Shown here: positions 1 through 43,148 of the stretch, in pieces | Layout: every line of letters starts with the position of its first letter | Position numbering within the stretch: the first letter of the stretch is position 1 | From: a virus | Taxonomy: Duplodnaviria > Heunggongvirae > Uroviricota > Caudoviricetes | IMG/VR virus record: IMGVR_UViG_3300026521_000571 | Reading direction: 5' to 3' (one strand) | DNA length: 43,148 nt | Position numbers and translations under genes: made by a program | The notes under the pieces: generated by a model | The model's database searches: none | Seen by the model: the letters and a program-made list of their open reading frames with translations, nothing else | Told to the model about the DNA's origin: nothing

Positions 1-361
1 CATTGAATCAGATGTTGTTGATTTCAAAGCAGCTGAAGATGTCTTAAATTTTTTAAATAAATTAATTCATGAGAAATTTAATTTTTATTTATACAGTGAG
101 CTATTACCTCTGTATCAAAAAAATAAAATACCAGAGAATAGCATAATTACTGAAATTAAAAATAATATATATATTTCAATTACGGCTTCAATTACATCAA
201 ATATGAAGTTGGAAATATTAAAATTCTTTACTCGTAAGGGGATTGAGATGTATATTCATGAAAAAATTATGCTTTTGATAAATAAAATTGATTACGGACA
301 AGCCGGAGCCAATAAAAATTTCAATGAAATCAATCAAAATAATATTCATCAAATTTTATAA
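1..361 (+). CDS. Partial hypothetical protein (5' truncated)
   Basis: Open frame from base 2 (IESDVVDFKAAEDVLNF...NNIHQIL) ending at TAA 359-361, immediately before the AAGGA RBS of the portal gene; not in the ORF track. Confidence 0.7.
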   Translation, partial: IESDVVDFKAAEDVLNFLNKLIHEKFNFYLYSELLPLYQKNKIPENSIITEIKNNIYISITASITSNMKLEILKFFTRKGIEMYIHEKIMLLINKIDYGQAGANKNFNEINQNNIHQIL

Positions 362-375
362 AGGAAAATAGAAAT

Positions 376-2595
376 ATGTTAAGAACACAAAAAAAAGTAA
401 TTCAAGAAACTGGTTGGGATGAGGAAGAAGTTCAAGACCAACAACAACCTACTGAGGATTCGCATGAGCAAGCCATCTCTGCGATGCAAAATTTGGATTT
501 ATTAAATAAAGTTGATAAAGAATTTGATAAAATATATAAGACAGTTACTAGTTTAGATAATGAAGCTTTAAAAGTTTTTAGTGCCAAGGTACAAAAACTG
601 GAGCTTGAAAAATTTGCTGGTGAGATTGGAAAACGAACCCGTAATAAAAAACAAGAAGAATATGAAGAAGAAATAGATGCTTTATTTGGAACTGGAAGTA
701 AAGATATTCTAAAAATATTTCAAGACAATAACGTTCAAAATAACCGTAAAAAATTATACGAACTTTATAATGAGATATCTAACTTAAATCCAATTACATA
801 TAGAATGCTTCAAGTATATCTAAATAATATTCTTGTAAAAAATATGCAAACCAAGCAATTTCTAAACATTAACCCAAATGAAAATAATCAAGAAATTAAA
901 AATATCCCATCCGAAATACAAGACCAAATTATGAAATTTATGAAGATGTTGATGTTATATTTTGATATTCAACCTCGTCTTAAAAATAAAATTATCCCTG
1001 AGACTTTAAAATACGGTGATTATTTTGTCGAAATAATTGATTTATCTTTGATTGATTCAATTATTGACCAGAAAGTGTCACTTTTAACTGAAAGTTGTGA
1101 AAAAATAAATAAAGATAAAACAACGAGTATTCTCGAAGCTAATCTTGGTATCTTTGAAAACTGTAGTTCAATTTCTGAGGAAGATATTATAATAGAAGAG
1201 TCTTCATTTAGTAAAATGGATTTCAACGAACAGATGGTTGCATTCATTAAAAGAAGACGAGGGATATTGGATATAGAAGAGTCAGATATAAACTTATGGA
1301 GAGATATACAAAATGGTTCTGAATCTGAATTTAAAATTGAAGATTTTGCCAATATTGATTTTTCATCTGTGGAAGATATTTATTTAAAATTAATTGAACC
1401 AAGTCAGGTTCTTAAAATTGAAAAAGATGGTTATCATTTCGGATATTTGGTAATCGAAGATATTGAAGATAAAGATGCCGGAGATAATGAAGTAAATTTA
1501 TATCAGAGATTCTTGAAAGATGATGACAATGCTGATAAAGATACGATCGGCAGACAAGAATCAATCCTAGCTGATAAAATAGTAGATTCGGTTGGGAATA
1601 AACTGGCTGAGTTAATGACAAAAGATTCTGGATTCATGAGTGAATTACCAGATGAATTATTATCAAGCCTAAGAATAATTGCTTATGAAAAAATTAAGAA
1701 AAAGACTAAAATGAAATTTAGATTTCTTCAGCCAGATAAGTTAATTAATTTTCATATGAATATTGATAAATACGCTCCTTATGGCACAAGTATATTTGAT
1801 CCAATTATAGTTCCAGTTAAAATGTACACAATTGCTACAATGTCAGGAGTAATTAGTAGATTATCAAGAGCTGCGGTGATGCGTAAATGGAATATTGAGG
1901 TTGGTACTAAAAGAAATTACCCAGAGATAGTTGAGAAAGTAAAACAGGATTTGCGTTCAAAATCAATTACTTATGATGATTTGAGCTCAATAAAAAATAT
2001 TAGTCAAATTATGACCGACTATAGGGATATTGCTGTAATTAGTCAAAATGGACAAAGATTTATTGATATGGAAATCTTACCAATGAGTGATAGATCACTC
2101 CCATTGAATGATTTACAAGATCTTAGAAATGAATTAATTGCGGCGACTGGAATTCCAAGTGTGTTTCTAAATGTTGGAGATGCTGTTGAATTAAGAGAAA
2201 CCCTAGTTAATCTAAACATCGGATTTGCGAACACAATCAATACCTATCAAAGTTATTTTGAGGACAGTTTAAATAAATTAATGAACTCTATTTTTGATAT
2301 AATTTTAATTAAAAATGGTTACGATACTGAATTTAAATTAAGCCAATATTATAAAATTTCGATGAATTCTCCTTTGGTATTACAACTACAAAATAACGAG
2401 GCAACAATTAGTACAATAGGTAATATTATTGGGTTGCTTGAACAAGCAAAAGTTAAAATTGATCCACTTGAGTTATTTAAAACATATTCTCCAAATATAG
2501 ATTGGGATACTTTAGTGAAATCAGGTGAAAATGCTATTAAAGAAGAAATGAAAGATGCTATGATTAAAGGTGGAGATCAAGGAGGTGGATATTAA
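376..2595 (+). CDS. Portal protein, T4 gp20-like (large phage type)
   Basis: Motifs KYAPYGTSIFDPI and NDLQDLRNELIAATGIPSVFLN resemble the T4-like portal core; AAGGA RBS; protease and capsid genes in the same window. Confidence 0.8.
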   Translation: MLRTQKKVIQETGWDEEEVQDQQQPTEDSHEQAISAMQNLDLLNKVDKEFDKIYKTVTSLDNEALKVFSAKVQKLELEKFAGEIGKRTRNKKQEEYEEEIDALFGTGSKDILKIFQDNNVQNNRKKLYELYNEISNLNPITYRMLQVYLNNILVKNMQTKQFLNINPNENNQEIKNIPSEIQDQIMKFMKMLMLYFDIQPRLKNKIIPETLKYGDYFVEIIDLSLIDSIIDQKVSLLTESCEKINKDKTTSILEANLGIFENCSSISEEDIIIEESSFSKMDFNEQMVAFIKRRRGILDIEESDINLWRDIQNGSESEFKIEDFANIDFSSVEDIYLKLIEPSQVLKIEKDGYHFGYLVIEDIEDKDAGDNEVNLYQRFLKDDDNADKDTIGRQESILADKIVDSVGNKLAELMTKDSGFMSELPDELLSSLRIIAYEKIKKKTKMKFRFLQPDKLINFHMNIDKYAPYGTSIFDPIIVPVKMYTIATMSGVISRLSRAAVMRKWNIEVGTKRNYPEIVEKVKQDLRSKSITYDDLSSIKNISQIMTDYRDIAVISQNGQRFIDMEILPMSDRSLPLNDLQDLRNELIAATGIPSVFLNVGDAVELRETLVNLNIGFANTINTYQSYFEDSLNKLMNSIFDIILIKNGYDTEFKLSQYYKISMNSPLVLQLQNNEATISTIGNIIGLLEQAKVKIDPLELFKTYSPNIDWDTLVKSGENAIKEEMKDAMIKGGDQGGGY

Positions 2596-3140
2596 TGTGG
2601 GATACTATTTATGAAGCTGAAATAATTTCTCGAATTGTTGAAGAGGCTGCTCCGAAAGAGGTTCATTCGGATGACGATCCAACACCAGAAGAAAGTTCAA
2701 GTAATATTGAAACATTAATTCAGGGATATCAGGAAGGAAAAATTACTGAAGAAGATTTAATTGATATGTATAAAAAAGGTCAATTGACTCAGGATGATAT
2801 TATGCAGATTCAAGACGCACTTAATGGTTCTCAAGAAGAAGTCTCACCTGAGGAACTATTTGCACAGCAAATAGAGCAAGTCAATGATAATTTTGTAAAA
2901 TTTGGGCTATATGATAAAGTTAATAATTTGCAAGAAAAGTTGGATGATTTTCTAGAAAATCATCCAACTTATAATGAACTAACCACTGAAATTATTCAAT
3001 TAAATGATTTTTTAAAAATATTAAATAGTCTTATTTTTAGCTTGGATATATCAGTTGCTTATCAATTGTATGGATCAATAGAGTTGAAATTAATAGATAT
3101 TTTTAAAAAGGTTGCCCAACAATCTGACCAAAATAAATAA
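2595..3140 (+). CDS. Acidic hypothetical protein, possibly head assembly/scaffold
   Basis: 181 aa, very E/D-rich, TAATG coupling to the portal stop; function inferred from position only. Confidence 0.6.
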   Translation: MWDTIYEAEIISRIVEEAAPKEVHSDDDPTPEESSSNIETLIQGYQEGKITEEDLIDMYKKGQLTQDDIMQIQDALNGSQEEVSPEELFAQQIEQVNDNFVKFGLYDKVNNLQEKLDDFLENHPTYNELTTEIIQLNDFLKILNSLIFSLDISVAYQLYGSIELKLIDIFKKVAQQSDQNK

Positions 3141-3149
3141 GGTAATTAT

Positions 3150-6011
3150 ATGATATATATAAAAGATGATGAAGACTTTCAAAAGATAGATGTTATCGGT
3201 TTGGAACCTGATGATAGACTACCAAATGATTATTTAAGAATGGTTGCCAGGATTATGGCTGCTTACAGAGAAGCCCCTCTTGAACAAGCAGTTGTTGCAT
3301 ATTTGGATGGTTTTCATATAACACCATATGAAAATATTAATGACGATACTTATGAATTTACAATATCTGGTGGAAGTTGTTTTATAGATGATCAATTCAT
3401 TGGATTCTTAGATAAAATGCTTATTGCTGTCCCGAGAAGTGATTTTGCCAGAGGTTATACTTATAGTATTGTAATTAATTATGAATGGATTAATATTACT
3501 CCTCCAACCAGACCGACTATAAGATTTATTAAATATGTTAATGAAGATAGTATCCATCCAGAGCAAATGCTTGAAATTGGGCGGTTTGATGTCTCATCGA
3601 TCGGTGAATTTAAATTTCATCCCCAGGACCTCAATGGAATGTATCTTGATAATTTTGTAAAATTATTCAATAATATAGAGGCGGCCATCCTTGAAAAAAT
3701 GGATATATTTAAATTTCAACATATGTTAATTCCTGATGAAAGTATTTCACCTGAGCTCAAAAGTGGTGATATAGCTTATTTTGATTTTATGAGTTCAACT
3801 TATAGACCTGCTCGGGCATGTACTAAACGTTTTGATAAAGCTGTTGGTTTATATTTAAAAAATAAGGAATCTGGAAAACATTATTTAGTATTAAGTGGAA
3901 TTATTAAAATTGATCCTAATAAATATGATATTGATCCAGATAGAAGCCTTTTACTTAATCTGGAAAGAGGGACAACATATTATCTTGAGGATGGGTGTAC
4001 TGAAACTGATAAATATTTCGAATTTGAGAAATATCCAACCAGGAATGATTTTCCGATCAAGCAGGGACATGATAAAATTTACTACGTTGATTCAGAAACT
4101 GACGATATATATTTTTGGGATTATAGTCTACAAAATAACTATGATAGTAGTTTAAATATTATAGGTGATTATGCATTAAAATCACCTAAGCCTATTTTAA
4201 ATGAAACACAAGGTAAAATTACCTCACGATTTTTTCCAAGTACGGTAAGAGTCGGTTTCGCGGTTAATCATGATACTTTATTTTTAAATTTGGATTATAG
4301 TTCTGAGCTGAATGTAATGAATATTCTTGAGTTAATCGGAAACAGTGATGAATTTAAAGAACATTATCTGGCATACAAAGAATATTTTGAATACCAAAAT
4401 AATATTTTTAACTTTGGTATTTGGCTAGAGCATCAAACAATGGCTGGTGGGACGATATCTGAATTACAAGATATTATAGATGAATATATTAATACCGAAG
4501 ACGGTTTGATTAAAAAGCAAAGAGATAAATCAAATACCAAAGAAAATGATTACAATTCCTTCAAGGATACTGGAGATTCATTTTCGTTGAGTGAATCTAC
4601 GCTCCAAAAAGGAATTAGTGATTCATTAGTAAATTTCAGCAGAACAAGAATTGATGATAATATTTGGAAAATATTTGAGAGACAAGTTAAAAAATTATCA
4701 ACGGAAGTCTATGATTTATATGTTGATGCTCAGGATGTTCGTAATGAATTTGAGGATGCAATTGATGATTTGAATTCTGATGATAATTCGGAAGCAATTT
4801 TAAAAGACGCTTGTCGAACCCTTTCTAGAAGTCTTAATAATATTATTTCTGATACTATTGATTTAGTGTGTAACGAAGACGATAAAGCGTTCAAAGATTT
4901 ATTCGTATATGACGAATATGGTGGTGATGATACTGGGATTCAAAGTGCAATGTATGAACGGTCAGCTAGTAGTTTAAATAATATCAATGATGCTATTAAA
5001 GATTGGCTCGATGACTTAAATCCATATTTTGATTATAATAAATATTCTAATAGTATTGAAGTAGAGAAAACATTCGCTTATGATATTTCAAAGGTTATGG
5101 AAAAATTACTATATTTGCATTACCCAAGAATTCAACATCTATTGCCTTATTCGACGGGTGATGATGGTATTACAGACACAATTTATACTAAATTTACAAT
5201 CCTTTTAGAAAAATTAGCCAAGTTATATAATAGAGCTAATTATAAAATGAATTACATTTATAATTATTTAAGTAAAGTTGTTTCTCCTTGGTTAATTCTA
5301 GCTAAAATAAATACATATTCTATAAAAACTGGAGATGATACTCGAGAAAATTCTTTGGTGTATTTGAATAGTTTGGATACATATTTAAATGAACGGAGAA
5401 ATTATATAGATACAAGTTTAACTAAATTCTTACTTTGGAAGGAAGCTGAACTTGAATTAGATGGTGTTATTCAGGCATCAGAGAGATTAAAATCAAGATT
5501 GGGGTTAATTTCGAAAACAGTTGAAATAACACAAAATAATATTGACTCTTGGGAGAGTTCAAAATATTCTTTAGAATCATCTGGTGGAGTGTACGCTAGG
5601 ATTAAAAATCAGAAACCAGTATCAAACATATTTGGATTATCGAATTTCGAAAGAGTTCAATATAACTATACTTATTTAAATATAAGATTAAAGACTAAAT
5701 ATAATACTTTAAAGCATGTTCGTATTAATATTAACCTAATTAGAGAAGCTAAAGAGAGTTTGACTACAGATGCTGTTATATTTGATCAAAATAAATTGGA
5801 TGAATTAAATAAATTACAAGTAAGTTATGAGACAATTGAAAAACAACTATCCATTGAGATATCTTCAATGGTTGCTGAATACAATAGAATCCGTACTGAA
5901 AATTATGGTCTTGCTCCTATATCAACGGATGATCCAGATTTTGATCTAAAAGATACTGAGGGAACACAATATGCGAATCCTGATTTGGAATGTATGGCAA
6001 TAAGTGAATAA
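3150..6011 (+). CDS. Large virion structural protein (tail/baseplate-associated, C-terminal coiled coil)
   Basis: 953 aa ORF in the structural block; beta-rich N-terminus (FTISGGSCFIDDQFIGF), helical C-terminus. Confidence 0.55.
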   Translation: MIYIKDDEDFQKIDVIGLEPDDRLPNDYLRMVARIMAAYREAPLEQAVVAYLDGFHITPYENINDDTYEFTISGGSCFIDDQFIGFLDKMLIAVPRSDFARGYTYSIVINYEWINITPPTRPTIRFIKYVNEDSIHPEQMLEIGRFDVSSIGEFKFHPQDLNGMYLDNFVKLFNNIEAAILEKMDIFKFQHMLIPDESISPELKSGDIAYFDFMSSTYRPARACTKRFDKAVGLYLKNKESGKHYLVLSGIIKIDPNKYDIDPDRSLLLNLERGTTYYLEDGCTETDKYFEFEKYPTRNDFPIKQGHDKIYYVDSETDDIYFWDYSLQNNYDSSLNIIGDYALKSPKPILNETQGKITSRFFPSTVRVGFAVNHDTLFLNLDYSSELNVMNILELIGNSDEFKEHYLAYKEYFEYQNNIFNFGIWLEHQTMAGGTISELQDIIDEYINTEDGLIKKQRDKSNTKENDYNSFKDTGDSFSLSESTLQKGISDSLVNFSRTRIDDNIWKIFERQVKKLSTEVYDLYVDAQDVRNEFEDAIDDLNSDDNSEAILKDACRTLSRSLNNIISDTIDLVCNEDDKAFKDLFVYDEYGGDDTGIQSAMYERSASSLNNINDAIKDWLDDLNPYFDYNKYSNSIEVEKTFAYDISKVMEKLLYLHYPRIQHLLPYSTGDDGITDTIYTKFTILLEKLAKLYNRANYKMNYIYNYLSKVVSPWLILAKINTYSIKTGDDTRENSLVYLNSLDTYLNERRNYIDTSLTKFLLWKEAELELDGVIQASERLKSRLGLISKTVEITQNNIDSWESSKYSLESSGGVYARIKNQKPVSNIFGLSNFERVQYNYTYLNIRLKTKYNTLKHVRININLIREAKESLTTDAVIFDQNKLDELNKLQVSYETIEKQLSIEISSMVAEYNRIRTENYGLAPISTDDPDFDLKDTEGTQYANPDLECMAISE

Positions 6012-6026
6012 AATAAAAGGAAATAA

Positions 6027-6311
6027 ATGTTACAAAGGTATTATCGAAAAAATACAACGGCTGATGCGACCAGCACAATATTATCCTCAAAAAAAGGCAT
6101 TATGGTTAATGTTATAATATTTAATGAAAATGAAGATAAAAATAAAATTAGCTTGAAATCTAATCAAGGTATGATATTCTTTCAGAGGGTTCTCGAACCA
6201 TCTGAAACATATATGATTAAATTAGAAAGTTATGTTGATTCAGAAGAGTCTATTGAATTTTATAGTCAGTTGGAAGATGCTCATTGTAGTATAAATTTTC
6301 TAACAGCTTAA
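6027..6311 (+). CDS. Small hypothetical structural protein
   Basis: 94 aa, AAGGA RBS, beta-rich, between two structural genes. Confidence 0.65.
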   Translation: MLQRYYRKNTTADATSTILSSKKGIMVNVIIFNENEDKNKISLKSNQGMIFFQRVLEPSETYMIKLESYVDSEESIEFYSQLEDAHCSINFLTA

Positions 6312-6333
6312 TGCAATTAACATAGGAGAAAAT

Positions 6334-8286
6334 ATGATTACTATACAAGATTCAAAATCTTATGTAATTACAGAAGAGCAGGTTGATACAAGTACTGTTC
6401 TTTCTGAAATATCTGTTTCTGAGCCAGCGCTTTTTGATATAACCGAGGGGAATAAAGAGGATTATTTAAAAATCGATGCAACTACTGGTACTGTAACTTT
6501 AACAAGCAGTGGTGTTATTGCGGTAAATTCTGATTATCCAGATGATCCAAGTAAGGAAATTCAGGAATTTAGATATATAGTTCAGGCAACATCCATAGAA
6601 GATAATAGTAAATCATCTGTAGAAGTTGTAGTTGGAGTAATTAGAGTTCATGATGAACCACCTTTTATTGCCGACGAAATTATTACGCCTTTATACTCTG
6701 AAGATGTTTCAACAGGAATGCGTGTAGTTGAAATTAGAACTGCTTACGCAGCAAAATTTACTGTTATTGATAATGTTGATAAATTAACCGTAAAAGATCC
6801 AATAGATGTTGGTAGGATAATTTTGACTTCGACTGGAGCGAATTGGATAAGTTCTATATTAACTGAAGATCCAGATGCAACTTTAGATTTCGAAGTACTG
6901 ATAGAAGATCTTGAAAATGAGTTACAAATAACTCAAAAATATTCACTGAATATACTCCCAGGAAGTGCTCAGGCTAAAGTTCCTACGAAAACAGTTCTTG
7001 ATTTAACTGGTGAAATTCTTGGATCAGATGCCGGAGGCATGCAATCCGAAAATAAATTTAATTTATTTAAAATTAAATTAGATACAGATTATTATTTTTC
7101 TGAAATTGAAAATCACATACTTGAGTTATTAAAGACTCGAAAAATAGATGAATTAAATAAAGAAGAATTTAATGAGCTATTTGATTTAATAAATTATAAG
7201 ATAAATTATATTGCGGGTGCCTTAAAAACATCATTGAAAAGTATTCAAGATGAGTACACCGATGGACTTTATAAAGCAGGAACTGAGCTAAAAGAATTAA
7301 CTGATGAAATTGAACTCGTTGAAAAAGATTTAATTCAAAGATTGAATGCCCATCTAACACATAATAATATATTAATTGAGTCAACTAAAATTTCTTTATT
7401 AAATTATATTCACCATGAAGATGATAGAGTGCTGACCCAATCTCAAGCTGAAAATGATGCTCTCGAGTCTAAATTAACTCAATTAATTACAGATCTCCGT
7501 AATGAATTTGAAACATTCAGAGATGTAACTTTTGAAGTTTATAAAGAGACAATTAATGATAGGCTCGATGATATAAATGAACGTATTGATGATAATGATA
7601 AAGATATTTCCAATATCAATGATACATTGGAAGATCACGAGAAAAGAATTACTGAAGCAGAGGCTGCTGTAGAAGATGCAGCAGCCAGAACACTTGAAGA
7701 TTTTGATAACGATGATGGTTGGGATTTTACAGATTTTGATCTAATGTATCAACAGAATAAAATTATTTCAATATCTGGGACAACAACATATTTTGGTACA
7801 ACCGGAACTACGAATATTCATGTAGATGCCGATAGTTTTGGGAATTCAGAATTGGATTGTGAGGGTAAAGAGTTCACAGGGACTGCAAGCTCGGCTAAAT
7901 ATGCAGACTTGGCTGAATTTTATACAATAGATACTAAAAATTTTATTCCTGGATTAATTGTAAATTTTTCAGCGAGTCATAAAGAAACCGAAATTGAATT
8001 AGCCGATGGTTATAAAGAACCGATTGGAATTATTTCAACAGCTCCAGGTTTTAAATTAAATCAACCACCAGAAGATTCTGAATTTAATTGGGCTCCGATC
8101 GCATTAACTGGAAGAGTTCCGGTATATGTTACCAATGCAGATAATGCAGAACGTGGTGATTATGTTTATCAATCAGATATTGTTCCAAGATATGGGGTTG
8201 TTGTTAAAGTTAAAGACCCAAATAAAAAACTACTTGGTGTTGTGATCCAGCAATTATCTGATGGTAAGGTTGAGGTTAAGGTTTAG
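6334..8286 (+). CDS. Tail fibre/adhesin-like protein: cadherin-like N-terminal domain, coiled coil, C-terminal intramolecular-chaperone-like domain
   Basis: GNKEDYLKIDATTGTVTLT...VRVHDEPPF-type cadherin pattern (IRVHDEPPF here); heptad region around aa 370-450; SAKYADLAE followed by GIISTAP...IALTGRVPV, typical of tail-fibre chaperone ends. Confidence 0.7.
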   Translation: MITIQDSKSYVITEEQVDTSTVLSEISVSEPALFDITEGNKEDYLKIDATTGTVTLTSSGVIAVNSDYPDDPSKEIQEFRYIVQATSIEDNSKSSVEVVVGVIRVHDEPPFIADEIITPLYSEDVSTGMRVVEIRTAYAAKFTVIDNVDKLTVKDPIDVGRIILTSTGANWISSILTEDPDATLDFEVLIEDLENELQITQKYSLNILPGSAQAKVPTKTVLDLTGEILGSDAGGMQSENKFNLFKIKLDTDYYFSEIENHILELLKTRKIDELNKEEFNELFDLINYKINYIAGALKTSLKSIQDEYTDGLYKAGTELKELTDEIELVEKDLIQRLNAHLTHNNILIESTKISLLNYIHHEDDRVLTQSQAENDALESKLTQLITDLRNEFETFRDVTFEVYKETINDRLDDINERIDDNDKDISNINDTLEDHEKRITEAEAAVEDAAARTLEDFDNDDGWDFTDFDLMYQQNKIISISGTTTYFGTTGTTNIHVDADSFGNSELDCEGKEFTGTASSAKYADLAEFYTIDTKNFIPGLIVNFSASHKETEIELADGYKEPIGIISTAPGFKLNQPPEDSEFNWAPIALTGRVPVYVTNADNAERGDYVYQSDIVPRYGVVVKVKDPNKKLLGVVIQQLSDGKVEVKV

Positions 8287-8308
8287 ATAAGTTTAAAAAG
8301 GAATTATT

Positions 8309-9271
8309 TTGAAAGAGCTTGTATTGTTACTCTCAACAAGTTGTAATGCTAACTGTTCATTTTGCACTCAAAATCATCTCGGTAATGATATGACTATCGA
8401 ACGATTTAAAGAAATATTATTTCAAAATCCATCATTGAGTTCTTTGGAACTCTTTGGTGGAGAACCTCTTATTAATTTTAAAGTAATTAAAAATATATTT
8501 GATAATAAAACAGATAAAGAATTAATAGATAGACTTAGTGGTATTGAAAATATAAAAATTACTACGAATGGTTTACTATTAACTCAAGAGATATATGAGT
8601 TCTTTGTCAACCTGAATAAAAAAATAAAAACAACCATTGTGATTTCATACGATGGGATTTTTCAAAATCAACGTGGATATCAATTACCAACTAGGGTTAA
8701 GGATATAATTAAAAATGACGCTGGGACTAATAAACTTATTCGCATAAGTTTTGGAGTATATAATCATCCTGATAAACTATTAGATCAGTATTTGGGGATT
8801 AAAGAAGAGTTCTCTTTAACTCCAAATAATATTGATTTTTATTTTAATAGAAATTATTATGAATATCCAAATGATATAATTACAAAATTTATGTTTGGTT
8901 TTATGAAATTTCTAATATACTTAGATACATTTAGATTACCATTACCAAATAGATTAAAAGAGTATCATATGAGAATCTTGGGTGATATTGGCCCTTCTAG
9001 AGGATGTGGTGCTGGAATTGATCGTTTCGCATTTACACCAACTTCTAAATTAAATTGTGGAGTTATAAATAACTCAGAAAATATTGATTTACCAACAGAA
9101 GTTGAATTTAATCAAATGTGCTCGGGTTGTTCAATAATTAACCAATGTCCTCGAAAATGTCCAGCGATGTTAAAACACGCGTATGATAATAATCTAAATC
9201 AGGATAATATTTTATGTGACATTCATAAAATAATTGTCTCTAGTATTAAAAAATATTACACAAAGGAATAA
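8309..9271 (+). CDS. Radical SAM protein with SPASM-like C-terminal Cys cluster
   Basis: CNANCSFC, GGEP, TTNG, then CGAG and CSGCSIINQCPRKCP; TTG start with AAGGA RBS. Confidence 0.9.
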   Translation: MKELVLLLSTSCNANCSFCTQNHLGNDMTIERFKEILFQNPSLSSLELFGGEPLINFKVIKNIFDNKTDKELIDRLSGIENIKITTNGLLLTQEIYEFFVNLNKKIKTTIVISYDGIFQNQRGYQLPTRVKDIIKNDAGTNKLIRISFGVYNHPDKLLDQYLGIKEEFSLTPNNIDFYFNRNYYEYPNDIITKFMFGFMKFLIYLDTFRLPLPNRLKEYHMRILGDIGPSRGCGAGIDRFAFTPTSKLNCGVINNSENIDLPTEVEFNQMCSGCSIINQCPRKCPAMLKHAYDNNLNQDNILCDIHKIIVSSIKKYYTKE

Positions 9272-9275
9272 TATA

Positions 9276-9575
9276 ATGGAAGACCAAATAAAAACATATA
9301 CTGAAATAATTAATGAAATTAGACAAAAAGATTTAAACGATGATGTTGTAGAGGAGTATGCCAATCTTGATCCTTTTATCACTAGAACACTGGTTGGTGA
9401 AAATTTATTAGAATCGAGTTTTGCGTTAAGAGATAAAGAACCTCAAATATCAAAAGTATTATTGACTCTTGGAACTTCATTTTTGGAATTGGCTAATAAA
9501 GAGATTAATGTTAAAGAGAAATTGCGGAAAGCAATATCGGATAACCCAGATCTTTTGAAATTAATAAAAGATTAA
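9276..9575 (+). CDS. Small helical hypothetical protein between two radical SAM genes
   Basis: Start reassigned to ATG 9276 (AAGGA at 9263-9267); 99 aa. Confidence 0.7.
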   Translation: MEDQIKTYTEIINEIRQKDLNDDVVEEYANLDPFITRTLVGENLLESSFALRDKEPQISKVLLTLGTSFLELANKEINVKEKLRKAISDNPDLLKLIKD

Positions 9576-9592
9576 TAAAAGATTAATAAAAG
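9560..9592 (+). repeat. 11-bp tandem repeat x3 (ATTAATAAAAG)
   Basis: Three exact units spanning the stop of the 9276 gene and the spacer before 9601. Confidence 0.85.
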
Positions 9593-9600
9593 GGTAGTTT

Positions 9601-10755
9601 ATGAAACCATTCAATTTGACACTTCAAGTTACTAAAAATTGTAATCTTCAATGCAAGTATTGTTATGAGCTCGGACACCATAGAAAAGAAATACCAAACT
9701 TAACTGAGTATTTGAGTGCTCTGGAACTCTTCTTAAAAATATTTAAAAAGCGCAATCAAAAAATAAATTTAATTTATATAGGTGGGGAGCCAAGCCTTAA
9801 TCCCGATTTCATAGAAAAAACGTTAAATGTTGTGTATTCAACTGGATTATTAAATTCAGTAAATATAATTACAAATGGTATTTTAATTAATAATATTATA
9901 AAAAGTATAGAGCAATCAAAAATACCAGAAGAGAGTGTTAAAGAACTCATTAGTATTCAAATTTCTTACGATGGTAAATTAATAAATGATAAATATAGAT
10001 TAGCTAATGGTAATCCGACATCAGATATAGTTCTTCGAAGTATAAAAAAAATCAAAGAGTTATGTTGGAACATAACTCTTAAAAGTGTTTTGCCAGTTAA
10101 TGAGATTCATTTGGTTCCTGAAATAATAGAAGAATTCATTGAACTTGGGTTTAAATACCAACCCACCGAAGATTTTTCATACCTCGAACATAAATTAAAA
10201 GAATCACTAACTATTGAAGAATATATTAAATATTTTGATGAGCATTTTATAAAAGTTCTTAATATTGAATTAGAAAGATTGGATAATAATTTGCAGCCTA
10301 TTTCAAGATGGTTTTTAGATTACAGTTTATCTAAAGGAATTTCTGAATGTCAAGCTGGAATTAATTCATTATCAATTAATGAAAGAGGAATGGTTCAATT
10401 TTGTCAACAGATAGATTATACTAAAATATTACCTAAAAATCAAAATGATTTTAATTTTTATAATATTTATGATTTGCCTTCAATGAGTCAGTTAGAAACC
10501 AACCTTAATAATATTTCAAATAATTTTAAATGCAATCTTATTGAGTCAAAAAGAACACAAGATTATGGATGTAATGATTGTAGTGCTTTATTCTGTGTTA
10601 AATGTCCTCTCATAAATTATAAATATTCAAATAGTACAAAAAATATGTACGGACAATATATCGACGAACCATTTCGATGTATTTATTATAAAAATCTTTC
10701 GAAATTTTTATACACTTATGATTTAATTAAAGATAAAGATAAAGATAAAGGATAG
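9601..10755 (+). CDS. Radical SAM/SPASM protein
   Basis: CNLQCKYC, GGEPS, ITNG, SYDG, CQAG...FC, CNDCSALFCVKCP. Confidence 0.92.
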   Translation: MKPFNLTLQVTKNCNLQCKYCYELGHHRKEIPNLTEYLSALELFLKIFKKRNQKINLIYIGGEPSLNPDFIEKTLNVVYSTGLLNSVNIITNGILINNIIKSIEQSKIPEESVKELISIQISYDGKLINDKYRLANGNPTSDIVLRSIKKIKELCWNITLKSVLPVNEIHLVPEIIEEFIELGFKYQPTEDFSYLEHKLKESLTIEEYIKYFDEHFIKVLNIELERLDNNLQPISRWFLDYSLSKGISECQAGINSLSINERGMVQFCQQIDYTKILPKNQNDFNFYNIYDLPSMSQLETNLNNISNNFKCNLIESKRTQDYGCNDCSALFCVKCPLINYKYSNSTKNMYGQYIDEPFRCIYYKNLSKFLYTYDLIKDKDKDKG

Positions 10756-10757
10756 AG

Positions 10758-11858
10758 ATGTCTTTAAAAGAATGGCATACCGTTTTAAAGCGAGGTGATA
10801 CATCTGGGTGTGATGTTGTGTGTTATCCAATAGTTACTAGAACATATCACTTACCTTATAAACCAGAAGGGCATAATGACGAAAATTTATTGGATATATA
10901 TGACAATGCTTCTCGAGATGAATTAATATCTAGCACACATATCCAAACATTACTTAGATTGGTAAAATATCACGCAAATGATAGATTATATCATACCGAA
11001 TTTGATTATCCAATTCCTCCTGAACCATCAAATGATAATGATGATCCAGGAGCAGAACCTATAAAAATTGATTCATATGATGGTAATAAAATTAAAATCC
11101 ATTTATTGAATGATGAAACCTACTGGGAAAGTGGTGATACGGATATAACTTATAAAACAACAGATGATGGTACAAAATTCGCTTGGGATTATGAAAATGA
11201 ATTGCCTAATGAAAAAGATAAATTTAGTTTAGTTGAATCAAGGAATCCAAATTATGTAATTTATGAGTATCGAGCGGATCCTGATAAATATGAAGATCCA
11301 TATATTTCGAAAATAGTTATTCCTGATCAACCTGGAGAGTTTACTGAGTATATTGAATTCAGTGAAGATGATGATGACGATGCAGAAGATTCAATGTATG
11401 CTTATAATAATCCTGAAGATGTTGAAATTCGAGGGGAGTATTTAATAAAATTATTCGGTACAAAACTCGGTACATACGAACTTCAAGCGTTCTCTAATCA
11501 ACGAACAGATATTGAATACAGTATTGATTTTTATATCACTTATGGTGATAAAGAAGATGAAGATGATGATGGTAATCCTAAAATTAAGACTGATAAAAAG
11601 ACTGTAAAATTTAAATACAATCCAGTAATAACGTCTACTTATATAATTAATGCTTCTTATCCAGATAGAGTTAAATCATATTTAAAACATCTTGGTACTT
11701 TATCAACTTTAAATTACGGTGATTTCAACTCTGGTGACTTAGTAAGATCGGATGATTTTCGTAATTTATTAGAGGCTGCCATTGAAATGAGTAGAGTATG
11801 TAATTGCGTAAGTAATTATACAGATGATTCACAAAATATATGTGATTGTAATTATTAA
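10758..11858 (+). CDS. Acidic protein with terminal Cys motifs; candidate radical SAM substrate/tail-associated protein
   Basis: N-terminal SGCDVVCYP and C-terminal RVCNCVSNYTDDSQNICDCNY; directly downstream of two SPASM enzymes. Confidence 0.65.
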   Translation: MSLKEWHTVLKRGDTSGCDVVCYPIVTRTYHLPYKPEGHNDENLLDIYDNASRDELISSTHIQTLLRLVKYHANDRLYHTEFDYPIPPEPSNDNDDPGAEPIKIDSYDGNKIKIHLLNDETYWESGDTDITYKTTDDGTKFAWDYENELPNEKDKFSLVESRNPNYVIYEYRADPDKYEDPYISKIVIPDQPGEFTEYIEFSEDDDDDAEDSMYAYNNPEDVEIRGEYLIKLFGTKLGTYELQAFSNQRTDIEYSIDFYITYGDKEDEDDDGNPKIKTDKKTVKFKYNPVITSTYIINASYPDRVKSYLKHLGTLSTLNYGDFNSGDLVRSDDFRNLLEAAIEMSRVCNCVSNYTDDSQNICDCNY

Positions 11859-11880
11859 TTCAAATGGAAAAGAGGAAAAA

Positions 11881-12486
11881 ATGATTGAGACAAGAAAACA
11901 ATATGCTATGCTTCAAAATATAGGAAGTGGATTTGCAATAAACACAATAGTTCATCTTGAACCTTCGAAAGCTCAGATGATTCATGATGATATTATTCAT
12001 CCAATTTCAGAACTTGCAGCCTATACTGTTAATCAAGCTAATTCCAAAAAGAAAATACTCGGTATAAAAAAAGAAGCATTATTAAATCCAGTAATAGAAA
12101 TTGATGACTTATATGAACCATTCGACACAATAAAAGAAATAGATCATAAAAAACACATAACTCTTAAAAAAATATATGCTTTTTTATTTCAGAACTTAAC
12201 TTCAAAAGAAATGCTTGCTTTATATGAATTCCAAATACTAAATACAAGATTTGCGAGCCTCGGTTATTTTATCACTCCAGAAAATAAACAAGATATTTAT
12301 TTAAAAATCATTGAGGAAGATAACGATGAACTCCTTGATGATCTTGAGATATATTTAGATGCCAAAATAATTCTTGATAATTTATATAAACTGTATCGTA
12401 AGATACGTAAAGCTGAGAATGATTTAGTATATGCCGAAACTGACGAAGAAATTCAAGAGATTTATGATAAATTTATACAATCATGA
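11881..12486 (+). CDS. Conserved-looking phage hypothetical protein that accompanies radical SAM/Cys-motif modules
   Basis: Start reassigned to ATG 11881 (GAGGA RBS). LNTRFASLGYFITPENKQDIYLKIIE motif recalled from phage radical SAM loci, not verified. Confidence 0.65.
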   Translation: MIETRKQYAMLQNIGSGFAINTIVHLEPSKAQMIHDDIIHPISELAAYTVNQANSKKKILGIKKEALLNPVIEIDDLYEPFDTIKEIDHKKHITLKKIYAFLFQNLTSKEMLALYEFQILNTRFASLGYFITPENKQDIYLKIIEEDNDELLDDLEIYLDAKIILDNLYKLYRKIRKAENDLVYAETDEEIQEIYDKFIQS

Positions 12487-13526
12487 TTAACCGTAAAATA
12501 GGACTTTTAGTCCCAAATAACTCTAATCGGTTAAGAGGCCAACATACTCTACCAAATAGATTATTTGACTTCTTAGAATATTCTAAGAGTTCCAGTCAAC
12601 TGGAACTCTTACCTATAAATAATTTTTATAAATTGATAAAACATAATTCAATTCAAGAAATTAATGATAACTATCTTGGTTTTATTAATTTCAAACGCAA
12701 TTACCTCTCCTTACCTGATAAACTCTCTCCTATATTATCTAAAAAATTAAATGTTATGTATTACACCAACGCAATAAGCTCAATTAATTATAAAGAGTTC
12801 CAATTAACTCTAAGTAATGGTTTTTTCTACGCTCTCAAATATAATTTAAATTGGTGGTGGTCGTTCTTTCCAATAAATTCGGAAGAGTTCCAGTCGACTG
12901 GAACTCTTCCGTCACCAAAAACTATAGGCTATTATTTTAGGCGAGAAGGTTATAATAAAGAGTTAATTAGAACTGAACTTGATTATTTAAAATCAATAAA
13001 TAATGACAAGAATATTAATATAATTGGGATTGGAGACAAAAGAGTATTTTTGGACACAATTAATTTAATTCCTAATTTAAAATCAAAGTTGATTTTTTTA
13101 GAAAATAAACCAAGTTCAATTTTAGACCTAATTAATTCTCTAAAAAATTCTGGTGGGAGATATAGTGCTTTAGAACTCATTGATGACTCAATCCCAAACA
13201 CCTATTTTGAAATGAGATGGAATAATATTCCTACCGAAATAATTAATTCTGGGTTTGAGTTCAAAAGAACTGGAATACCTTCTGGGATTGATGAAATTAA
13301 TTATTTATTTGAACACCCAGATCATAAAAAAATTATAGAAATTCTGGCTGACAATTTTTATTTAATCCTTGATAAAAATTTTAGGAAAGAGTTATTTTGG
13401 ACTCAAACTCAATTAAAAAATAATTTTTATAAAAATAAAAATATACAAAATATAAACTTCCGAGAATTGTTTTGGGAAGCGATCGATAGTACACTTAATT
13501 TAATTAAAAAATGGAAGGAAATATAA
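12483..13526 (+). CDS. Hypothetical protein, possibly glycosyltransferase-fold
   Basis: 347 aa, ATGA-coupled; weak GT-B-like pattern (KTIGYYFRR, NIIGIGD); carries two long palindromes. Confidence 0.5.
   Translation: MINRKIGLLVPNNSNRLRGQHTLPNRLFDFLEYSKSSSQLELLPINNFYKLIKHNSIQEINDNYLGFINFKRNYLSLPDKLSPILSKKLNVMYYTNAISSINYKEFQLTLSNGFFYALKYNLNWWWSFFPINSEEFQSTGTLPSPKTIGYYFRREGYNKELIRTELDYLKSINNDKNINIIGIGDKRVFLDTINLIPNLKSKLIFLENKPSSILDLINSLKNSGGRYSALELIDDSIPNTYFEMRWNNIPTEIINSGFEFKRTGIPSGIDEINYLFEHPDHKKIIEILADNFYLILDKNFRKELFWTQTQLKNNFYKNKNIQNINFRELFWEAIDSTLNLIKKWKEI
12584..12611. repeat. 28-bp near-perfect palindrome (GAGTTC-N10-GAACTC type)
   Basis: taagagttccagt-ca-actggaactctta. Confidence 0.9.
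12880..12911. repeat. 32-bp perfect palindrome (GAGTTC-N10-GAACTC type)
   Basis: cggaagagttccagtcgactggaactcttccg. Confidence 0.95.
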
Positions 13527-14512
13527 TGGGAAATGGGAAATCATCGAAAAGGATTTTAAATATGAAAAAAGGTCCGGTAGGACCTGGTATATTTAAAAAA
13601 TATGATTTAGTAATTACTTATCAAAAATCAAATATAGATTATAAAAGAATCAGTGGGCATTTCTTCGAGGCCTTTGATTATTTAGTACACTTGAAAACCA
13701 AAGATCCATCTAAAAATATAGCTATTTTAATACAAGATGATTTAGATTTAAATCAAATAAAAATAGCTTTCGAAGATAAATATCTAGAACCAGATTTTAC
13801 GATTGATGTTTTTATTGACTTCGGAATTAAAAATCTAATAGCTAAAAATATTCTTCATTGTAGTGGTCTAAGTAAAACAGATGAATGTAATTATATAGGA
13901 AATATTTTTTCATTTAGGTGCGGACTTGAGCCATTGGATGGTATAGAATATACATTACTTCAAGATAACCGCATTTATACAGAAGATTATGGGTTTTCGA
14001 CACCTGAATCTCCAAAGATAATAAATTATATAAAAAAAGTAGCCTTTGGAAATTACAGGACTCCAGAAAATAACAGTAATCCAAATAAAACTAGAATTTT
14101 AATTTATGATAATACTCGCTGTAGAGAATTAAATGAGCAACTTGAGTCCAAAATAACTGAAGTGCTAAAATTTAGAGAAAGAATAGATCCAGATGTTAAT
14201 TATGAATTAATTAAAGTTGGATCGGATATTAAATTACCAGTCAATAACTTTTTGGGACAGTTTGATGAGTATTGGTACACACCAACTAAAAATAATTTTG
14301 ATTGTAGTCCTCGATTAATTCTTGAATGTTTTTTATTTGGCATCCCAGTTAAATATTTATTAACTACAGAATACCTAGAAAAAGACCCAGGTCTTAAATT
14401 TAGAATTCTTGACTTGAATTTAAATTATAAAAAATTAATATTGGATGATTCTGACCCTATTTATGATATTATTTTTAATAATTCAAAGACCGGAGATAAT
14501 TATGCTTTTTAA
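13526..14512 (+). CDS. Hypothetical protein, glycosyltransferase-like (GT-B-like C-terminus)
   Basis: Start 13526 fits AAGGA at 13515-13519; FDEYWYTP...FDCSPRLILEC resembles the GT-B C-terminal motif; weak. Confidence 0.5.
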   Translation: MGNGKSSKRILNMKKGPVGPGIFKKYDLVITYQKSNIDYKRISGHFFEAFDYLVHLKTKDPSKNIAILIQDDLDLNQIKIAFEDKYLEPDFTIDVFIDFGIKNLIAKNILHCSGLSKTDECNYIGNIFSFRCGLEPLDGIEYTLLQDNRIYTEDYGFSTPESPKIINYIKKVAFGNYRTPENNSNPNKTRILIYDNTRCRELNEQLESKITEVLKFRERIDPDVNYELIKVGSDIKLPVNNFLGQFDEYWYTPTKNNFDCSPRLILECFLFGIPVKYLLTTEYLEKDPGLKFRILDLNLNYKKLILDDSDPIYDIIFNNSKTGDNYAF

Positions 14513-15569
14513 TAATGAGTTCAGTGAACACCATAATTTATATAATAAAATTACTAAAAGTCGTGAAGAAGATGAAATTCATGATCTTGATATAAATTTT
14601 GAAAATATTACGAGAAAAGTTAAATTAGATGTTGGTAAAAAATGCAACGCCGGTTGTTTTTTCTGTTATTATAAATCAGAGCTCAACTCCCCGATGAAGA
14701 CATTAGGTGTTCTTAAAAAAGAAATTGATCTTATGAAATCGATGCGATTTGAAGAAATAGAATTAAGTGGAGGTGAGCCGACGATTCACCCAGATTTTAT
14801 TGAAATAATTAAATATATCGATTCAATTGGATTAAAAGCATCATTTGTCACAAACGCTTTTGAATTAAATTTAAATGTTCTAAAAGAACTCAAACCATAT
14901 CTAAATGATATTTTAATTAGTATTCAAGGATATCAAGAAAATCACAATAAGATACTTAGACTTCCGGAGGCCTACAATAATATTTTAGAAGTAATTGATG
15001 CTTGTAATAATTTAGACATTCCAGTTAGAATTAACACAACGGTTCATAAAAATAATATAGATAATTTATTATATATTTACGAGGATATTAAATCCAAAGT
15101 AAGAACCTGGAATTTAATTCCTATTAATTATTGGGATGATGCCAGAAAGTTAAAGAGGGAAATGCCTTATGAAAAAATATCAGAAGTTCTAGAAAAAATT
15201 TATGAAAGAGTTATGAATTCAGTCGCGACTGAATTCATAACTGGAGTTGGTCAAAAATCAACTCCAGTTATGTTGCAACATAACTCTAATCAATTAAATT
15301 TAAATATTAGATATTATCCTCTTTGTAAAATAGATCCGAAGTATAAACACTTCGTCAAAAATTATTGGCATCAATATTATGATAAAGAAGACTGGCATCC
15401 TTTTTTTATGGATACAAAAGATTTAATTTCTCATAAACAGGAATGCTTTATTCAAGAAGTTAAATCATGTTATATAAGAGATCTTCTCCAAAAGAGAAAA
15501 CCTTATTATAAAGACAAAGCTTGTCTTAACTGTCCTGATTTTATAATTTGTGATGGATATAAGCCATGA
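14502..15569 (+). CDS. Radical SAM protein with C-terminal Cys motif
   Basis: CNAGCFFC, LSGGEPTIHP, VTNA, CLNCPDFIICDG; start 14502 follows GGAG. Confidence 0.9.
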   Translation: MLFNNEFSEHHNLYNKITKSREEDEIHDLDINFENITRKVKLDVGKKCNAGCFFCYYKSELNSPMKTLGVLKKEIDLMKSMRFEEIELSGGEPTIHPDFIEIIKYIDSIGLKASFVTNAFELNLNVLKELKPYLNDILISIQGYQENHNKILRLPEAYNNILEVIDACNNLDIPVRINTTVHKNNIDNLLYIYEDIKSKVRTWNLIPINYWDDARKLKREMPYEKISEVLEKIYERVMNSVATEFITGVGQKSTPVMLQHNSNQLNLNIRYYPLCKIDPKYKHFVKNYWHQYYDKEDWHPFFMDTKDLISHKQECFIQEVKSCYIRDLLQKRKPYYKDKACLNCPDFIICDGYKP

Positions 15570-16258
15570 TTTATATACTAATTCCGAGCACTAGAGGTAT
15601 GGATTACCTTGGAAGATTATTAAAATCACTCAATAAAATAAAAATACCAAAAAATATTTTTATTATTAGAAATGTTTCAAAAGAACTCATTCCGGATAAT
15701 TTTTACCAAAAGTTCAAAGAGACACTCGGGACGGACGATTCTTTAAAAATAAAAACCATTCCTAAAGATACAAACCCAAATAAAAATAACTTGGGTTTGG
15801 TTTATAAAGAACTCTTTGATTCAGTACCAAAAGATAATTATTTTTTATTTCTCGAAGATGATGATTATATTTATAATGAATTAACAATGAGTGATTTTAA
15901 ACTCATTGAAGATAAAAAATTAGTCTTGTGGTTTTATAAATCAGAAATAAATAATCCGGATGTATTAAACTGGATGCGGGCTGTACGATATTTTGAAAAA
16001 CACAAAGATATTAAATATATATCAGAAGATTTTAGTAAAAATAGTTTTCAAATCTCATGTTTTATGGCTAAAAAGATACAAACTCTCGATAACTTCATCT
16101 GGGATAATAATTTAGAAAATGACTATAAATTATTTCAGGAGCATTTGAGTTCTTTTGAACTCAAAGATATTTTAATTTTAAAAAAGATTATGTTTGTGCA
16201 GGGGATAGGGGATAATATTAGCTTCCCAAAATATAATAAGGATTTAAGATGGCAATAA
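15566..16258 (+). CDS. Glycosyltransferase family 2-like protein
   Basis: N-terminal YILIPST strand and YFLFLEDDDY (DxD) motif. Confidence 0.65.
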   Translation: MIYILIPSTRGMDYLGRLLKSLNKIKIPKNIFIIRNVSKELIPDNFYQKFKETLGTDDSLKIKTIPKDTNPNKNNLGLVYKELFDSVPKDNYFLFLEDDDYIYNELTMSDFKLIEDKKLVLWFYKSEINNPDVLNWMRAVRYFEKHKDIKYISEDFSKNSFQISCFMAKKIQTLDNFIWDNNLENDYKLFQEHLSSFELKDILILKKIMFVQGIGDNISFPKYNKDLRWQ

Positions 16259-17211
16259 TATTCGAAGGGGTTGATCATAAAGTTCAAAGGCTTTATATAC
16301 ACTGGGATATAACTACAGTTTGTAATTTTGATTGTAGTTATTGCTATGCTAAAAAAGAGTACAGTCAAAAAGAACTCTGGTTAAAAGAAGATACCGTTGA
16401 AAATATAAAAACAGTTATAAAGGCTATTTCTATAAGCACATTACCTGTGTTTTTAGGATTACTTGGAGGAGAACCAACTCTTTCAAAACATTTCGAATTT
16501 ATTTTAAATGAGTTCAAAAGAACTCATTTCTTTGAAAAAGAAGATAATAAATTATATATTACTACGAATGGAAGTAAGGAACTATGTTGGTTTATAAACC
16601 AACATAGTTCCGATTTTTATAATAATAAAGTTATGTGGTTATTTTCTTGGCATTCGGCGCATATGTCTGGTAATTCAAATAAAGAATTTAAAGAAAAAAT
16701 AGAAGTTCTTTTGGGGAAGGGTTATAAGGTTAAAGTTAATCTTATGATACCTTTGACTAAAGAAAAGTGGGCTGACTTAAAGGAACTCTCTTTAGAGTTA
16801 ATTAAATTGCAGAAAAATTTTACCAGCCTTATTTTACACCCTCATTTTATATACAAGAATGAACACCAAATATATGAATACCCAAAAGATACAAAAACTT
16901 ATTTTAAAGAAATTTTTGAAAATATCCCAAAAGAGTTCCAAATGACTCAAATGACTCAAAAGACACTTTTAAACGACATTGAAATATTTGAGACAGGTCT
17001 TAATAATTTCAAGGGTTGGGATTGTTATTTAAATAACTATGAGATTAATCTAGGTGCAATTGTATCTAAATTTTGTGTTCAAGAAACAACCAATCTTAAA
17101 AATAATATAACGTTCTTTAAAAAAATAAAAAAAGTGGTTCCAGTTATTTGTGAACATAGTCAATGTTCATGTGATGGACTCTTAAAAATACGAAAAGAAA
17201 AGGAAATATAG
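16249..17211 (+). CDS. Radical SAM protein
   Basis: CNFDCSYC, LGGEPT, ITTNGS, C-terminal CEHSQCSCD. Confidence 0.9.
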   Translation: MAIIFEGVDHKVQRLYIHWDITTVCNFDCSYCYAKKEYSQKELWLKEDTVENIKTVIKAISISTLPVFLGLLGGEPTLSKHFEFILNEFKRTHFFEKEDNKLYITTNGSKELCWFINQHSSDFYNNKVMWLFSWHSAHMSGNSNKEFKEKIEVLLGKGYKVKVNLMIPLTKEKWADLKELSLELIKLQKNFTSLILHPHFIYKNEHQIYEYPKDTKTYFKEIFENIPKEFQMTQMTQKTLLNDIEIFETGLNNFKGWDCYLNNYEINLGAIVSKFCVQETTNLKNNITFFKKIKKVVPVICEHSQCSCDGLLKIRKEKEI

Positions 17212-17213
17212 AA

Positions 17214-17942
17214 ATGCCTGATAAAATAATAGTAGACTATATAAATTTTTTTTCAAAAAAAGATTATATTGAATTCACTGCCCCAGAATTTTCATCATTT
17301 GATAATTTCAATCTTAAAATAGATACAATTGCAGATTTATTTTTATTGTACTTAAAAGATTTAAAAGAGTTCATTAGCACTCAACATATAGAATATATTT
17401 ATGAAGAAATGATTCCGTGGTTTTATTTTAATAAAACATTTGATAAAATTCATTTAAGAAAACCACGGAACTCAAAAGATTATTCTGATACTATAAAAAT
17501 AGAATCTGTTTTAGAATATATTGAGTTATGTTCCAACAGCAACATTATTAATTATTTTTTACTTGAATATATATTTTTAATTTATTCTGGAGTCATAGAT
17601 CATGATTCATTTAATAATTTTAAAGTAATCGATGATAAAAACATTAATGATTTTTTTATAGAAGTGTATAAAAAAATAGGTATTGATAATAAATATTCAT
17701 CGGAGATAATTACTCAAGAAGATTTAGATATAATTGGTATGTTGAAACCGACATCATTTCAACTAAACACACAATTAGATTATTTTATGATGCATAAAAA
17801 GTTACTTTTGAAACTAAAACTACAAAATAAAAAAGAGGTATTGGATCAGTTAGCTTTCGACCGAGATAAACTCAAAGATATTTTAAATGCAATTGATATT
17901 AAAAATCCAATATCTTTTATAGAGATTATAAAAGAATTATAA
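17214..17942 (+). CDS. Hypothetical protein
   Basis: 242 aa ORF tightly packed in the operon; no recognised motif. Confidence 0.6.
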   Translation: MPDKIIVDYINFFSKKDYIEFTAPEFSSFDNFNLKIDTIADLFLLYLKDLKEFISTQHIEYIYEEMIPWFYFNKTFDKIHLRKPRNSKDYSDTIKIESVLEYIELCSNSNIINYFLLEYIFLIYSGVIDHDSFNNFKVIDDKNINDFFIEVYKKIGIDNKYSSEIITQEDLDIIGMLKPTSFQLNTQLDYFMMHKKLLLKLKLQNKKEVLDQLAFDRDKLKDILNAIDIKNPISFIEIIKEL

Positions 17943-18790
17943 TGATTATTGAAATCAAATTAACGCATTACTGTAATTTAAATTGTAGTTATTGTGTATC
18001 TATGCACTCATCAGATAAAACATTATGTGAGAAAGAGCAATTTGATTTAGAAGGATTTATTAACTTTCTGGATGAGTTCCAGTGCACTGGAACTCATCCA
18101 CGATTTAAAGAAATTAAATTCTTTATTTTTGGTGGAGAACCTTCAACAAGCAAAGATTTAATTCCTCTTGTTAATTATCTAAATAAACTGGTTGATTCAA
18201 ATAATATAATTATACAAACCAACCTCACCAATTTAAGTACTCTTAAAAAAATCAATTGCCTTATCAATATAAGTTGGCATCCGGAATTTATATCATTTAA
18301 AGAATTAATTAATAGGTTAAATAAACTACCTCAAGAAAGAATTAACGAAATAGCCTTTATGGATGTCGATGATAAATATTATAAATATTATAATATACTC
18401 AAAAAACTTTATAAAGTTGAATTTTGTCCAATTATAGAGGATATTGTACATTATGATGGACGTTGGTTGAAAAGATTAAAAGAACTTAAAAATAAAGATA
18501 TTTTTAAAGTAATCCAAAACGACGAACATTTTCATAAATTTAAATCAAATAAAAGTAATTACGATTATTGGGTTAACGAAGAGCATTCTATAGGAAAGAA
18601 ATGTTTTATAAATTACGAAGTATTATTTATTTCAAATAATAAAGTTTATGAATGTTTTAATGATATGTTTTTTAATATCAATGGAATTAATCTTAGAGAT
18701 TATGAGTACATTCCAAAAATTAAAATATGTCCTCATCAGAGATGTTTTTTTGACATGAGATATCAGGAAGAAAATTATGAAAAAAACTAG
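17942..18790 (+). CDS. Radical SAM protein
   Basis: CNLNCSYC, FGGEPS, QTN, C-terminal CPHQRCFFD. Confidence 0.9.
   Translation: MIIEIKLTHYCNLNCSYCVSMHSSDKTLCEKEQFDLEGFINFLDEFQCTGTHPRFKEIKFFIFGGEPSTSKDLIPLVNYLNKLVDSNNIIIQTNLTNLSTLKKINCLINISWHPEFISFKELINRLNKLPQERINEIAFMDVDDKYYKYYNILKKLYKVEFCPIIEDIVHYDGRWLKRLKELKNKDIFKVIQNDEHFHKFKSNKSNYDYWVNEEHSIGKKCFINYEVLFISNNKVYECFNDMFFNINGINLRDYEYIPKIKICPHQRCFFDMRYQEENYEKN
18069..18100. repeat. 32-bp perfect palindrome (GAGTTC-N10-GAACTC type)
   Basis: tggatgagttccagtgcactggaactcatcca. Confidence 0.95.
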
Positions 18791-19583
18791 TTGTGTTCAT
18801 AAGAACTATTATTTTAATTATAAAATAACATTTATGTGTAATCAAAATTGTAGTTATTGTTATGAAAAAAAAGATAACCCAGATATATGGAACAATTATT
18901 ATTTGCCTTTTAGATTAATTCAAAAAGAAATTCAATTATTTAAAATGATTGAATTTCCATGTTGGATTGAATTACTTGGTGGAGAGCCTTTGACACATAG
19001 ATATTTCAAAGAAATATTGACACTCATGGTAATTGAGTTGACCATGCACTCAATTTCAATCAGCACTAATGCAACTGCAAGAAATATTGAAAAAATGAAA
19101 ATTCCTCAAGAAATTCTAAATAAAGTTTTCTGGATGTTGTCATGGCATGAAGGCATTACTAATTTTAATAAATTCAAAGAAAATTGTGAATATCTTCTTA
19201 AAAATAATTGCCAAATGCAGGTAAATATTATGACAAAATCTCCCAATAAAGAATTTTTGACGTGGATTGAAAAACAGGATTTAACTATAAAATTTTTGGA
19301 TATTTGGGATCCTTTTGCACCATCAGAAGAAATTAAAAAAATAATGCCAACAGATGCACCAAAATATGGAGAACCTTGTAAATATTTATACAATGAAATT
19401 TTTATTGATCGTTCTATGGTGACCGCAGCTGAATGTGTTTTACCAAAAACCCCAATAAAATTTGATAAAGAATTTGTGAAAAATTTGGAACCTTATAAAA
19501 ATAAGACATGTCCAATATTAACTGGATGTAATGTACCAAACGCTGATTTATGTACACCAAATGAAAATGCGACCATAATATGA
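18777..19583 (+). CDS. Radical SAM protein
   Basis: CNQNCSYC, LGGEPL, ISTN, C-terminal Cys residues. Confidence 0.9.
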   Translation: MKKTSCVHKNYYFNYKITFMCNQNCSYCYEKKDNPDIWNNYYLPFRLIQKEIQLFKMIEFPCWIELLGGEPLTHRYFKEILTLMVIELTMHSISISTNATARNIEKMKIPQEILNKVFWMLSWHEGITNFNKFKENCEYLLKNNCQMQVNIMTKSPNKEFLTWIEKQDLTIKFLDIWDPFAPSEEIKKIMPTDAPKYGEPCKYLYNEIFIDRSMVTAAECVLPKTPIKFDKEFVKNLEPYKNKTCPILTGCNVPNADLCTPNENATII

Positions 19584-20377
19584 AAGAAAATTGTATAATT
19601 CTAGCGTTGGATAATAATCCAGAAGAACCAGACTACCATAAAATGATATTTTTATTAATACATAGTGTTCGAATGTTTGATCAAGATATAGATATTCATA
19701 TTTTAATAGGATCTGATAGAGTTCCGACGCACACAATCAACTTATTAAAAAATTTAAAAAAGATTTTTATCTATCATAATGAGTTCCAAAGCATTCAAAG
19801 AATAAGATATTTTTTAAGAAATTATTGTATAAAATATTTTTCATACGACCAAAACCTCTTAAAAAAGTATAATCAACTCATATATATTGATATCGATGTA
19901 ATATTGATAGATAAACCTTCTTGGCCTATTTTAAATCCAAATGAGATCATTGTTGAAAAAGTACCTGATGAAATAATTAAAATTGAAAATAATATTCTTC
20001 GAAAGAATATAAATAACAGTAAACCAGTCTATTATAACTGGTTCACTATTGTAACAGATTCAAACAGATTTATATGGAATATTGATTATGTATCAGTTAC
20101 AGTTCTTAAAGACTCAGATATTGAAATTTCAAGAAGAATAAATAAATCAAGTTTAAAAATAATTGATCAGACTATCGGAGCTTATTATCCAAAACATAAG
20201 CTCCATAAAGGCACTTTTTTATTTCATTATGATGGATTTATAGATAGTGGGTATTTCTATAAATTAAAAGAATTTAGTCCAAAATTGTATTCAAAGCTAA
20301 ATAAAATTCTTAAAATATATAATATTAAAGATAACTCAGTAGAAAATTATTGGGAGAATATAAAGGAATTAGAGTGA
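19580..20377 (+). CDS. Glycosyltransferase, GT-A (GT8-like)
   Basis: YNQLIYIDIDVIL DxD motif and late FHYDG. Confidence 0.65.
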   Translation: MKENCIILALDNNPEEPDYHKMIFLLIHSVRMFDQDIDIHILIGSDRVPTHTINLLKNLKKIFIYHNEFQSIQRIRYFLRNYCIKYFSYDQNLLKKYNQLIYIDIDVILIDKPSWPILNPNEIIVEKVPDEIIKIENNILRKNINNSKPVYYNWFTIVTDSNRFIWNIDYVSVTVLKDSDIEISRRINKSSLKIIDQTIGAYYPKHKLHKGTFLFHYDGFIDSGYFYKLKEFSPKLYSKLNKILKIYNIKDNSVENYWENIKELE

Positions 20378-21309
20378 GTAATATGTTTAATAATCGATTT
20401 AGTTTCCCATTTCGAGTGGATATTGAAATGAATTTCGAATGGTTTCAAAAGCACTCGAGTTTAATAAAAGAAATTTATATATCCCCAGATATATTTAATA
20501 TCAATATGAATCCAATGAATGGAAAAGAGAATTTTAAATATAATTTACCGGAGTATATTAAATTCTTTAATGATTTAAAATCAATCGATATTGGAGTATG
20601 TCTGGTTATAAATAATATATTTAACCCTCCTGATTTAAATACAATAAAACGATTAATTAAAAAATACGATTTTATAACATCAGTTGTAGTTCCAGATCAC
20701 TCCTGGTTAAGTCTAAAAGAACTCAACATCGAAATAAAAAATACTGTTATCATGAATCCATCTTTCGATGATATTTTATTAGGAAAATATAATGATTTTG
20801 ATATTATATATATCCATGATGATATAATACATAATAAAAATAAGTACAAAGAGTTAAAAAGAACTGGGCTGAAATTTGGAACAGTTGTTAACTATTCAGA
20901 TTGCTGCACTTTCTGTAATAAAAAACAAGAGCATTATAAATTAATCAATAATAAAAAATACAATTATAACACTTTCTGTCCTACCAAAATGTGGTCCCAG
21001 CACGAACTTCTAATGAAAAGGAATTCTATTCCAACCATTAGATCGGAATATCAATATTATTTAGATACTATTGATATTTTTAAATTACAAGGGAGAGGGG
21101 TCACTGAGACATTTAATTCAGCAATTAATATAATCGAAGGTATTTCATCAAATCAAAATATATTTACGGAAGAATATTTTAATTTAATTAGATTCTTAGG
21201 TAATGATTATAAAGAATGGGTTCATGAAGTTCGAAATTGTGGAGGAAATTGTCTCAAGTGTAATTTTTGTGATAATATTATAAAAAAGAGGTTAGATGGA
21301 AGACAATAA
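20374..21309 (+). CDS. Peptidase U32-like Fe-S protein
   Basis: VVNYSDCCTFC, FCPTK, IDIFKLQGR (cf. U32 LKIEGR), CGGNCLKCNFCD; GTG start in GTGA overlap, AAGGA RBS. Confidence 0.7.
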   Translation: MSNMFNNRFSFPFRVDIEMNFEWFQKHSSLIKEIYISPDIFNINMNPMNGKENFKYNLPEYIKFFNDLKSIDIGVCLVINNIFNPPDLNTIKRLIKKYDFITSVVVPDHSWLSLKELNIEIKNTVIMNPSFDDILLGKYNDFDIIYIHDDIIHNKNKYKELKRTGLKFGTVVNYSDCCTFCNKKQEHYKLINNKKYNYNTFCPTKMWSQHELLMKRNSIPTIRSEYQYYLDTIDIFKLQGRGVTETFNSAINIIEGISSNQNIFTEEYFNLIRFLGNDYKEWVHEVRNCGGNCLKCNFCDNIIKKRLDGRQ

Positions 21310-22354
21310 AATCGAAAGTCTTTTTGATTTATATATCAAAAAAGACAAAGACAAAGCAGATACTAGTTTTATAAATTTTATTCAGAATGATTTTACTAGA
21401 AAAGATTTCGAGTATTTAAAAGCACAAGAATATAATAATAAACTGGTTATTGAGTTTAAACCAACTGATAATTGTAATTTTAATTGTAGTTATTGTTGTT
21501 TTCATAATAAAAAATCGAAGGGAATGTCGGAATTGACTTTTAAAAACTTCATTAATTTTTTAGAATACAATATTGAAAATAATATATTTCCACAAGAAGA
21601 GTTTTTTATTTTTATTTACGGTGGTGAACCAACAATGCACCCCAACTTAACTAAATTTATTATTGAATTAAATGAGTTCAAAAGAACTCATAATAAAAAA
21701 ATAAATTTCTTGATACAAAGTAACGGGAGCATGTGGTCTCTTACTAAATTTAAAAAAGAAATAAACATTTTAAAAAATGCCAATGTTAATTTTAAATTCA
21801 GCTTTAGTTACCATCCAGAAGAAGTAAAATTAAATGATTTAATTCCAAAAATTAAATATTTAATTTCTGAGGATGCTTTCGATGTATTAACGTATATGTT
21901 GACCATTTCAAATATTAAGAAAGATATACATATGATAAATTTCTTTGAATCAGCTAATGTTCCTATTTATGTACGTACGATTTTACAAGAGTCTGAGTTA
22001 TTTAATTCAGATGGTAAATTCAAGAAATATAAAAAATATATATCAACAGATAAAGATGATGATTCTTATATTTTAACGACTAAAGATGCAAATAATAAGA
22101 TTATAAATACTAAGATGTCTTTCGAAGACTTATCAACCCAAGGTTATTTGAATTTTAATGGTTATAATTGCAGTGCTGGTATTAATAGCTTTTTAATTTC
22201 TCCTGAAGGTGAAATATATCGTTGTGATATGGATTATTTATATAAAAAAAATAGGCTACATGATGTTAATTCAGTTCAAGAATATAAACCATCTAAATGT
22301 TTAAAATGTACTCATACTTTTTGTAGTATATATTTTAGCGACAAATGGAAATAA
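21296..22354 (+). CDS. Radical SAM protein with twitch/SPASM-like C-terminus
   Basis: CNFNCSYC, YGGEPT, SNGS, CSAG...ISPEGEIYRC, CLKCTHTFC. Confidence 0.92.
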   Translation: MEDNKIESLFDLYIKKDKDKADTSFINFIQNDFTRKDFEYLKAQEYNNKLVIEFKPTDNCNFNCSYCCFHNKKSKGMSELTFKNFINFLEYNIENNIFPQEEFFIFIYGGEPTMHPNLTKFIIELNEFKRTHNKKINFLIQSNGSMWSLTKFKKEINILKNANVNFKFSFSYHPEEVKLNDLIPKIKYLISEDAFDVLTYMLTISNIKKDIHMINFFESANVPIYVRTILQESELFNSDGKFKKYKKYISTDKDDDSYILTTKDANNKIINTKMSFEDLSTQGYLNFNGYNCSAGINSFLISPEGEIYRCDMDYLYKKNRLHDVNSVQEYKPSKCLKCTHTFCSIYFSDKWK

Positions 22355-23232
22355 AAATGAGGGCATTTGATTTTTCACAAAATAAAATAAAAAGACTGAT
22401 AATTAAAATTAATTCACCTGAAAAAATTAAAGATTTTTTAGAAAGAATCGATAAATTATCTAAACATAAAAAGGAGTTTTTTTTAAATGCTTTAAAAGAA
22501 ACTCCCAATCCAAAAGAAGATCCAAACGAAATAGTTAGAATAAATCTAGATGATTATTTGAATGGTTGGAATTTATATGGCTATGATCAAAAACCGATTT
22601 CACCGAAGGCTCTAATAAAATATCATAAGATAGGTTATACTTCGAAAGAAATAAATTATTTTACTTGGGATATTAATATTATTAATCCAGAAAAAAAAAC
22701 TCTGATAAAAAGTAGAACAAGATCTTTAGAATATTATGATTTATTATCGAACGTAGCTTTAAATAAATCTAAAAAAATAGAAATGCCAAATAATGATATA
22801 ATTTTATTTCCTTATGAGAAAGAGACTGAATTAATAACCACAGAAATCTTCCAGGAAAATTTCCTTGAAAGGTTTCTTGATTTTATCATAATGTGGTATT
22901 CAAAAGGTTTATGGTTAAATCATTTTAATACATACAGCATTCGATTTTATAACGGGCAATTTTTTATTCACGATCCTGATATTTTTTATATCCAAAAAGA
23001 TAATTTTAATATAATGGACATAAATAATCAAAATGAATTTTTGATAAATTATATGGATTATAAATTGCGTGCAAAAAGTACAATATATACTATTAAAAAT
23101 CCTAAAGATTTATCTGATGAAGTTTTAGATTATATATACTGGAATTATTATTTTTTAGAGGGCATTGCGCAAATCACTCTAAAAAGAATTCAAGATAAAA
23201 ATTTATCATGTTATAGTATTAATTATATTTAA
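22345..23232 (+). CDS. Hypothetical protein, weak kinase-like C-lobe pattern
   Basis: LWLNHFNTYSIRFYNGQFFIHDPD loosely matches the HxDxxxxN...IDxD spacing; catalytic residues not conserved. Confidence 0.45.
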   Translation: MEIKMRAFDFSQNKIKRLIIKINSPEKIKDFLERIDKLSKHKKEFFLNALKETPNPKEDPNEIVRINLDDYLNGWNLYGYDQKPISPKALIKYHKIGYTSKEINYFTWDINIINPEKKTLIKSRTRSLEYYDLLSNVALNKSKKIEMPNNDIILFPYEKETELITTEIFQENFLERFLDFIIMWYSKGLWLNHFNTYSIRFYNGQFFIHDPDIFYIQKDNFNIMDINNQNEFLINYMDYKLRAKSTIYTIKNPKDLSDEVLDYIYWNYYFLEGIAQITLKRIQDKNLSCYSINYI

Positions 23233-23239
23233 AGGAAAA

Positions 23240-23743
23240 TTGATGCGCGAGAAGTTCTGGGAATGGTTTTGCTTAAATGCAAATGAATATAATTTATATT
23301 TTATCTGTTGTGATCTTTGGCGATTCAATATTCCAGATGATATAAAACACAGAGTTATTGATTTGATTACAGCTGAAGATTTAGTCTGGCCCGTCGCCGC
23401 AGGAATTGCTAGGAATAAAGCTAAGGTTTTCATATATGGTGTTTCATTTTTTAATATCGGGCGCCTCGAGAGCCTAAGAAGTGAAATAGTTCATTCAGGC
23501 TTGAGTTGTTATATACTCAACGCTGGAAAATATGGTTATGATAAATATGGCCCAAGTCACGCTTTTTATGAAGATGATGATATAAAAATTATGAAAAGTT
23601 TACATAAGAACATAGAAATTCTCGATGAACCATCAGATGAAGTTTTATATGAAAGTTTAAATAATTTTAAAGGGTTAGAGTTATGTTGCAACATAACTCT
23701 TTGCGATCAAAAAATAATATATTTGAGATTAGGTAAAGATTAA
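23240..23743 (+). CDS. Transketolase-like pyrimidine-binding subunit
   Basis: EDLVWPVAAGIA, VFIYGVSFF, GYDKYGPSH...EDD. Confidence 0.8.
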   Translation: MMREKFWEWFCLNANEYNLYFICCDLWRFNIPDDIKHRVIDLITAEDLVWPVAAGIARNKAKVFIYGVSFFNIGRLESLRSEIVHSGLSCYILNAGKYGYDKYGPSHAFYEDDDIKIMKSLHKNIEILDEPSDEVLYESLNNFKGLELCCNITLCDQKIIYLRLGKD

Positions 23744-23774
23744 TAAAAATATTAATATTATAAAAGGAGTCAAG

Positions 23775-24209
23775 ATGAGTTTTTTAAAGAAAATGGATAG
23801 AGCGTTACATAGAAAAGAATATCAACAGTATAAAAATCAACTACAGATGCATCATAGTTCAACTAAGCAATTAAAAGATCTAATTGATCAAAAAGAAGCA
23901 ATGTACCAAAAACATAAGTTTAGTGCAGGAGCAGGAGATCTTAAAAATGAATTAGATGAATTATATAATAGTTATAATCATCATTCTGAAATGGTCAACC
24001 ATTTGCAAAAACATGGATTAAAAGCACTGAAGATGACGCCTGAAGAAATTAGACAAAAAGAAAAAGAAAATAATATGCTTAAATATGGATTGGCTGGTGG
24101 TTTTGTGACCGGTTCAGTATTAGCCCCCCATTTAAATCCATTTGGAGTAACCGAAAGTTCAGGGCTTTTTGAATCAGCGAAATTAAAATTCGGAACAGAA
24201 AAAGAATAA
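23775..24209 (+). CDS. Hypothetical coiled-coil protein with C-terminal hydrophobic segment
   Basis: AGGAG RBS; GLAGGFVTGSVLA segment. Confidence 0.7.
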   Translation: MSFLKKMDRALHRKEYQQYKNQLQMHHSSTKQLKDLIDQKEAMYQKHKFSAGAGDLKNELDELYNSYNHHSEMVNHLQKHGLKALKMTPEEIRQKEKENNMLKYGLAGGFVTGSVLAPHLNPFGVTESSGLFESAKLKFGTEKE

Positions 24210-24226
24210 TTAGAGTATAAATAATT

Positions 24227-25000
24227 ATGGATTCAAAAGTATATAAAATTCTAGACATTTCCAAAGAACATAATTTAAGTCATCTACCGAGTGCTCTTTC
24301 ATATATTGAAGCAGTTAATTATACTTTTAAAAATACAACTGGCCCTATATTATTAGGCAAACCACACGGAGCTGCTGCATTATACACAACCTGGCTTGAG
24401 ATGGGTTTTATAACCAAAGAAGACCTTAATAAAATAGAACCAGACGGAGTTTATACAGAAGAGTTCCAAAGAACTCTAAAGATACCAAGAATAGTTTATG
24501 TTGCAAATACTTTAGGTAATGCCATTGGTGTTGCGATGGGAATGGCGATTTCGAATACAAAAGAAACATATAATGTTTTGGTATCTGATTCCTCCTTTTT
24601 AATGGGGACAACTCTTGAAACATTATTTCAACTAAAAAGATTTAATTTGGATCAAAAACGTTTAAGAGTTATAGTTGACTGGAACTCTTCAACAGCCACA
24701 AATCAAATGCCAATTGATTTAAAAACATTTAAAAAAATTATAAAGAATTTAGAATTAGATAATTTTATTTTCTTCGAGAATAAAAAAGGAGCAGGTGTGT
24801 CAGAAATAGAAAATAATCCAAATAAATTTCATTATTCATCTAGAGTTCAAAAGCACTCTAGTCTCGATAAAAATACAAAGGAAAAAGAATATGAACCAGA
24901 AAGACAAACCTGTGTATCTATTTCACGAATTGAATCCAAAAGTCCTGAATCAAATAGAGCGATTGGTAAATTTGAATCCAGATATAATTTTAACATTTGA
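24227..25000 (+). CDS. Transketolase-like TPP-binding (N-terminal) subunit
   Basis: HLPSALS, LGKPHG, TLGNAIGVAMGMA, VSDSSFLMG (GDGE position), IVDWN, KGAGVS...HY. Confidence 0.8.
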   Translation: MDSKVYKILDISKEHNLSHLPSALSYIEAVNYTFKNTTGPILLGKPHGAAALYTTWLEMGFITKEDLNKIEPDGVYTEEFQRTLKIPRIVYVANTLGNAIGVAMGMAISNTKETYNVLVSDSSFLMGTTLETLFQLKRFNLDQKRLRVIVDWNSSTATNQMPIDLKTFKKIIKNLELDNFIFFENKKGAGVSEIENNPNKFHYSSRVQKHSSLDKNTKEKEYEPERQTCVSISRIESKSPESNRAIGKFESRYNFNI

Positions 25001-25484
25001 TGATGGATTGTATTCAAACTGGTGGTATTTTAAAAAATTAAATAATATTTTCAATGGTCCTAAAATATTTTTAGTGAATGCTGATATAGTTTTGAGTGCT
25101 AATGAACTCAAAGAGCATAAATTAAAAGTAGATATTGAATGCACAGAGGCTCATGAAAATTATTTTAGAAATAATGATGCTAGTGCTTATATGCAGATGA
25201 TTCATCTTAAAGCAATTAGTCAATACCAGAATTGTTTTATCGGTTGGCATACAAACAATCATACAGATCTGACCTTTCCAGATGAAAATATTTCTTTAAA
25301 GGATAAAATTATTTTTTTTAAAGAAGATATTCAAAAGGCAAAAGAGTTCTTTGAAACTCTAGAGTTACCTTTAAAACATTTTCAATTTCCTTATAATAAA
25401 GAGGACCAAATATATTTAAGTCTTCTGAAAAAAGAAATAAATAGTAACATAATATATTACCCTAGTCGTATAGAATTGAAATAA
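24891..25484 (+). CDS. Polysaccharide deacetylase (NodB/CE4-like)
   Basis: ILTFDDG, IGWHTNNH, FQFPY; AAGGA RBS. Confidence 0.8.
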   Translation: MNQKDKPVYLFHELNPKVLNQIERLVNLNPDIILTFDDGLYSNWWYFKKLNNIFNGPKIFLVNADIVLSANELKEHKLKVDIECTEAHENYFRNNDASAYMQMIHLKAISQYQNCFIGWHTNNHTDLTFPDENISLKDKIIFFKEDIQKAKEFFETLELPLKHFQFPYNKEDQIYLSLLKKEINSNIIYYPSRIELK

Positions 25485-25514
25485 AAATTGAAAAATTTTC
25501 GAATAAAAAATTAA

Positions 25515-25542
25515 TGGGTGGAGTGCTTAAGCACTCCACCCA
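25515..25542. terminator. 28-bp perfect palindrome between convergent genes; probable terminator, contains the GAGTGC-N4-GCACTC motif
   Basis: tgggtggagtgcttaagcactccaccca; U-rich tract follows on the minus strand. Confidence 0.75.
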
Positions 25543-25553
25543 ACCCTTCTGTG

Positions 25554-25811
25554 TTAAACTTTTTTGATTCCTAGAACATTTATAAATGCATAGTTCTCTT
25601 TAAGCACCTCTATTTGGCAATCATAAAGACTACCGACTTCAATATCGTCAATTGAATTTCTCGATGGAAATCCGAGTCGACCATCAGGTAATACGAATAC
25701 AACTTTTTCTGGATCCTTGCGATTTTGCTGCGCCTTCAGCACCAATGAATTTCCTTGGTATACGCTATTTTCTAGCTGGTTTTTGATATCTTTTAACTCA
25801 TTTTGTAGCAT
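25554..25811 (-). CDS. Small hypothetical protein, possible OB/TRAM-like fold
   Basis: 85 aa; FVLPDGRLGF...GSLYDCQIEVLKENYAF pattern; weak. Confidence 0.6.
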   Translation of the reverse strand: MLQNELKDIKNQLENSVYQGNSLVLKAQQNRKDPEKVVFVLPDGRLGFPSRNSIDDIEVGSLYDCQIEVLKENYAFINVLGIKKV

Positions 25812-26618
25812 TTAATTTTCTCCATTTCTATTTAAATTTTCTTCTACATCAGCCTGTGCTTCATCAGCTTGTGCTTCATCAGCCTGTGCTTCATCAGCTT
25901 GCTCTTCATCAGCCTGTGCTTCATCAGCTTGCTCTTCATCAGCTTGCTCTTCATCAGCCTGCGCTTCATCAGCTTGCATTGCATCCATAAATGATGTTAC
26001 CAGTATAACTGATGCCACTTTTGCATCTGACATTTCTAACATAGATTGGAATAATAATACAACATAAACTAAAGTAATTATTACACCCCAGAATATATTA
26101 ATATATGACTCTATCCAAAATAAAAAGATAAATCCAAGAAGTATAAACCACAATACATTTAATAATTCTCTTTTTTCTATCAGTGTTTTAGCTTCCTGAT
26201 TAAGCAATATAAACATACTCCAGAAAATCTTTAGATTTTCTCTAGTTGTATCGTACCAATTCCAAAACCAGTTTGATTCCGTATAAATTAAATAGTCAGT
26301 TGACTTTAAACCCAAGTTATACATAACTTTATCTTCATCGACTGGTTTTAACCCAAGCCTATTGGTCAATGCTAAAAAATTCCAATGGAGCATCGCTCTA
26401 TAAGCCCAAGCGAAAGTGATAGGAATGACGAATACACCCATGATTAAAAATATACTAACCATTTCTAATCCGGCACTTATATCACCATGTGGTAATAGAA
26501 TATCTACAACAATTCCAACTGCCATTATTGGCAGTGCTATGAAAACATCTAAATGATATTTTCTAGGATTAATATCTTCGTTGCGAAGATTCGCAACGAA
26601 CTGATCTATGACAAACAT
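25812..26618 (-). CDS. Multi-pass membrane protein with acidic QADE[A/E] repeat tail
   Basis: About four hydrophobic segments; C-terminal pentapeptide repeat. Confidence 0.75.
   Translation of the reverse strand: MFVIDQFVANLRNEDINPRKYHLDVFIALPIMAVGIVVDILLPHGDISAGLEMVSIFLIMGVFVIPITFAWAYRAMLHWNFLALTNRLGLKPVDEDKVMYNLGLKSTDYLIYTESNWFWNWYDTTRENLKIFWSMFILLNQEAKTLIEKRELLNVLWFILLGFIFLFWIESYINIFWGVIITLVYVVLLFQSMLEMSDAKVASVILVTSFMDAMQADEAQADEEQADEEQADEAQADEEQADEAQADEAQADEAQADVEENLNRNGEN
25847..25977. repeat. 15-bp coding tandem repeat, about 8.7 units
   Basis: Units tcatcagc(c/t)tg(tg/ct/cg)ct encode QADEA/QADEE on the minus strand. Confidence 0.95.
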
Positions 26619-29260
26619 TATTCACCTACCTCCGTTTTTAAATCTGTTTCAAGTTCAGGCTCATCATCAACATCTATGACATCTAGACCTTGAACTTCCT
26701 GAACACCTTTTGCTTTTTTAGGCTTCTTCTTCTTTTTGGCCTTCTTCTTTTTAGGCACATTGGCCTTTTTCTCTTTCGGCTCTTCGAAAGTCTCTTGCAT
26801 TTTCTCTTTCACAAGATTATCAGCTATAAATTGATTCTCTTTTTCAATGCAATCTTTACTCTCTTCATCCGAAAGCACCTCAAGTTTTAGTGCTTCGTCA
26901 ACAACTCTAATAGTGACTTTAGATCTTTCATCTAGTTCACCATTGAGTTTAAGTTGAGTTAATTGTGACACTACAAAATCATTTATGAATCTTGTAATTG
27001 GCCTTGCACCCATTGAAGGATCATATGCTTTTGCAGCAATAATCAATGGTGCAGCATTTGACCATACGAGATCAATCTTGTGTTCAGATTTAACCAATTT
27101 AGCCATTTTACTAAGCTCACTATCAGCAATCTCAATAATGTTAGCTAAACTCAACGCATTATAATTAACAATGGCATCAAATCTATTGATCATCTCTGGT
27201 CTCATAAATTCACCAAGATTATCTAGGCTTAGGTTACTGGTCATGAGAATAATAGTATTCTTGAAGTCAACTTCTTTTCCTTGCCCATCTGTAAGACGAC
27301 CAGCATCAAGTACCTGAAGCAACGCATCCATAACTCTAGGATGTGCTTTCTCTATTTCATCAAAAAGTATTACACTATATGGATTATTCCACACAGCATC
27401 TGTCAATTGACCACCACGATCATGACCAACATAACCTGGAGGTGATCCAAATAATCTTGATACAGCATGTCCTTCCATGTACTCAGACATATCGAATCTA
27501 TGTAATGTTTTATCAGTATCGAATAAACATTTAGAGATCGTCTGAGCAGTTAGTGTCTTACCAACACCTGTAGGCCCAAGCAGTAAGAATGAACCAACTG
27601 GTTTATTCGCATTTACAAATCCCAACATAGAGTTCTGAATCACTGAAGTAATTTTATACACAGCATCTTCTTGACCTTTAACAACCTGCATTGTATTCTC
27701 AGGAAGATTTTTATATCTTTCGATATCTTCTTCTTGTGCACTTGCAGGAATACCAGTCCATTTTTCAATAACTGTTTTTATTACCCCCGGATCCATGAAA
27801 TTCAAGTTAGCTCTTGAAGCTTTTATAAGCTCTTCTTTTTGAGCTTTAAGTTCCTCGAGTTTTTCATCCAACTCAGGTAATTTATTAAACTCACCAAGGT
27901 TTATAAGAGTTAATCTTTGATTGATTATCTCTTTTTCTTCTTGATGATTTAAAGCTATCTGATCAATAAGCTCTTTTTGCGCTTCAATATCCGTTTGGAT
28001 ATTTTCAAGATGCTCGAGGCTCTTCTTAAGCTCCTCTTTATCGATTTCATCACCTTCAATCTCTTTCCAGCGAATCTCCATCTTGAGTGCATCAACCTTA
28101 GCTTTAGCTTTACTAAGCTCATCCGGTAAAGCATCCATACGCATTTTAAGGATACTACCAGCTTCTTCAATCAAATCTATAGATTTATCCGGCTGATTTC
28201 TATGCGCCAAGAATTTATTTGACAGTTTAATAGCAGCTACCATTGACTCATCCGGGATAACTATAGAAAAATAATCCATAAATCCCCGAGCTCTCGCTTC
28301 CAAGATATTCAAGACTTGATAGTCACTCATCTCTGTAATTCTTACAGGTTGAGTTCTTCTAGTCATAGCATTATCTTTTTCAACTAGTTTAAATTCATCG
28401 TTAGTTGTAGCTCCGATGAGTCTGCTTGCACTTCTAGCCATAGCTGGCTTCAAAGCATTTTTGAGCAAATCATTACTCATTATTAAATGGAATTCATCAA
28501 TGAAGATTATGCTATCATCCTGCGCTGCTGAATCCATGATACTCATAAGAACTTCTGCAGCCGCTTGGCCTTCACCAACGACTTTAGCAATATCTATTTG
28601 CCAAATACGAGTTCCTAACAACTCCAATGGAATCCCATCTTTTCGAGCTATTTTTTCAGCAAGCCCCTCGACTATAGCAGTCTTACCAGTACCAGCTTCA
28701 CCAATAAGAATTGGATTTCTTTTGGTCTTACGGATAAGTATCTGCATAACCCTTTGAACCTCTTCATCTCTACCAATAACTGGGTCAAGCTCACCATCTA
28801 GTGCCTTTTGAGTCAAATCAACACCATATTTTTCCATTAGCTCAATATTGCTTGAACTATAGAATCCCATATTTGGATTCAGTGGAATTATTTTGGTTAA
28901 AGCTGAGTCAACCACTGTTCTATCAGCTTTTTCATAGATATAAGTTTTAATAATGGTACTAAAGGTACTACTATTATTAATTAAGAATCTTAGTGTTCTA
29001 GGCAAAGCTAGAAACACATCTTCGGATGAGCTTTGAGCTTGTCTAAGCCAATTGATTAGATCATCAGAAGTTCCTTTAATCTTTTTAATTTTAAGATTAT
29101 TTAAAACATGTTCTTGAGCCTCAGCTCCAACTAGTGTTCTAAATAAACTAGTCCCGGCCAAATTAATGGCGAAATTATTTAATACCCAATCACTTGGGAC
29201 TTCTTCGGAAGGCTTCAGAAGTTTTAAAATATCGGCCGATATTTTCGTAAGATTTTGCAT
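26618..29260 (-). CDS. clpB: ClpB-like Hsp100 AAA+ chaperone
   Basis: LDPVIGRDEE, GEAGTGKT, IFIDEFH, PDKSIDL, middle coiled coil, GPTGVGKT, RFDMSEY, GSPPGYVG, FDEIEKAH, GARP; no IGF loop seen. ATG 29260 fits the AAGGA spacing better than TTG 29266. Confidence 0.93.
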   Translation of the reverse strand: MQNLTKISADILKLLKPSEEVPSDWVLNNFAINLAGTSLFRTLVGAEAQEHVLNNLKIKKIKGTSDDLINWLRQAQSSSEDVFLALPRTLRFLINNSSTFSTIIKTYIYEKADRTVVDSALTKIIPLNPNMGFYSSSNIELMEKYGVDLTQKALDGELDPVIGRDEEVQRVMQILIRKTKRNPILIGEAGTGKTAIVEGLAEKIARKDGIPLELLGTRIWQIDIAKVVGEGQAAAEVLMSIMDSAAQDDSIIFIDEFHLIMSNDLLKNALKPAMARSASRLIGATTNDEFKLVEKDNAMTRRTQPVRITEMSDYQVLNILEARARGFMDYFSIVIPDESMVAAIKLSNKFLAHRNQPDKSIDLIEEAGSILKMRMDALPDELSKAKAKVDALKMEIRWKEIEGDEIDKEELKKSLEHLENIQTDIEAQKELIDQIALNHQEEKEIINQRLTLINLGEFNKLPELDEKLEELKAQKEELIKASRANLNFMDPGVIKTVIEKWTGIPASAQEEDIERYKNLPENTMQVVKGQEDAVYKITSVIQNSMLGFVNANKPVGSFLLLGPTGVGKTLTAQTISKCLFDTDKTLHRFDMSEYMEGHAVSRLFGSPPGYVGHDRGGQLTDAVWNNPYSVILFDEIEKAHPRVMDALLQVLDAGRLTDGQGKEVDFKNTIILMTSNLSLDNLGEFMRPEMINRFDAIVNYNALSLANIIEIADSELSKMAKLVKSEHKIDLVWSNAAPLIIAAKAYDPSMGARPITRFINDFVVSQLTQLKLNGELDERSKVTIRVVDEALKLEVLSDEESKDCIEKENQFIADNLVKEKMQETFEEPKEKKANVPKKKKAKKKKKPKKAKGVQEVQGLDVIDVDDEPELETDLKTEVGE

Positions 29261-29292
29261 CTTCAATTCCTTTAAAAATAAATTACAATTAA

Positions 29293-29320
29293 GAGTTAGA
29301 GTTCAAAAGAACTCTAACTC
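29293..29320. promoter_or_regulatory. Inverted repeat (12-bp arms) upstream of clpB containing the GAGTTC-N4-GAACTC motif
   Basis: gagttagagttc-aaaa-gaactctaactc in the intergenic leader; regulatory role is inferred. Confidence 0.55.
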
Positions 29321-29420
29321 AAAGCAAATGGATCCAATTTTGCGTAAGGGAATTTATACGCGTATTATCGAATAAAAAAATTCGACACCCAATACATCTA
29401 TGACCCCAGAGGGAGAGGCT

Positions 29421-29987
29421 TTAATAGCCTCTCTTGTTCCTCCAGAAGTCATAGAAAATGACGCTCTTTGGTGAGAGCTTGTTAAAGCTCCACCAAAGAG
29501 CGAACACTGTCCCTAGAAGGGCACCTAGTCCGACGAGGGCACCGAGAGCCCAAGCAACTGGGTTGTTTATAATGAGCTCCCAGTTCGATGTCACTCCAAA
29601 ATGGAGTGACACAAAGAAAGCGGCGAAAATCCAGTGATCCGGATTTTCGCCATCTTCGCCTCTTTGGGCCTTGTGTTGGAGATAAACTCCGAAAAGGCCG
29701 AGAGCCCAGGCCATAATACCTCTTAAAACTCTTTTCCAGATCGGGCCTTGGCTCGCGGCCGCGAGCCAAATGTTAGCCACTAGGGCGAATGCCCCAGTGG
29801 CTAACCAAGTAATCCCTGCCACCTCTGCATACGCTTGGGCAGTAGCTGCCCAAGCGTAATCGGTCCCTCCGTGACCGATTACAGAAATACCAGAAACCGC
29901 CACGCTGAAAAGTGTGGTCATGACTACTAGAGTCACAGAAGATTTAATCCAGAAATCTAAAGATTTCAAAACATTAATAGCTTTCAT
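29421..29987 (-). CDS. Multi-pass membrane protein; GC-elevated, hairpin-rich gene
   Basis: 188 aa, about five hydrophobic helices, AAGGAG RBS. Confidence 0.8.
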   Translation of the reverse strand: MKAINVLKSLDFWIKSSVTLVVMTTLFSVAVSGISVIGHGGTDYAWAATAQAYAEVAGITWLATGAFALVANIWLAAASQGPIWKRVLRGIMAWALGLFGVYLQHKAQRGEDGENPDHWIFAAFFVSLHFGVTSNWELIINNPVAWALGALVGLGALLGTVFALWWSFNKLSPKSVIFYDFWRNKRGY

Positions 29988-30007
29988 TATATTCTCCTTA
30001 TGAGATT

Positions 30008-30113
30008 ACACCCAATGAAAAGGGCTGCAGCATTACCTGCACTATAATATGTCTATTATTGACAACTATAAAGAACCTACCCGATGTAAGTTCAATAATA
30101 TTATTTATATACT
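30008..30113. repeat. 106-bp direct repeat, copy 1 (divergent intergenic region)
   Basis: Matches 36882-36987 with 5 mismatches. Confidence 0.95.
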
Positions 30114-30171
30114 TAATATATTTATTCTAAAACGAACATATAATAATTAAATTACATTTTAAAGGAAATAT

Positions 30172-31455
30172 ATGTCAAGTACACGAAAGATTATAACAGG
30201 AGCCGCTGGCTTCATTGGAAGAAATTTAACGAAAGCAGTTCTTTTGAACTCAACACAAGATGATACTATTGTATGTATTGATATTCAAGATATGACATCT
30301 CTGGGTTTCGAAGAAGCTAATATCAATGGAGCTAATTTAATACTAATTCAAAAAAATATGAAAGATATAACACCAGATGAATACAATATAATTTTTGATG
30401 TTCAAGAGGACCAAGACGAAGAAGAACAGAAAGAGTTCTTTTTGACTCATTTGGCGAGTTCAGTCGGAGTAGATAAAATCCTAGAATCTCCCCAGGCAAT
30501 TACCGATGATCTAATAATGAACTCAAATTTAATTAATTATTTAAATAATTTACCGGATAATATAACAGGCCGTGTTGTATTTACAAGCTCCAGTGAAATA
30601 TATGGTGAGCAAACAGTCCTCGAAGAAACCACTGATCTTAAAATGCAATCACCGGAAAACTATTTAAGAGGGATATACGCAAGCCAAAAACTTATAACAG
30701 AACATCTATTTTTAAATTCTTTAATTAATTCAAAGACAGATGTAAGAATTCTTAGGTTATTTAGTATAACTGGGCGCGATCAATCAACTGATTTCGTAAC
30801 TCCGAAATTGATTGAACAAGCAGTGAATAATCAAGATATTACTATTTATGGGGATGGTTCACAATCAAGAGCATTTATGCACATCGATGACCTAATAAAT
30901 ATTATTCTTCATGAAGAGTTATTTAGCACTCTTAGTGATGGAACCGATAATAAAATTATTAACGCAGCGAACCCAAGAAATTTAACTACAATTTTTCAAT
31001 TAGCTAATTTAATAAAAACATTAACAGCAAGTTCAAGCGAAATAGTTTTTGAAGATGGACCAATCGGAGAAACATCAAGAATCCCTCAAATCAATAGACT
31101 TAATAAATTCTATAGACCTCAGATAGATCTTTCGACAATTATTAAATCAATAGTCGAGACACAATTCCCAGAAAAAGAACTCAAAGAATTGAATTCAATC
31201 AATATAAATACAACAGAAGTTCAAGAAGATGAAATTGATTACATTGAGTTCGAAATAACTGGAAATACAGAACCCGAAGCAACCATTATAATTGAATGGG
31301 CTGATTCTTCATTGGATTCAACCGAAGCTGATGCCGAAGGAAATTGGACAATCGAGGTTAAAAAATTAAAAGAAGATGTTCAAAATGAAGTGGCTACAAT
31401 TACAGCGCAATTGAATACAATTGTATTCAGCGCAATTAATTTTAGGGTTGAATAG
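30172..31455 (+). CDS. NAD-dependent nucleotide-sugar epimerase/dehydratase fused to a C-terminal bacterial Ig-like domain
   Basis: ITGAAGFIG, HLAS, FTSSSEIYG, YASQK, GDGSQSRAFMHIDD; C-terminal ITGNTEPEATIII...ADAEGNWTIEV. Confidence 0.88.
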   Translation: MSSTRKIITGAAGFIGRNLTKAVLLNSTQDDTIVCIDIQDMTSLGFEEANINGANLILIQKNMKDITPDEYNIIFDVQEDQDEEEQKEFFLTHLASSVGVDKILESPQAITDDLIMNSNLINYLNNLPDNITGRVVFTSSSEIYGEQTVLEETTDLKMQSPENYLRGIYASQKLITEHLFLNSLINSKTDVRILRLFSITGRDQSTDFVTPKLIEQAVNNQDITIYGDGSQSRAFMHIDDLINIILHEELFSTLSDGTDNKIINAANPRNLTTIFQLANLIKTLTASSSEIVFEDGPIGETSRIPQINRLNKFYRPQIDLSTIIKSIVETQFPEKELKELNSININTTEVQEDEIDYIEFEITGNTEPEATIIIEWADSSLDSTEADAEGNWTIEVKKLKEDVQNEVATITAQLNTIVFSAINFRVE

Positions 31456-31478
31456 AGTTGAATAAAACGGAGTAGATT

Positions 31479-32171
31479 ATGAATGTAATTATCGCGGCAC
31501 ATATCGATGATGTTGAAATAGGAATGGGAGGTATTCTAGATAAACTAGCCTCCTTAAAAGAAGAGACGAAAATAATTATTTTAAGTTCAGGAAGAAAGAG
31601 TCAGTCAGAAACCAACATAGTGCGAGAAGAAATCTTTAGAAAGAACATTTCATTTTTTAAAGGCCGGGAGTACTCTGGTCGCTTCGAGTGCTTTGTCAAC
31701 CCAATGCCGGTTGATTTGGAGTTCCATATTTATAGAGATCAACTAAGAGAATTTCTCGAAGGCACTTATAAAAACATTTTATTAGAAATACCAGCTGATG
31801 AAATTCTTAGAGCATTTACAGTATATCCTGATAATCATAATGATCATAAGATTGCTTCAGAATTAACGGATACTTGTGTGCGTTTGAACTCAAACCTCCC
31901 GAAAAAACCAAATTTGTATCTCAAATATTTTATTCCATCAAGTGCCGGTTTCGATATTCCGAAAAAGAATCTTTTTTATTTTAATTTCAGTTCTTTTGCA
32001 CTCAAGAAGAAGATGATTCAGAATTATAAAAATCTTTTCGATGGTCCATCGATGGATACCAAATATATTAAACTCTTCAATAAAATCCAAGGTCGTTTTA
32101 TTAATAAAAAGTTCGCGGAGGTATTTCATGCCGAATACATCAATGGATACTTTGGTAATTTATTTTCCTAG
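31479..32171 (+). CDS. PIG-L/LmbE-family N-acetylglucosaminyl deacetylase
   Basis: AAHIDDVEIGMGG and DNHNDH motifs; GGAG RBS. Confidence 0.85.
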   Translation: MNVIIAAHIDDVEIGMGGILDKLASLKEETKIIILSSGRKSQSETNIVREEIFRKNISFFKGREYSGRFECFVNPMPVDLEFHIYRDQLREFLEGTYKNILLEIPADEILRAFTVYPDNHNDHKIASELTDTCVRLNSNLPKKPNLYLKYFIPSSAGFDIPKKNLFYFNFSSFALKKKMIQNYKNLFDGPSMDTKYIKLFNKIQGRFINKKFAEVFHAEYINGYFGNLFS

Positions 32172-32820
32172 GAAGAGTTCTGTTGCAACAGAACTCTTCC
32201 GCCAGAATCCAAAAGAAGAAATTCCAGATTTAAATTCACTAAAAGAATTATATAAATACCTCAAATCTCCCAAGGCAATGAAAGTAAAAGAGATAATAAT
32301 TATTGATTTTACAAATCCTATTTTTTCGGAACGTCGATATCCTCGTAAAACTACGAACCTAAAAATTACAAAAGGTATATATAATTTTTTAAAGTATATT
32401 AACCAAACATCCCAGAATTTTCCAAAAATAAAATACGTTTTTTTATCTTCAGTAGGAGTTCTAGACCGATATTTTAATTTACCAGGAAGCTCCCAAAAAC
32501 AACTACGTTATAATCTCGATAAAAAACAGACAGAAGAGTTCTTAAGAACTCAAACGTTTATAAATTATATTATAATTAGATTACCTCTCTGTCCAGTTAA
32601 AAAAGAAAATCTCTTGATAAAAAATATAGGAAAGAGTTCAAAAGAACTCTTTAACTTAGATCTAGGGATCCCAGTACTTGCTATAAATAAAATAAAATTA
32701 TTTTTCGAGGCAATAAAAAATCCGGATAAGAGTGCCGAGGCACTCTTATCCGTCGAGTTCATTACAATCGAAGATACATCCAATCCTGAAAAAACTAAAG
32801 AATTTCTTCTGAGGAATTAA
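32128..32820 (+). CDS. Degenerate SDR/epimerase-like protein
   Basis: YVFLSSVGV, YNLDK, YIIIRLP; no GxxGxxG; start 32128 follows GGAGG. Confidence 0.55.
   Translation: MPNTSMDTLVIYFPRKSSVATELFRQNPKEEIPDLNSLKELYKYLKSPKAMKVKEIIIIDFTNPIFSERRYPRKTTNLKITKGIYNFLKYINQTSQNFPKIKYVFLSSVGVLDRYFNLPGSSQKQLRYNLDKKQTEEFLRTQTFINYIIIRLPLCPVKKENLLIKNIGKSSKELFNLDLGIPVLAINKIKLFFEAIKNPDKSAEALLSVEFITIEDTSNPEKTKEFLLRN
32171..32200. repeat. 30-bp perfect palindrome (GAGTTC-N10-GAACTC type)
   Basis: ggaagagttctgttgcaacagaactcttcc, starting at the last base of the PIG-L stop codon. Confidence 0.95.
32723..32752. repeat. 30-bp inverted repeat with GAGTGC-N4-GCACTC core
   Basis: cggataagagtgcc-ga-ggcactcttatccg. Confidence 0.9.
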
Positions 32821-34576
32821 TAGCCTCTTGGGCTAAATCTTTAAAGACATTCAATAGATGTATATTTGGTGCATCAAAAACATTAAACCCAGCTTTATGC
32901 AAAGCTAAATAACTATTTGAAATTTCAGATAGTTCACTATCCGAAAATCCAGAATTTATTTTCGAGTAATATCTTGTCCCTATTTTAATATCTCCTGTAT
33001 TTGAATCCAAATAATGTATTGTAATTTCAGGTCCTATGAAATTAAGCAACTTATTTAAAACACAATATCTGGATTCAACCCGCAGTTTATGCGAAGTGGA
33101 AATATGACTGAAGATCATTACTGCAGGCCCATCTTCCCTATGCAAAACCCCAAAAGAATACCATGTAAATTTAAGTTGAGTTCGGCCGAGGTATTTTATA
33201 ATTGCTGGCCCATTATCTCGATGCAAAACATCAAACTGGTAGAAATGAAGAGATAATTTTTTTATTCGACCAGTTGATTTAACCTGATGTATTTCAATCC
33301 TAGCCGGTCTATTATCTCGATGACACTTACCAAAAAGAAAATATTGATATCTATAAAAATTAAGATTATCTTCATATACTCTTTTTTCATAAGCAGGCCC
33401 ATCTTCTCGATGTCTATGATTAAATCTATACCATATTTTTTTAACTTGATTGATTTTTCCATAAGAATCAAATATGTAATTTAAACTCGCTGGCCCACCA
33501 ATTCGATGATGTTGACCAAATTTATACCACTTCTTAGTCACTGACAATACTCGTTGCCCAGTATTCTTTCTCGCTATAACAATACTTGCAGGACCATCTT
33601 CTCGATGCAGTAATCCAAATGAATAGAATTCCTTACGATATTCTTCATATTCCTCGGTTATAAACATTCCATGTTTTATCTTGAATTTGTCATAGATATA
33701 ATCTCTCTTGGCTGAAGCACCAAATTTAGACATATTTGATATATGCAAATCAAATGCTTTCTTTGTAAAATGAATACCAAAAAGAAAATATCTAACCTTA
33801 ACAGTCCTATTAGAGAGTACAATATATTCAGCAGGACCATCTTCTCTATGTTTATAACCAAACTGATAAAAATACATTTTTTTAATATCAGAGCCCCTTC
33901 TTTCAACTACAGTAGGACCATTCTCGTTATGCATTTTACCAAATTTATACCAATTATAAATTCTATATATGTGATCAACCACTGGATAAAAATCAATATA
34001 AGCTGGTCCATCCTCTCGATGATATTTATTAAATTGATAATAATCCTCCCTAAAATATTTGGTGTCGTCTTTAATTGAGAGTAATTTTACTGCAGGCGCA
34101 TTTTCTCTATGTTTGAAACCAAATACAAAAAACCAAATTTTAGTTTGCAAGTTCCCATAATCATCTATAACTGCAGGCCCATTTTCATTATGAAAATTAT
34201 TAAATTTTAACCATTGTTGGCTTTTTGCGTTGTTGGTTTTAGTCATGTAAAAAGGATGCTCATCACAATGATCAAAACCGAATTGACAAGGTTGTTTTGC
34301 ATCAGGAGTAATACTCATTTGGCATCCAAAAAAATTTTTAGAATCCGGAGAATCAAATTCAACAAGATAATCATGAAACCTAAGAGGCTTGTTATAATTT
34401 CTACAGAAATCAAAAAATCTCTGAAGTTCTCGATCACTTGATTCGAGATCTAAAAAATATTTTTCAATTAGATTCTCAAAACCACCTGTGAAATTTTCAA
34501 GTATTTGGTTGATATTTGGCCGTAATTTTTCAAACGGCCCAATATCAACCTCCTTTATTTCATTAAATATTTTCAT
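32795..34576 (-). CDS. HREDGPA-repeat protein (about 11 repeats)
   Basis: Repeats HNENGPA, HRENAPA, HREDGPA, HRIGGPA, HRDNGPA etc.; MORN-variant-like beta repeats. Confidence 0.85.
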   Translation of the reverse strand: MKIFNEIKEVDIGPFEKLRPNINQILENFTGGFENLIEKYFLDLESSDRELQRFFDFCRNYNKPLRFHDYLVEFDSPDSKNFFGCQMSITPDAKQPCQFGFDHCDEHPFYMTKTNNAKSQQWLKFNNFHNENGPAVIDDYGNLQTKIWFFVFGFKHRENAPAVKLLSIKDDTKYFREDYYQFNKYHREDGPAYIDFYPVVDHIYRIYNWYKFGKMHNENGPTVVERRGSDIKKMYFYQFGYKHREDGPAEYIVLSNRTVKVRYFLFGIHFTKKAFDLHISNMSKFGASAKRDYIYDKFKIKHGMFITEEYEEYRKEFYSFGLLHREDGPASIVIARKNTGQRVLSVTKKWYKFGQHHRIGGPASLNYIFDSYGKINQVKKIWYRFNHRHREDGPAYEKRVYEDNLNFYRYQYFLFGKCHRDNRPARIEIHQVKSTGRIKKLSLHFYQFDVLHRDNGPAIIKYLGRTQLKFTWYSFGVLHREDGPAVMIFSHISTSHKLRVESRYCVLNKLLNFIGPEITIHYLDSNTGDIKIGTRYYSKINSGFSDSELSEISNSYLALHKAGFNVFDAPNIHLLNVFKDLAQEAINSSEEIL

Positions 34577-34582
34577 TATCTT

Positions 34583-34942
34583 CTATCCTTCAAAAGAATA
34601 TTCATTGTTTACATTGTACTCAATCGTTTGAGTTTTTATATCAATTACAACAACGAGTTCTTTCGCCGGTCCGAGCAAATCAAACTCGGAAATGAATTTA
34701 TCAAAGTCTCCAAATAATTTATTTTTTGGAGATATAAAATCATCATTTGTAATATATTTTCTTCTTACTTCATCTGCTGTAAAATATACTCGAATTTCTT
34801 TAGTTCCATGTTGAAGTAAGTTATTTATGCTTTTTTCATCATCATTAAAAAAAGCTGCCTGGATATTTAAAAAAGTATCCTCCGAAATCTCTCTCGCTTC
34901 TAGTTTCCCATTCTCATCTAATTCAGTAATTATAAATTTCAT
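34583..34942 (-). CDS. Hypothetical protein
   Basis: 119 aa, AAGGA RBS, packed in the operon. Confidence 0.7.
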   Translation of the reverse strand: MKFIITELDENGKLEAREISEDTFLNIQAAFFNDDEKSINNLLQHGTKEIRVYFTADEVRRKYITNDDFISPKNKLFGDFDKFISEFDLLGPAKELVVVIDIKTQTIEYNVNNEYSFEG

Positions 34943-34953
34943 TTTAGTCCTTT

Positions 34954-35127
34954 TTATTTTTTAAATATATAGTTATCAACTTTCCAGAACACGATTGCTC
35001 CAAAGAATTGACCTAACATTAAATTAGCCCAAATGGACAAGCCTCGTGTTTCAAGAAACGCCATTAATGGCATCATAACCAAAGCAGATATCTGCCACCG
35101 CAAATGATAAATAAAATATTTTTGCAT
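34954..35127 (-). CDS. Small membrane protein, 57 aa (missed by the ORF track)
   Basis: MQKYFIYHLRWQISALVMMPLMAFLETRGLSIWANLMLGQFFGAIVFWKVDNYIFKK; fills the gap exactly; AAGGT upstream. Confidence 0.8.
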   Translation of the reverse strand: MQKYFIYHLRWQISALVMMPLMAFLETRGLSIWANLMLGQFFGAIVFWKVDNYIFKK

Positions 35128-35133
35128 AATAAG

Positions 35134-35808
35134 TTAAACCTTCTTTTTATATAAAATTATATCATCATATATTCCGTCGAAAGGAATATATGATTTAAAT
35201 ACATACTCCTCTTCATAAACTTCATCAAGCCAGTCGAAGAATTCATCATCGGCTGTGCAACCTCCATAACCTTCCCCAATAAGTAAAAAATGTTTAGGTA
35301 AAAGATCCTGCATCTTTTTAAAAGACTGTCCTTGATTACAATCATATGGTATCCATGAAGCTATCAAAACATCAACATTAAGTTCACTTGGACTCAAGTC
35401 CTCGAAAGCTTTGAACGCCAAATAATTTTTATTTAGGTTATCAGAAATCATTGCGCTATTTTTATCAAAACCGTAATTTACTACCGGATTCAGATCCAAA
35501 GTGTATCCAGTTCCAACACACCCTATTTTTTCATTCAAAAGCCTACTGAGATATCCGGTACCAGCATATATTTCTACGAATGATATTAAATTATATTTCT
35601 CAAAAACATCAGATATTTCTCTTAGGACTTTTTTAGTCAAGAGAGCGAATCCAAAGTTCTTGGTGTAAAAATCTGATCGAAAAGTATAACTAGCGATGTC
35701 AAATGAGCCCAGACGTCTATTGTCAACCTCGTCAGGAATTTGACCTTTGAGTAATAACTCTTTAGCTTCTTCGATCGATACCTCTTGTTTATTGAATACA
35801 TATGTCAT
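35134..35808 (-). CDS. SAM-dependent methyltransferase-fold protein
   Basis: FVEIYAGTGY motif I; VLIASWIPY; LIGEGYGGCTAD. Confidence 0.65.
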   Translation of the reverse strand: MTYVFNKQEVSIEEAKELLLKGQIPDEVDNRRLGSFDIASYTFRSDFYTKNFGFALLTKKVLREISDVFEKYNLISFVEIYAGTGYLSRLLNEKIGCVGTGYTLDLNPVVNYGFDKNSAMISDNLNKNYLAFKAFEDLSPSELNVDVLIASWIPYDCNQGQSFKKMQDLLPKHFLLIGEGYGGCTADDEFFDWLDEVYEEEYVFKSYIPFDGIYDDIILYKKKV

Positions 35809-35811
35809 CTT

Positions 35812-36105
35812 CTATTCATCAGCCTCTTTTAAAATTTTAGCATGTTCCATTAATGCAAATACCTCACCTAAAGTCAATTGTTGAGGAATTATTGTATCAA
35901 GAGTCACCTCATTAATTTCTACATCCAGATATCTTCTACTTTGAATACCTGATCTGTAATCATTAGCTAATGCATTCCACTCCTCAATTTCAGTTTCCTG
36001 AAGTCTTTTATAATCCTCAGTTTCATCTAGAGTACGAAAAACTTTTAAAGTTTCAATAACTTCATCATTGACACTATTTTCGATTTCACTTTTATAAATA
36101 TACAT
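35812..36105 (-). CDS. Acidic hypothetical protein
   Basis: 97 aa, AGGAG RBS. Confidence 0.7.
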   Translation of the reverse strand: MYIYKSEIENSVNDEVIETLKVFRTLDETEDYKRLQETEIEEWNALANDYRSGIQSRRYLDVEINEVTLDTIIPQQLTLGEVFALMEHAKILKEADE

Positions 36106-36120
36106 TTCTTCTCCTTAAAA

Positions 36121-36180
36121 AATAAAAAAAAATTAACCTATTTTAGGCACCTTGGGCGAAAGAAATCATAGCCCAGATGC
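36121..36180 (-). terminator. Possible intrinsic terminator after the nucleotidyltransferase gene
   Basis: TGGGC/GCCCA and CCTA/TAGG stems followed by a long T-run on the minus strand. Confidence 0.4.
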
Positions 36181-36860
36181 TATGATTTCTTGGATTTCTT
36201 GAATTCGTCTGGGTAGACGAATTCATATGTATTAAGCCAGAAGTCCAGGCCTTTGGCCTGATCAACATATTTCGCCATCGGTGGAATCGTTATCTTACGG
36301 CTCCCCCTCCAACCACCGAGAATATCTAACATTTTCATGTAGATATTCTCGGTGAACGTCACCTGTCGTCGGTCTAATTTCTTGAGGAGGCTGATGCCGA
36401 TGGCGACATCCTCCTCTAAAATCTTGTCACATAATGTGACCTGGAAATCGACTGGGTGGCCGGCCCAGTTGAAAACTCTATATTTATGGAGACTGGTTGT
36501 CCCCATGTATAAATAGCATCCGTTGAAGCTGCTAATCTCGAAGGTCGCCACCCCTTCGAGATATTTAATAGCAGCTTCAAAGATGCCGCTATCCGTTGTA
36601 AAGAAGTCATAATCTGACTCCTGGGTTGTCAAAGATGACCCCGCTAATCGTGACCCTGAAAGAGTTAGACCTAACTCTTTCAGGTTCATTTCAATTTTAT
36701 GCATATCCTCCAATCTGGAGATCGGGTTGATCTCCTTTTTCTCGGTGCCGTACCATGACGCACCGTTTGAAAATTCCGGGAATTCAATCCCTGAATTCTC
36801 AAAATAGTTAACAGCAGCCTCTAAATTCTTTAATAACTTTTTATCATTAATTATTTTCAT
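36180..36860 (-). CDS. Pol-beta-superfamily nucleotidyltransferase; GC-elevated, hairpin-rich gene
   Basis: LSGSRLAG...SDYDF (GS...DxD) motif plus later VDFQV; GGAGG RBS. Confidence 0.72.
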   Translation of the reverse strand: MKIINDKKLLKNLEAAVNYFENSGIEFPEFSNGASWYGTEKKEINPISRLEDMHKIEMNLKELGLTLSGSRLAGSSLTTQESDYDFFTTDSGIFEAAIKYLEGVATFEISSFNGCYLYMGTTSLHKYRVFNWAGHPVDFQVTLCDKILEEDVAIGISLLKKLDRRQVTFTENIYMKMLDILGGWRGSRKITIPPMAKYVDQAKGLDFWLNTYEFVYPDEFKKSKKS

Positions 36861-36881
36861 TATGTCCTCCTTACGGAAATA

Positions 36882-36987
36882 ACACCCAATGAAAAGGGCT
36901 GCAGCATTACCTGCACTATAATATGTCTATTTTAGACAACCTTAAAGAACTTACCCGATGTAAGTTCAATAATATTATTTATATACT
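36882..36987. repeat. 106-bp direct repeat, copy 2 (divergent intergenic region)
   Basis: Matches 30008-30113 with 5 mismatches. Confidence 0.95.
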
Positions 36988-37045
36988 AACTGAAGTAATT
37001 CTAAAAAACAAAGGATTCATGCAACATCAAGATATAGGAAAATAA

Positions 37046-40000
37046 ATGAATATAAGATTAGTATTTAACTCAAGAACTGGAATTCTTCGAGCAGAGAGAA
37101 GCGCTCGCTCGAACCCAAGAATAAAAAAACGGGTTCCATTTAATATGACAAGAAACTTTTGGAGCATCCCAGCGTATTCAATACTTCAGCAAATTTCTAT
37201 GCTGGATATGAAAATTCATAAAAGAAACCCACCTGGATTTCGAAAGGCTGCTAGAAATTACTATAGTCTATTACCACAAGATATTCCATTATATTTATTG
37301 GAGTTTGAGGAATTCTATAATGCTTTTGAAGATTATCTCTGGATTCAAGAACCTCAAGGATTGCGAAGACTTCTGAAGAAAGAAGTCGAGAAAACAATAG
37401 GTGTAAAACCGGCAAGTCAAAAAGCAACAATTGATGGAGTAGCCACAAGTATTTCGATTATTCTTGAAACAGGAACATCTCAATTAAAAGAAAATTTTAA
37501 AAAGCAGATAAAGAAACCATTTGATGTGTACTCAATTTTTTGGATGTATAAGACAGTTGATAAATTCTTTGGAGCGGTTAATAAGGCATCGCTTGTTTTG
37601 AACCCGAACTACAAAAAAATTATGCGAGCCGATCCAAAACGAGAACGCATTCTGAAATATTTTAATGAATCGATGTTGTATAGAAATACCACAAAATCCC
37701 CACGGGAAATCACGTACTCTAATCTTTTGACTCTTTTGAAGAATCAATCACAATCTGGAATAAAGGTTAATCTGTATTCAAATACAGGTGCTCCTTTTAA
37801 ATACATGAACTTCGAGAAATTACTTCTAGAAGATGGTAATGAGCAGTTGGTTGAAAAAGCACTCGTTGTTTATAATAATGATGATAGTTTCTTCGAGTTC
37901 AGAAGTACTTATTATTTCTTCGATCCAGAAGAAGTAAAGAAAAAACACGATGATATTTTTAATTATTTAATGAAGCCTGAGTTGCAAGATTTCATCGATG
38001 GTCTTAGGAACCTCAAAGATAAAAACACAAGCCTGAAAAATAAGGTTCCTGTTAAAAAATTAAAAGAGACAAGTTTTACAGGAACCCTGCAAGAGCATCA
38101 AGAAGAAGCATTAAGTTGGGCTTGGAGTTTAATTGAACAAGGAGCACCAGGTTTAATCCTAGCCGACGAGATGGGCATGGGAAAAGCATTAGAAAACAAC
38201 ACACCGATTAAAATTCCAGGCAGTTGGAAAAAAATTAAAAATATTAAAGTTAATGATTATGTTATTGGTAGAGATGGGTTTCCAACAAGAGTAACTGGCG
38301 TTTACCCACAAGGGATTCGCCAAATGTATAAAATTATTTTTGACGATGGACGTGAAATTGAAGCGGATGCTGAACATCTTTGGACAGTATTTATAGAAGA
38401 GAAAAATCAACAGGTTTCAACTACTAAAGAAATAATGAATTTATTGGAAAATAATAAATCAATATCTATACCGACTATAATTCCAGAATCAAATATAGAC
38501 ATAGAATCTAGATTAAAATATTTAAAATCATTAACTCAACATAGATCTCAAGAAATAATTTTAAATGATTTTGATCAAACCGGTATCAATGAATTAAAAG
38601 AATTAATTTATAGTTTAGGTGGTACATTAAAGATAATCAAAAATAAATTACAGTTTGAGTTCAAAAGCACTCTTGATATAAAAAATATTGAACCATCAAG
38701 AAAAACCGAGGCAACATGTATTTCAGTAGATAATCAAGATAAATTATTCGTCGCAAAAGATTATATTACAACACACAACACTATCTCGACAATTTCTTTC
38801 TTGAGTTCTCTGATGAAATATAAAAATTTCAAAACTATCTTAATTATATGTCCGAGTTCAGTTGTATCTGTTTGGGAAAATGAGCTAGCTCGCTTTGATC
38901 CAAAAGCAGCGAAGAAAATTGGCTCAGGAATCCAAATAATGAGCTATGAAAGAGCCATCCGAAATTCACCTAAGAAAGTAGATTTACTAATCCTAGATGA
39001 AGCCCAGAAGATTAAGAATAATAATACTTTGGCTTTTAAAAACATAAGCTTAATAGAAAAGAAGTTCGTGTGTATTTTAACTGGAACACCGATTGAAAAT
39101 AAAGTCGATGATCTATTTAGCCTCCTTCAAGTAATTAACCCAAGCGCTTGGCATCTATTTAAGATTATGAAAAAATCTTACAAAGATGTAGAAATGGTTA
39201 CTAAAATAAGGGAAGTAATAGATCCGATTTATTTACAACGACATAAGACATCGAATCAATTGAAAGCGAAGATGACTGTAGAAGAAGTTTTCATCCCCGC
39301 TCTTGATATTGAAAAGAAAATAACGAAAGAAATTAAAAAAGTATTCTCTGATAAAATGATTAAATTGAATGCTTCAAATAATCATGATTTTTATCAGACA
39401 CAAGTTGCTTTGACTGGACTTCTACGATTAAGACAAGCGGTTAGTTTGCCTAGTCAACTACCTGATGAATTAATTGAACACTTTGATCCAAAAGTCGGTA
39501 GAGTTGCTCAACATGTTGATCCAAGTAAAGCTAAAAAGTTGGTAGAGATTTATAAAAAAATACATCAGAATAAGCAGAAGGTTGTTGTATTCACTATGTT
39601 TTCTGGGACTATAAAATATCTCAAAGTGCTTCTAGAAAAAAATGGAGCCAATGTATTGACTCTCTCTGGACAAGATAGTAGTCAAAAAAGAAAAATCATG
39701 ATTGAAGAATTTCAGAGACCGGATTCAAAATATGATGTTTTTATAATTATGCTTAAAGCAGGAAATTCTGGGATTACCTTAACTAACGCAAATAATGTTG
39801 TACTCTATGACTTATGGTATAATCCGGCTGTAGTTGCACAAGCACTTGCTAGAGTCCATAGAATTGGTCAACAACTTGATGTTACTGCTTATATATTAAT
39901 TACTCAAGATTCAGTTGACGAAGCAATTAATAAAATATTCTTGAATAAAAATAAATTAATTGATGCTTTTAGTAAACCAAAAGACGCGTTGAAACCAGAT

Positions 40001-40054
40001 CTAAAAAAGAGCGAGATCGCTAATTTTGGAAAGGATTTATTTCAACAAAAATAG
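37046..40054 (+). CDS. SNF2-family helicase/translocase with an intein in motif I
   Basis: LADEMGMGK|intein|T, ICPSSV, LILDEAQKIKN, LTGTPIEN, VVVFTMF, AGNSGITLT, YDLWYNPA...QALARVHRIGQ. Confidence 0.93.
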   Translation: MNIRLVFNSRTGILRAERSARSNPRIKKRVPFNMTRNFWSIPAYSILQQISMLDMKIHKRNPPGFRKAARNYYSLLPQDIPLYLLEFEEFYNAFEDYLWIQEPQGLRRLLKKEVEKTIGVKPASQKATIDGVATSISIILETGTSQLKENFKKQIKKPFDVYSIFWMYKTVDKFFGAVNKASLVLNPNYKKIMRADPKRERILKYFNESMLYRNTTKSPREITYSNLLTLLKNQSQSGIKVNLYSNTGAPFKYMNFEKLLLEDGNEQLVEKALVVYNNDDSFFEFRSTYYFFDPEEVKKKHDDIFNYLMKPELQDFIDGLRNLKDKNTSLKNKVPVKKLKETSFTGTLQEHQEEALSWAWSLIEQGAPGLILADEMGMGKALENNTPIKIPGSWKKIKNIKVNDYVIGRDGFPTRVTGVYPQGIRQMYKIIFDDGREIEADAEHLWTVFIEEKNQQVSTTKEIMNLLENNKSISIPTIIPESNIDIESRLKYLKSLTQHRSQEIILNDFDQTGINELKELIYSLGGTLKIIKNKLQFEFKSTLDIKNIEPSRKTEATCISVDNQDKLFVAKDYITTHNTISTISFLSSLMKYKNFKTILIICPSSVVSVWENELARFDPKAAKKIGSGIQIMSYERAIRNSPKKVDLLILDEAQKIKNNNTLAFKNISLIEKKFVCILTGTPIENKVDDLFSLLQVINPSAWHLFKIMKKSYKDVEMVTKIREVIDPIYLQRHKTSNQLKAKMTVEEVFIPALDIEKKITKEIKKVFSDKMIKLNASNNHDFYQTQVALTGLLRLRQAVSLPSQLPDELIEHFDPKVGRVAQHVDPSKAKKLVEIYKKIHQNKQKVVVFTMFSGTIKYLKVLLEKNGANVLTLSGQDSSQKRKIMIEEFQRPDSKYDVFIIMLKAGNSGITLTNANNVVLYDLWYNPAVVAQALARVHRIGQQLDVTAYILITQDSVDEAINKIFLNKNKLIDAFSKPKDALKPDLKKSEIANFGKDLFQQK
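38186..38779 (+). mobile_element. Class 3 mini-intein (198 aa) with decayed LAGLIDADG remnant
   Basis: Starts with Ala (ALENNT); block B ADAEHLW, block F TCISV, block G TTHN/T give the W-C-T triad; splicing restores DEMGMGKT. Confidence 0.9.
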
Positions 40055-40085
40055 ATTCAAATATATTATATAAAAATAAAGGAAA

Positions 40086-40883
40086 ATGATGAGTTCAAAT
40101 ATAAAAAATAATAAAGTTATTATACTTGAGCAGGCTGTACTATCTGATGTTGAAATAATTGAAGAGAGTACTGTTGGTTCTCAATATAAACTTAAATTTA
40201 GAGCTAAACTACAAGAAGCAGATGTGATAAATAATAATAGACGTGTTTATCCGGCAGATACCCTTCAAGCAGTTTACGCACAATTGAAGCCGAAGGCTTT
40301 GGAACGCAAGTTAGTTGGTGAAATGGATCACCCACAACCAAGTGGAGATAATGCTAGTAAAATCAAGAGATCAAGTACGCTAGCTCTTGATAGAGTTTGT
40401 GTACTCTTCGCTGATCTTGAGTGGGATGGAAATTCTATTTTTGCAGTTTGTGAAACACTAAGTAATACTAAAGGAATGGATCTATATGCTTTATTGAAAG
40501 ATAGAGTGACAATAGGATTTAGTCTTAGAGCGTTCGGTGAAACTAGAAAAAGAGCGGATGGTGTTACTGAAGTTCTAGCTAAAGGAATAAAAGCATTAAC
40601 ATATGATGTTGTTGCTAATCCAAGTCACGATAATTCGGTTATCCTTGAATTCCTTGATGAAGGGACTAATATCCAGAGTGTTCTTCAAGAATTAACAGAG
40701 TCTTATAATAATATAAACAAAGTCGCATTGGAAGAAAGCTCGTCAATTCAAGGCGAATCTGAGGTTCATTGTTTCGGAAATATATGTATCAAAGCTCCTT
40801 TACAAGAGGCCATTGATTATATAGTTGAAGAAGCAGTCCAAATGAACACAGGAATCAAAAATATTAAAGTCCAGACGCTATAA
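40086..40883 (+). CDS. Prohead core protease, T4 gp21-like
   Basis: QEADVINNNRRVYP, GEMDHP, GFSLRAFG, YDVVANPS. Confidence 0.9.
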   Translation: MMSSNIKNNKVIILEQAVLSDVEIIEESTVGSQYKLKFRAKLQEADVINNNRRVYPADTLQAVYAQLKPKALERKLVGEMDHPQPSGDNASKIKRSSTLALDRVCVLFADLEWDGNSIFAVCETLSNTKGMDLYALLKDRVTIGFSLRAFGETRKRADGVTEVLAKGIKALTYDVVANPSHDNSVILEFLDEGTNIQSVLQELTESYNNINKVALEESSSIQGESEVHCFGNICIKAPLQEAIDYIVEEAVQMNTGIKNIKVQTL

Positions 40884-40975
40884 AATAATAGCTTTTGGAC
40901 ACAAGAACTAAAATATGCCCAAAGAAAATATTGCCCAAAATTTTCAAGACATATAAATGACAATTAGGAGAAAAT

Positions 40976-42589
40976 ATGCCTTTAAACACATCAACACTGT
41001 TGTTGGAAAACTATGGTTCTTTCATTAAAGATCATGAAACTCTTTTTGAAGATTCAGTGAGCGCAGCTCAAGTTATTTCTGACGATAGTTATTTCGAAAT
41101 GTATGTTGATAAACTTACAAGTGGTCTAGAAGAATCAGTAGTAAGTAGAATTAAACCTATTCTTGAAAGAGAAAGAGAAATGTACATAGAAGAGTCAGGG
41201 TCAATTTTGACATCTCCTCAAGCTATTGCGTATGCTATTTCTTCTTTCCCAATGTTAATTAACATCTATGCTGAGCCATTGCTAAGTAAAGTTGTAACAG
41301 TTTACCCAACTGATAAACCAACAATGTCTATTCCTAAACTTACTTGGATATCTAAAATTATAGATCACGCTGGTAATGAGACAGAAGTAGCATTCCCTAC
41401 AGCTAGACAAATGGTTAGACCAGATATGGTAACATTGACTCTTGCTTCTAAAACAGCTAATCTATTTAATCTTCTTGGAGATATTAGCCCAAGTGATTTC
41501 AGAATCTCTAAAAGAAATTTCAGAGTTAGAAATATTAGATCAGCTTCAGATGCAGAATCAATTCTTATCAGTGTTCAAGCGGACGCTAGAGGAAGCATAA
41601 TCTCTGAGTTCGATGTTCAAGCTGTGGATAGTGATGGAAATGCTATTATAGTTGATGGACAACCAGCTTTCGATGTTTATAAAATCCAAGGTCAAGTTGA
41701 TTTTGATTCAGGTGCTTTAACATGGTCAGTAATTCAAGTAGTTCAAATTGCTGGTTCTGAAAATGGTGCAGATAAATTTGATGCAGGTGAAATCGATGTT
41801 AAATTTAGAGTTTTCGGAAACGGAAATGGTAGAGGTGTAGTTAAATCTAGACCAAAACAAGAAATCATCGATATCGATATGGATATTGAAGATAGTTTCG
41901 AAGTAGAAAATATCGAAGAAATCATCCAAGATTGGAAATCTGTTTATAGTGTTAATGTCCTTGCAGAGTTGAAAAACTATGTTAAAGATCAAATTAAACT
42001 TAACAGAGACTTTGAAATTGCTGATAAACTAGAAGAAAATATTGCATTGGCTAAGAAAATTGGACAATACCAAGAAATCGATCTACAAGCATTCGTAGGA
42101 AGCGCTACAGATGATAAAGGTGTTAGACCAACTACAGTTCAAGATATCTTCAAAAACATCGTTCCTCAAATCATGGCAATGGTTGAAAGAATGAGAAGAC
42201 AAAACAACATGGATGTTCAATACCTAGTTTGTGGTATAGACGTAGCAGTTGTATTGAAATCTCTACAAGAATTCGCTGTTAAAATGGATGGAATGACTGG
42301 TGGAACAGGTCTATCTGGAACAACAGGTGACTTTGCAAAACTAGAGATTGTATCTTCTTATGCAGTAGAACCTTCACTACTTCACTTCGTAACTGGTGCT
42401 AATACACTAAGCAGAAGTTCAATCGTTGAGGTTATGTATAAGCCGTTGTACATCATCAATGAAATTACAAATTCAATTCGTAGAACATTCATAAAATCGC
42501 GAAACTGGATAGGAATTGTAAGAAGTTCTGGGATCGCCACAATAAAACTCAAAAACTACGAAATGTACTTCGCAGCAGCAGGTAGATAG
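40976..42589 (+). CDS. Major capsid protein, T4 gp23-like
   Basis: 537 aa directly after the protease, AGGAG RBS, gp23-like layout, followed by a strong hairpin. Confidence 0.82.
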   Translation: MPLNTSTLLLENYGSFIKDHETLFEDSVSAAQVISDDSYFEMYVDKLTSGLEESVVSRIKPILEREREMYIEESGSILTSPQAIAYAISSFPMLINIYAEPLLSKVVTVYPTDKPTMSIPKLTWISKIIDHAGNETEVAFPTARQMVRPDMVTLTLASKTANLFNLLGDISPSDFRISKRNFRVRNIRSASDAESILISVQADARGSIISEFDVQAVDSDGNAIIVDGQPAFDVYKIQGQVDFDSGALTWSVIQVVQIAGSENGADKFDAGEIDVKFRVFGNGNGRGVVKSRPKQEIIDIDMDIEDSFEVENIEEIIQDWKSVYSVNVLAELKNYVKDQIKLNRDFEIADKLEENIALAKKIGQYQEIDLQAFVGSATDDKGVRPTTVQDIFKNIVPQIMAMVERMRRQNNMDVQYLVCGIDVAVVLKSLQEFAVKMDGMTGGTGLSGTTGDFAKLEIVSSYAVEPSLLHFVTGANTLSRSSIVEVMYKPLYIINEITNSIRRTFIKSRNWIGIVRSSGIATIKLKNYEMYFAAAGR

Positions 42590-42609
42590 TAGATAATCGT
42601 TATTAACTC

Positions 42610-42639
42610 TCTAGAGATAGGCTTAAGCCTATCTCTAGA
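42610..42639 (+). terminator. 30-bp perfect palindrome after the capsid gene (terminator or mRNA-stabilising stem)
   Basis: tctagagataggcttaagcctatctctaga; no clear U-tract follows. Confidence 0.6.
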
Positions 42640-42762
42640 CCCTCATGTGCCTCGATTTCAACAGGCACCATCAGCAGTCCTTTTTAAACTCAATATAAAT
42701 AATTATTAATCGGCCTTGACAATATTGTAGACATTGGTCGAAAATAAATTAAAAGGGAAACG

Positions 42763-43148
42763 ATGAATTCTGAAGAATTACTATCTCAGTATAAAGAATT
42801 TTTTAAATTTTGTAAAAAATGGGATATCCTCGGGCAGAAGGCTTTTAAAGGTATCACGAAAATAAATGCAGCTCAAAAGAAAGCAAGAAAACGAGCTGAA
42901 GAGTGGTTATATAAATTAACAAGCTTTTTGCCGGAAGATTTTAATATCAACCTTAGGATGAAATATATACGATACGAGATAACTCCAGCGAACATGTATT
43001 GTCCAGTTTGTAAAAATAAATTACGTAAATGGAGTACTAAGAATACTAAATTTCTTATAACATGTGGTGATAAAGATAAAATACATCAAGATTATATAAA
43101 TAAAAGTATTGTAGAAAAATCGAAAGCAACATGCTTAGAAAAATATGG
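42763..43148 (+). CDS. Partial ORF (3' truncated), probable free-standing homing-endonuclease-like protein
   Basis: MNSEELLSQ...YCPVCKNK...ITCG...KSKATCLEKYG. Zn-ribbon plus CLEKYG motif recalled from phage endonuclease N-termini; catalytic domain lies outside the window. Confidence 0.6.
   Translation, partial: MNSEELLSQYKEFFKFCKKWDILGQKAFKGITKINAAQKKARKRAEEWLYKLTSFLPEDFNINLRMKYIRYEITPANMYCPVCKNKLRKWSTKNTKFLITCGDKDKIHQDYINKSIVEKSKATCLEKY

Follow-up and report, generated by a model that had tools for sequence, protein, structure and literature searches.

The closest described counterparts of the repeat family reported here include the REP/BIME elements of bacteria and their RAYT transposases (Di Nocera et al. 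2013, PMC3733652). The resemblance lies in dispersed, short, imperfect palindromes of 20-40 nt that form lineage-specific families and small clusters, with some members corresponding to terminators or RNA-stabilising stems. REPs are extragenic, whereas the phage copies are mostly genic, in frame, and appear to replace sequence without indels; they lack the GTAG/CGTC tag at the stem end, a RAYT gene was not found in the sequence examined, and they reside in a phage genome rather than a bacterial chromosome. Iterated palindromes have also been mentioned in a jumbo cyanophage (PMC8093824).

The family is like HIP1 (GCGATCGC) of cyanobacteria, a palindrome that also greatly exceeds chance, appears in every frame of coding sequence, varies in abundance between lineages and lacks an agreed function. 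The HIP1 8-mer is contiguous, linked to methyltransferase sites and common to cyanophages and their hosts, whereas the phage motif is an interrupted 6-4-6 dyad, often extended to perfect hairpins of 20-34 bp, and is not above control level in the bacterial genomes sampled. The uptake sequences of Neisseria and Haemophilus likewise consist of one over-represented word occurring in all coding frames, with inverted pairs forming terminator stems, features shared with the phage family; they are, however, mostly single oriented words, while the phage word essentially always occurs in a dyad of fixed spacing.

Dispersed dyads with a dedicated reader include the KorB OB sites of RK2, the SopB sites of N15, parS, Noc and SlmA sites and mycobacteriophage stoperators, where tens of 13-16-bp copies, some of them genic, are spread across a replicon and read by one protein. 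The phage dyads share the number and dispersal of such sites, including copies within genes. To our knowledge, the reader of these operator and centromere dyads is known, their positions are kept among relatives, and they are not extended into long perfect palindromes; for the phage dyads no reader was found among the window genes and the 51 G001 genes that lack a G002 homolog, and hairpin positions are unconserved between lineages. Finally, quasi-palindrome template-switch mutagenesis, reportedly first shown in phage T4 rII by Ripley and by de Boer and Ripley, produces clustered changes that perfect imperfect inverted repeats, and T4-type replication is its classical setting. Arms that change together and inverted duplication of adjacent sequence are the points of likeness. 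Such switching is known from rare mutations at individual loci; it is not known to fill a genome with a single dominant repeat family.

Results

Copy number, reading frames and features of the dyad

The window, meaning the whole stretch of 43,148 nucleotides analysed here, is part of a ~280-kb uncultured phage with a T4-like capsid, and its source is hydrothermal-vent metagenomes. It carries 15 exact copies of GAGTKC-N4-GMACTC, compared with none in 100 dinucleotide-preserving shuffles; an earlier, sequence-only reading had located all 15 correctly, and each of the eight one-mismatch copies that it quoted is present. Sites within two mismatches of GAGTTC-N4-GAACTC number 46 against 1.07 expected. 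As that reading had also proposed, the copies use several frames: 13 of the 15 (and 24 of the 26 in the related contig G001) are internal to ORFs, the genic copies occupy all three reading frames, and two window copies, at 25521 and 29299, are intergenic. Its further claim of a constraint on nucleic acid rather than protein is borne out by synonymous-codon shuffling, which holds every protein and codon usage constant and left 2.1 of the 15 copies in the window and 2.2 of the 26 in G001, the remaining two or so being essentially those outside the shuffled genes. The enrichment is independent of protein sequence. Counting the window and G001 together, the shared core is present at ~125 places.

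The main features of the window are as follows (no strand is assigned except where the minus strand is given).

8437-8452: exact dyad in the radical-SAM gene 8309-9271, frame 2; flanks without extension
9714-9729: exact dyad, pair 5 mismatched (G.A), in the radical-SAM gene 9601-10755, frame 2
10055-10080: genic member of a second family, AAGAGTTATGTT-GG-AACATAACTCTT, with 12-bp arms
12584-12611: 28-bp palindrome TAAGAGTTCCAGT-CA-ACTGGAACTCTTA of the spacer-10 class; inner arms altered compensatorily in strain L214
12880-12911: 32-bp perfect palindrome around GAGTTCCAGTCGACTGGAACTC; L214 counterpart imperfect
15209-15242: 34-bp perfect palindrome with AGTTATGAATTCAGTCG arms; three pairs differ from L214 by compensatory changes
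15250-15288: 39-nt in-frame indel against L214, comprising a loop, the 14 nt upstream copied in inverted orientation, and the palindrome AGTTATGTTGCAACATAACT (15266-15285)
16147-16162: exact dyad, stem extended to 9 bp, in gene 15566-16258
16510-16525: exact dyad, 10-bp stem, in the radical-SAM gene 16249-17211, frame 0; single-stranded DNA fold -8.8 kcal/mol
17367-17382: exact dyad, pair 5 mismatched (T.C), in gene 17214-17942
18069-18100: 32-bp perfect palindrome around GAGTTCCAGTGCACTGGAACTC, in gene 17942-18790
21674-21689: exact dyad, 8-bp stem, in the radical-SAM gene 21296-22354
23677-23700: second family, perfect 24-bp AGAGTTATGTTGCAACATAACTCT, in gene 23240-23743
24461-24476: exact dyad overlying a variable loop in a transketolase-N-like protein, to which five homologs align without an indel
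24843-24858: exact dyad, junction hairpin in an ORF extension just past the conserved C-terminus (KFHY) of the transketolase-N-like protein, where the homologs have their stop codon
25094-25109: exact dyad with a G.A mismatch, flanks adding 3 bp, in ORF 24891-25484
25515-25542, minus strand: perfect palindrome of 28 bp in an intergenic region, containing the core GAGTGC, then a T-run on the minus strand
29293-29320, minus strand: intergenic hairpin, 12-bp stem, GAGTTC core, between two minus-strand genes, with a minus-strand T-rich tail
32171-32200: 30-bp perfect palindrome GGAAGAGTTCTGTTGCAACAGAACTCTTCC, a second-family variant
32536-32551: exact dyad, 16-mer palindromic throughout, in ORF 32041-32820
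32634-32649: exact dyad, 9-bp stem, in the same ORF (32041-32820), 98 nt past the copy at 32536
32723-32752: palindrome with 14-bp arms around GAGTGCCGAGGCACTC, in ORF 32041-32820; single-stranded DNA fold of 13 pairs, -14 kcal/mol
38657-38672: exact dyad with a T.C mismatch, unextended, in the intein region of a SNF2 helicase gene; -1.1 kcal/mol, alone no stable hairpin

Architecture of the core and its flanks

Full half-sites occur in the window only with a spacer of 4 (15 copies) or 10 (4 copies), and in all four spacer-10 dyads the inner part is palindromic. Sites often lie 70-130 bp apart, forming small clusters. The conserved portion is GAGTKC/GMACTC, beyond which the sequence is variable and non-conserved yet covarying: palindromy continues for at least 3 bp past the core at 19 of 41 exact sites, compared with 2.5% in background, in agreement with the earlier remark that flanks often extend the dyad. 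Within the core, by contrast with the flanks, each arm varies without regard to the other, and positions 5 and 6 do not covary. The half-site profile is G 88%, A 96%, G 98%, T 99.6%, T/G, C/A, and deviations concentrate at position 5 (T>G) and position 6 (C>A). Since the arms of the core vary independently and AGT is nearly invariant, the sequence itself is read or copied, and not merely paired; the pattern of deviations is more in keeping with a sequence reader or biased copying than with neutral decay.

The exact copies at 9714, 17367 and 38657 are mismatched at pair 5 and have no flank extension, and a stable hairpin is unlikely at these sites (38657 alone was folded). The genomes carry a general surplus of unrelated perfect hairpins. 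With stems of at least 8 bp, 62 were counted in the window, compared with ~15 in Markov controls, and an excess was likewise found in G001 (173 versus ~58), G002 (236 versus ~92) and G007 (461 versus ~147).

Lineage-specific dyads in related phages

L214, a related strain of 86% nucleotide identity, has the same motif and the same 22-mers as the window, and the IMG/VR contig G001, which may come from the same genome or a close one without overlapping the window and encodes T4-type topoisomerase subunits, contains 26 exact motif copies and 22-mers in common with the window. Identical 22-mers occur at non-homologous loci when the window or L214 is compared with G001. The seven other family members (G002-G009) hold 0-1 copies each of the window motif. 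The search for an own dyad covered G002 and G007 and yielded one in each, TTGCTC-N5-GAGCAA (26 copies) and GATCTT-N3-AAGATC (75 copies), respectively, such that the centre measures 3, 4 or 5 nt depending on the lineage. As the two phages searched each have a palindrome of their own, the dyads look like a self-renewing repeat family, its symmetry kept by replication errors in which the other arm is copied, and not like a fixed set of control sites.

How sites sit and change within genes

Alignment of orthologs, suggested in the sequence-only reading as a way of telling insertion from substitution, indicates that the sites were mostly written over existing sequence. No alignment gap was seen at the site in the gp52-like topoisomerase of G001 relative to T4 gp52 (8ylu), the transketolase-like protein showed no indel relative to five homologs, and G001 and G002 orthologs aligned mostly contiguously at the sites, with low local identity. 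From these alignments, sites mostly seem to take the place of variable stretches of protein, with no insertion or deletion. In 68 G001/G002 ortholog pairs, hairpin positions coincided once, compared with 1.2-1.8 expected, and thus showed no conservation in a test that took all GC-containing hairpins with stems of at least 7 bp, not motif sites alone.

The close-strain comparison with L214 extended over 4.2 kb at 85.8% nucleotide identity. Six palindrome pairs had changed on both sides, all of them complementarily, and no non-complementary double change was found, compared with ~1.8 double changes expected from shifted controls and ~0.5 compensatory pairs expected. Such compensatory changes are compatible both with selection for structure and with arm-to-arm copying. 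The two internal indels of at least 9 nt, one of 9 nt at ~12572 and the 39-nt indel at 15250-15288, are both inverted copies of adjoining sequence. Core positions had changed in 11 of 96 cases, compared with 14% overall.

Discussion

In the reading that we favour, with a probability of roughly 0.45, the dyad belongs to a family of REP/HIP-like hairpin repeats that arises and persists through fold-back template switching, and some of its copies act as terminators. Short palindromic repeats able to form hairpins would make up this lineage-specific family, with GAGTKC-N4-GMACTC as their core. As these ~280-kb vent phages replicate, fold-back (quasi-palindrome) template switching would create, lengthen and symmetrise palindromes, the nascent strand copying the opposite arm before going back to its own template, and would thereby overwrite a patch of sequence, usually with its length unchanged. 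Copies would persist where harm is small, that is, at intergenic spots as terminator stems and in variable protein segments in any frame, and a single sequence would gain dominance in each lineage. Fold-back palindromes derive from local sequence, so the process alone gives no account of one core at so many places. Dominance of one sequence might be reached through copying between dispersed copies, or through a lineage-specific factor reading GAGTKM in each arm, and some members of the family may be of use, for instance in terminating transcription, antisense transcription included. No enzyme or factor behind the repeat family was identified among the window ORFs or, by Pfam, among the G001-specific genes.

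The sequence-only reading had offered two options, of which the hairpin or REP-like family is now favoured and the binding array for a dimeric protein less so, though the core behaves like a reader's site; the preference is due to flank covariation, compensatory arms, inverted-duplication indels, unconserved positions and sister dyads with 3-, 4- and 5-nt centres. Arms changing together and inverted-copy indels, the products of quasi-palindrome template switching, were both observed here. We regard as unlikely, though a serious contender, the view that a dimeric, lineage-specific protein binds or cleaves DNA at an array of these sites, each subunit reading GAGTKM on the duplex. The protein might be a KorB/ParB/Noc-type global regulator or organiser or a phage type II topoisomerase, and the longer palindromes would then be a by-product of genome-wide template switching. 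The fixed spacing (a 4-nt spacer in 15 of 19 window dyads), half-site centres separated by one helical turn, independently varying arms with a PWM-like profile, small clusters at 70-130 bp and the sequence kept by unextended, pair-5-mismatched sites expected not to fold stably all agree with such a reader, lineage-specific dyads are what co-evolving protein-site pairs would be expected to show, and the 4-bp stagger of a type II topoisomerase, an enzyme type whose T4-like subunits G001 encodes, would match the 4-bp centre. However, a duplex binder would not need covarying flanks, spacer-10 variants place the half-sites on opposite helix faces and yet are always palindromic inside, the core is no more conserved against L214 than the gene average, the centres differ between sister lineages, and hairpin positions are not kept between G001 and G002 orthologs. 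The HTH, ParB or HUH candidate that the sequence-only reading had proposed to look for did not emerge from the available part of the genome, and no HTH, ParB, RHH or similar gene was detected by Pfam in the window or in the 51 G001 genes without a G002 homolog. Selection for RNA hairpins, with stems homogenised to one standard per lineage and acting as intrinsic terminators at gene ends and as antisense terminators or RNA-decay barriers within genes, seems rather improbable to us. It draws on the hairpin and T-run at 25515-25542, an intrinsic-terminator-like end of a minus-strand run including ClpB, and on G007, where many intergenic copies read AAAAGTGATCTT-TNA-AAGATCACTTTTTT, a hairpin plus T-run, and the dyad is ~4-fold enriched in intergenic DNA. 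T-runs on the antisense side of genic copies (48% versus 29% background in G007, P=0.002; 34% versus 24% in the window and G001), purine-rich loops on the sense strand (25 of 33 copies versus 20.4 expected, P ~0.06) and sense UUCG loops in two G001 copies point the same way. Against it, T-runs are absent from most genic copies and not enriched on their sense side (7% versus 13%), G.U is in no excess over A.C in the sense orientation (18 versus 14), RNA folding leaves the stem identity with its invariant AGT unexplained, and the mismatched, unextended copy at 38657 folds unstably. A GC-containing hairpin followed by a T-run at a unit end was found only at 25515-25542 and, loosely, at 29293-29320; no transcript ends were visible in contig-level RNA data, and no Rfam family was matched.

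Two further explanations fare less well. REP- or MITE-like miniature mobile elements, mobilised for instance by a HUH transposase of the RAYT/IS200 type, would account for short, high-copy palindromes in lineage-specific sequence families, for identical 22-mers at non-homologous loci and for the one 39-nt presence/absence polymorphism that includes a family member, but they are very improbable, given that most sites show no indel against orthologs, that no target-site duplications, conserved ends or direct flank repeats were seen, that the 39-nt indel is accounted for by inverted copying of adjoining sequence, and that Y1 (HUH) transposase (PF01797) had no match in G001, G002 and G007, although control genomes matched, nor in the window ORFs. 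Scarcely credible, finally, is a motif imposed by the host, whether linked to uptake, Chi, methylation or repair, or arising from restriction-modification pressure, for which the two GATC sites included in the G007 dyad could be cited. In 301 genomes of Campylobacterota, a candidate host phylum, 0-4 copies each were found, equal to the reversed-pattern control, so that the equal abundance in host DNA named earlier as a ground for refutation was not observed there; among the 119 matches listed for the commonest 16-mer against 185,579 species genomes, there were scattered singles and no dense contig.

Template switching itself is known, whereas a genome-wide dominant repeat family arising from it is not. 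It is doubtful, but conceivable, that each lineage in the jumbo-phage family has a private sequence-specific reader together with a matching genome-wide array of dyads or hairpins. If so, the protein would perhaps belong to the replication, topoisomerase or nuclease machinery, and site positions would turn over while their number is kept, in a lock-and-key co-evolution. The arrays would then constitute a self-marking or genome-organising system that itself triggers the fold-back events by which its sites are renewed.

Enrichment of the dyad in the window

The enrichment of the dyad GAGTKC-N4-GMACTC is real and strong. All 15 exact copies listed by the sequence-only reading were recovered, compared with 0 in 100 dinucleotide-preserving shuffles, and its one-mismatch copies were all present among the 46 window sites lying within two mismatches of GAGTTC-N4-GAACTC (1.07 expected). 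Two exact copies are intergenic (25521 and 29299), as that reading had stated; the other 13 fall within ORFs and use each of the three frames. Codons were then swapped among all genes in a synonymous shuffle that kept every protein and the codon usage, after which hardly any copies were left other than those lying outside these genes. The observed counts were well above this control, both in the window (15 versus 2.1) and in the relative G001 (26 versus 2.2), and therefore the constraint acts on nucleic acid and not on protein, in agreement with the earlier claim. Conserved amino-acid motifs were ruled out as the cause by the same shuffle, and the radical-SAM paralogs of the window are just 24-38% identical.

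Genomic setting

The annotated gene content of the window includes the following.

Window: T4-like portal and gp23-like capsid protein
Window: prohead protease (Peptidase_S77-like in the precomputed annotation of contig L064)
Window: ClpB-like ATPase; epimerase
Window: run of at least nine radical-SAM paralogs
37046-40054: SNF2-family helicase with an intein (Hint domain from about residue 392, helicase motifs again from about residue 644)

Metagenomic contigs reaching 230-310 kb carry more than 140 relatives of the capsid protein, and window DNA is present in hydrothermal-vent metagenomes. Window positions 14000-33999 were compared with short, fragmentary contigs from three metagenomes and one metatranscriptome; those of the metatranscriptome (one run, from a biofilm sample) matched parts of 20182-31124 at 99% identity or more, and thus the phage, or its DNA, was present in the RNA library. 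No match was obtained for the capsid protein by tblastn against INPHARED phage records, for the portal protein alone against IMG/VR, or for a long 22-mer against IMG/VR and JGI metagenomes. Between the tail-fibre-like gene and ClpB, a 17-kb block (8309-25484) has no counterpart in the related genome G002; it holds the radical-SAM paralogs (at least nine, divergent, 24-38% identical), many family-less ORFs and a split transketolase-like pair.

Anatomy of the dyad and its hairpins

Half-site pairs occurred at only two spacings, 4 (15 copies) or 10 (4 copies), and all four spacer-10 dyads also have a palindromic 10-nt interior, so that they form perfect palindromes of 22-32 bp, e.g. GAGTTCCAGTCGACTGGAACTC. 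Moreover, in 19 of the 41 exact copies of the window and G001 the dyad is lengthened by 3-11 pairs of non-conserved sequence, compared with 2.5% at random positions, and flank positions 3-6 show all four Watson-Crick pair types at about twice the frequency predicted from the marginals. Those perfect copies that were folded gave stable ssDNA hairpins, with energies between -4.7 kcal/mol, for an unextended copy, and -16 kcal/mol; the copy at 38657, with a mismatched pair 5 and no extension (the sole such copy folded), reached -1.1 kcal/mol and formed no stable hairpin. Across 125 sites with at most two mismatches, core positions 2-4 (AGT) hardly vary, T or G stands at position 5 and C or A at position 6. 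Within the core the arms vary independently (G,G 4 versus 3 expected; A,A 4 versus 3.2 expected). The flanks of the dyads share no conserved word of the promoter-box kind.

Perfect hairpins with a stem of at least 8 number 62 in the window versus about 15 in Markov controls, and 12 of these 62 hold the core. A second palindrome family was also observed.

10055, 15266 and 23677: AGAGTTATGTT-SS-AACATAACTCT
32171: C/G variant of the same family

In addition, a GC-richer gene at 29413-29987 (about 40% GC) carries many perfect hairpins of unrelated sequence, one of them a 22-bp palindrome with GCGGCCGC in it.

Changes in hairpins between close strains

A related strain is represented by L214, a 4.1-kb ENA contig reached via protein P0124, a cluster mate of the 79% ortholog P0123, and 85.8% identical in nucleotides to window 11869-16057. 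At the spacer-10 site 12584-12611 the inner arms CAGT/ACTG of the window are GAGT/ACTC in L214, giving GAGTTCGAGTGCACTCGAACTC, which is also the sequence of a site that G001 has in a non-homologous gene. Three pairs of the 34-bp palindrome at 15209-15242 are altered on both sides with complementarity kept, and the 32-bp palindrome at 12880-12911 is perfect in the window and imperfect in L214. Altogether, the window hairpins of this stretch showed six double-sided pair changes, all six complementary, against about 1.8 of any kind in shifted controls. Core positions were changed at 11 of 96, versus 14% overall, and are thus not conserved above average. Six indels separate the two sequences, and both internal ones of at least 9 nt are inverted copies of adjacent sequence.

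About 12572: 9-nt indel, making TCTTAGAAT followed by ATTCTAAGA
15250-15288: 39-nt indel, made up of a loop, the upstream 14 nt in reverse complement and another fold-back, which gives AGTTATGTTGCAACATAACT

Two relatives carry dyads of their own

G001 (IMGVR_UViG_3300026521_000527, 137 kb, GC 29.7%) contains 26 exact copies, versus 0 for the reversed control, as well as 22-mers identical to those of the window, and shows no DNA similarity to it. As 70 of the 131 G001 genes have matches in G002 (complete, 281 kb) and are syntenic with G002 160-281 kb plus 12-33 kb, G001 belongs to the same phage family; the region of G002 matched by the window is 126-150 kb. G001 and the window could be parts, without overlap, of one genome or of very close genomes, and G001 is for this reason not counted as an independent lineage. 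A search of IMG/VR for close relatives of one G001 gene returned G001 itself only. One window protein alone, a 593-aa product of 32795-34576 (minus strand) with MORN-variant-like repeats (W/Y-x-F-G-x-x-HREDGPA), has tblastn matches in G001 (E up to 1e-5), in a paralogous cluster at 24.9-32.3 kb.

In seven further members of the family (G002-G009), whose capsid proteins are 48-61% identical, the motif has 0-1 copies in 37-281 kb. Two of them, G002 and G007, were searched for a dyad of their own, and each has one. G002 (IMGVR_UViG_3300028534_000514; loci L198-L212, also L066 and L068) carries TTGCTC-N5-GAGCAA 26 times, often as tandem GAGCAATTGCTC units. Some small ORFs (MIIFEQLL...) have such a dyad at their 5' end. 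Six of the dyads are embedded in repeated flanks that are near-identical; four of these six fall in called ORFs, and one such ORF is the counterpart of a T5orf172/DUF7487-like gene in the annotation of L068. The G002 dyad is in part due to paralogous T5orf172/DUF7487-like genes whose flanks are conserved, and so is no perfect analogue. G007 (IMGVR_UViG_3300026484_000007; loci L219-L232) carries GATCTT-N3-AAGATC 75 times, with two GATC sites per copy; 55 copies are genic, in all frames, and 20 intergenic, many of the latter being near-identical, canonical-looking terminators (AAAAGTGATCTT-TNA-AAGATCACTTTTTT). Perfect hairpins exceeded controls 2.5-4-fold in all four genomes tested. In 301 Campylobacterota genomes the motif was at control level; a scan of 185,579 species genomes gave no dense bacterial contig among the matches listed.

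Sites within proteins

Because the phage has almost no non-coding space, the element is written through proteins. Sites in conserved genes sit on variable residues and most align with orthologs without indels, which rules out mobile-element insertion for most sites. Examples are SIEFLRTQN of the G001 gp52-like topoisomerase, aligned gap-free to T4 gp52 (8ylu); CTAGAGTTCCAAGGAACTCTAG (LLEFQGTLED) of a DNA-polymerase-like gene, opposite ILRYEGKLED of G002; and EEFQRT of the window transketolase-N-like protein, opposite ADDQKK or SDQDRL in five homologs. The dyad at 24843 lies just beyond a conserved C-terminus, at the place of the stop codon of homologs. The transketolase-N-like ORF (24227-25484) lacks the stop present after KWHY in five homologs and reads on for 54 codons, through the hairpin at the junction, to enter the next gene; in L215, a relative, the counterparts of this pair instead share a 13-nt overlap.

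Window genes that have a G002 homolog contain none of the 13 genic copies (P=0.002); G001 genes show no comparable depletion. Among 68 G001/G002 ortholog pairs, hairpin positions coincided once, versus 1.2-1.8 by chance. In one pair (G001 6586-7287, G002 193779-194519) a GAGTTC hairpin and a TTGCTC..GAGCAA unit occupy the same spot in a variable N-terminal linker, with a second, unrelated long hairpin upstream in both.

Origin and possible function of the repeat

We tentatively favour, at a probability of roughly 0.45, a lineage-specific, self-renewing family of hairpin repeats. Fold-back template switching, in which the nascent strand copies the other arm and returns to its template, would make palindromes, lengthen them and keep their arms symmetrical; copies would be tolerated in intergenic terminators and variable protein segments, and a single dominant sequence would arise in each lineage. 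T4-type replication is reportedly the classical setting of this process, from Ripley's work on quasi-palindromes. The shared core, with its invariant AGT and independently varying arms, is not accounted for by fold-back alone, so that either preferential microhomology copying between dispersed copies or a lineage-specific sequence-reading factor is needed in addition. No candidate for such a reader was found by Pfam in the window ORFs or the 51 G001-specific genes, and no Y1 transposase in G001, G002 or G007.

The sequence-only reading had proposed sites for a dimeric protein or a hairpin/REP-like family, of which the hairpin part is favoured here and the REP affiliation fails. REP and HIP1 are iterated palindromes and old puzzles of bacterial genomes, and the dyad family behaves like them. 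Unlike REP, however, it is mostly intragenic and lacks the GTAG tag and a RAYT in the sequence searched; unlike HIP1, it is interrupted, extendable and not common to the sampled bacteria. An array of sites for a DNA-binding protein, which may overlap with the hairpin family, is a less probable but live alternative. The dyad has a copy number and half-site behaviour like those of operator and centromere arrays, but its positions lack their stability, and no reader was found in the sequence searched. Selection for RNA hairpins, which could likewise overlap, is a further live alternative of slightly lower probability. Intergenic copies in the window and G007 look like terminators, and T-runs on the antisense side of genic copies are in excess (G007 48% versus 29% background, P=0.002; window and G001 34% versus 24%). 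This excess is a weak signal of function and would equally follow if genic copies derived from bidirectional terminators. T-runs on the sense side are not enriched, G.U pairs do not exceed A.C pairs in sense orientation (18 versus 14), and the bias in loop orientation with respect to the sense strand is borderline (P about 0.06). That part of the hairpin family is functional is plausible.

Neither the motif nor such arrays in phages were described in the literature searched, and Rfam gave no match. Three related lineages with three different dyads form a natural experiment on the origin of such repeats, their replacement and their effect on protein sequence, and arm-to-arm changes and inverted duplications in the close strain pair give a direct view of renewal. 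Should there be a reader protein, it would represent a phage self-recognition or genome-organisation system of a new type; without one, the repeat would be a clear example of proteins being shaped genome-wide by an error mode of replication.

Follow-up and report, generated by a model that had tools for sequence, protein, structure and literature searches.

The closest precedent for the locus described here is the CrpC/CrpA pair of Methanococcus voltae, in which CrpC, a SPASM radical SAM (rSAM) enzyme, puts ranthionine thioethers into the C-terminal repeats of CrpA; the biological role of the pair is unknown, metal binding is suspected, and phages go unmentioned in that paper (PMC13692751, 2026). 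As in the phage module, the gene of the SPASM enzyme adjoins that of a cysteine-repeat protein and not that of a short peptide, but CrpC/CrpA is archaeal and cellular, whereas the phage module is viral and linked to a fibre. Compared by description, CrpC carries an N-terminal RRE, whereas the two phage enzymes considered below, rSAM1 and rSAM2, lack one and begin at their CX3CX2C motif; the repeats of CrpA, ten in number and 17 residues long, contain C-x-x-Q/D, whereas the phage proteins have C-x-C-x-C-x-Y heptads. Two peptide systems, PapB/PapA (freyrasin) and CteB/CteA (SCIFF), provide the matches that rank highest for rSAM1 and rSAM2 among curated models and solved structures; both systems combine three-cluster SPASM enzymes with a C-terminal core that is rich in cysteine and has Asp/Asn/Thr acceptors close to these residues. 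PapB joins Cys to the carbon beside a carboxylate, the C-terminal one included (PMC12373016). The substrates of these systems are short leader-core peptides, whereas the phage candidate is a 366-residue fibre-type protein, and the phage module differs further in having no RRE and in adding a dedicated 201-aa helper.

Larger targets are also on record. In quinohemoprotein amine dehydrogenase, as summarised in the CrpC/CrpA paper, the SPASM enzyme QhpD makes Cys-to-Asp/Glu thioethers in the subunit QhpC, which is kept in the larger assembly (PMC13692751); unlike the phage candidate, this target is an enzyme subunit without repeats and not a fibre. The original prediction for this locus had set a full-length protein as substrate against the short peptides of known systems; such a substrate has precedents in QhpD/QhpC, anSME and CrpC/CrpA (PMC13692751). 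The CXXX-repeat maturase family (NCBIfam TIGR04115) is likewise defined by a cysteine-repeat target, in a C-x-x-x register as opposed to the C-x-C-x-C-x-Y of the phage family. The phage side of the comparison is the endosialidase-type fibres and spikes, whose C-terminal intramolecular chaperone, Peptidase_S74, directly follows the last heptad in relatives of the protein studied here. We know of no report of S74 fibres with cysteine heptads or rSAM partners; a literature search found none, nor any paper describing such an rSAM/Cys-fibre module in phages.

The window, by which we mean the whole 43,148-nucleotide stretch of DNA analysed, derives from an uncultured, T4-like phage in which two rSAM enzyme genes adjoin the gene of a fibre-type protein that ends in a short, cysteine-bearing tail (Table 1). 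The gene order is fibre-like protein, rSAM/SPASM enzyme, 99-aa protein, rSAM/SPASM enzyme, 366-aa protein ending CNCVSNYTDDSQNICDCNY, and 201-aa protein, all on the + strand, closely spaced and preceded by AAAGGA/AAGAGG-type ribosome-binding sites. All six open reading frames are present as predicted, and the cysteine motifs quoted for the 366-aa protein, N-terminal GCDVVC and the C-terminal 19 residues, are exact. The prediction had counted two rSAM genes; both are real, but they head a consecutive series of seven (8309-22354), the five downstream members starting at 14445, 16249, 17942, 18777 and 21296 (PF04055) and sharing this island with GT-A-like ORFs at 15566-16258 and 19580-20377.

Table 1. 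Positions of the module and its surroundings in the window.
Feature	Position	Strand	Evidence
Fibre-like protein, 650 aa	6334..8286	+	phrog_19602 'tail fiber protein', E 1e-8
rSAM1, radical SAM/SPASM enzyme, 320 aa, TTG start	8309..9271	+	PF04055, 36 bits
99-aa acidic protein without cysteine, between the two enzymes	9276..9575	+	
rSAM2, radical SAM/SPASM enzyme, 384 aa	9601..10755	+	PF04055, 49 bits
Cys-tailed fibre-type protein, 366 aa	10758..11858	+	relatives P0002 and P0003; hhalign to heptad family
N-terminal C-x3-C motif (GCDVVC) of the 366-aa protein	10809..10823	+	kept in all three relatives
C-terminal tail CNCVSNY-TDDSQ-NICDCNY of the 366-aa protein	11799..11855	+	read from sequence
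Helper, 201 aa	11881..12486	+	homologues 3' of Cys proteins in 35 loci
p347	12483..13526	+	homologue in L002
p333	13511..14512	+	homologues in 14 loci and Campylobacter phage CP220
Island continuation: five more rSAM genes, glycosyltransferase-like and unknown genes	14445..22354	+	PF04055

Both enzymes possess, besides the CX3CX2C motif, seven further cysteines in the SPASM pattern, even though the Pfam SPASM model matched neither at E<=0.1. In rSAM1 the CX3CX2C motif occupies residues 12-19 and the SPASM cysteines are C233, C250, a CX2CX5CX3C of canonical spacing at 271-284, and C303; across an alignment of five sequences these seven are kept in all five and the CX3CX2C cysteines in four. The SPASM cysteines of rSAM2 are C250, C268, CX2CX4CX2C at 324-335 and C360, and its ten cysteines do not vary across 41 sequences, which fall into 17 clusters at 50% identity and have a median identity of 23%. 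This gene, directly 5' of the Cys-protein gene, encodes the conserved core enzyme. The best solved match of rSAM1 is the SCIFF thioether synthase CteB (5wgg, E 6e-7), and the best curated model for rSAM2 is PapB (NF047865, 5-325 of 330 positions aligned). In agreement with the predicted kinship, both look most like thioether-forming SPASM maturases, but they miss the cut-offs of all the curated maturase families widely: 68 and 47 bits for the two enzymes against the PapB model (cut-off 340), 38 and 40 bits against SCIFF (425), 44.6 bits for rSAM2 against the CXXX-repeat maturase TIGR04115 (E 1.3e-11, cut-off 350) and 34 bits for rSAM1 against QhpD (453). Among the rSAM proteins of the island, rSAM1 and rSAM2 look most like PapB and CteB, whereas rSAM3 resembles viperin/MoaA/NirJ-type enzymes and not peptide maturases. 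A search of the module for a leader-like, RRE-type recognition partner found none.

The 366-aa protein consists of a conserved N-terminal part, a variable, beta-rich middle and a conserved C-terminal stretch of 82 residues. It is 58% identical to its relative P0002, with 56-67% identity over residues 1-150, 29-34% over 151-250 and 89% over 285-366, whereas in P0003 the ends alone are conserved; compared with the nearest relative, the C-terminal 82 codons show 30 synonymous but only 9 non-synonymous changes, which points to selection on this block. All six of its cysteines, an N-terminal CxxxC and a C-terminal CxC...CxC, are conserved, and the four in the tail are invariant in three relatives together with both NY pairs. 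This tail reads as two degenerate C-x-C-x-C-x-Y heptads, CNCVSNY and NICDCNY, the ORF stopping directly after the second NY. The C-terminal part aligns with a heptad family by hhalign (probability 94%, E 1.5e-7), which places the protein, as a minimal and divergent member with two units, in a fibre-type family that is widespread in phages; the AF2 model was unusable (pLDDT 38.6). Because members of this family carry Peptidase_S74, the chaperone of trimeric phage fibres, it is plausible that the Cys protein is a virion fibre, as the predicted association with the tail would have it. S74 is absent from the window protein, which ends where S74-bearing relatives would be cut.

At the C-terminal end, family members have a helix and, after it, (C-x-C-x-C-x-Y)n heptads, among them CTCNCNY (118 copies) and CTCDCNY (63 copies); the heptads often lead directly into the S74 chaperone. 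Of 43 distinct family proteins, 24 have SDxRLK immediately after the last heptad, and the three examples tested all passed the Pfam Peptidase_S74 cut-off of 22 (28-34 bits). Members without the S74 tail end in ...CNCNY or ...CNYS, and the window protein in ...CDCNY. An independent retrieval from IMG/VR, using a DNA pattern for CNCNYCxC, yielded 110 loci, comprising 53 real heptad-protein loci and 57 chance matches. Of the 53 real loci, 42 contain between one and eight rSAM ORFs, without exception on the same strand and with a median gap of 370 bp; none of the chance-match loci, which have equal mean length, contains any (Fisher p = 1.7e-20, with partly non-independent loci: 43 distinct tails, 17 enzyme clusters).

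Many of the retrieved loci are also collinear with the window, with homologues in the window's order of rSAM2 (44 loci), the helper (35), rSAM1 (20) and the C-terminal domain of the fibre-like protein (13). L001 and L002 conserve rSAM2, the Cys protein and the helper, and L005 and L006 show the same order at 28-29% enzyme identity with tails richer in cysteine; overall, the arrangement persists down to 23-29% enzyme identity. Synteny, on which the original prediction had staked itself, therefore holds, the order of enzyme, Cys protein and 201-aa helper recurring in many divergent phage contigs. Judged from these comparisons, the gene arrangement is beyond chance, and the window appears to hold a stripped-down form of a gene set present in many phages.

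The remaining genes of the module are conserved to different degrees. The 650-aa fibre-like protein at its head has a coiled-coil middle and a C-terminal 'SAKYADLAEFY' domain, whose homologues open the same module in the 13 loci; the homologue in L023 scores 24.9 bits for Peptidase_G2 IMC, against a cut-off of 25. The 99-aa and 201-aa proteins had been proposed as recognition or chaperone subunits. The latter is a steady companion of the Cys proteins, lying directly downstream of them, and is predicted to fold into an N-terminal alpha/beta part and a C-terminal helical bundle (AF2 mean pLDDT 89.6), but a fold search gave no RRE/PqqD-like or other informative match, and Pfam assigned it to no family. 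The 99-aa protein has no detectable relatives outside its close lineage (L001 and L004, 62% identity); proteins of about 100 residues at the same position in L005, L019, L070 and L091 show no detectable homology to it (hhalign probability 1%) and are positional analogues only.

The explanation that we favour, at about even chances, is that the phage cross-links the tail of a fibre-type protein by means of rSAM enzymes. The 366-aa protein would be the substrate of the two adjacent enzymes, a relation roughly as probable as not; once translated, and no later than the assembly of the trimer, it would be modified by 5'-deoxyadenosyl radical chemistry that converts the tail cysteines into covalent cross-links. 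The likeliest products would be ranthionine-like thioethers that join cysteine to a carbon of an adjacent Asn, Asp, Thr or Tyr, although we put this chemistry forward tentatively; the N-terminal CxxxC cysteines may also be modified. The result would be a rigid fibre end, resistant to reduction, and the 201-aa protein might serve as a dedicated assembly or recognition factor; both this helper role and the virion location of the Cys protein we infer. The window tail has only four cysteines, and far less cross-linking would therefore be possible than in typical members. Comparative genomics, the basis of this reading, partly supports the RiPP-like modification originally predicted; if true, phages chemically staple part of the particle's fibre.

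Several points weigh against cross-linking. One is that a cysteine ladder in a trimer could just bind metal: C-x-C units of three chains would line the trimer core as a metal or Fe-S needle, with the rSAM enzymes making or inserting the cofactor or catalysing something unrelated. His-x-His motifs bind iron in the tip of T4 gp37. In the heptad family, cysteines occupy alternate positions of a seven-residue repeat, and therefore would all face the same side of a beta strand, directly before a triple-beta-helix chaperone; the six conserved cysteines of the window protein, its only ones, fit a metal site, and L023 has, between its rSAM genes, an ORF resembling A-type Fe-S carriers. This alternative, however, leaves unexplained why two to three SPASM-type enzymes of the same family are fixed beside the Cys proteins across the 17 divergent enzyme clusters, and SPASM enzymes closest to CteB and PapB act on peptide cysteines. 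We consider metal binding in place of cross-linking unlikely, and the two can coexist.

Another is that the island's other rSAM and glycosyltransferase-like genes could have small-molecule substrates. It is quite improbable, but conceivable, that rSAM1 and rSAM2 join these genes in making some small molecule, modified sugar or nucleotide derivative, and that the Cys protein merely sits in the same late-gene block. The seven rSAM genes, the GT-A-like ORFs and p333 do form a single-strand run, the stretch 14445..22354 is collinear as a block with L107, L111, L050, L034 and L007, and rSAM3 is of the viperin/MoaA/NirJ type; moreover, rSAM arrays in CP220 (11 rSAM proteins) and a marine T4-like genome have been known since 2010 and 2017 without known function (PMC2853527, PMC5332604). 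Yet many loci consist of a short module of two to three rSAM2-like genes, the Cys protein and the helper, with the rest of the island unrecognisable inside the locus (L019, L022, L023, L062, L090 and L091 are examples), and in CP220, where the island parts are scattered, the rSAM2-type gp136 stays 2.2 kb from the heptad protein gp140. It is also rSAM1 and rSAM2 that are the PapB/CteB-like members. An island product of this kind might afterwards end up bound to the fibre or to structures of the host.

That the Cys protein or a fragment acts outside the particle, for example as a toxin, signal or metal/redox buffer like bacterial ranthipeptides, would suit enzymes of RiPP-maturase type but is very improbable, since a search of the module turned up neither a protease or exporter nor a cleavage site of leader type, relatives contain the S74 fibre chaperone as a fused domain, a fibre-type gene opens the module in 13 loci, and 366 residues with a variable, beta-rich middle resemble a receptor-binding protein.

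The sole cultured carriers are Campylobacter phages of the genus Firehammervirus (CP220, CPt10), AT-rich phages of the T4-like kind that have about 11 rSAM genes. They share with the window homologues of rSAM2, the helper and the p333-rSAM3 pair (in CP220, gp184 adjoining the rSAM protein gp183), as well as a protein with seven-residue cysteine repeats (gp140); unlike in the window, these parts are dispersed over the genome, at 21-32% identity to their window counterparts. The CP220 authors proposed that the rSAM proteins boost the metabolism of the host, and drew no connection between these enzymes and gp140 (PMC2853527). The virion-gel legend of that paper lists 11 proteins and equates CPT_0186 with gp48 (PMC2853527).

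The module under study, made up of a fibre-like gene, radical SAM (rSAM) genes, a 366-aa Cys protein and a 201-aa helper, is placed between the portal and prohead protease genes of the window, which is itself part of a 107-kb AT-rich T4-like phage contig (GC 25-31%). The module genes share one strand and are closely packed; a terminator/promoter scan of 6000-15000 identified no intergenic plus-strand terminator inside the module, and promoter-like sites occurred at chance level. The ORF coordinates and tails bear out the gene content and order of the original prediction. The radical SAM "pair" that it described (rSAM1 and rSAM2) is present, but these two genes belong to a row of seven radical SAM genes that runs up to 22354. 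The match of the 650-aa fibre-like protein to its PHROG family covers residues 329-615, with no Pfam match for the same protein, and its homologue in the IMG/VR locus L023 reaches 24.9 bits with the Peptidase_G2 IMC model (cut-off 25). The C-terminal domain of this protein, which carries a YADLAE motif, recurs as the module's opening gene in other loci.

Positions of features in the window and, where a locus handle (L) is given, in the IMG/VR loci compared with it
Feature	Position	Strand	Remarks
gp20-type portal	376-2595		
650-aa fibre-like protein	6334-8286	+	PHROG tail-fibre family phrog_19602, E 1e-8
rSAM1	8309-9271	+	
99-aa protein	9276-9575	+	
rSAM2	9601-10755	+	
366-aa Cys protein	10758-11858	+	N-terminal GCDVVC, C-terminal tail CNCVSNYTDDSQNICDCNY
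201-aa helper	11881-12486	+	
GT-A-like ORF	15566-16258		EDDDY motif
GT-A-like ORF	19580-20377		weak GT8 match
gp21-type prohead protease	40086-40883		
gp23-type capsid protein	40976-42589		
QIEEAKKGKAKVDSKYV-core small protein	L006 10190-10360, L023 3252-3515, L062 2679-2945, L111 8068-8364, L012 7224-7550		
QIEEAKKGKAKVDSKYV-core small protein, further loci	L034 3150-3440, L050 10723-11013, L028 5689-5895, L007 6786-7163		
Stub-bearing heptad loci	L034 4685-7282, L050 7389-9455, L025, L070, L080, L090, L091 and others		

Both rSAM1 and rSAM2 are members of the radical SAM superfamily (PF04055, 36.2 and 49.4 bits, respectively; cut-off 29.5), with the CX3CX2C cluster motif at residues 12-19 and 14-21. 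Since both enzymes start at this motif, neither could accommodate an N-terminal RRE, the PqqD-like domain, fused or separate, by which canonical RiPP systems recognise a leader peptide. Their assignment to the SPASM class was borne out by seven further C-terminal cysteines in the pattern C-x(9-15)-G-x4-C ... CX2CX5CX3C ... C, namely C233, C250, C271-x2-C274-x5-C280-x3-C284 and C303 in rSAM1, and C250-x17-C268 (with GMVQFC), C324-x2-C327-x4-C332-x2-C335 and C360 in rSAM2, where the central spacing is one residue shorter at two places. Neither enzyme matches the Pfam SPASM model PF13186 at E<=0.1. All ten cysteines of rSAM2 are invariant across 41 distinct homologues, whose median pairwise identity is only 23%; at a 50% identity threshold they fall into 17 clusters.

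Of the NCBIfam models, both enzymes score best with that of the PapB ranthipeptide maturase (NF047865), which, its SPASM part included, aligns with rSAM2 over positions 5-325 of 330; the SCIFF, CcpM, Cys-every-fifth and CXXX-repeat maturases rank after it, all far under their curated cut-offs. Membership was rejected for the PapB family (68.1 bits for rSAM2 and 46.8 for rSAM1; cut-off 340), for the SCIFF maturases (TIGR03974, CteB; 38.4 and 40.4 bits for the two enzymes; cut-off 425) and for the CXXX-repeat target maturases (TIGR04115; rSAM2 44.6 bits; cut-off 350), whose target repeat is C-x-x-x, whereas the tail of the window's Cys protein has a C-x-C and not a C-x3 register. The best solved relative of both is the SCIFF thioether synthase CteB (5wgg), the match spanning the rSAM core only. 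The SPASM cysteines, the NCBIfam ranking and CteB as best solved relative together argue that rSAM1 and rSAM2 are SPASM enzymes of the peptide-cysteine-modifying kind that lie outside all curated families.

Distant homologues of rSAM2 (28-29% identity) sit in modules built like that of the window. Locus L005 encodes an rSAM enzyme, a 119-aa helical protein, another rSAM enzyme, a 180-aa protein that has 16 cysteines and ends CHCDCHYS, and a homologue of the helper; L006 holds a small protein with the C-terminal domain of the fibre gene, three rSAM genes and, at the contig end, a protein ending ...VCLCNCNYCTCN. When IMG/VR was scanned with a DNA pattern encoding CNCNYCxC, 110 loci were obtained, 53 of which encode real proteins that share one build: a helix G..I.A..hN.Lh..hN.AG, then C-x-C-x-C-x-Y heptads, among them CTCNCNY (118 copies) and CTCDCNY (63). 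As defined here, members of this heptad family carry at the C-terminal end the helix 'G..I.A..hN.Lh..hN' and then C-x-C-x-C-x-Y heptads. The remaining 57 loci, chance matches in short ORFs with an equal mean locus length, served as the control set.

An HMM built from the N-terminal halves of the rSAM sequences gathered in this analysis detected rSAM ORFs (1-8 each) in 42 of the 53 real loci versus 0 of the 57 control loci (Fisher p 1.7e-20), the pattern loci being non-independent samples with 43 distinct tails and 17 enzyme clusters. All of these ORFs lie on the same strand as the Cys protein, with a median gap of 370 bp, and most of the 11 real loci without one are only 1-3 kb long or are cut off close to the Cys gene, which then sits at the edge. 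Among the pattern loci, BLASTP with the window proteins identified homologues of rSAM2 (44), the helper (35), rSAM1 (20) and the fibre C-terminal domain (13); the downstream p333 (a 333-aa protein), rSAM3, rSAM4, rSAM5 and rSAM7 have homologues in 13-24 loci. In L019, L070 and L091 the run of fibre-domain protein, rSAM1, ~100-aa protein, rSAM2, Cys protein and helper reproduces the window order, and L107, L111, L050, L034 and L007 are collinear with the window through rSAM4 and further. The core of this order, with an rSAM2-type enzyme directly upstream and a helper-type protein directly downstream of the Cys protein, is found in the window and in L005, L007, L019, L022, L023, L034, L050, L062, L070, L091, L107 and L111. 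The arrangement of the original prediction is thus conserved across phages, both in the rSAM genes at the heptad loci and in the matching gene order. Several heptad loci carry 2-4 tandem paralogues.

The window's own Cys protein has two relatives among 1.84 billion representatives (profile search), in both of which its six cysteines are all conserved. The first, P0002, is 58% identical, with complete synteny from the portal onward; the second, P0003, resembles it only in the N-terminal part (G-x-C-x3-C-[YW]-P-[IV]-V-T-R...P-Y-K-P) and over the final 82 residues, and its gene is flanked by an rSAM2 homologue and by homologues of the 201-aa and 347-aa proteins. Compared with P0002, residues 1-150 are 56-67% identical, residues 151-250 are 29-34% identical and the final 82 are 89% identical; in this final block 30 codon differences are synonymous and 9 non-synonymous; this profile and the synonymous excess point to a protein with constrained ends and a fast-evolving middle. 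In hhalign, the window stretch ...GDLVRSDDFRNLLEAAIEMSRVCNCVSNY aligned with the family helix and first heptad over 61 columns (probability 94%, E 1.5e-7), pairing CNCVSNY of the window with CxCNCNY of the family. Read in this register, the tail is made up of CNCVSNY and NICDCNY, both degenerate heptads, with TDDSQ as the linker; each has lost one of three cysteines and kept the final NY. The Cys protein therefore has the helix and heptads of the family, with only two degenerate units, and no heptad-type motif is present in any other ORF of the window. Its N-terminal 110 residues show no significant likeness to the family N-termini (hhalign at best 9.8%). An AF2 model was unusable (pLDDT 38.6, two-row alignment), and the ESM Atlas returned low-TM noise only. 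Against 50,697 phage records we found no match for the Cys protein and helper (tblastn), for the module (megablast) or for the L005 and L006 Cys proteins (tblastn), and the IMG/VR related-locus search with the Cys protein and rSAM2 as single queries returned nothing; an alignment of five tails offered no stretch of sufficient conservation for such a search.

Peptidase_S74 is the intramolecular chaperone, able to cleave itself off, of trimeric fibres of the endosialidase type. In 24 of the 43 distinct family proteins, SDxRLK... follows directly after the last heptad and continues as a full ~70-residue domain or a 12-residue stub; three full-domain examples pass the Peptidase_S74 Pfam threshold. 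Once cut at the conserved serine, the mature protein would end ...CNCNY(S), and members without this tail end ...CNCNY or ...CNYS, with 4 of 43 ending at NY or NYS, as does the window's ...CDCNY. The S74-type tail is frequent in the family without being universal, and it is absent from the window's Cys protein, whose ORF stops at ...CDCNY. The S74 domain after the heptads, the ends of the tail-less members and the fibre-domain gene that opens the module argue that the heptad family is fibre-type, and the window system itself would appear to be one in which SPASM cysteine-modifying maturases are tied to phage fibre-type proteins. The 12-residue stub (SDERLKTNIxYL-type), conserved directly after the last CNCNY in many heptad proteins, may be a cleavable tag or a chaperone remnant.

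The helper is a real, conserved companion of the Cys proteins, with 26 distinct homologues aligned and 14 further clusters, all unnamed, in a large database. In its confident AF2 model (pLDDT 89.6), a small alpha/beta part at the N-terminus precedes a C-terminal helical bundle. Foldseek against the PDB gave nothing below E 0.001, VIA-align only generic three-helix-bundle matches (Z<=9.2), and the BFVD matches were weak and to uncharacterised phage proteins, three DUF4376 rows (E 0.03-0.13) among them; none of the three yielded a PqqD-like match, and the model is not recognisably that of an RRE. Because these fold matches are weak or generic and Pfam scans of the 26 homologues found no shared family, a fibre-assembly role, or identity as a tail-fibre chaperone (DUF4376), is a lead only. 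Complex prediction that paired the helper (26-row alignment) with the Cys protein's final 82 residues (3 rows) gave no answer (score 0.02, mark 0.32) and counts for neither side. The 99-aa protein has relatives in the closest contig only, and hhalign against positional analogues of similar size elsewhere gave a probability of 1%. Thus, of the two small proteins put forward as recognition or chaperone subunits, the 201-aa one stands as a conserved companion with no RRE-like match, and the 99-aa one is not widely conserved. In many loci a different conserved small protein, with the core QIEEAKKGKAKVDSKYV...GHLFDY.FDY..FL, lies between the rSAM genes; the window lacks it and has the unrelated 99-aa protein at that spot.

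From the observed gene facts, cysteine patterns, tail homology, synteny statistics and S74 link we infer what chemistry rSAM1 and rSAM2 would perform on the Cys protein. One or both enzymes would cross-link the tail cysteines covalently, with thioethers as the most likely product; the N-terminal CxxxC may be modified too, and the helper would act in recognition or assembly. We put the chances that the Cys protein is a substrate of rSAM1 and/or rSAM2 at about even. The RiPP-like modification of a virion protein originally proposed is partly supported, by the fibre-type family, the SPASM enzymes and the synteny, and its chemistry stays conditional. An unlikely reading of the same conserved cysteines is that they form a metal-binding core and that the rSAM enzymes do something else. 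Somewhat less probable again is that rSAM1 and rSAM2, for all their ranking beside peptide maturases, serve small-molecule or glycan chemistry of the larger rSAM island downstream. A non-structural RiPP-like product is improbable: no protease or exporter that would release a short product was recognised by Pfam or PHROGs within 3150-25484, where several ORFs are without any family.

Tentatively, we propose that RiPP-type rSAM/SPASM enzymes covalently staple a structural protein of the phages' own particle fibres, and that the window holds a minimal natural substrate with exactly two enzymes: a tail of 19 residues with two C-x-C...NY units, plus the N-terminal CxxxC. If so, this would be the first thioether cross-link of a virion known to be installed by an enzyme, and radical SAM cross-linking, described to date for peptide antibiotics, one enzyme subunit (QhpC) and, since 2026, one archaeal protein (CrpA), would extend to virion proteins. 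Stapling would also give a function to the multi-rSAM arrays reported without explanation for Campylobacter phages (from 2010) and marine T4-like genomes (from 2017), and would give phages a further means, besides disulfides and metal sites, of hardening host-recognition structures, with a bearing on fibre engineering and host-range work. The recognition rule and cross-link chemistry would be directly solvable by mass spectrometry in the window system. Its short, non-repetitive tail, with only six cysteines, is far easier to express and to map by this method than long heptad arrays.

Among isolates, only the Campylobacter Firehammervirus phages carry parts of the system, and with these cultured phages the proposal could be examined in actual particles. 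The CP220 protein gp140 contains six repeats of 21 bp (7 residues), with the rSAM2-type gp136 located 2.2 kb downstream; gp184-gp183 correspond to p333 and rSAM3, and a helper homologue is elsewhere in the genome. The tag CPT_0186 was rejected as the CP220 heptad protein, as it denotes gp48. Eleven rSAM proteins were reported for CP220, with support of host metabolism suggested (PMC2853527), and 12 rSAM genes for a marine T4-like genome (PMC5332604); neither paper connects these enzymes with a cysteine-repeat protein, and our literature search for a pairing of phage radical SAM enzymes with a cysteine-repeat or fibre protein found no description. The nearest experimental precedent is CrpC/CrpA, in which a SPASM enzyme installs ranthionine links on a methanogen cysteine-repeat protein (PMC13692751). 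The strictly C-terminal position of the phage Cys tails is of interest because PapB joins cysteine to the carbon adjoining a carboxylate, the peptide's C-terminal one included (PMC12373016).

The five further radical SAM genes (starts 14445, 16249, 17942, 18777 and 21296) lie within 14445-22354, where they alternate with GT-A-like or unclassified ORFs. This whole block is collinear with L107, L111, L050, L034 and L007, and rSAM4 is the best conserved (38% identity). The pair formed by p333 and the following rSAM3 (13511-15569) is kept in 14 loci and is also present in CP220 (L003 13986-15763; 32% identity). A 319-aa protein inside the island (20350-21309; phrog_1458), with CCTFC and CGGNCLKCNFC motifs and no homologue in the fetched loci, is possibly another Fe-S protein. 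Among the rSAM genes of L023, a 109-aa ORF (3520-3846, minus strand) carries the A-type Fe-S carrier (IscA/ErpA-like) motifs GGGCSGF...GSCGCG, in agreement with the Fe-S assembly genes of rSAM-rich T4-like phages (PMC5332604).

Elsewhere in the window, sugar-tailoring genes lie near the rSAM island (30172-32171): first an NAD-dependent sugar epimerase/dehydratase that bears a C-terminal Ig-like domain, then a PIG-L-type de-N-acetylase. The head genes of T4 are compact, whereas here ~37 kb of accessory genes separate the portal from the prohead protease and major capsid genes (40086-42589). A ClpB/Hsp104-type double AAA+ protein of 882 aa (26618-29266, minus strand) lies in a stretch whose higher GC (34-40% versus 25-31%) suggests a separately acquired segment. 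In a SNF2-family helicase of 1002 aa (37046-40054), a Hint/intein-type insert (Hom_end_hint, residues 392-434) splits the ATPase domain. Finally, long perfect hairpins occur within coding sequence at 12880-12911 (14-bp stem) and 10055-10080 (11-bp stem).

Follow-up and report, generated by a model that had tools for sequence, protein, structure and literature searches.

The window, a stretch of 43,148 nucleotides of viral DNA, contains a membrane-protein gene whose coding sequence is tiled with perfect hairpins, which raises the question of where these hairpins come from and what keeps them there. It comes from a source contig of 107 kb, is a section of the genome of a T4-like large phage with AT-rich DNA (~30% GC), and encodes a T4-type portal (376-2595), a head protease (40086-40883) and a Gp23-like capsid protein (40976-42589). 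The capsid protein had no match among GenBank phages, and the nearest relative that we found is a 281-kb viral contig, G001, with a capsid identity of 61%. The membrane-protein gene and the cassette upstream of it had no match in the viral-contig and genome-contig collections searched. The window also encodes a SNF2-family helicase with a Hint (intein-like) insertion (37046-40054), a fusion of an NAD-dependent epimerase with a C-terminal Ig-like domain (30172-31455) and a protein built of HREDGPA-type repeats (32795-34576).

A protein-coding gene under purifying selection

The gene (29421-29987, minus strand) encodes an orphan protein of 188 residues and has a GC content of 0.49. An earlier note on this DNA had described a frame kept open in spite of the hairpins and a GC content above that of the neighbouring genes, and both descriptions hold. 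The GC content at third codon positions (GC3) is 0.50, against 0.15-0.30 in 39 other ORFs of the window. The frame is open in four of four alleles, with 5-18 stops in each of the five remaining frames. The three further alleles (L001, L002 and L003) come from one metagenome assembly, and their products share 90, 75 and 92% amino-acid identity with the window protein. The dN/dS ratio among the four alleles is 0.21-0.31: the membrane protein is under purifying selection, and an accidental ORF at this position is ruled out.

Four to five segments of the protein are hydrophobic. The count of five transmembrane segments proposed in the earlier note is plausible, but no more than that because the AlphaFold model is of low confidence (pLDDT 49). 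Searches of Pfam, PHROG, Atlas and 1.84 billion representatives recovered the protein's own alleles alone and no distant relative, and we found no sequence or profile similarity to known families of phage membrane proteins (superinfection exclusion proteins, holins). The one weak match, P0006, is a repetitive sequence that aligned over 29 residues, and it was dismissed. The four alleles are block mosaics of one another, with near-identical flanks. As far as sequences can tell, such a mosaic pattern in four alleles, three of them from one sample, would fit a gene for host interaction or superinfection exclusion on which diversifying pressure acts.

Hairpins along the coding sequence

Scans for perfect stems recovered all seven stems listed in the earlier note, at the coordinates given there, and three more (29556-29585, 29856-29882 and 29952-29967). 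Their coordinates refer to the minus strand, except for one palindrome, which has no strand. An 8-bp stem lies across the stop codon (29413-29433) and is kept in all alleles. The 12-bp outer stem at 29462-29502 and its inner stem are mostly kept in all alleles, with G-U changes, and the 11-bp stem at 29622-29651 is the best conserved, with a compensatory A-T/T-A change and also G-U changes among alleles. The perfect 10-bp stem at 29589-29611 is allele-specific, only five of its ten pairs being Watson-Crick in L001 and L002. At the place of the 7-bp stem at 29556-29585, L002 has another perfect stem, via five changes in one arm, and at the place of the perfect 13-bp stem at 29830-29858 it has other hairpins in a shifted register. 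There is also a 10-bp outer stem with an inner stem (29772-29805), a perfect 10-bp stem (29856-29882), a 7-bp stem that owes its existence to a serine codon switched between AGT and TCT in comparison with L002 and L003 (29952-29967), and a perfect 22-bp palindrome with a TCT/AGC serine switch, a probable template-switch scar (29748-29769).

Seven perfect stems of at least 8 bp were observed where 0.55 were expected. Relative to dinucleotide shuffles, the 575-nt interval (29413-29987) has a folding z-score of -17.1 in the sense and -13.2 in the antisense direction. With shuffles of synonymous codons, which preserve the protein and the codon usage, the z-score is -8.6 to -11.8. Both comparisons give values far below zero, where the earlier note had named a value near zero as its refutation. 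The stems are almost all Watson-Crick and the folding excess is nearly strand-symmetric. The loops are arbitrary, some having zero length, and none of the 16 four-base loops is of the GNRA or UUCG type. The comparison of GC3 at paired and unpaired sites gave no difference from shuffles and is uninformative. The hairpin region had no match in Rfam.

Hairpin density follows the cassette, not the protein

The gene is the first ORF behind a cassette of 131 nt (30002-30132, minus strand) which is repeated in the window at 36876-37006 (minus strand, 90% identical), in line with the earlier note, which had placed it first behind a 106-bp element. The cassette contains a promoter-like motif, TTTAGAAT..TATAAATA, at about 30102-30131, followed by small leader hairpins in series and an AAGGAG ribosome-binding site. 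A third copy, on contig L004, precedes a gene of the MYG1/UPF0160 family. G001 also has the cassette, with a different leader and a common upstream motif, TTTAGAAT-N11-14-TATAWA, which is shared with the window, occurs 14 times in G001 on one strand only, and also heads tRNA clusters. This motif was not found in RB49 or CP220.

We infer that the cassette is a promoter, and its cargo of orphans, tRNAs and ClpB suggests an early one. The match to the -35/-10 consensus of Escherichia coli sigma-70 is 9/12, which is at chance level. The motif might be read as a promoter of the Campylobacterota type (TTAAG[G/C]-N19-TATA[A/G]T), a reading for which we found no confirmation in the literature. If TATAAATA is read as a T4-type late promoter, it has no tie to virion genes, and the sequence is common in the AT-rich DNA of this phage. 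In an allele of the second cassette and its gene (L007:145-235), about 90 extra bases separate the TATAGT box from the hairpins upstream of it, and the gene behind is still structured.

Hairpin saturation follows this promoter-like cassette and not the membrane protein. The second cassette precedes an unrelated, likewise saturated gene for a protein of 226 residues (36180-36860, minus strand; GC3 0.53; z -15.8/-17.7). The two genes behind cassette copies are the two outliers among the 41 ORFs of the window, with a folding excess of -0.12 and -0.15 kcal/nt; none of the other ORFs goes beyond -0.058. The MYG1-like gene on L004 has a z-score of -10.2, and the ClpB-like gene downstream of the membrane-protein gene, in the same probable operon (26618-29266, minus strand), is moderately structured (z -5.5). 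The 268-aa gene that follows it contains a 15-nt tandem repeat (25812-26000).

The same association was found in G001, where the first ORFs behind the motif have a mean folding excess of -0.074 kcal/nt, against -0.014 in other ORFs (p=4e-5, 11 genes; p=6e-4 without two genes near tRNAs), and a GC3 of 0.39 against 0.25. Averaged over 17 sites, the excess begins at the motif and is about 700-800 nt long, and at distances of more than 120 nt upstream folding is close to background. Where a unit consists of a single gene, the excess ends with that gene. The strongest saturated genes reach -0.09 to -0.18 kcal/nt, and no ORF of RB49 or CP220 has a folding excess below -0.075. Among 18 bacterial MYG1 homologues the z-scores range from +0.3 to -4.0, whereas the two phage copies reach -7.8 and -12.0. 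A moderate folding excess, with z-scores of about -5.7 at low GC, also appears in two more MYG1-like genes of viruses (L061 and L062), which may represent further lineages with the trait. Saturation is not universal behind the promoter: in G001, ClpB, which lies directly behind it and is unstructured, and an AAA ATPase have at most a leader hairpin, so not every transcript from this promoter needs stems.

Soluble genes behind the same promoter are packed with hairpins like the membrane-protein gene, so the translational pacing for membrane insertion suggested in the earlier note is not supported.

On the minus strand of G001 the motif also heads GC-rich non-coding stretches, at about 102200-102550, 117800-118150, 216750-216890 and 277950-278320 (loci L018-L031). 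These contain tRNA-like pieces and are possibly undescribed small RNAs; ARAGORN reports two tRNAs with unassignable anticodon loops in G001, at 216758-216831 and 277981-278052.

Stem density is conserved while stems turn over

The window allele and L002, which are 75% identical, have in common 51 of 145 confident pairs, and L002 carries hairpins of its own in shifted registers. In the consensus fold, double-sided changes affect 7 of 188 pairs. The turnover is complete between the two phage MYG1 orthologues, which have 52% amino-acid and 39% third-position identity: they share five predicted pairs (of 111 and 163), and both are tiled with stems. The same block of core genes is found close to both copies, and their GC3 is 0.43-0.53 in genomes of 30-33% GC, at third positions that are saturated with changes. 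In L007, an allele of the 36180-36860 gene, folding is kept through compensatory and one-arm changes.

We compared the real alleles with pseudo-alleles carrying an equal number of synonymous changes placed at random. Of 14 comparisons, 12 show stronger folding in the real allele, with z-scores of -2.8 to -6.2 on the sense strand. Folding of L002 is retained on the sense strand (z -4.2 to -4.8) and not on the antisense strand (-1.3 to -1.8). The region around the start codon (-30 to +30) has a GC content of 0.21-0.27 and is the least paired. Among stem-breaking transitions on the sense strand, the ratio of G-T to A-C is 46:29, while unpaired sites have 104:123 (p=0.024, for events that are not independent).

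These results divide the earlier note's proposal that the structure is under selection. Some constraint exists, as real alleles outdo pseudo-alleles and both density and GC3 of the MYG1 genes outlast saturation, but it does not bear on a specific conserved fold, which is unlikely because density is conserved while individual stems turn over. The covariation among homologues that would mark such a fold is missing from the seven double-sided changes and from the five pairs shared by the MYG1 orthologues. The suggestion of a dual coding and structural RNA fails likewise on the lack of an Rfam match, the low share of pairs common with L002 and the absence of GNRA and UUCG loops.

Origin of the stems

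Allele-specific perfect stems coincide with clusters of 5-8 changes in one arm. In the palindrome at 29748-29769, one arm is identical to that of L002 and the other differs at 8 of 11 bases, and in the cases from L002 and L007 the differences per arm are 0/5, 0/5, 1/4 and 3/1. Five switches between TCN and AGY serine codons separate the four alleles of the membrane-protein gene, and on inspection pairing is created or kept by four of these switches. This pattern points to template switching, in which hairpins are created and maintained by clustered multi-base changes in one arm (PMC8794818, PMC8604942), a mutational source that the earlier note had left out of account. Template switching alone would explain why the stems are both perfect and nearly strand-symmetric. 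The mechanism is not proven, because the excess over a point-mutation null is modest: new perfect stems numbered 4 against 1.1 and 3 against 1.0 in three directions of comparison, counts reached by one to three of 60 nulls, with no excess in the other three.

The process seems to be lineage-wide. Perfect stems of at least 12 bp occur 44 times per 100 kb in the window and 19 times in G001, but RB49 has only 0.6 and CP220 3.9. Relative to RB49, this lineage has a 30-70 times higher density of perfect palindromes. A dyad, GAGTK...MACTC, occurs inside genes with two spacings, with 26 and 10 matches in the 43-kb window, 2 and 1 in G001 (280 kb), and none in RB49 or CP220. Examples are found at 16506-16529, 21672-21691, 29293-29320 and 32631-32652, and at 12584-12611, 12880-12911, 18069-18100 and 32171-32200. 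Perfect palindromes are common among the copies, each with flanks of its own. The dyad may be a protein site and at the same time a seed of template switching. At L002:1103-1225, the 5' part of ClpB precedes an inverted and diverged copy of the same sequence, with arms of about 50 nt, which truncates the ORF at 108 aa. Either the DNA folded back on itself long ago or two alleles were joined in the assembly.

Mutation and selection in the maintenance of stems

We give about an even chance to a combination in which the stems originate by template switching and are retained by selection for folded transcripts. It would apply to a class of exchangeable accessory genes that stand immediately behind a promoter, repeated and probably early, and whose coding sequences are tiled with short hairpins. 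The comparison of alleles shows the one-arm changes, which we attribute to short-range template switching during DNA synthesis: in an imperfect repeat, one arm would serve as template for the other, so that a perfect stem arises from one multi-base event. The process appears unusually active throughout the lineage. Selection on the protein filters the events, as is seen in the alleles, where the frame is open and the changes are mostly conservative. Among the transcripts of this promoter, stems would be kept and GC-rich ones favoured because any fold with little single-stranded RNA would be beneficial, with the start region remaining AT-rich and more open. What matters would be the density of stems and not their identity.

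Selection on the transcript is favoured by the GC3 of 0.43-0.53 at saturated third positions, since unbiased arm copying alone would be expected to let GC3 drift towards about 0.2. The G-T bias on the sense strand, the sense-only folding of L002 and the AT-rich, open start region are further hints of an effect on the RNA side. Against it stand the near strand symmetry, the almost exclusively Watson-Crick stems, the lack of GNRA and UUCG loops, the unsaturated ClpB and AAA ATPase of G001, and an excess of new perfect stems over the null that is just modest and not seen in every direction. The G-T bias is weak, and deamination or damage of the exposed non-template DNA strand would also yield it. 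The high GC3 could stem from a GC-rich donor pool.

The likely benefit would be that the earliest and most abundant mRNAs are shielded from single-strand-specific attack, by host ribonucleases, toxin RNases, RNA-guided type III or type VI CRISPR systems, or Rho. Protection from RNases or RNA-targeting defence, which the earlier note had listed among several functions, is our best functional guess and the most economical one. The spacers of type III CRISPR systems are concentrated in the stretch that follows early phage promoters (PMC13575424), and structured RNA is protected against cleavage by RegB (PMC3014915). On the other hand, spacer acquisition by type III systems is attracted by hairpins in DNA (PMC8860593), and this counts against a benefit from CRISPR evasion. 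We propose only tentatively, and with more doubt than belief, that sequence-independent hairpin tiling armours promoter-proximal mRNAs against RNA-guided or single-strand-specific nucleases, as a protein-free counter-defence fed by template switching. The nucleases resisted possibly include the phage's own MYG1-like exonuclease.

The same stems could have accumulated under mutation pressure without any function, if strong transcription raises template switching, stems seed more stems, and weakly constrained genes gather the scars. The near strand symmetry, the arbitrary or zero-length loops, the lineage-wide palindrome excess, the complete turnover of stems and the sparing of conserved genes behind the promoter all agree with this. 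In yeast, quasi-palindrome mutations were observed only under high transcription (PMC3820800), and template switching is known to alter proteins without adaptive cause (PMC8604942). However, GC3 near 0.5 at saturated third positions would require an added GC bias, the sense strand has a mild preference for G-U, and RB49 genes behind sigma-70-like promoters are at background level (mean -0.008 kcal/nt). We regard such function-free accumulation as the main rival, credible but well below an even chance. Selection might alternatively act on the DNA, where cruciforms or a folded displaced strand would absorb supercoiling, limit R-loops, or protect single-stranded or mini-circle modules. The stems are short for cruciform extrusion, and the open start region, the sense-strand bias and the unstructured promoter-led genes of RB49 also make a role in DNA unlikely, even if Watson-Crick stems that are strand-symmetric and have short loops, in an interval that is a cassette-bounded module, are what it would predict. 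By analogy, the PeSL modules of RB49 form mini-circles (PMC2839356).

We consider it very improbable that the genes were imported, already structured and GC-rich, from another reservoir and merely parked behind the promoter. Their GC contrasts with that of their neighbours, and some of the closest bacterial MYG1 matches are in genomes of 48-53% GC, but 18 of 18 bacterial homologues are unstructured, the phage copies have diverged to synonymous saturation near the same core block, and new stems are still arising within alleles. A specific functional RNA fold overlapping the ORF, or ribosome pacing for membrane insertion, has in its favour the strong z-score and compensatory pairs, few as they are; with no Rfam match, shifted registers, few pairs common with L002 and the same trait in soluble genes, we give these readings the least credence of all.

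Relation to known systems and implications

Protein-coding sequences with extensive pairing are also found in the genomes of Leviviridae and in the mRNAs of type I toxins. There, packaging or the control of translation depends on specific folds that are conserved, whereas the stems described here are exchangeable and nearly strand-symmetric, lack RNA tetraloops and belong to a double-stranded DNA phage. The PeSL (promoter-early stem-loop) cassettes of RB49/phi1 T4-type phages (PMC2839356) appear analogous in their repeated AT-rich promoter-like cassette, stem-loops, Shine-Dalgarno sequence and swappable orphan genes. In RB49, however, the hairpins are in the cassette and the cargo genes are unstructured, whereas here the cargo genes themselves are saturated. 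The likeness to template-switch mutagenesis lies in the multi-base clusters in one arm, the instant compensatory changes, the amino-acid by-products and the possible link with high transcription (PMC8794818, PMC8604942, PMC3820800). In the published cases, from 39 yeast genes and from RNA genes, the events are single and scattered, whereas here the whole coding sequence is tiled, the affected class is defined by a promoter, and density outlasts the full turnover of stems. In the part of the literature that we covered, we found no account of promoter-linked saturation of coding sequences with exchangeable hairpins.

The sets of alleles, together with the unstructured bacterial MYG1 homologues, make the parts of mutation and selection in the origin of hairpins directly testable. 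If the stems are only scars, the lineage would offer a natural case of transcription-linked template switching that rewrites genes, and the membrane protein would have been diversified in multi-residue steps. If selection keeps the stems, these phages would tune a regulon-wide, sequence-independent property of their mRNAs, with replication slips as raw material and a counter-defence written at synonymous sites.

Follow-up and report, generated by a model that had tools for sequence, protein, structure and literature searches.

The window analysed here is the whole 43,148-nt stretch of viral DNA in IMG/VR virus record IMGVR_UViG_3300026521_000571. Its portal, protease and capsid are of the T4 type, and its source is an uncultured, deep-branching T4-like phage from a hydrothermal vent. 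No relative was found among GenBank phages by sensitive or fast DNA search. Two related contigs of 281 kb (G001) and 137 kb (G002) were compared with the window; the capsid protein of the 281-kb relative is 61–63% identical to that of the window. Parts of the stretch were present in one DNA run, its possible source, and in one RNA run, and the RNA share of 0.21 was not taken as evidence.

Each of the two copies of a repeated element lies between a minus-strand and a plus-strand gene, as the original prediction had described. At junction A, the minus-strand gene encodes a 188-aa membrane protein (29421–29987), with clpB (26618–29266, minus strand) behind it, and an epimerase operon starts at 30172 on the plus strand. 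At junction B, a gene for a 226-aa ORFan (36180–36860) is the first of a minus-strand operon reaching down to 32795, and the plus-strand side, starting at 37046, carries genes for a SNF2 helicase, the protease and the capsid. The genes behind the copies are unrelated to each other and mostly without family. An exact-protein look-up gave no record for the 188-aa protein, and the two downstream proteins have no relatives in IMG/VR. Four terminator-like hairpins occur in the genes behind copy A, for 0.9 expected. The window and its relatives are rich in dyads and hairpins throughout.

The two 106-nt copies were recovered at their predicted positions, 30008–30113 (copy A) and 36882–36987 (copy B), and differ at 5 of 106 positions (30058, 30060, 30067, 30068 and 30077, in copy A coordinates). 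Repeat finding gave a longer pair, at 30002–30132 and 36876–37006 (131 nt, 90%), and with one indel the homology runs on the minus strand from a TTAGAAT motif (30124–30130 in A, 36998–37004 in B) through a Shine-Dalgarno sequence to an ATG (29985–29987 in A, 36858–36860 in B), over 146 nt in A and 147 nt in B. The 106-nt stretches are thus part of a control cassette of about 146 nt, in which a folded RNA leader joins a promoter box to a ribosome site. Copy A (29985–30130, minus strand) ends in the ATG of the 188-aa membrane-protein gene, and copy B (36858–37004, minus strand) in that of the 226-aa gene. Besides the five positions, A and B differ in the spacer of the box. The Shine-Dalgarno sequence AAGGAG and the ATG terminate the homology in all copies, and the cassette has neither terminal inverted repeats nor target duplications. 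A 9-mer from the end of the element, ACACCCAAT, had also been reported upstream of clpB. It is indeed present at 29385–29393, but a single extra copy for 0.16 expected is not significant, and it was discarded as a leader remnant, the surrounding sequence giving no alignment to the cassette.

The upstream end of the cassette is a two-part box, TTAGAAT-N10-AGTATATAAATA in the window. The upstream part, at 30124–30130 in copy A and 36998–37004 in copy B, is the 5′ limit of homology. The downstream part, which includes TATAAATA, lies at 30102–30113 and 36976–36987, all on the minus strand. Across the window and its relatives, the consensus is TTAGAAT-N10-A(G/C)TATAWAWATA, and an alignment of the sites shows no information 5′ of TTAGAAT. 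This pattern occurs twice in the window, both times on the minus strand. In the 281-kb relative all 15 sites fall on the minus strand (a reversed-pattern control gives 2 on each strand), and in the 137-kb relative all 6 do (control 0 and 0), with one further site found by BLAST (7 in all). Placement relative to genes was judged in the 281-kb relative alone, the 137-kb relative having no gene map: 15/15 sites are intergenic, and two of them lie 50–70 nt before tRNA genes. The plus strand carries the capsid gene, opposite to the boxes, in both the window and the 281-kb relative. Of the phage-specific promoter originally proposed, what stands is a lineage-specific box, recognized by its strand bias, its intergenic and tRNA-associated placement in the 281-kb relative and its conserved positions in two related contigs. 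Taken together, these sequence comparisons suggest that the box is a promoter specific to this phage lineage, with a predicted activity and start site.

Consensus scans found no sigma-70-type site conserved in both copies, and the box misfits sigma-70 geometry. Neither a Sigma70_r2 domain nor, in a search run without a positive control, a MotA C-terminal domain (MotCF) was matched in the 281-kb or 137-kb relative. The TATAAATA motif itself is found 23 times in the window against 13 expected, mostly within genes. A looser box pattern, allowing one mismatch per half and a variable spacer, was dropped because it occurred at the level of shuffled sequence. The other IMG/VR matches to the box pattern, three isolated AT-rich sites and a giant-virus-like locus that seven contigs share, were taken as chance because nothing cassette-like lies downstream of them.

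Further copies in relatives, which the original prediction had anticipated, were found in two metagenome contigs (L001 and L003) and in the 137-kb relative. The genes that follow the cassette are unrelated: those for the membrane protein and the 226-aa ORFan, two in the 137-kb relative and, in L003, a MYG1-like gene. L001 and L003 were the two true matches to a 21-mer in metagenomes; matches in L002, L004 and L005 are GC-rich and were discarded as chance. A 24-mer of hairpin 2 (described below) had none in IMG/VR. In the 281-kb relative, a box lies at 135.6 kb between clpB (leftward) and an epimerase gene (rightward), corresponding to window junction A, and another at 144.8 kb between a minus-strand operon and the protease and capsid genes, corresponding to junction B. 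The gene content behind these syntenic boxes is different, including the minus-strand operon between them. Judged by this synteny, the two copies of the window did not arise by recent duplication into new places, because both junctions already bear the box in the 281-kb relative. That genome has its own repeated leaders (five copies of one, two of another), and its spacer alleles and leaders are mixed in varied combinations. An 8-mer, GUAAUGCU, common to the window leader and to one of its leaders was judged to be chance.

Contig L001 corresponds to copy B by its flanks and box spacer, yet carries an A-type first linker. The copies are mosaics of each other, a pattern that suggests gene conversion. 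The original prediction had envisaged deletion or amplification of the 6.8 kb between the copies; the recombination seen is limited to this mosaic exchange. Conservation between L001 and the window is about 94% in the cassette and 89% in the adjacent gene, a modest excess. L001 comes from a strain variant with an 85-nt insertion that adds two more hairpins and splits a plus-strand TATAAT; the contig ends 19 nt past the box. Copies in the 137-kb relative retain hairpins 1 and 3, followed by a short U-rich leader. These cassettes have the promoter in common with the window but lack the block formed by hairpins 2 and 4, which is absent from the 281-kb relative too.

The predicted window leader is about 105–110 nt long and contains four or five hairpins, all on the minus strand. 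The stem noticed originally, GAACUUAC/AUCGG/GUA(G/A)GUUC, is present in both copies as hairpin 1, the predicted 5′-proximal stem-loop. In copy A (30073–30093) it has 8 bp with one G.U and starts 8 nt past the box, and in copy B (36947–36967) it is entirely Watson-Crick, a U-A replacing the U.G of A. Hairpin 3 is UGUC...GACA with a middle U-A pair in copy A (30050–30064) and has a 6-bp version in copy B (36924–36938). The UGCAG/CUGCA and CCC/GGG stems of the original prediction were likewise found, the latter extended to GCCC/GGGU. As hairpin 2 (UGCAG/GUAAUG/CUGCA) and hairpin 4 (GCCC/UUUUCAUU/GGGU) they form an invariant block at 30010–30041 in A and 36884–36915 in B, with 0 differences over 36 nt in all six pairs of the four available copies, whereas the neighbouring sequences show 4–6 differences per 24 nt. 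Last comes a small hairpin involving the Shine-Dalgarno sequence: at 29993–30005 in copy A, UCUC pairs with the GAGA of AAGGAG (29994–29999), and at 36867–36878 in copy B, UUCC pairs with GGAG.

Folding supports the structured minus-strand leader that had been proposed. The z-scores of the minus-strand RNA are −3.40 and −3.54, as opposed to −1.63 for the plus strand, and the G.U pair of hairpin 1 can pair on the minus strand only. Among copies, hairpin 1 has U.G, U-A and C-G variants, plus a paired deletion in the 137-kb relative, and the middle pair of hairpin 3 is U-A in window copy A and C-G in the copies of that relative. These variants amount to compensated changes in two hairpins, a covariation made up of very few independent variants. 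Moreover, a hairpin follows the box by 7–14 nt in 12/12 distinct leaders, irrespective of their sequence. The first 48 nt of these leaders fold at a mean of −11.1 kcal/mol, compared with −5.1 for random windows (p = 1.4e-6) and −6.0 for intergenic windows (p = 5e-5). A Rfam search with the whole window gave no match at gathering scores, and with copy A at E up to 10 only chance-level matches. A short upstream reading frame in the leader had no independent support and was set aside.

Some hairpins may nonetheless be by-products of mutation, because the lineage is full of palindromes. The leader could then be without function as RNA: the promoter would be real, the 95% identity downstream of it would reflect a recent conversion tract and the hairpins a palindrome-making mutation bias. 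Dyads and hairpins are dense everywhere (27% of intergenic 48-nt windows in the 281-kb relative attain −8 kcal/mol), hairpins 1 and 3 are all that the 137-kb relative retains, and the strain variant tolerates its 85-nt insertion of two hairpins. We consider this explanation unlikely given that a hairpin after the box is found in all 12 unrelated leaders, above the intergenic background, that the G.U pair and the strand-specific fold suggest RNA, and that conservation is blockwise. The invariant block might be a cis-acting RNA signal, either the operator of a phage RNA-binding regulator or an RNA like the put sites of HK022 that renders the polymerase resistant to terminators, and in either case would co-regulate the operons. 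It is identical in four copies with variable sequence on both flanks, it lies in a cassette immediately 3′ of the promoter of multi-gene operons, and terminator-like hairpins are in excess in the genes behind copy A. However, its invariance may itself be due to recent conversion, because the four copies derive from two close strains. The block is missing from the cassettes of the 137-kb relative and from the 281-kb relative, it has no Rfam match, and no candidate binding protein was found; a role of this kind seems quite doubtful. The same low standing applies to the joint proposal that the block is a dedicated cis-acting RNA signal for a phage factor or for RNA polymerase, after the model of HK022 put, and that a phage-encoded specificity factor of an unrecognised kind reads TTAGAAT. 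If it were true, the block would let transcription traverse accessory operons packed with hairpins, or would couple their translation to one regulator, and the specificity factor would act in a lineage without detectable sigma or MotA homologs.

The repeat could also be a two-way promoter that serves the plus-strand genes, that is, the epimerase operon on one side and the SNF2 helicase, protease and capsid genes on the other. Both plus-strand genes begin exactly 41 nt past the box, and a plus-strand TATAAT is present at 30044–30049 and 36918–36923. Yet homology stops at the box, the two 41-nt gaps are unrelated, the TATAAT is split by 85 nt in L001, the two copies have no sigma-70-type site in common and the plus-strand RNA folds poorly. 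In the 281-kb relative, plus-strand genes at junctions of this kind have a motif of their own, TAAACAAAG, which lies outside the box, some 35 nt 5′ of the ATG. A role in plus-strand expression is thus not supported, and we regard it as very improbable. Hardly credible, finally, is a MITE-like mobile element or an assembly artefact, despite the dispersed nature of the repeat and the contigs that end near it in the related metagenome: the repeat is bounded by a start codon on one side and by a promoter box on the other, inverted termini and target duplications are lacking, A and B are distinguished by 5 positions and by the spacer, and the arrangement is seen in independent assemblies, with junctions syntenic in the 281-kb relative.

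Each copy is probably a regulatory cassette from which a leftward unit of accessory genes is transcribed, inside a region of rightward structural genes. On the minus strand, the two-part box would be followed about 8 nt on by a stem-loop that is 5′-terminal or nearly so in the transcript, then by further local hairpins, by a variable pyrimidine-rich linker predicted to pair weakly with the Shine-Dalgarno sequence, and by AAGGAG and the ATG. RNA polymerase would initiate a few bases 5′ of hairpin 1. This stem-loop, with the rest of the folded leader, may shield the mRNA from 5′-end-dependent decay and set the level of translation, so that operons under a common leader would be expressed alike. 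Gene conversion or cassette replacement among pre-existing promoter regions may account for the near-identity of the copies, as proposed for the promoter-early stem-loop (PeSL) cassettes of T4-type phages (Arbiol et al. 2010, PMC2839356; Comeau et al. 2014, PMC4122927).

From the comparison alone, a candidate class of promoters can be defined in large AT-rich vent phages, a lineage about which little is known, whose accessory operons appear to be wired with a box, a 5′ hairpin and a modular leader. The comparison also yields a rule by which transcription units and small RNAs can be annotated in these genomes. No new principle is involved; the main value is as a starting point for mapping transcripts and for identifying what reads the box.

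Several known systems share features with this cassette. T4 late promoters have TATAAATA at −10, are read by gp55 and precede virion genes, without a conserved upstream box. The exact motif is present in the window copies, in a T4-like phage, but in the class described here an upstream box is conserved and its spacing is fixed, the motif is 2 nt nearer to that box in the 281-kb relative, and the sites oppose the strand of capsid, protease and portal and are followed by tRNAs, clpB and ORFans. In T4 middle promoters, a MotA box lies about 12 bp upstream of the −10 element. The window similarly has an upstream box about 12–13 nt before a TATA-type −10 and no TTGACA, but the sequence of its box is unrelated to the MotA box. 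Stem-loops at the 5′ terminus stabilise mRNAs in the E. coli ompA leader and in phage SP82 and ermC in Bacillus; such a hairpin lies within about 0–4 nt of the 5′ end, and the mRNA has a shorter half-life when it is removed. The transcripts of the box class are each predicted to begin with a hairpin, or to have one only a few bases in, and where the hairpins lie with respect to the box is compatible with a stabiliser of this type. The putL and putR antitermination RNAs of HK022 are similar multi-hairpin copies just downstream of different operon promoters. The window leader shares this arrangement within one phage, without sequence or Rfam similarity to them.

The closest parallel is PeSL, a conserved intergenic motif of about 100 bp present in several copies per genome of a T4-type phage, whose promoter has the sigma-70 consensus (−35 and −10) and an AT-rich upstream region, and whose stem-loop, in or beside the promoter, terminates transcription arriving from upstream (PMC2839356). 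A Shine-Dalgarno sequence and a start codon lie at its 3′ end, it is associated with ORFans, hyperplastic regions and swapped gene content, and its copies recombine to give deletions or mini-circles (PMC2839356). The window cassette is likewise a repeated intergenic unit of about 100–150 bp in a T4-type phage, combining promoter, stem-loop, Shine-Dalgarno sequence and start codon before ORFans in blocks that vary between relatives, and its copies exchange sequence. It differs in its promoter, TTAGAAT-N10-A(G/C)TATAWAWATA instead of the sigma-70 consensus, in the long leader with several hairpins, and in the position of the stem-loop, 3′ of the box in the predicted transcribed leader. At a divergent junction, where no upstream gene is co-directional, this stem-loop would have no incoming transcription to terminate. 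The idea of reusable regulatory cassettes acting as recombination points is thereby extended to a distant T4-like branch, with another promoter and with hairpins predicted to be transcribed: the cassette is a local variant of the known promoter/stem-loop cassettes of T4-type phages and not a new kind of element.

The duplicated element predicted at 30008-30113 and 36882-36987 was borne out by direct comparison: each copy is 106 nt long and the two differ at 5 positions. A repeat finder placed the limits of the pair at 30002-30132 and 36876-37006, and once a single indel was allowed the alignment extended to 146 nt in copy A and 147 nt in copy B. On the minus strand, this longer homology begins at TTAGAAT (30124-30130; 36998-37004) and ends with the AAGGAG and ATG of the minus-strand genes (ATG at 29985-29987; 36858-36860), so that the repeated unit is a cassette reading box, leader, Shine-Dalgarno sequence (SD) and start codon. 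All stems named in the original prediction fall inside it. The 9-mer at 29385-29393 near clpB, also put forward as related to the element, is present, but with 0.16 copies expected by chance a single additional one is weak evidence, and its surroundings do not align with the cassette.

With a GC content of 30%, the window belongs to an AT-rich uncultured phage whose T4-type genes are distant. The portal (376-2595), prohead protease (40086-40883) and gp23-like capsid (40976-42589) genes are all on the plus strand. Copy A leads on the minus strand into a gene for a 188-aa membrane protein followed by that of a ClpB-like ATPase, and copy B into an ORFan operon running from 36860 down to 32795. 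The gene after clpB (25812-26618) contains nine 15-nt tandem units (25814-26000) encoding an acidic repeat, and a Hint/intein-like insert is present at residues ~365-480 of the SNF2-type helicase that adjoins copy B (37046-40054). No relatives were found among GenBank phages; in public sequencing runs, the best DNA match was a hydrothermal-vent metagenome.

Four related sequences were obtained. Using a leader 21-mer as query, we recovered two true relatives, loci L001 and L003, both from one metagenome. The 281-kb IMG/VR contig G001 was reached through its capsid protein (61-63% identity) and the 137-kb contig G002 through the box pattern. L001 is the ortholog of the copy-B region (89% identical). 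The whole cassette is also found in L003 (94% identical to copy B, 92% to copy A), where it precedes an unrelated MYG1-like gene, likewise at a divergent junction. The stretch upstream of the L003 cassette is a 570-nt gap in which four TTTTACAAAAGCCAAATGTTTACATCAG copies, each followed by a dyad hairpin, lie on the strand opposite the cassette (6688-7112).

The part of the cassette that recurs in the relatives is its 5′ part, the box (TTAGAAT, ten variable positions and A(G/C)TATAWAWATA). G001 contains 15 boxes on the minus strand and none on the plus strand, the reversed-pattern control giving 2 and 2; in G002 the counts are 6 and 0 (control, 0 and 0), with one more found by BLAST, and both window sites are on the minus strand. 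All 15 G001 sites are intergenic by the gene map made for this contig. Information content falls to nil directly upstream of TTAGAAT. Two G001 boxes are followed at 50-70 nt by tRNA genes, and some of the others stand before ORFans, an AAA ATPase or family-less GC-rich RNAs. The capsid gene is on the plus strand in both the window and G001, which makes the boxes a class serving the opposite strand from that of the virion genes.

Both divergent junctions of the window have counterparts in G001. At 135.6 kb, a box facing clpB lies back to back with the epimerase gene, as at copy A; at 144.8 kb, a box facing a minus-strand operon adjoins the rightward protease and capsid genes, as at copy B. The gene content of the minus operon between the two junctions differs between the two phages. 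The hairpin-rich gene for the 188-aa membrane protein (29421-29987) stands between promoter and clpB in the window and is absent from the syntenic place in G001 (135398-135631), where a 207-nt leader is all that separates the box from clpB. We conclude from these sequence comparisons that both window sites are old.

As to the nature of the box, a T4-type late promoter was considered because of TATAAATA, which by itself is common in the window. This assignment was rejected, as the box has a fixed upstream half, is not on the strand of the virion genes and is placed before tRNAs and accessory genes. In consensus scans the box did not fit sigma-70 geometry either, and neither sigma-70 region 2 nor the MotA C-terminal domain had a match in G001 or G002. 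We conclude that the box is a putative promoter of a lineage-specific class, with activity, start site and timing inferred. A second motif, TAAACAAAG(G), was observed 35-79 nt before plus-strand starts in G001 (45099, 83616, 93541, 135648 and 144834). Look-alikes are present in both 41-nt junction gaps of the window (30128-30171; 37005-37045). With small counts, 5 on the plus strand and 1 on the minus strand, it may be a promoter class of rightward genes.

The sequences behind the boxes are structured. All 12 distinct post-box sequences open with a hairpin 7-14 nt after the box, and these hairpins are unrelated in sequence. The first 48 nt of the leaders have a mean folding energy of -11.1 kcal/mol, as compared to -5.1 for random windows (p=1.4e-6) and -6.0 for other intergenic windows (p=5e-5). 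The window leader folds as a chain of local hairpins, 1, 3, 2 and 4 in that order, plus a small one in which a pyrimidine run pairs with the SD. Folding z-scores are -3.40 and -3.54 for the minus strand and -1.63 for the plus strand, and the G.U pair of hairpin 1, seen in three copies, is workable in the minus-strand RNA only. Two G002 cassettes share the box and hairpins 1 and 3 with the window and continue into a short U-rich leader. Hairpin 1 occurs there in a U-A version and in a C-G version that is one base pair shorter through a paired deletion; in hairpin 3, C-G replaces the U-A of the window as the middle pair. This covariation is real, if thin, since independent variants are few. The four full copies are conserved in blocks: in pairwise comparison the box-to-hairpin 1 block shows 0-1 differences in 41 nt and the hairpin 2/4 block 0 in 36 nt in each pair, as against 0-4 differences over 22 nt of one linker and 4-6 over 24 nt of the other. 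These pairs are non-independent, and a p-value pooled over them comes out too strong. L001 has an 85-nt insertion (886-970) forming two extra hairpins, the remaining ones being intact; leaders seem to lengthen by addition of hairpin modules.

The leader matches no Rfam family. Stem-loops at the 5′ terminus stabilise mRNAs in the case of the ompA leader and of the Bacillus 5′ stabilisers, and by analogy mRNA stabilisation would be the most likely role of hairpin 1. A put-like RNA or an operator is a possible but unsupported reading of the invariant hairpin 2/4 block. We also noted a short reading frame (MLQPFSLGV...) that begins in the hairpin 2 loop (30031-30033 / 36905-36907, minus strand) and ends with a TAA inside the SD in copy A and L001, or overlaps the main ATG in copy B and L003; it has neither a good SD of its own nor independent support. 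Taken as a whole, a minus-strand promoter followed by a structured leader is well supported by comparison. The original reading is thereby supported in part; a role for the plus-strand genes is not supported, nor is the 9-mer.

Other putative RNA genes lie behind boxes. GC-rich, strongly structured sequences of at least 150 nt directly follow three boxes in G001 (102572, 111736 and 270991; loci L016, L026 and L021) and one in G002 (109447; L072). None of the four gave a reading frame, an Rfam hit or a tRNA call, and they are candidate phage non-coding RNAs. Near 216.8 kb of G001, a tRNA behind a box (L031, 1376-1449) has an oversized anticodon loop (acag) in ARAGORN and scores 58 bits as tRNA in Rfam.

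Several cassettes are mosaic. The L001 cassette has the flanks and box spacer of copy B and an A-type linker 1. In G001, one leader can be joined to either of two spacer alleles, and one spacer allele to different leaders. Five copies of a ~115-nt leader, and two of another, precede unrelated genes. The three phages have the spacer alleles TTAGAATTACTTCA and TTAGAATAAA in common. Such mosaics are to be expected if copies undergo gene conversion or cassette replacement, and sequence exchange of this kind would explain the 95% identity of the two old window sites. Deletion of the 6.8 kb between the copies had also been envisaged; the epimerase of this segment is kept in place in G001, so full deletion has not been fixed there.

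The closest described kind of element is the promoter-early stem-loop (PeSL) cassette of T4-type phages, a ~100-bp repeat combining a strong sigma-70-like early promoter, a terminator stem-loop, an SD and a start codon. PeSLs cluster before ORFans in hyperplastic regions, and their recombination shuffles genes and yields mini-circles (PMC2839356, PMC4122927). Both cassettes are repeated units in which a promoter adjoins a stem-loop and which close at the 3′ side with an SD and ATG; both are associated with ORFans and with a gene block varying between relatives, and in both the copies exchange sequence. However, the window cassette has a different promoter consensus, its stem-loops lie downstream of the box and are predicted to be transcribed, and its leader is long, with several hairpins. 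Moreover, it occupies divergent junctions, so that there is no upstream transcription to terminate.

Follow-up and report, generated by a model that had tools for sequence, protein, structure and literature searches.

A probable nucleotidyltransferase gene saturated with local hairpins behind a repeated leader element in an uncultured phage

The structure usually expected of coding sequences is modest and scattered. A moron, in the concept of Juhala and Hendrix, is an independent unit composed of a promoter, a gene, and a terminal hairpin, which lies between genes of the backbone and differs from them in base composition. A model of quasi-palindrome mutation in phage T4 was reportedly put forward by Ripley. 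Template-switch mutation has been described as a process that creates and maintains hairpins (Monttinen and Loytynoja, 2022; PMC8794818), and cases have also been found in yeast coding sequence (PMC8604942). In T4-type phages, the closest described arrangement is that of the PeSL (promoter-early stem-loop) cassettes (Arbiol et al., 2010; PMC2839356), while the palindromic elements known to occur as in-frame insertions in genes include the Rickettsia palindromic elements and the REP-type repeats (PMC3733652). The locus described here is a combination of known kinds of features, namely template-switch hairpins, cassettes of the PeSL and moron types, and mRNA structure in a coding sequence. No paper on hairpin-saturated protein genes in phages was found in a literature search.

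The window, i.e., the whole stretch of 43,148 nucleotides analyzed, is part of a 107-kb contig, as judged from the protein collection, and originates from an uncultured phage with AT-rich DNA, the GC content of the window ranging mostly between 22 and 35%. T4-type head genes encoding a prohead protease and a Gp23-like capsid protein were identified in it, along with genes encoding a ClpB-like ATPase and an SNF2 helicase split by a Hint domain, and several radical-SAM genes.

The gene studied (the NTase gene; Table 1) is real and is subject to purifying selection. Its comparison with a second allele, carried by the independent contig L001, gave a dN of 0.072, a dS of 0.51, and a dN/dS ratio of 0.14; this ratio, the presence of an RBS, and the existence of a homolog of exactly equal length showing 34% identity (P0004) rule out the possibility that the reading frame might not be a gene. 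Three homologs, all of which are metagenomic sequences, were found among 1.8 billion representatives, where P0002 (an allele, 88% identical) and P0004 are the only credible relatives. P0005, a repetitive protein of 1964 aa in which a short segment was matched 12 times, was treated as spurious. The residues L-S-G-S-R-L...S-D-[YW]-D-F-F are invariant in P0001, P0002, and P0004, and the GS-x11-DxD motif which they contain fits the hG[GS]-x(9-13)-Dh[DE]h active-site signature of the Pol-beta superfamily. Another aspartate, D145 in Q-[VI]-[TS]-L-x-D-K-I-L, is kept in all three sequences and is located at the end of a predicted strand (mean pLDDT of the model 56). The structure was modeled with AlphaFold from three sequences (pLDDT 56 overall and 65–92 over residues 50–160), and an earlier model based on two sequences (pLDDT 39) was set aside. 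The best Foldseek matches, i.e., Pol lambda, Pol mu, TdT, and an H. pylori nucleotidyltransferase, were weak (E 0.03–0.1). VIA-align gave Z values of 6.0–6.8 with Pol X, MenT1, TdT, the CCA-adding enzyme, Pol beta, and ANT(2''), among which Nqo5-type folds were interspersed at similar Z values, and the Atlas leads were NTP_transf_2, AbiEii, and NTP_transf_5 (TM 0.40–0.46). The protein had no Pfam hit above threshold and no PHROG, and a search of the PDB sequences with the three-sequence profile yielded no relevant match. The label of nucleotidyltransferase, which had been attached to this gene from its sequence alone, is plausible in the light of the motif and the later Asp, both conserved in P0004, and of the weak fold matches, mostly of the Pol-beta type, all of which suggests that the protein probably has a nucleotidyltransferase fold.

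The folding of this gene was confirmed to be strongly non-random. The minimum free energy of the coding sequence amounts to -263.6 kcal/mol, as compared with -174 ± 6.7 kcal/mol in dinucleotide shuffles (z -13.4), and synonymous-codon shuffles gave a z of -9.0, as compared with +0.8 to -1.4 in three control genes. Since the latter shuffles preserve both the protein and the codon usage, the extra folding, and with it the hairpin load, is due to the particular placing of the synonymous codons along the gene. In 150-nt windows, the mean z was -6.6 in the NTase gene, -5.5 in the membrane-protein gene at 29421, and between +0.7 and -2.6 in the 37 other genes. The density of perfect stems of at least 9 bp is 5.9 per kb in the NTase gene and 10.6 per kb in the membrane-protein gene, versus 1.0 per kb outside both cassettes, and about 60% of the NTase coding sequence sits in stems. 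The eight stems listed in a previous sequence-only reading were all found at the positions given there, and three stems absent from that list were added, at 36314–36354 (the longest perfect stem of the gene), 36773–36805, and 36160–36191; the last of these, which spans the stop codon, is not followed by a T-run. An artifact or a chance effect was ruled out, as L001 carries the same gene with equal or stronger folding, and, as regards known structured RNAs, the whole window contains no Rfam match at the gathering thresholds. Runs of mirror-compatible residues were powerless as a test for hairpins in P0004; even P0001 gave a z of only 0.8.

Table 1. Positions of the hairpins, genes, and repeated elements in the window, with the corresponding state of the second allele (L001) where available.
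Feature	Position	Strand	Remarks
13-bp perfect stem with a 6-nt loop, spanning the stop codon	36160..36191	-	3' boundary of the proposed cassette; 100% identical in L001
226-codon CDS of a probable Pol-beta-fold nucleotidyltransferase, local hairpins throughout	36180..36860	-	ORF, TAAGGAG RBS
11-bp perfect hairpin in codon register, encoding E-F-V-(Y-P)-D-E-F	36200..36225	-	identical in L001
6-bp stem (36246-36260)	36240..36266	-	lengthened to 10-12 bp in L001
Longest perfect stem of the gene, 15 bp, loop of 11 nt	36314-36328/36340-36354	-	0 differences from L001 over 41 nt
Imperfect long hairpin, 20-nt arms 75% complementary, GAGGAGG/CCTCCTC core (36384-36416)	36379..36421	-	
Two short hairpins (detailed in the next two rows)	36426..36472	-	6 bp each
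GTCACA/TGTGAC hairpin	36426-36440	-	6 bp
ACTGGG...CCCAGT hairpin with inner GGCCGGCC	36451-36469	-	6 bp + inner GGCC
Composite hairpin, outer stem 12 bp, inner stem 10 bp (36535-36562)	36523..36580	-	
Segment with two L001-private stems	36582..36643	-	window allele pairs otherwise
14-bp perfect stem with GAGTTAG/CTAACTC (36655-36684)	36651..36688	-	18-nt arms 94% complementary
GGAGATC/GATCTCC hairpin	36717-36735	-	7-8 bp
CGGTGC...GCACCG hairpin	within 36717..36805	-	
Stem rich in EcoRI sites	36773-36805	-	
AT-rich CDS start, 45 nt, weakly folded or unfolded	36816..36860	-	GC 0.18 (L001 0.16) vs 0.45 in the body
Copy B of the promoter/leader element	36861..37010	-	directly before the NTase ATG
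Copy A of the promoter/leader element	29988..30132	-	before the membrane-protein gene
Sister cassette gene, 188-aa membrane protein	29421..29987	-	fold z -14.3
12-bp perfect hairpin (GAGTTAGAGTTC/GAACTCTAACTC)	29293..29320	-	directly 3' of the sister gene

The stems of the NTase gene all differ in sequence, which shows that they are not insertions belonging to a repeat family of the REP, RPE, or MITE-like kind; nor do the two hairpin-rich genes have any word of 11 nt or more in common. They are nearly pure Watson-Crick stems: G-U pairs account for 6–11% of the pairs in the stems of the cassette genes, versus 7–19% in the control genes, and the internal G-U pairs showed no asymmetry between the sense and antisense strands (29 versus 22). 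A DNA-level role is therefore as compatible with these stems as an RNA-level role. Long perfect palindromes are also abundant in the genome as a whole, and GAGTT-N-AACTC dyads were observed 29 times, as compared with 0.94 expected, from which it seems that this lineage is generally prone to inverted copying and that the two cassettes are extreme cases. The strand symmetry, the palindrome-rich genome, the presence of the dyad in one of the stems, and the fact that the breakpoints of divergence between the alleles adjoin hairpins all speak for a reading in which the inverted repeats function at the DNA level, as hairpins or cruciforms or as dyads bound by a protein, the folding of the mRNA being a side effect; the possible roles include the recombination or mobilization of the cassette, replication, packaging, and control by a dyad-binding phage protein. 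We nevertheless consider this quite improbable, since the stem sequences, being all different, provide no common binding site, the dyad-like stem has lost its GAGTT in L001 with the pairing kept, and the stems fill the whole coding sequence instead of marking its ends. Nor would a DNA-level function predict that the 45 nt next to the start codon should be spared.

The NTase gene had been described as lying immediately downstream of the second copy of a 106-bp element. The position is correct, but the element is longer: the repeat covers about 130–165 nt and extends through the RBS to ATGAAA. It starts about 150 nt upstream of the minus-strand gene and includes four or five small hairpins before the RBS; copy B contains, on the minus strand, TATAAATA, an 8-bp stem-loop (GAACTTAC...GTAAGTTC), three small leader hairpins, the RBS TAAGGAG, and the ATG. 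A repeat search matched 36876–37006 with 30002–30132 (131 nt, 90% identity), while blastn and nhmmer gave a repeat of about 146–166 nt, the copies being about 88–90% identical. Only two copies were detected by nhmmer within the window (E 4e-55 and 7e-52), nothing else being significant. The leader has a fold z of about -2.9. As regards the promoter signals, the element shows only weak sigma-70-like matches, and one copy was flagged as terminator-like. The TATAAATA motif is mildly enriched in the window (23 occurrences versus 13 expected), and the idea that it might be a T4-type late promoter was dropped in view of this weak enrichment and its inconsistent placement before structural genes.

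The hairpin-saturated genes are exactly the two genes located behind the two copies of this element, each of which stands before an orphan gene. Sliding-window fold z-scores, which had been proposed as a check on this association, placed these two first genes as the strongest in the window; the probability of picking them by drawing 2 of the 39 genes at random is 1/741, a figure calculated post hoc. The plus-strand genes leaving each copy are unstructured (z -0.6 and -0.75), and so are the next minus-strand genes downstream of the cassette genes (z +0.4 and -1.2). The two genes had been said to share their hairpin density and to be unrelated, and both statements hold: the 29421 gene is the sole other outlier, and the two sequences gave a BLASTP E value of 0.09. 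The hairpin at 29293–29320 corresponds, in the sister cassette, to the stem that spans the NTase stop codon. Since two unrelated proteins carry the hairpin load, this load was not inherited along with a protein family. The earlier conclusion that the structure belongs to an expression context and not to gene ancestry is borne out insofar as the trait tracks the cassettes led by the element; as for expression as the cause (a first gene behind a promoter, the earliest or most stable transcript), the data fit equally well a class of mobile, recombining cassettes with a common mutational and selective regime. INPHARED contained no matches at either the nucleotide or the protein level (blastn, tblastn), no matches were found in IMG/VR with the NTase, P0004, the alignment of the membrane protein, the downstream 224-aa neighbor, or two element patterns, and the GTDB genomes likewise gave none.

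The NTase gene also has the elevated GC content previously attributed to it (about 43%, versus a window mean of nearly 30%). This rise is concentrated at the third codon positions (GC1, GC2, and GC3 0.41, 0.34, and 0.53, respectively), the GC3 of the cassette genes amounting to 0.50–0.53, versus 0.21–0.32 in the controls. GC1 and GC2 resemble those of the rest of this AT-rich phage, which speaks against a simple import from a GC-richer donor. The GC content of the stems is 0.48–0.56, and GC3 is also raised at the unpaired third positions (0.38–0.45), beyond what template switching alone explains. In both cassette genes, the first 45 nt have a GC content of 0.16–0.22, as compared with 0.45–0.52 in the body, and are weakly folded. 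A weakly folded, AT-rich start is what efficient translation initiation would need, which hints at a constraint at the RNA level, as does the GC content raised at the third positions and in the stems. That the cassette might be a moron recently acquired from a GC-richer pool of phages or hosts, its hairpins and GC content being a legacy of the source, is suggested by a GC content sharply unlike that of the neighboring genes, by the raised GC3 at unpaired sites, by a history distinct from that of the identical flanks, and by the sequence of promoter, gene, and terminal hairpin, which is the classic layout. It is however unlikely: GC1 and GC2 fit an AT-rich phage and not a donor with 45–50% GC, the first 45 nt are AT-rich, the homologs amount to three metagenomic sequences among the 1.8 billion and include none from GTDB, IMG/VR, or INPHARED, and new hairpins are forming within this very lineage. 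We know of no donor lineage with hairpin-saturated genes.

L001 is a 1072-nt contig obtained in a metagenome scan. Downstream of the stop codon, all the 147 aligned bases are identical to those of the window, whereas 89 of the 681 coding bases (13%) differ, and the upstream leader shows 13 differences in 162 bases plus an 82-nt insertion composed of small hairpins. A diverged coding sequence between identical flanks indicates that the history of the cassette is separate from that of the backbone, and deeper. In the middle of its leader, L001 is identical to copy A of the window and not to copy B, which is consistent with an exchange of sequence between the copies of the element. Neither a presence/absence polymorphism nor a mini-circle was seen.

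The L001 allele folds better than that of the window (-281.5 kcal/mol; synonymous-shuffle z -13.9). When 89 random substitutions with the same mix of codon positions and transitions/transversions were introduced into either allele, the energy was -204 ± 12 kcal/mol, which corresponds to a cost of about 60–80 kcal/mol. Since random substitutions lose the fold and the alleles keep it, the structure has been maintained and not merely inherited. With the L001 structure, synonymous third-position differences occur at 11% of the sites in helices of at least 6 bp and at 34% of the unpaired sites (p 5e-4); with the window structure, the corresponding values are 17 and 27%, a difference which is not significant. 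Two double compensatory changes separate the alleles. One of them, in the stem at 36651–36688, turns GAGTTAG/CTAACTC into GGGTTAG/CTAACCC, i.e., an A-U pair into a G-C pair, and shows that it is the pairing that has been kept and not the GAGTT motif; the arms which this stem had been said to share with the inverted repeat at 29293 are indeed present, but this change weakens the case for their importance as a motif. Relative to the window structure, single changes broke 26 pairs and left 10 intact. Site-level chimeras of the two alleles gave -265 ± 8 kcal/mol and thus fold as well as the window allele, so that co-adaptation is visible for the L001 states only. Despite the 13% divergence, the hairpin load persists in this allele, part of it having been re-formed at other positions. 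A density of stable stems which is both extreme and maintained, occurring in two unrelated proteins, might mean that the common product is an RNA, and that the transcript or hairpin fragments cut from it act, besides coding, as a structured RNA, for instance one that decoys or soaks up a sensor or nuclease of the host. This is highly improbable, as no Rfam family matches, both proteins are conserved, and the positions of the stems turn over, only 119 of the 210 local pairs being common to both alleles, unlike what would be expected of a defined RNA architecture.

L001 has three stems that are not perfect in the window allele, all of which come from clusters of substitutions on one arm. At nt 264–277 of the mRNA, 11 of the 14 bases differ, and what L001 has there is precisely the inverse of the window-type 11-mer at nt 253–263; these changes rewrite TTDSGI to TCCKEV in L001, and in the window allele this segment lengthens the neighboring long hairpin instead. 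In the L001 stem at nt 218–226/232–240 (9 bp), the changes are split four to one between the arms, and in that at nt 595–604/612–621 (36240–36266; 10–12 bp) three to one (p 0.017); the p values of the one-arm clusters in the two smaller L001-private stems range from 0.017 to 0.04. Within the segment 36582–36643, the private stems at nt 218–240 and 253–279 involve 4–11 one-arm substitutions. These clusters are the known footprint of template-switch (quasi-palindrome) mutation, the direction of change being presumed; the two alleles alone fit gains and losses of stems alike. Template switching might also be all that is involved, if the gene were a weakly constrained accessory gene in which a mutational hot spot, where quasi-palindromes already present seed further ones, let hairpins build up without any benefit. 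The one-arm clusters do make perfect stems at the expense of amino acids, as in the case of TTDSGI, the strands show no asymmetry, and the whole genome is prone to palindromes. A neutral origin of this kind is very unlikely, however, since the dN/dS ratio of 0.14 reflects a real constraint on the protein, copying alone yields neither GC3 enrichment nor GC-rich stems, and the long stems shared by the alleles are poor in synonymous differences; in addition, the 45 nt at the 5' end are spared in both genes, and only 2 of the 39 genes are affected, both of which lie behind the same element.

The explanation we favor, in which our confidence is evenly divided, is that template switching makes the stems and selection keeps them for the sake of a folded transcript, in a recombining cassette led by a promoter. 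The segment 36160–37010 (minus strand) would then be a self-contained accessory-gene cassette, in which the promoter/leader element is followed by about 45 AT-rich nt where ribosomes would land, the GC3-rich NTase body, and the stop-spanning stem. Nearly all of the coding body consists of local hairpins, each of them unique and perfectly paired in the Watson-Crick sense. During replication, neighboring sequence would briefly be copied in inverted orientation, giving rise to a new stem, and stable stems would be retained by selection if a tightly folded transcript is useful. As regards the purpose of the folding, we infer that the likeliest gain would be a longer transcript life or resistance to nucleases cutting single-stranded RNA. 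The trait would belong to the class of cassettes marked by the repeated element, and not to the ancestry of the proteins. In a bolder form of this explanation, which we hold to be decidedly unlikely, these would be counter-defense cassettes with armored mRNAs, the perfect hairpins that template switching keeps adding to the coding body being retained as a shield against host nucleases that cut single-stranded RNA; the candidates may include HEPN-type toxins, Cas13-like or anticodon-nuclease-like defenses, and RNase E, and the NTase might be an antitoxin-like neutralizer of such a nuclease, the message of which must survive that very attack.

The NTase gene combines clear purifying selection on its protein with an RNA which, as folded, is double-stranded over nearly its full length, and this state persists as the sequence diverges. 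If the favored explanation is true, inverted copying, a known mutational mechanism, and selection together lay a second, structural code over a gene, and the locus would resemble a natural counterpart of the mRNAs that are engineered for maximal structure so as to last longer. Three questions could also be addressed with this compact test bed: whether the folding of its mRNAs shields a phage from the RNases of the host, to what extent a gene can sacrifice protein sequence for structure, and by what route accessory genes travel between T4-like phages in repeated promoter cassettes.

When compared with the systems described so far, the protein resembles the minimal nucleotidyltransferases of the Pol-beta superfamily (MNT antitoxins, MenT/AbiEii toxins, ANT/Lnu adenylyltransferases, and the Pol X palm) in its signature, a candidate third catalytic Asp, and a putative alpha-beta-alpha-beta-beta core, and differs from them in having only three known members and no Pfam, PHROG, or PDB sequence match, its C-terminal 60 residues lying outside the model. 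The Rickettsia palindromic elements and REP sequences likewise consist of hairpin-forming DNA inside or beside protein-coding sequence, but they are copies of repeat families, whereas each of the stems in the window is unique. The layout with its putative promoter, the deviant composition, and the terminal hairpins recall those of phage morons; the deviation is however found mainly at the third codon positions and in the stems and does not amount to a donor-like amino acid or codon profile, and hairpin saturation is foreign to the moron concept. The likeness to the PeSL cassettes lies in a short repeated module, consisting of a promoter-like box and a stem-loop, which precedes non-essential ORFan genes in a T4-like phage, and the copies of which would recombine, the genes they flank having a separate history; a repeated module before orphan genes was found here in two copies with about 88–90% identity. 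PeSL is composed of a promoter and a terminator, with no reported structure imposed on the downstream coding sequence, whereas the element in the window extends as a structured leader of about 100 nt to the RBS, and its promoter is putative. Lastly, as in the template-switch systems, clustered changes make one arm an inverted copy, base for base, of the sequence beside it, there are compensatory changes that involve several bases, and the resulting stems are perfect Watson-Crick stems. In the published cases, stems stand alone in RNA genes, or a coding gene shows a single event, whereas at the present locus some 60% of a coding sequence is engaged in stems, two unrelated genes are concerned, GC3 is raised, and the trait is linked to a promoter element.

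Stems in the hairpin-saturated gene of the probable nucleotidyltransferase, both in the window and in its second allele on the metagenome contig L001, are biased towards the codon-aligned register (first codon positions paired with third ones, second positions with each other): such pairs amount to 54% for the allele of the window and 68% for that of L001, as compared with the 33% expected. Since the long stems are all in this register, the peptides encoded by their two arms mirror each other, as in E-F-V/D-E-F. In the membrane gene, this bias is not clearly present.

The leader element preceding the gene in L001 carries an 82-nt insertion consisting of three small hairpins, no counterpart of which was found anywhere in the window, which indicates a turnover of hairpin modules, by gain and loss, within the leader itself.

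Outside the two cassettes (each a leader element plus its hairpin-saturated gene), long perfect palindromes with arms of 13-16 bp and a loop of 2 nt are scattered within otherwise ordinary genes. Stems of at least 9 bp occur here about once per kb, a density roughly estimated at several times that predicted from base composition. The palindromic dyad GAGTT-N(3-30)-AACTC is a motif spread genome-wide: 29 copies were counted in the whole window versus 0.94 expected, mostly in coding sequence, and the total span is 16 or 22 bp in most of them.

Coordinates of the features (window positions unless L001 is specified)
Feature	Position
Probable nucleotidyltransferase gene (-)	36180-36860
Leader insertion	L001:100-185
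Long perfect palindromes	2937-2970, 12880-12911, 15209-15242, 16578-16611, 18069-18100, 25515-25542, 32171-32200, 32723-32752, 42610-42639
GAGTT/AACTC dyads (examples out of 29)	8437, 12587, 12885, 16510, 18074, 21674, 23678, 29293, 32175, 32634
SNF2-family helicase	37046-40054
593-aa repeat protein	32795-34576
Tandem 15-nt units, 3' end of 25812-26618 (-) gene	25814-26000
C-x3-C-x2-C motifs	16321-16358, 18837-18874, 21473-21510 and neighbours

Among the other genes, that of the SNF2-family helicase contains an insert of the Hint/homing-endonuclease type (Pfam Hom_end_hint, E 1e-6), which splits the helicase after its DEMGMGK motif; the first residue of the insert appears to be Ala rather than Cys or Ser. 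The 593-aa protein, for which no Pfam match was found, consists of about 20 repeats of the unit Y/F-x-F-G-x-x-H-R-E-D-G-P-A with a periodicity of 81-90 nt, and the tandem 15-nt units, numbering at least nine, encode an acidic tail rich in Asp, Glu, Ala, and Gln. The block at 16-22 kb contains four or more paralogues with the motif C-x3-C-x2-C (C-N-x-x-C-S-Y-C), a pattern typical of radical-SAM enzymes.
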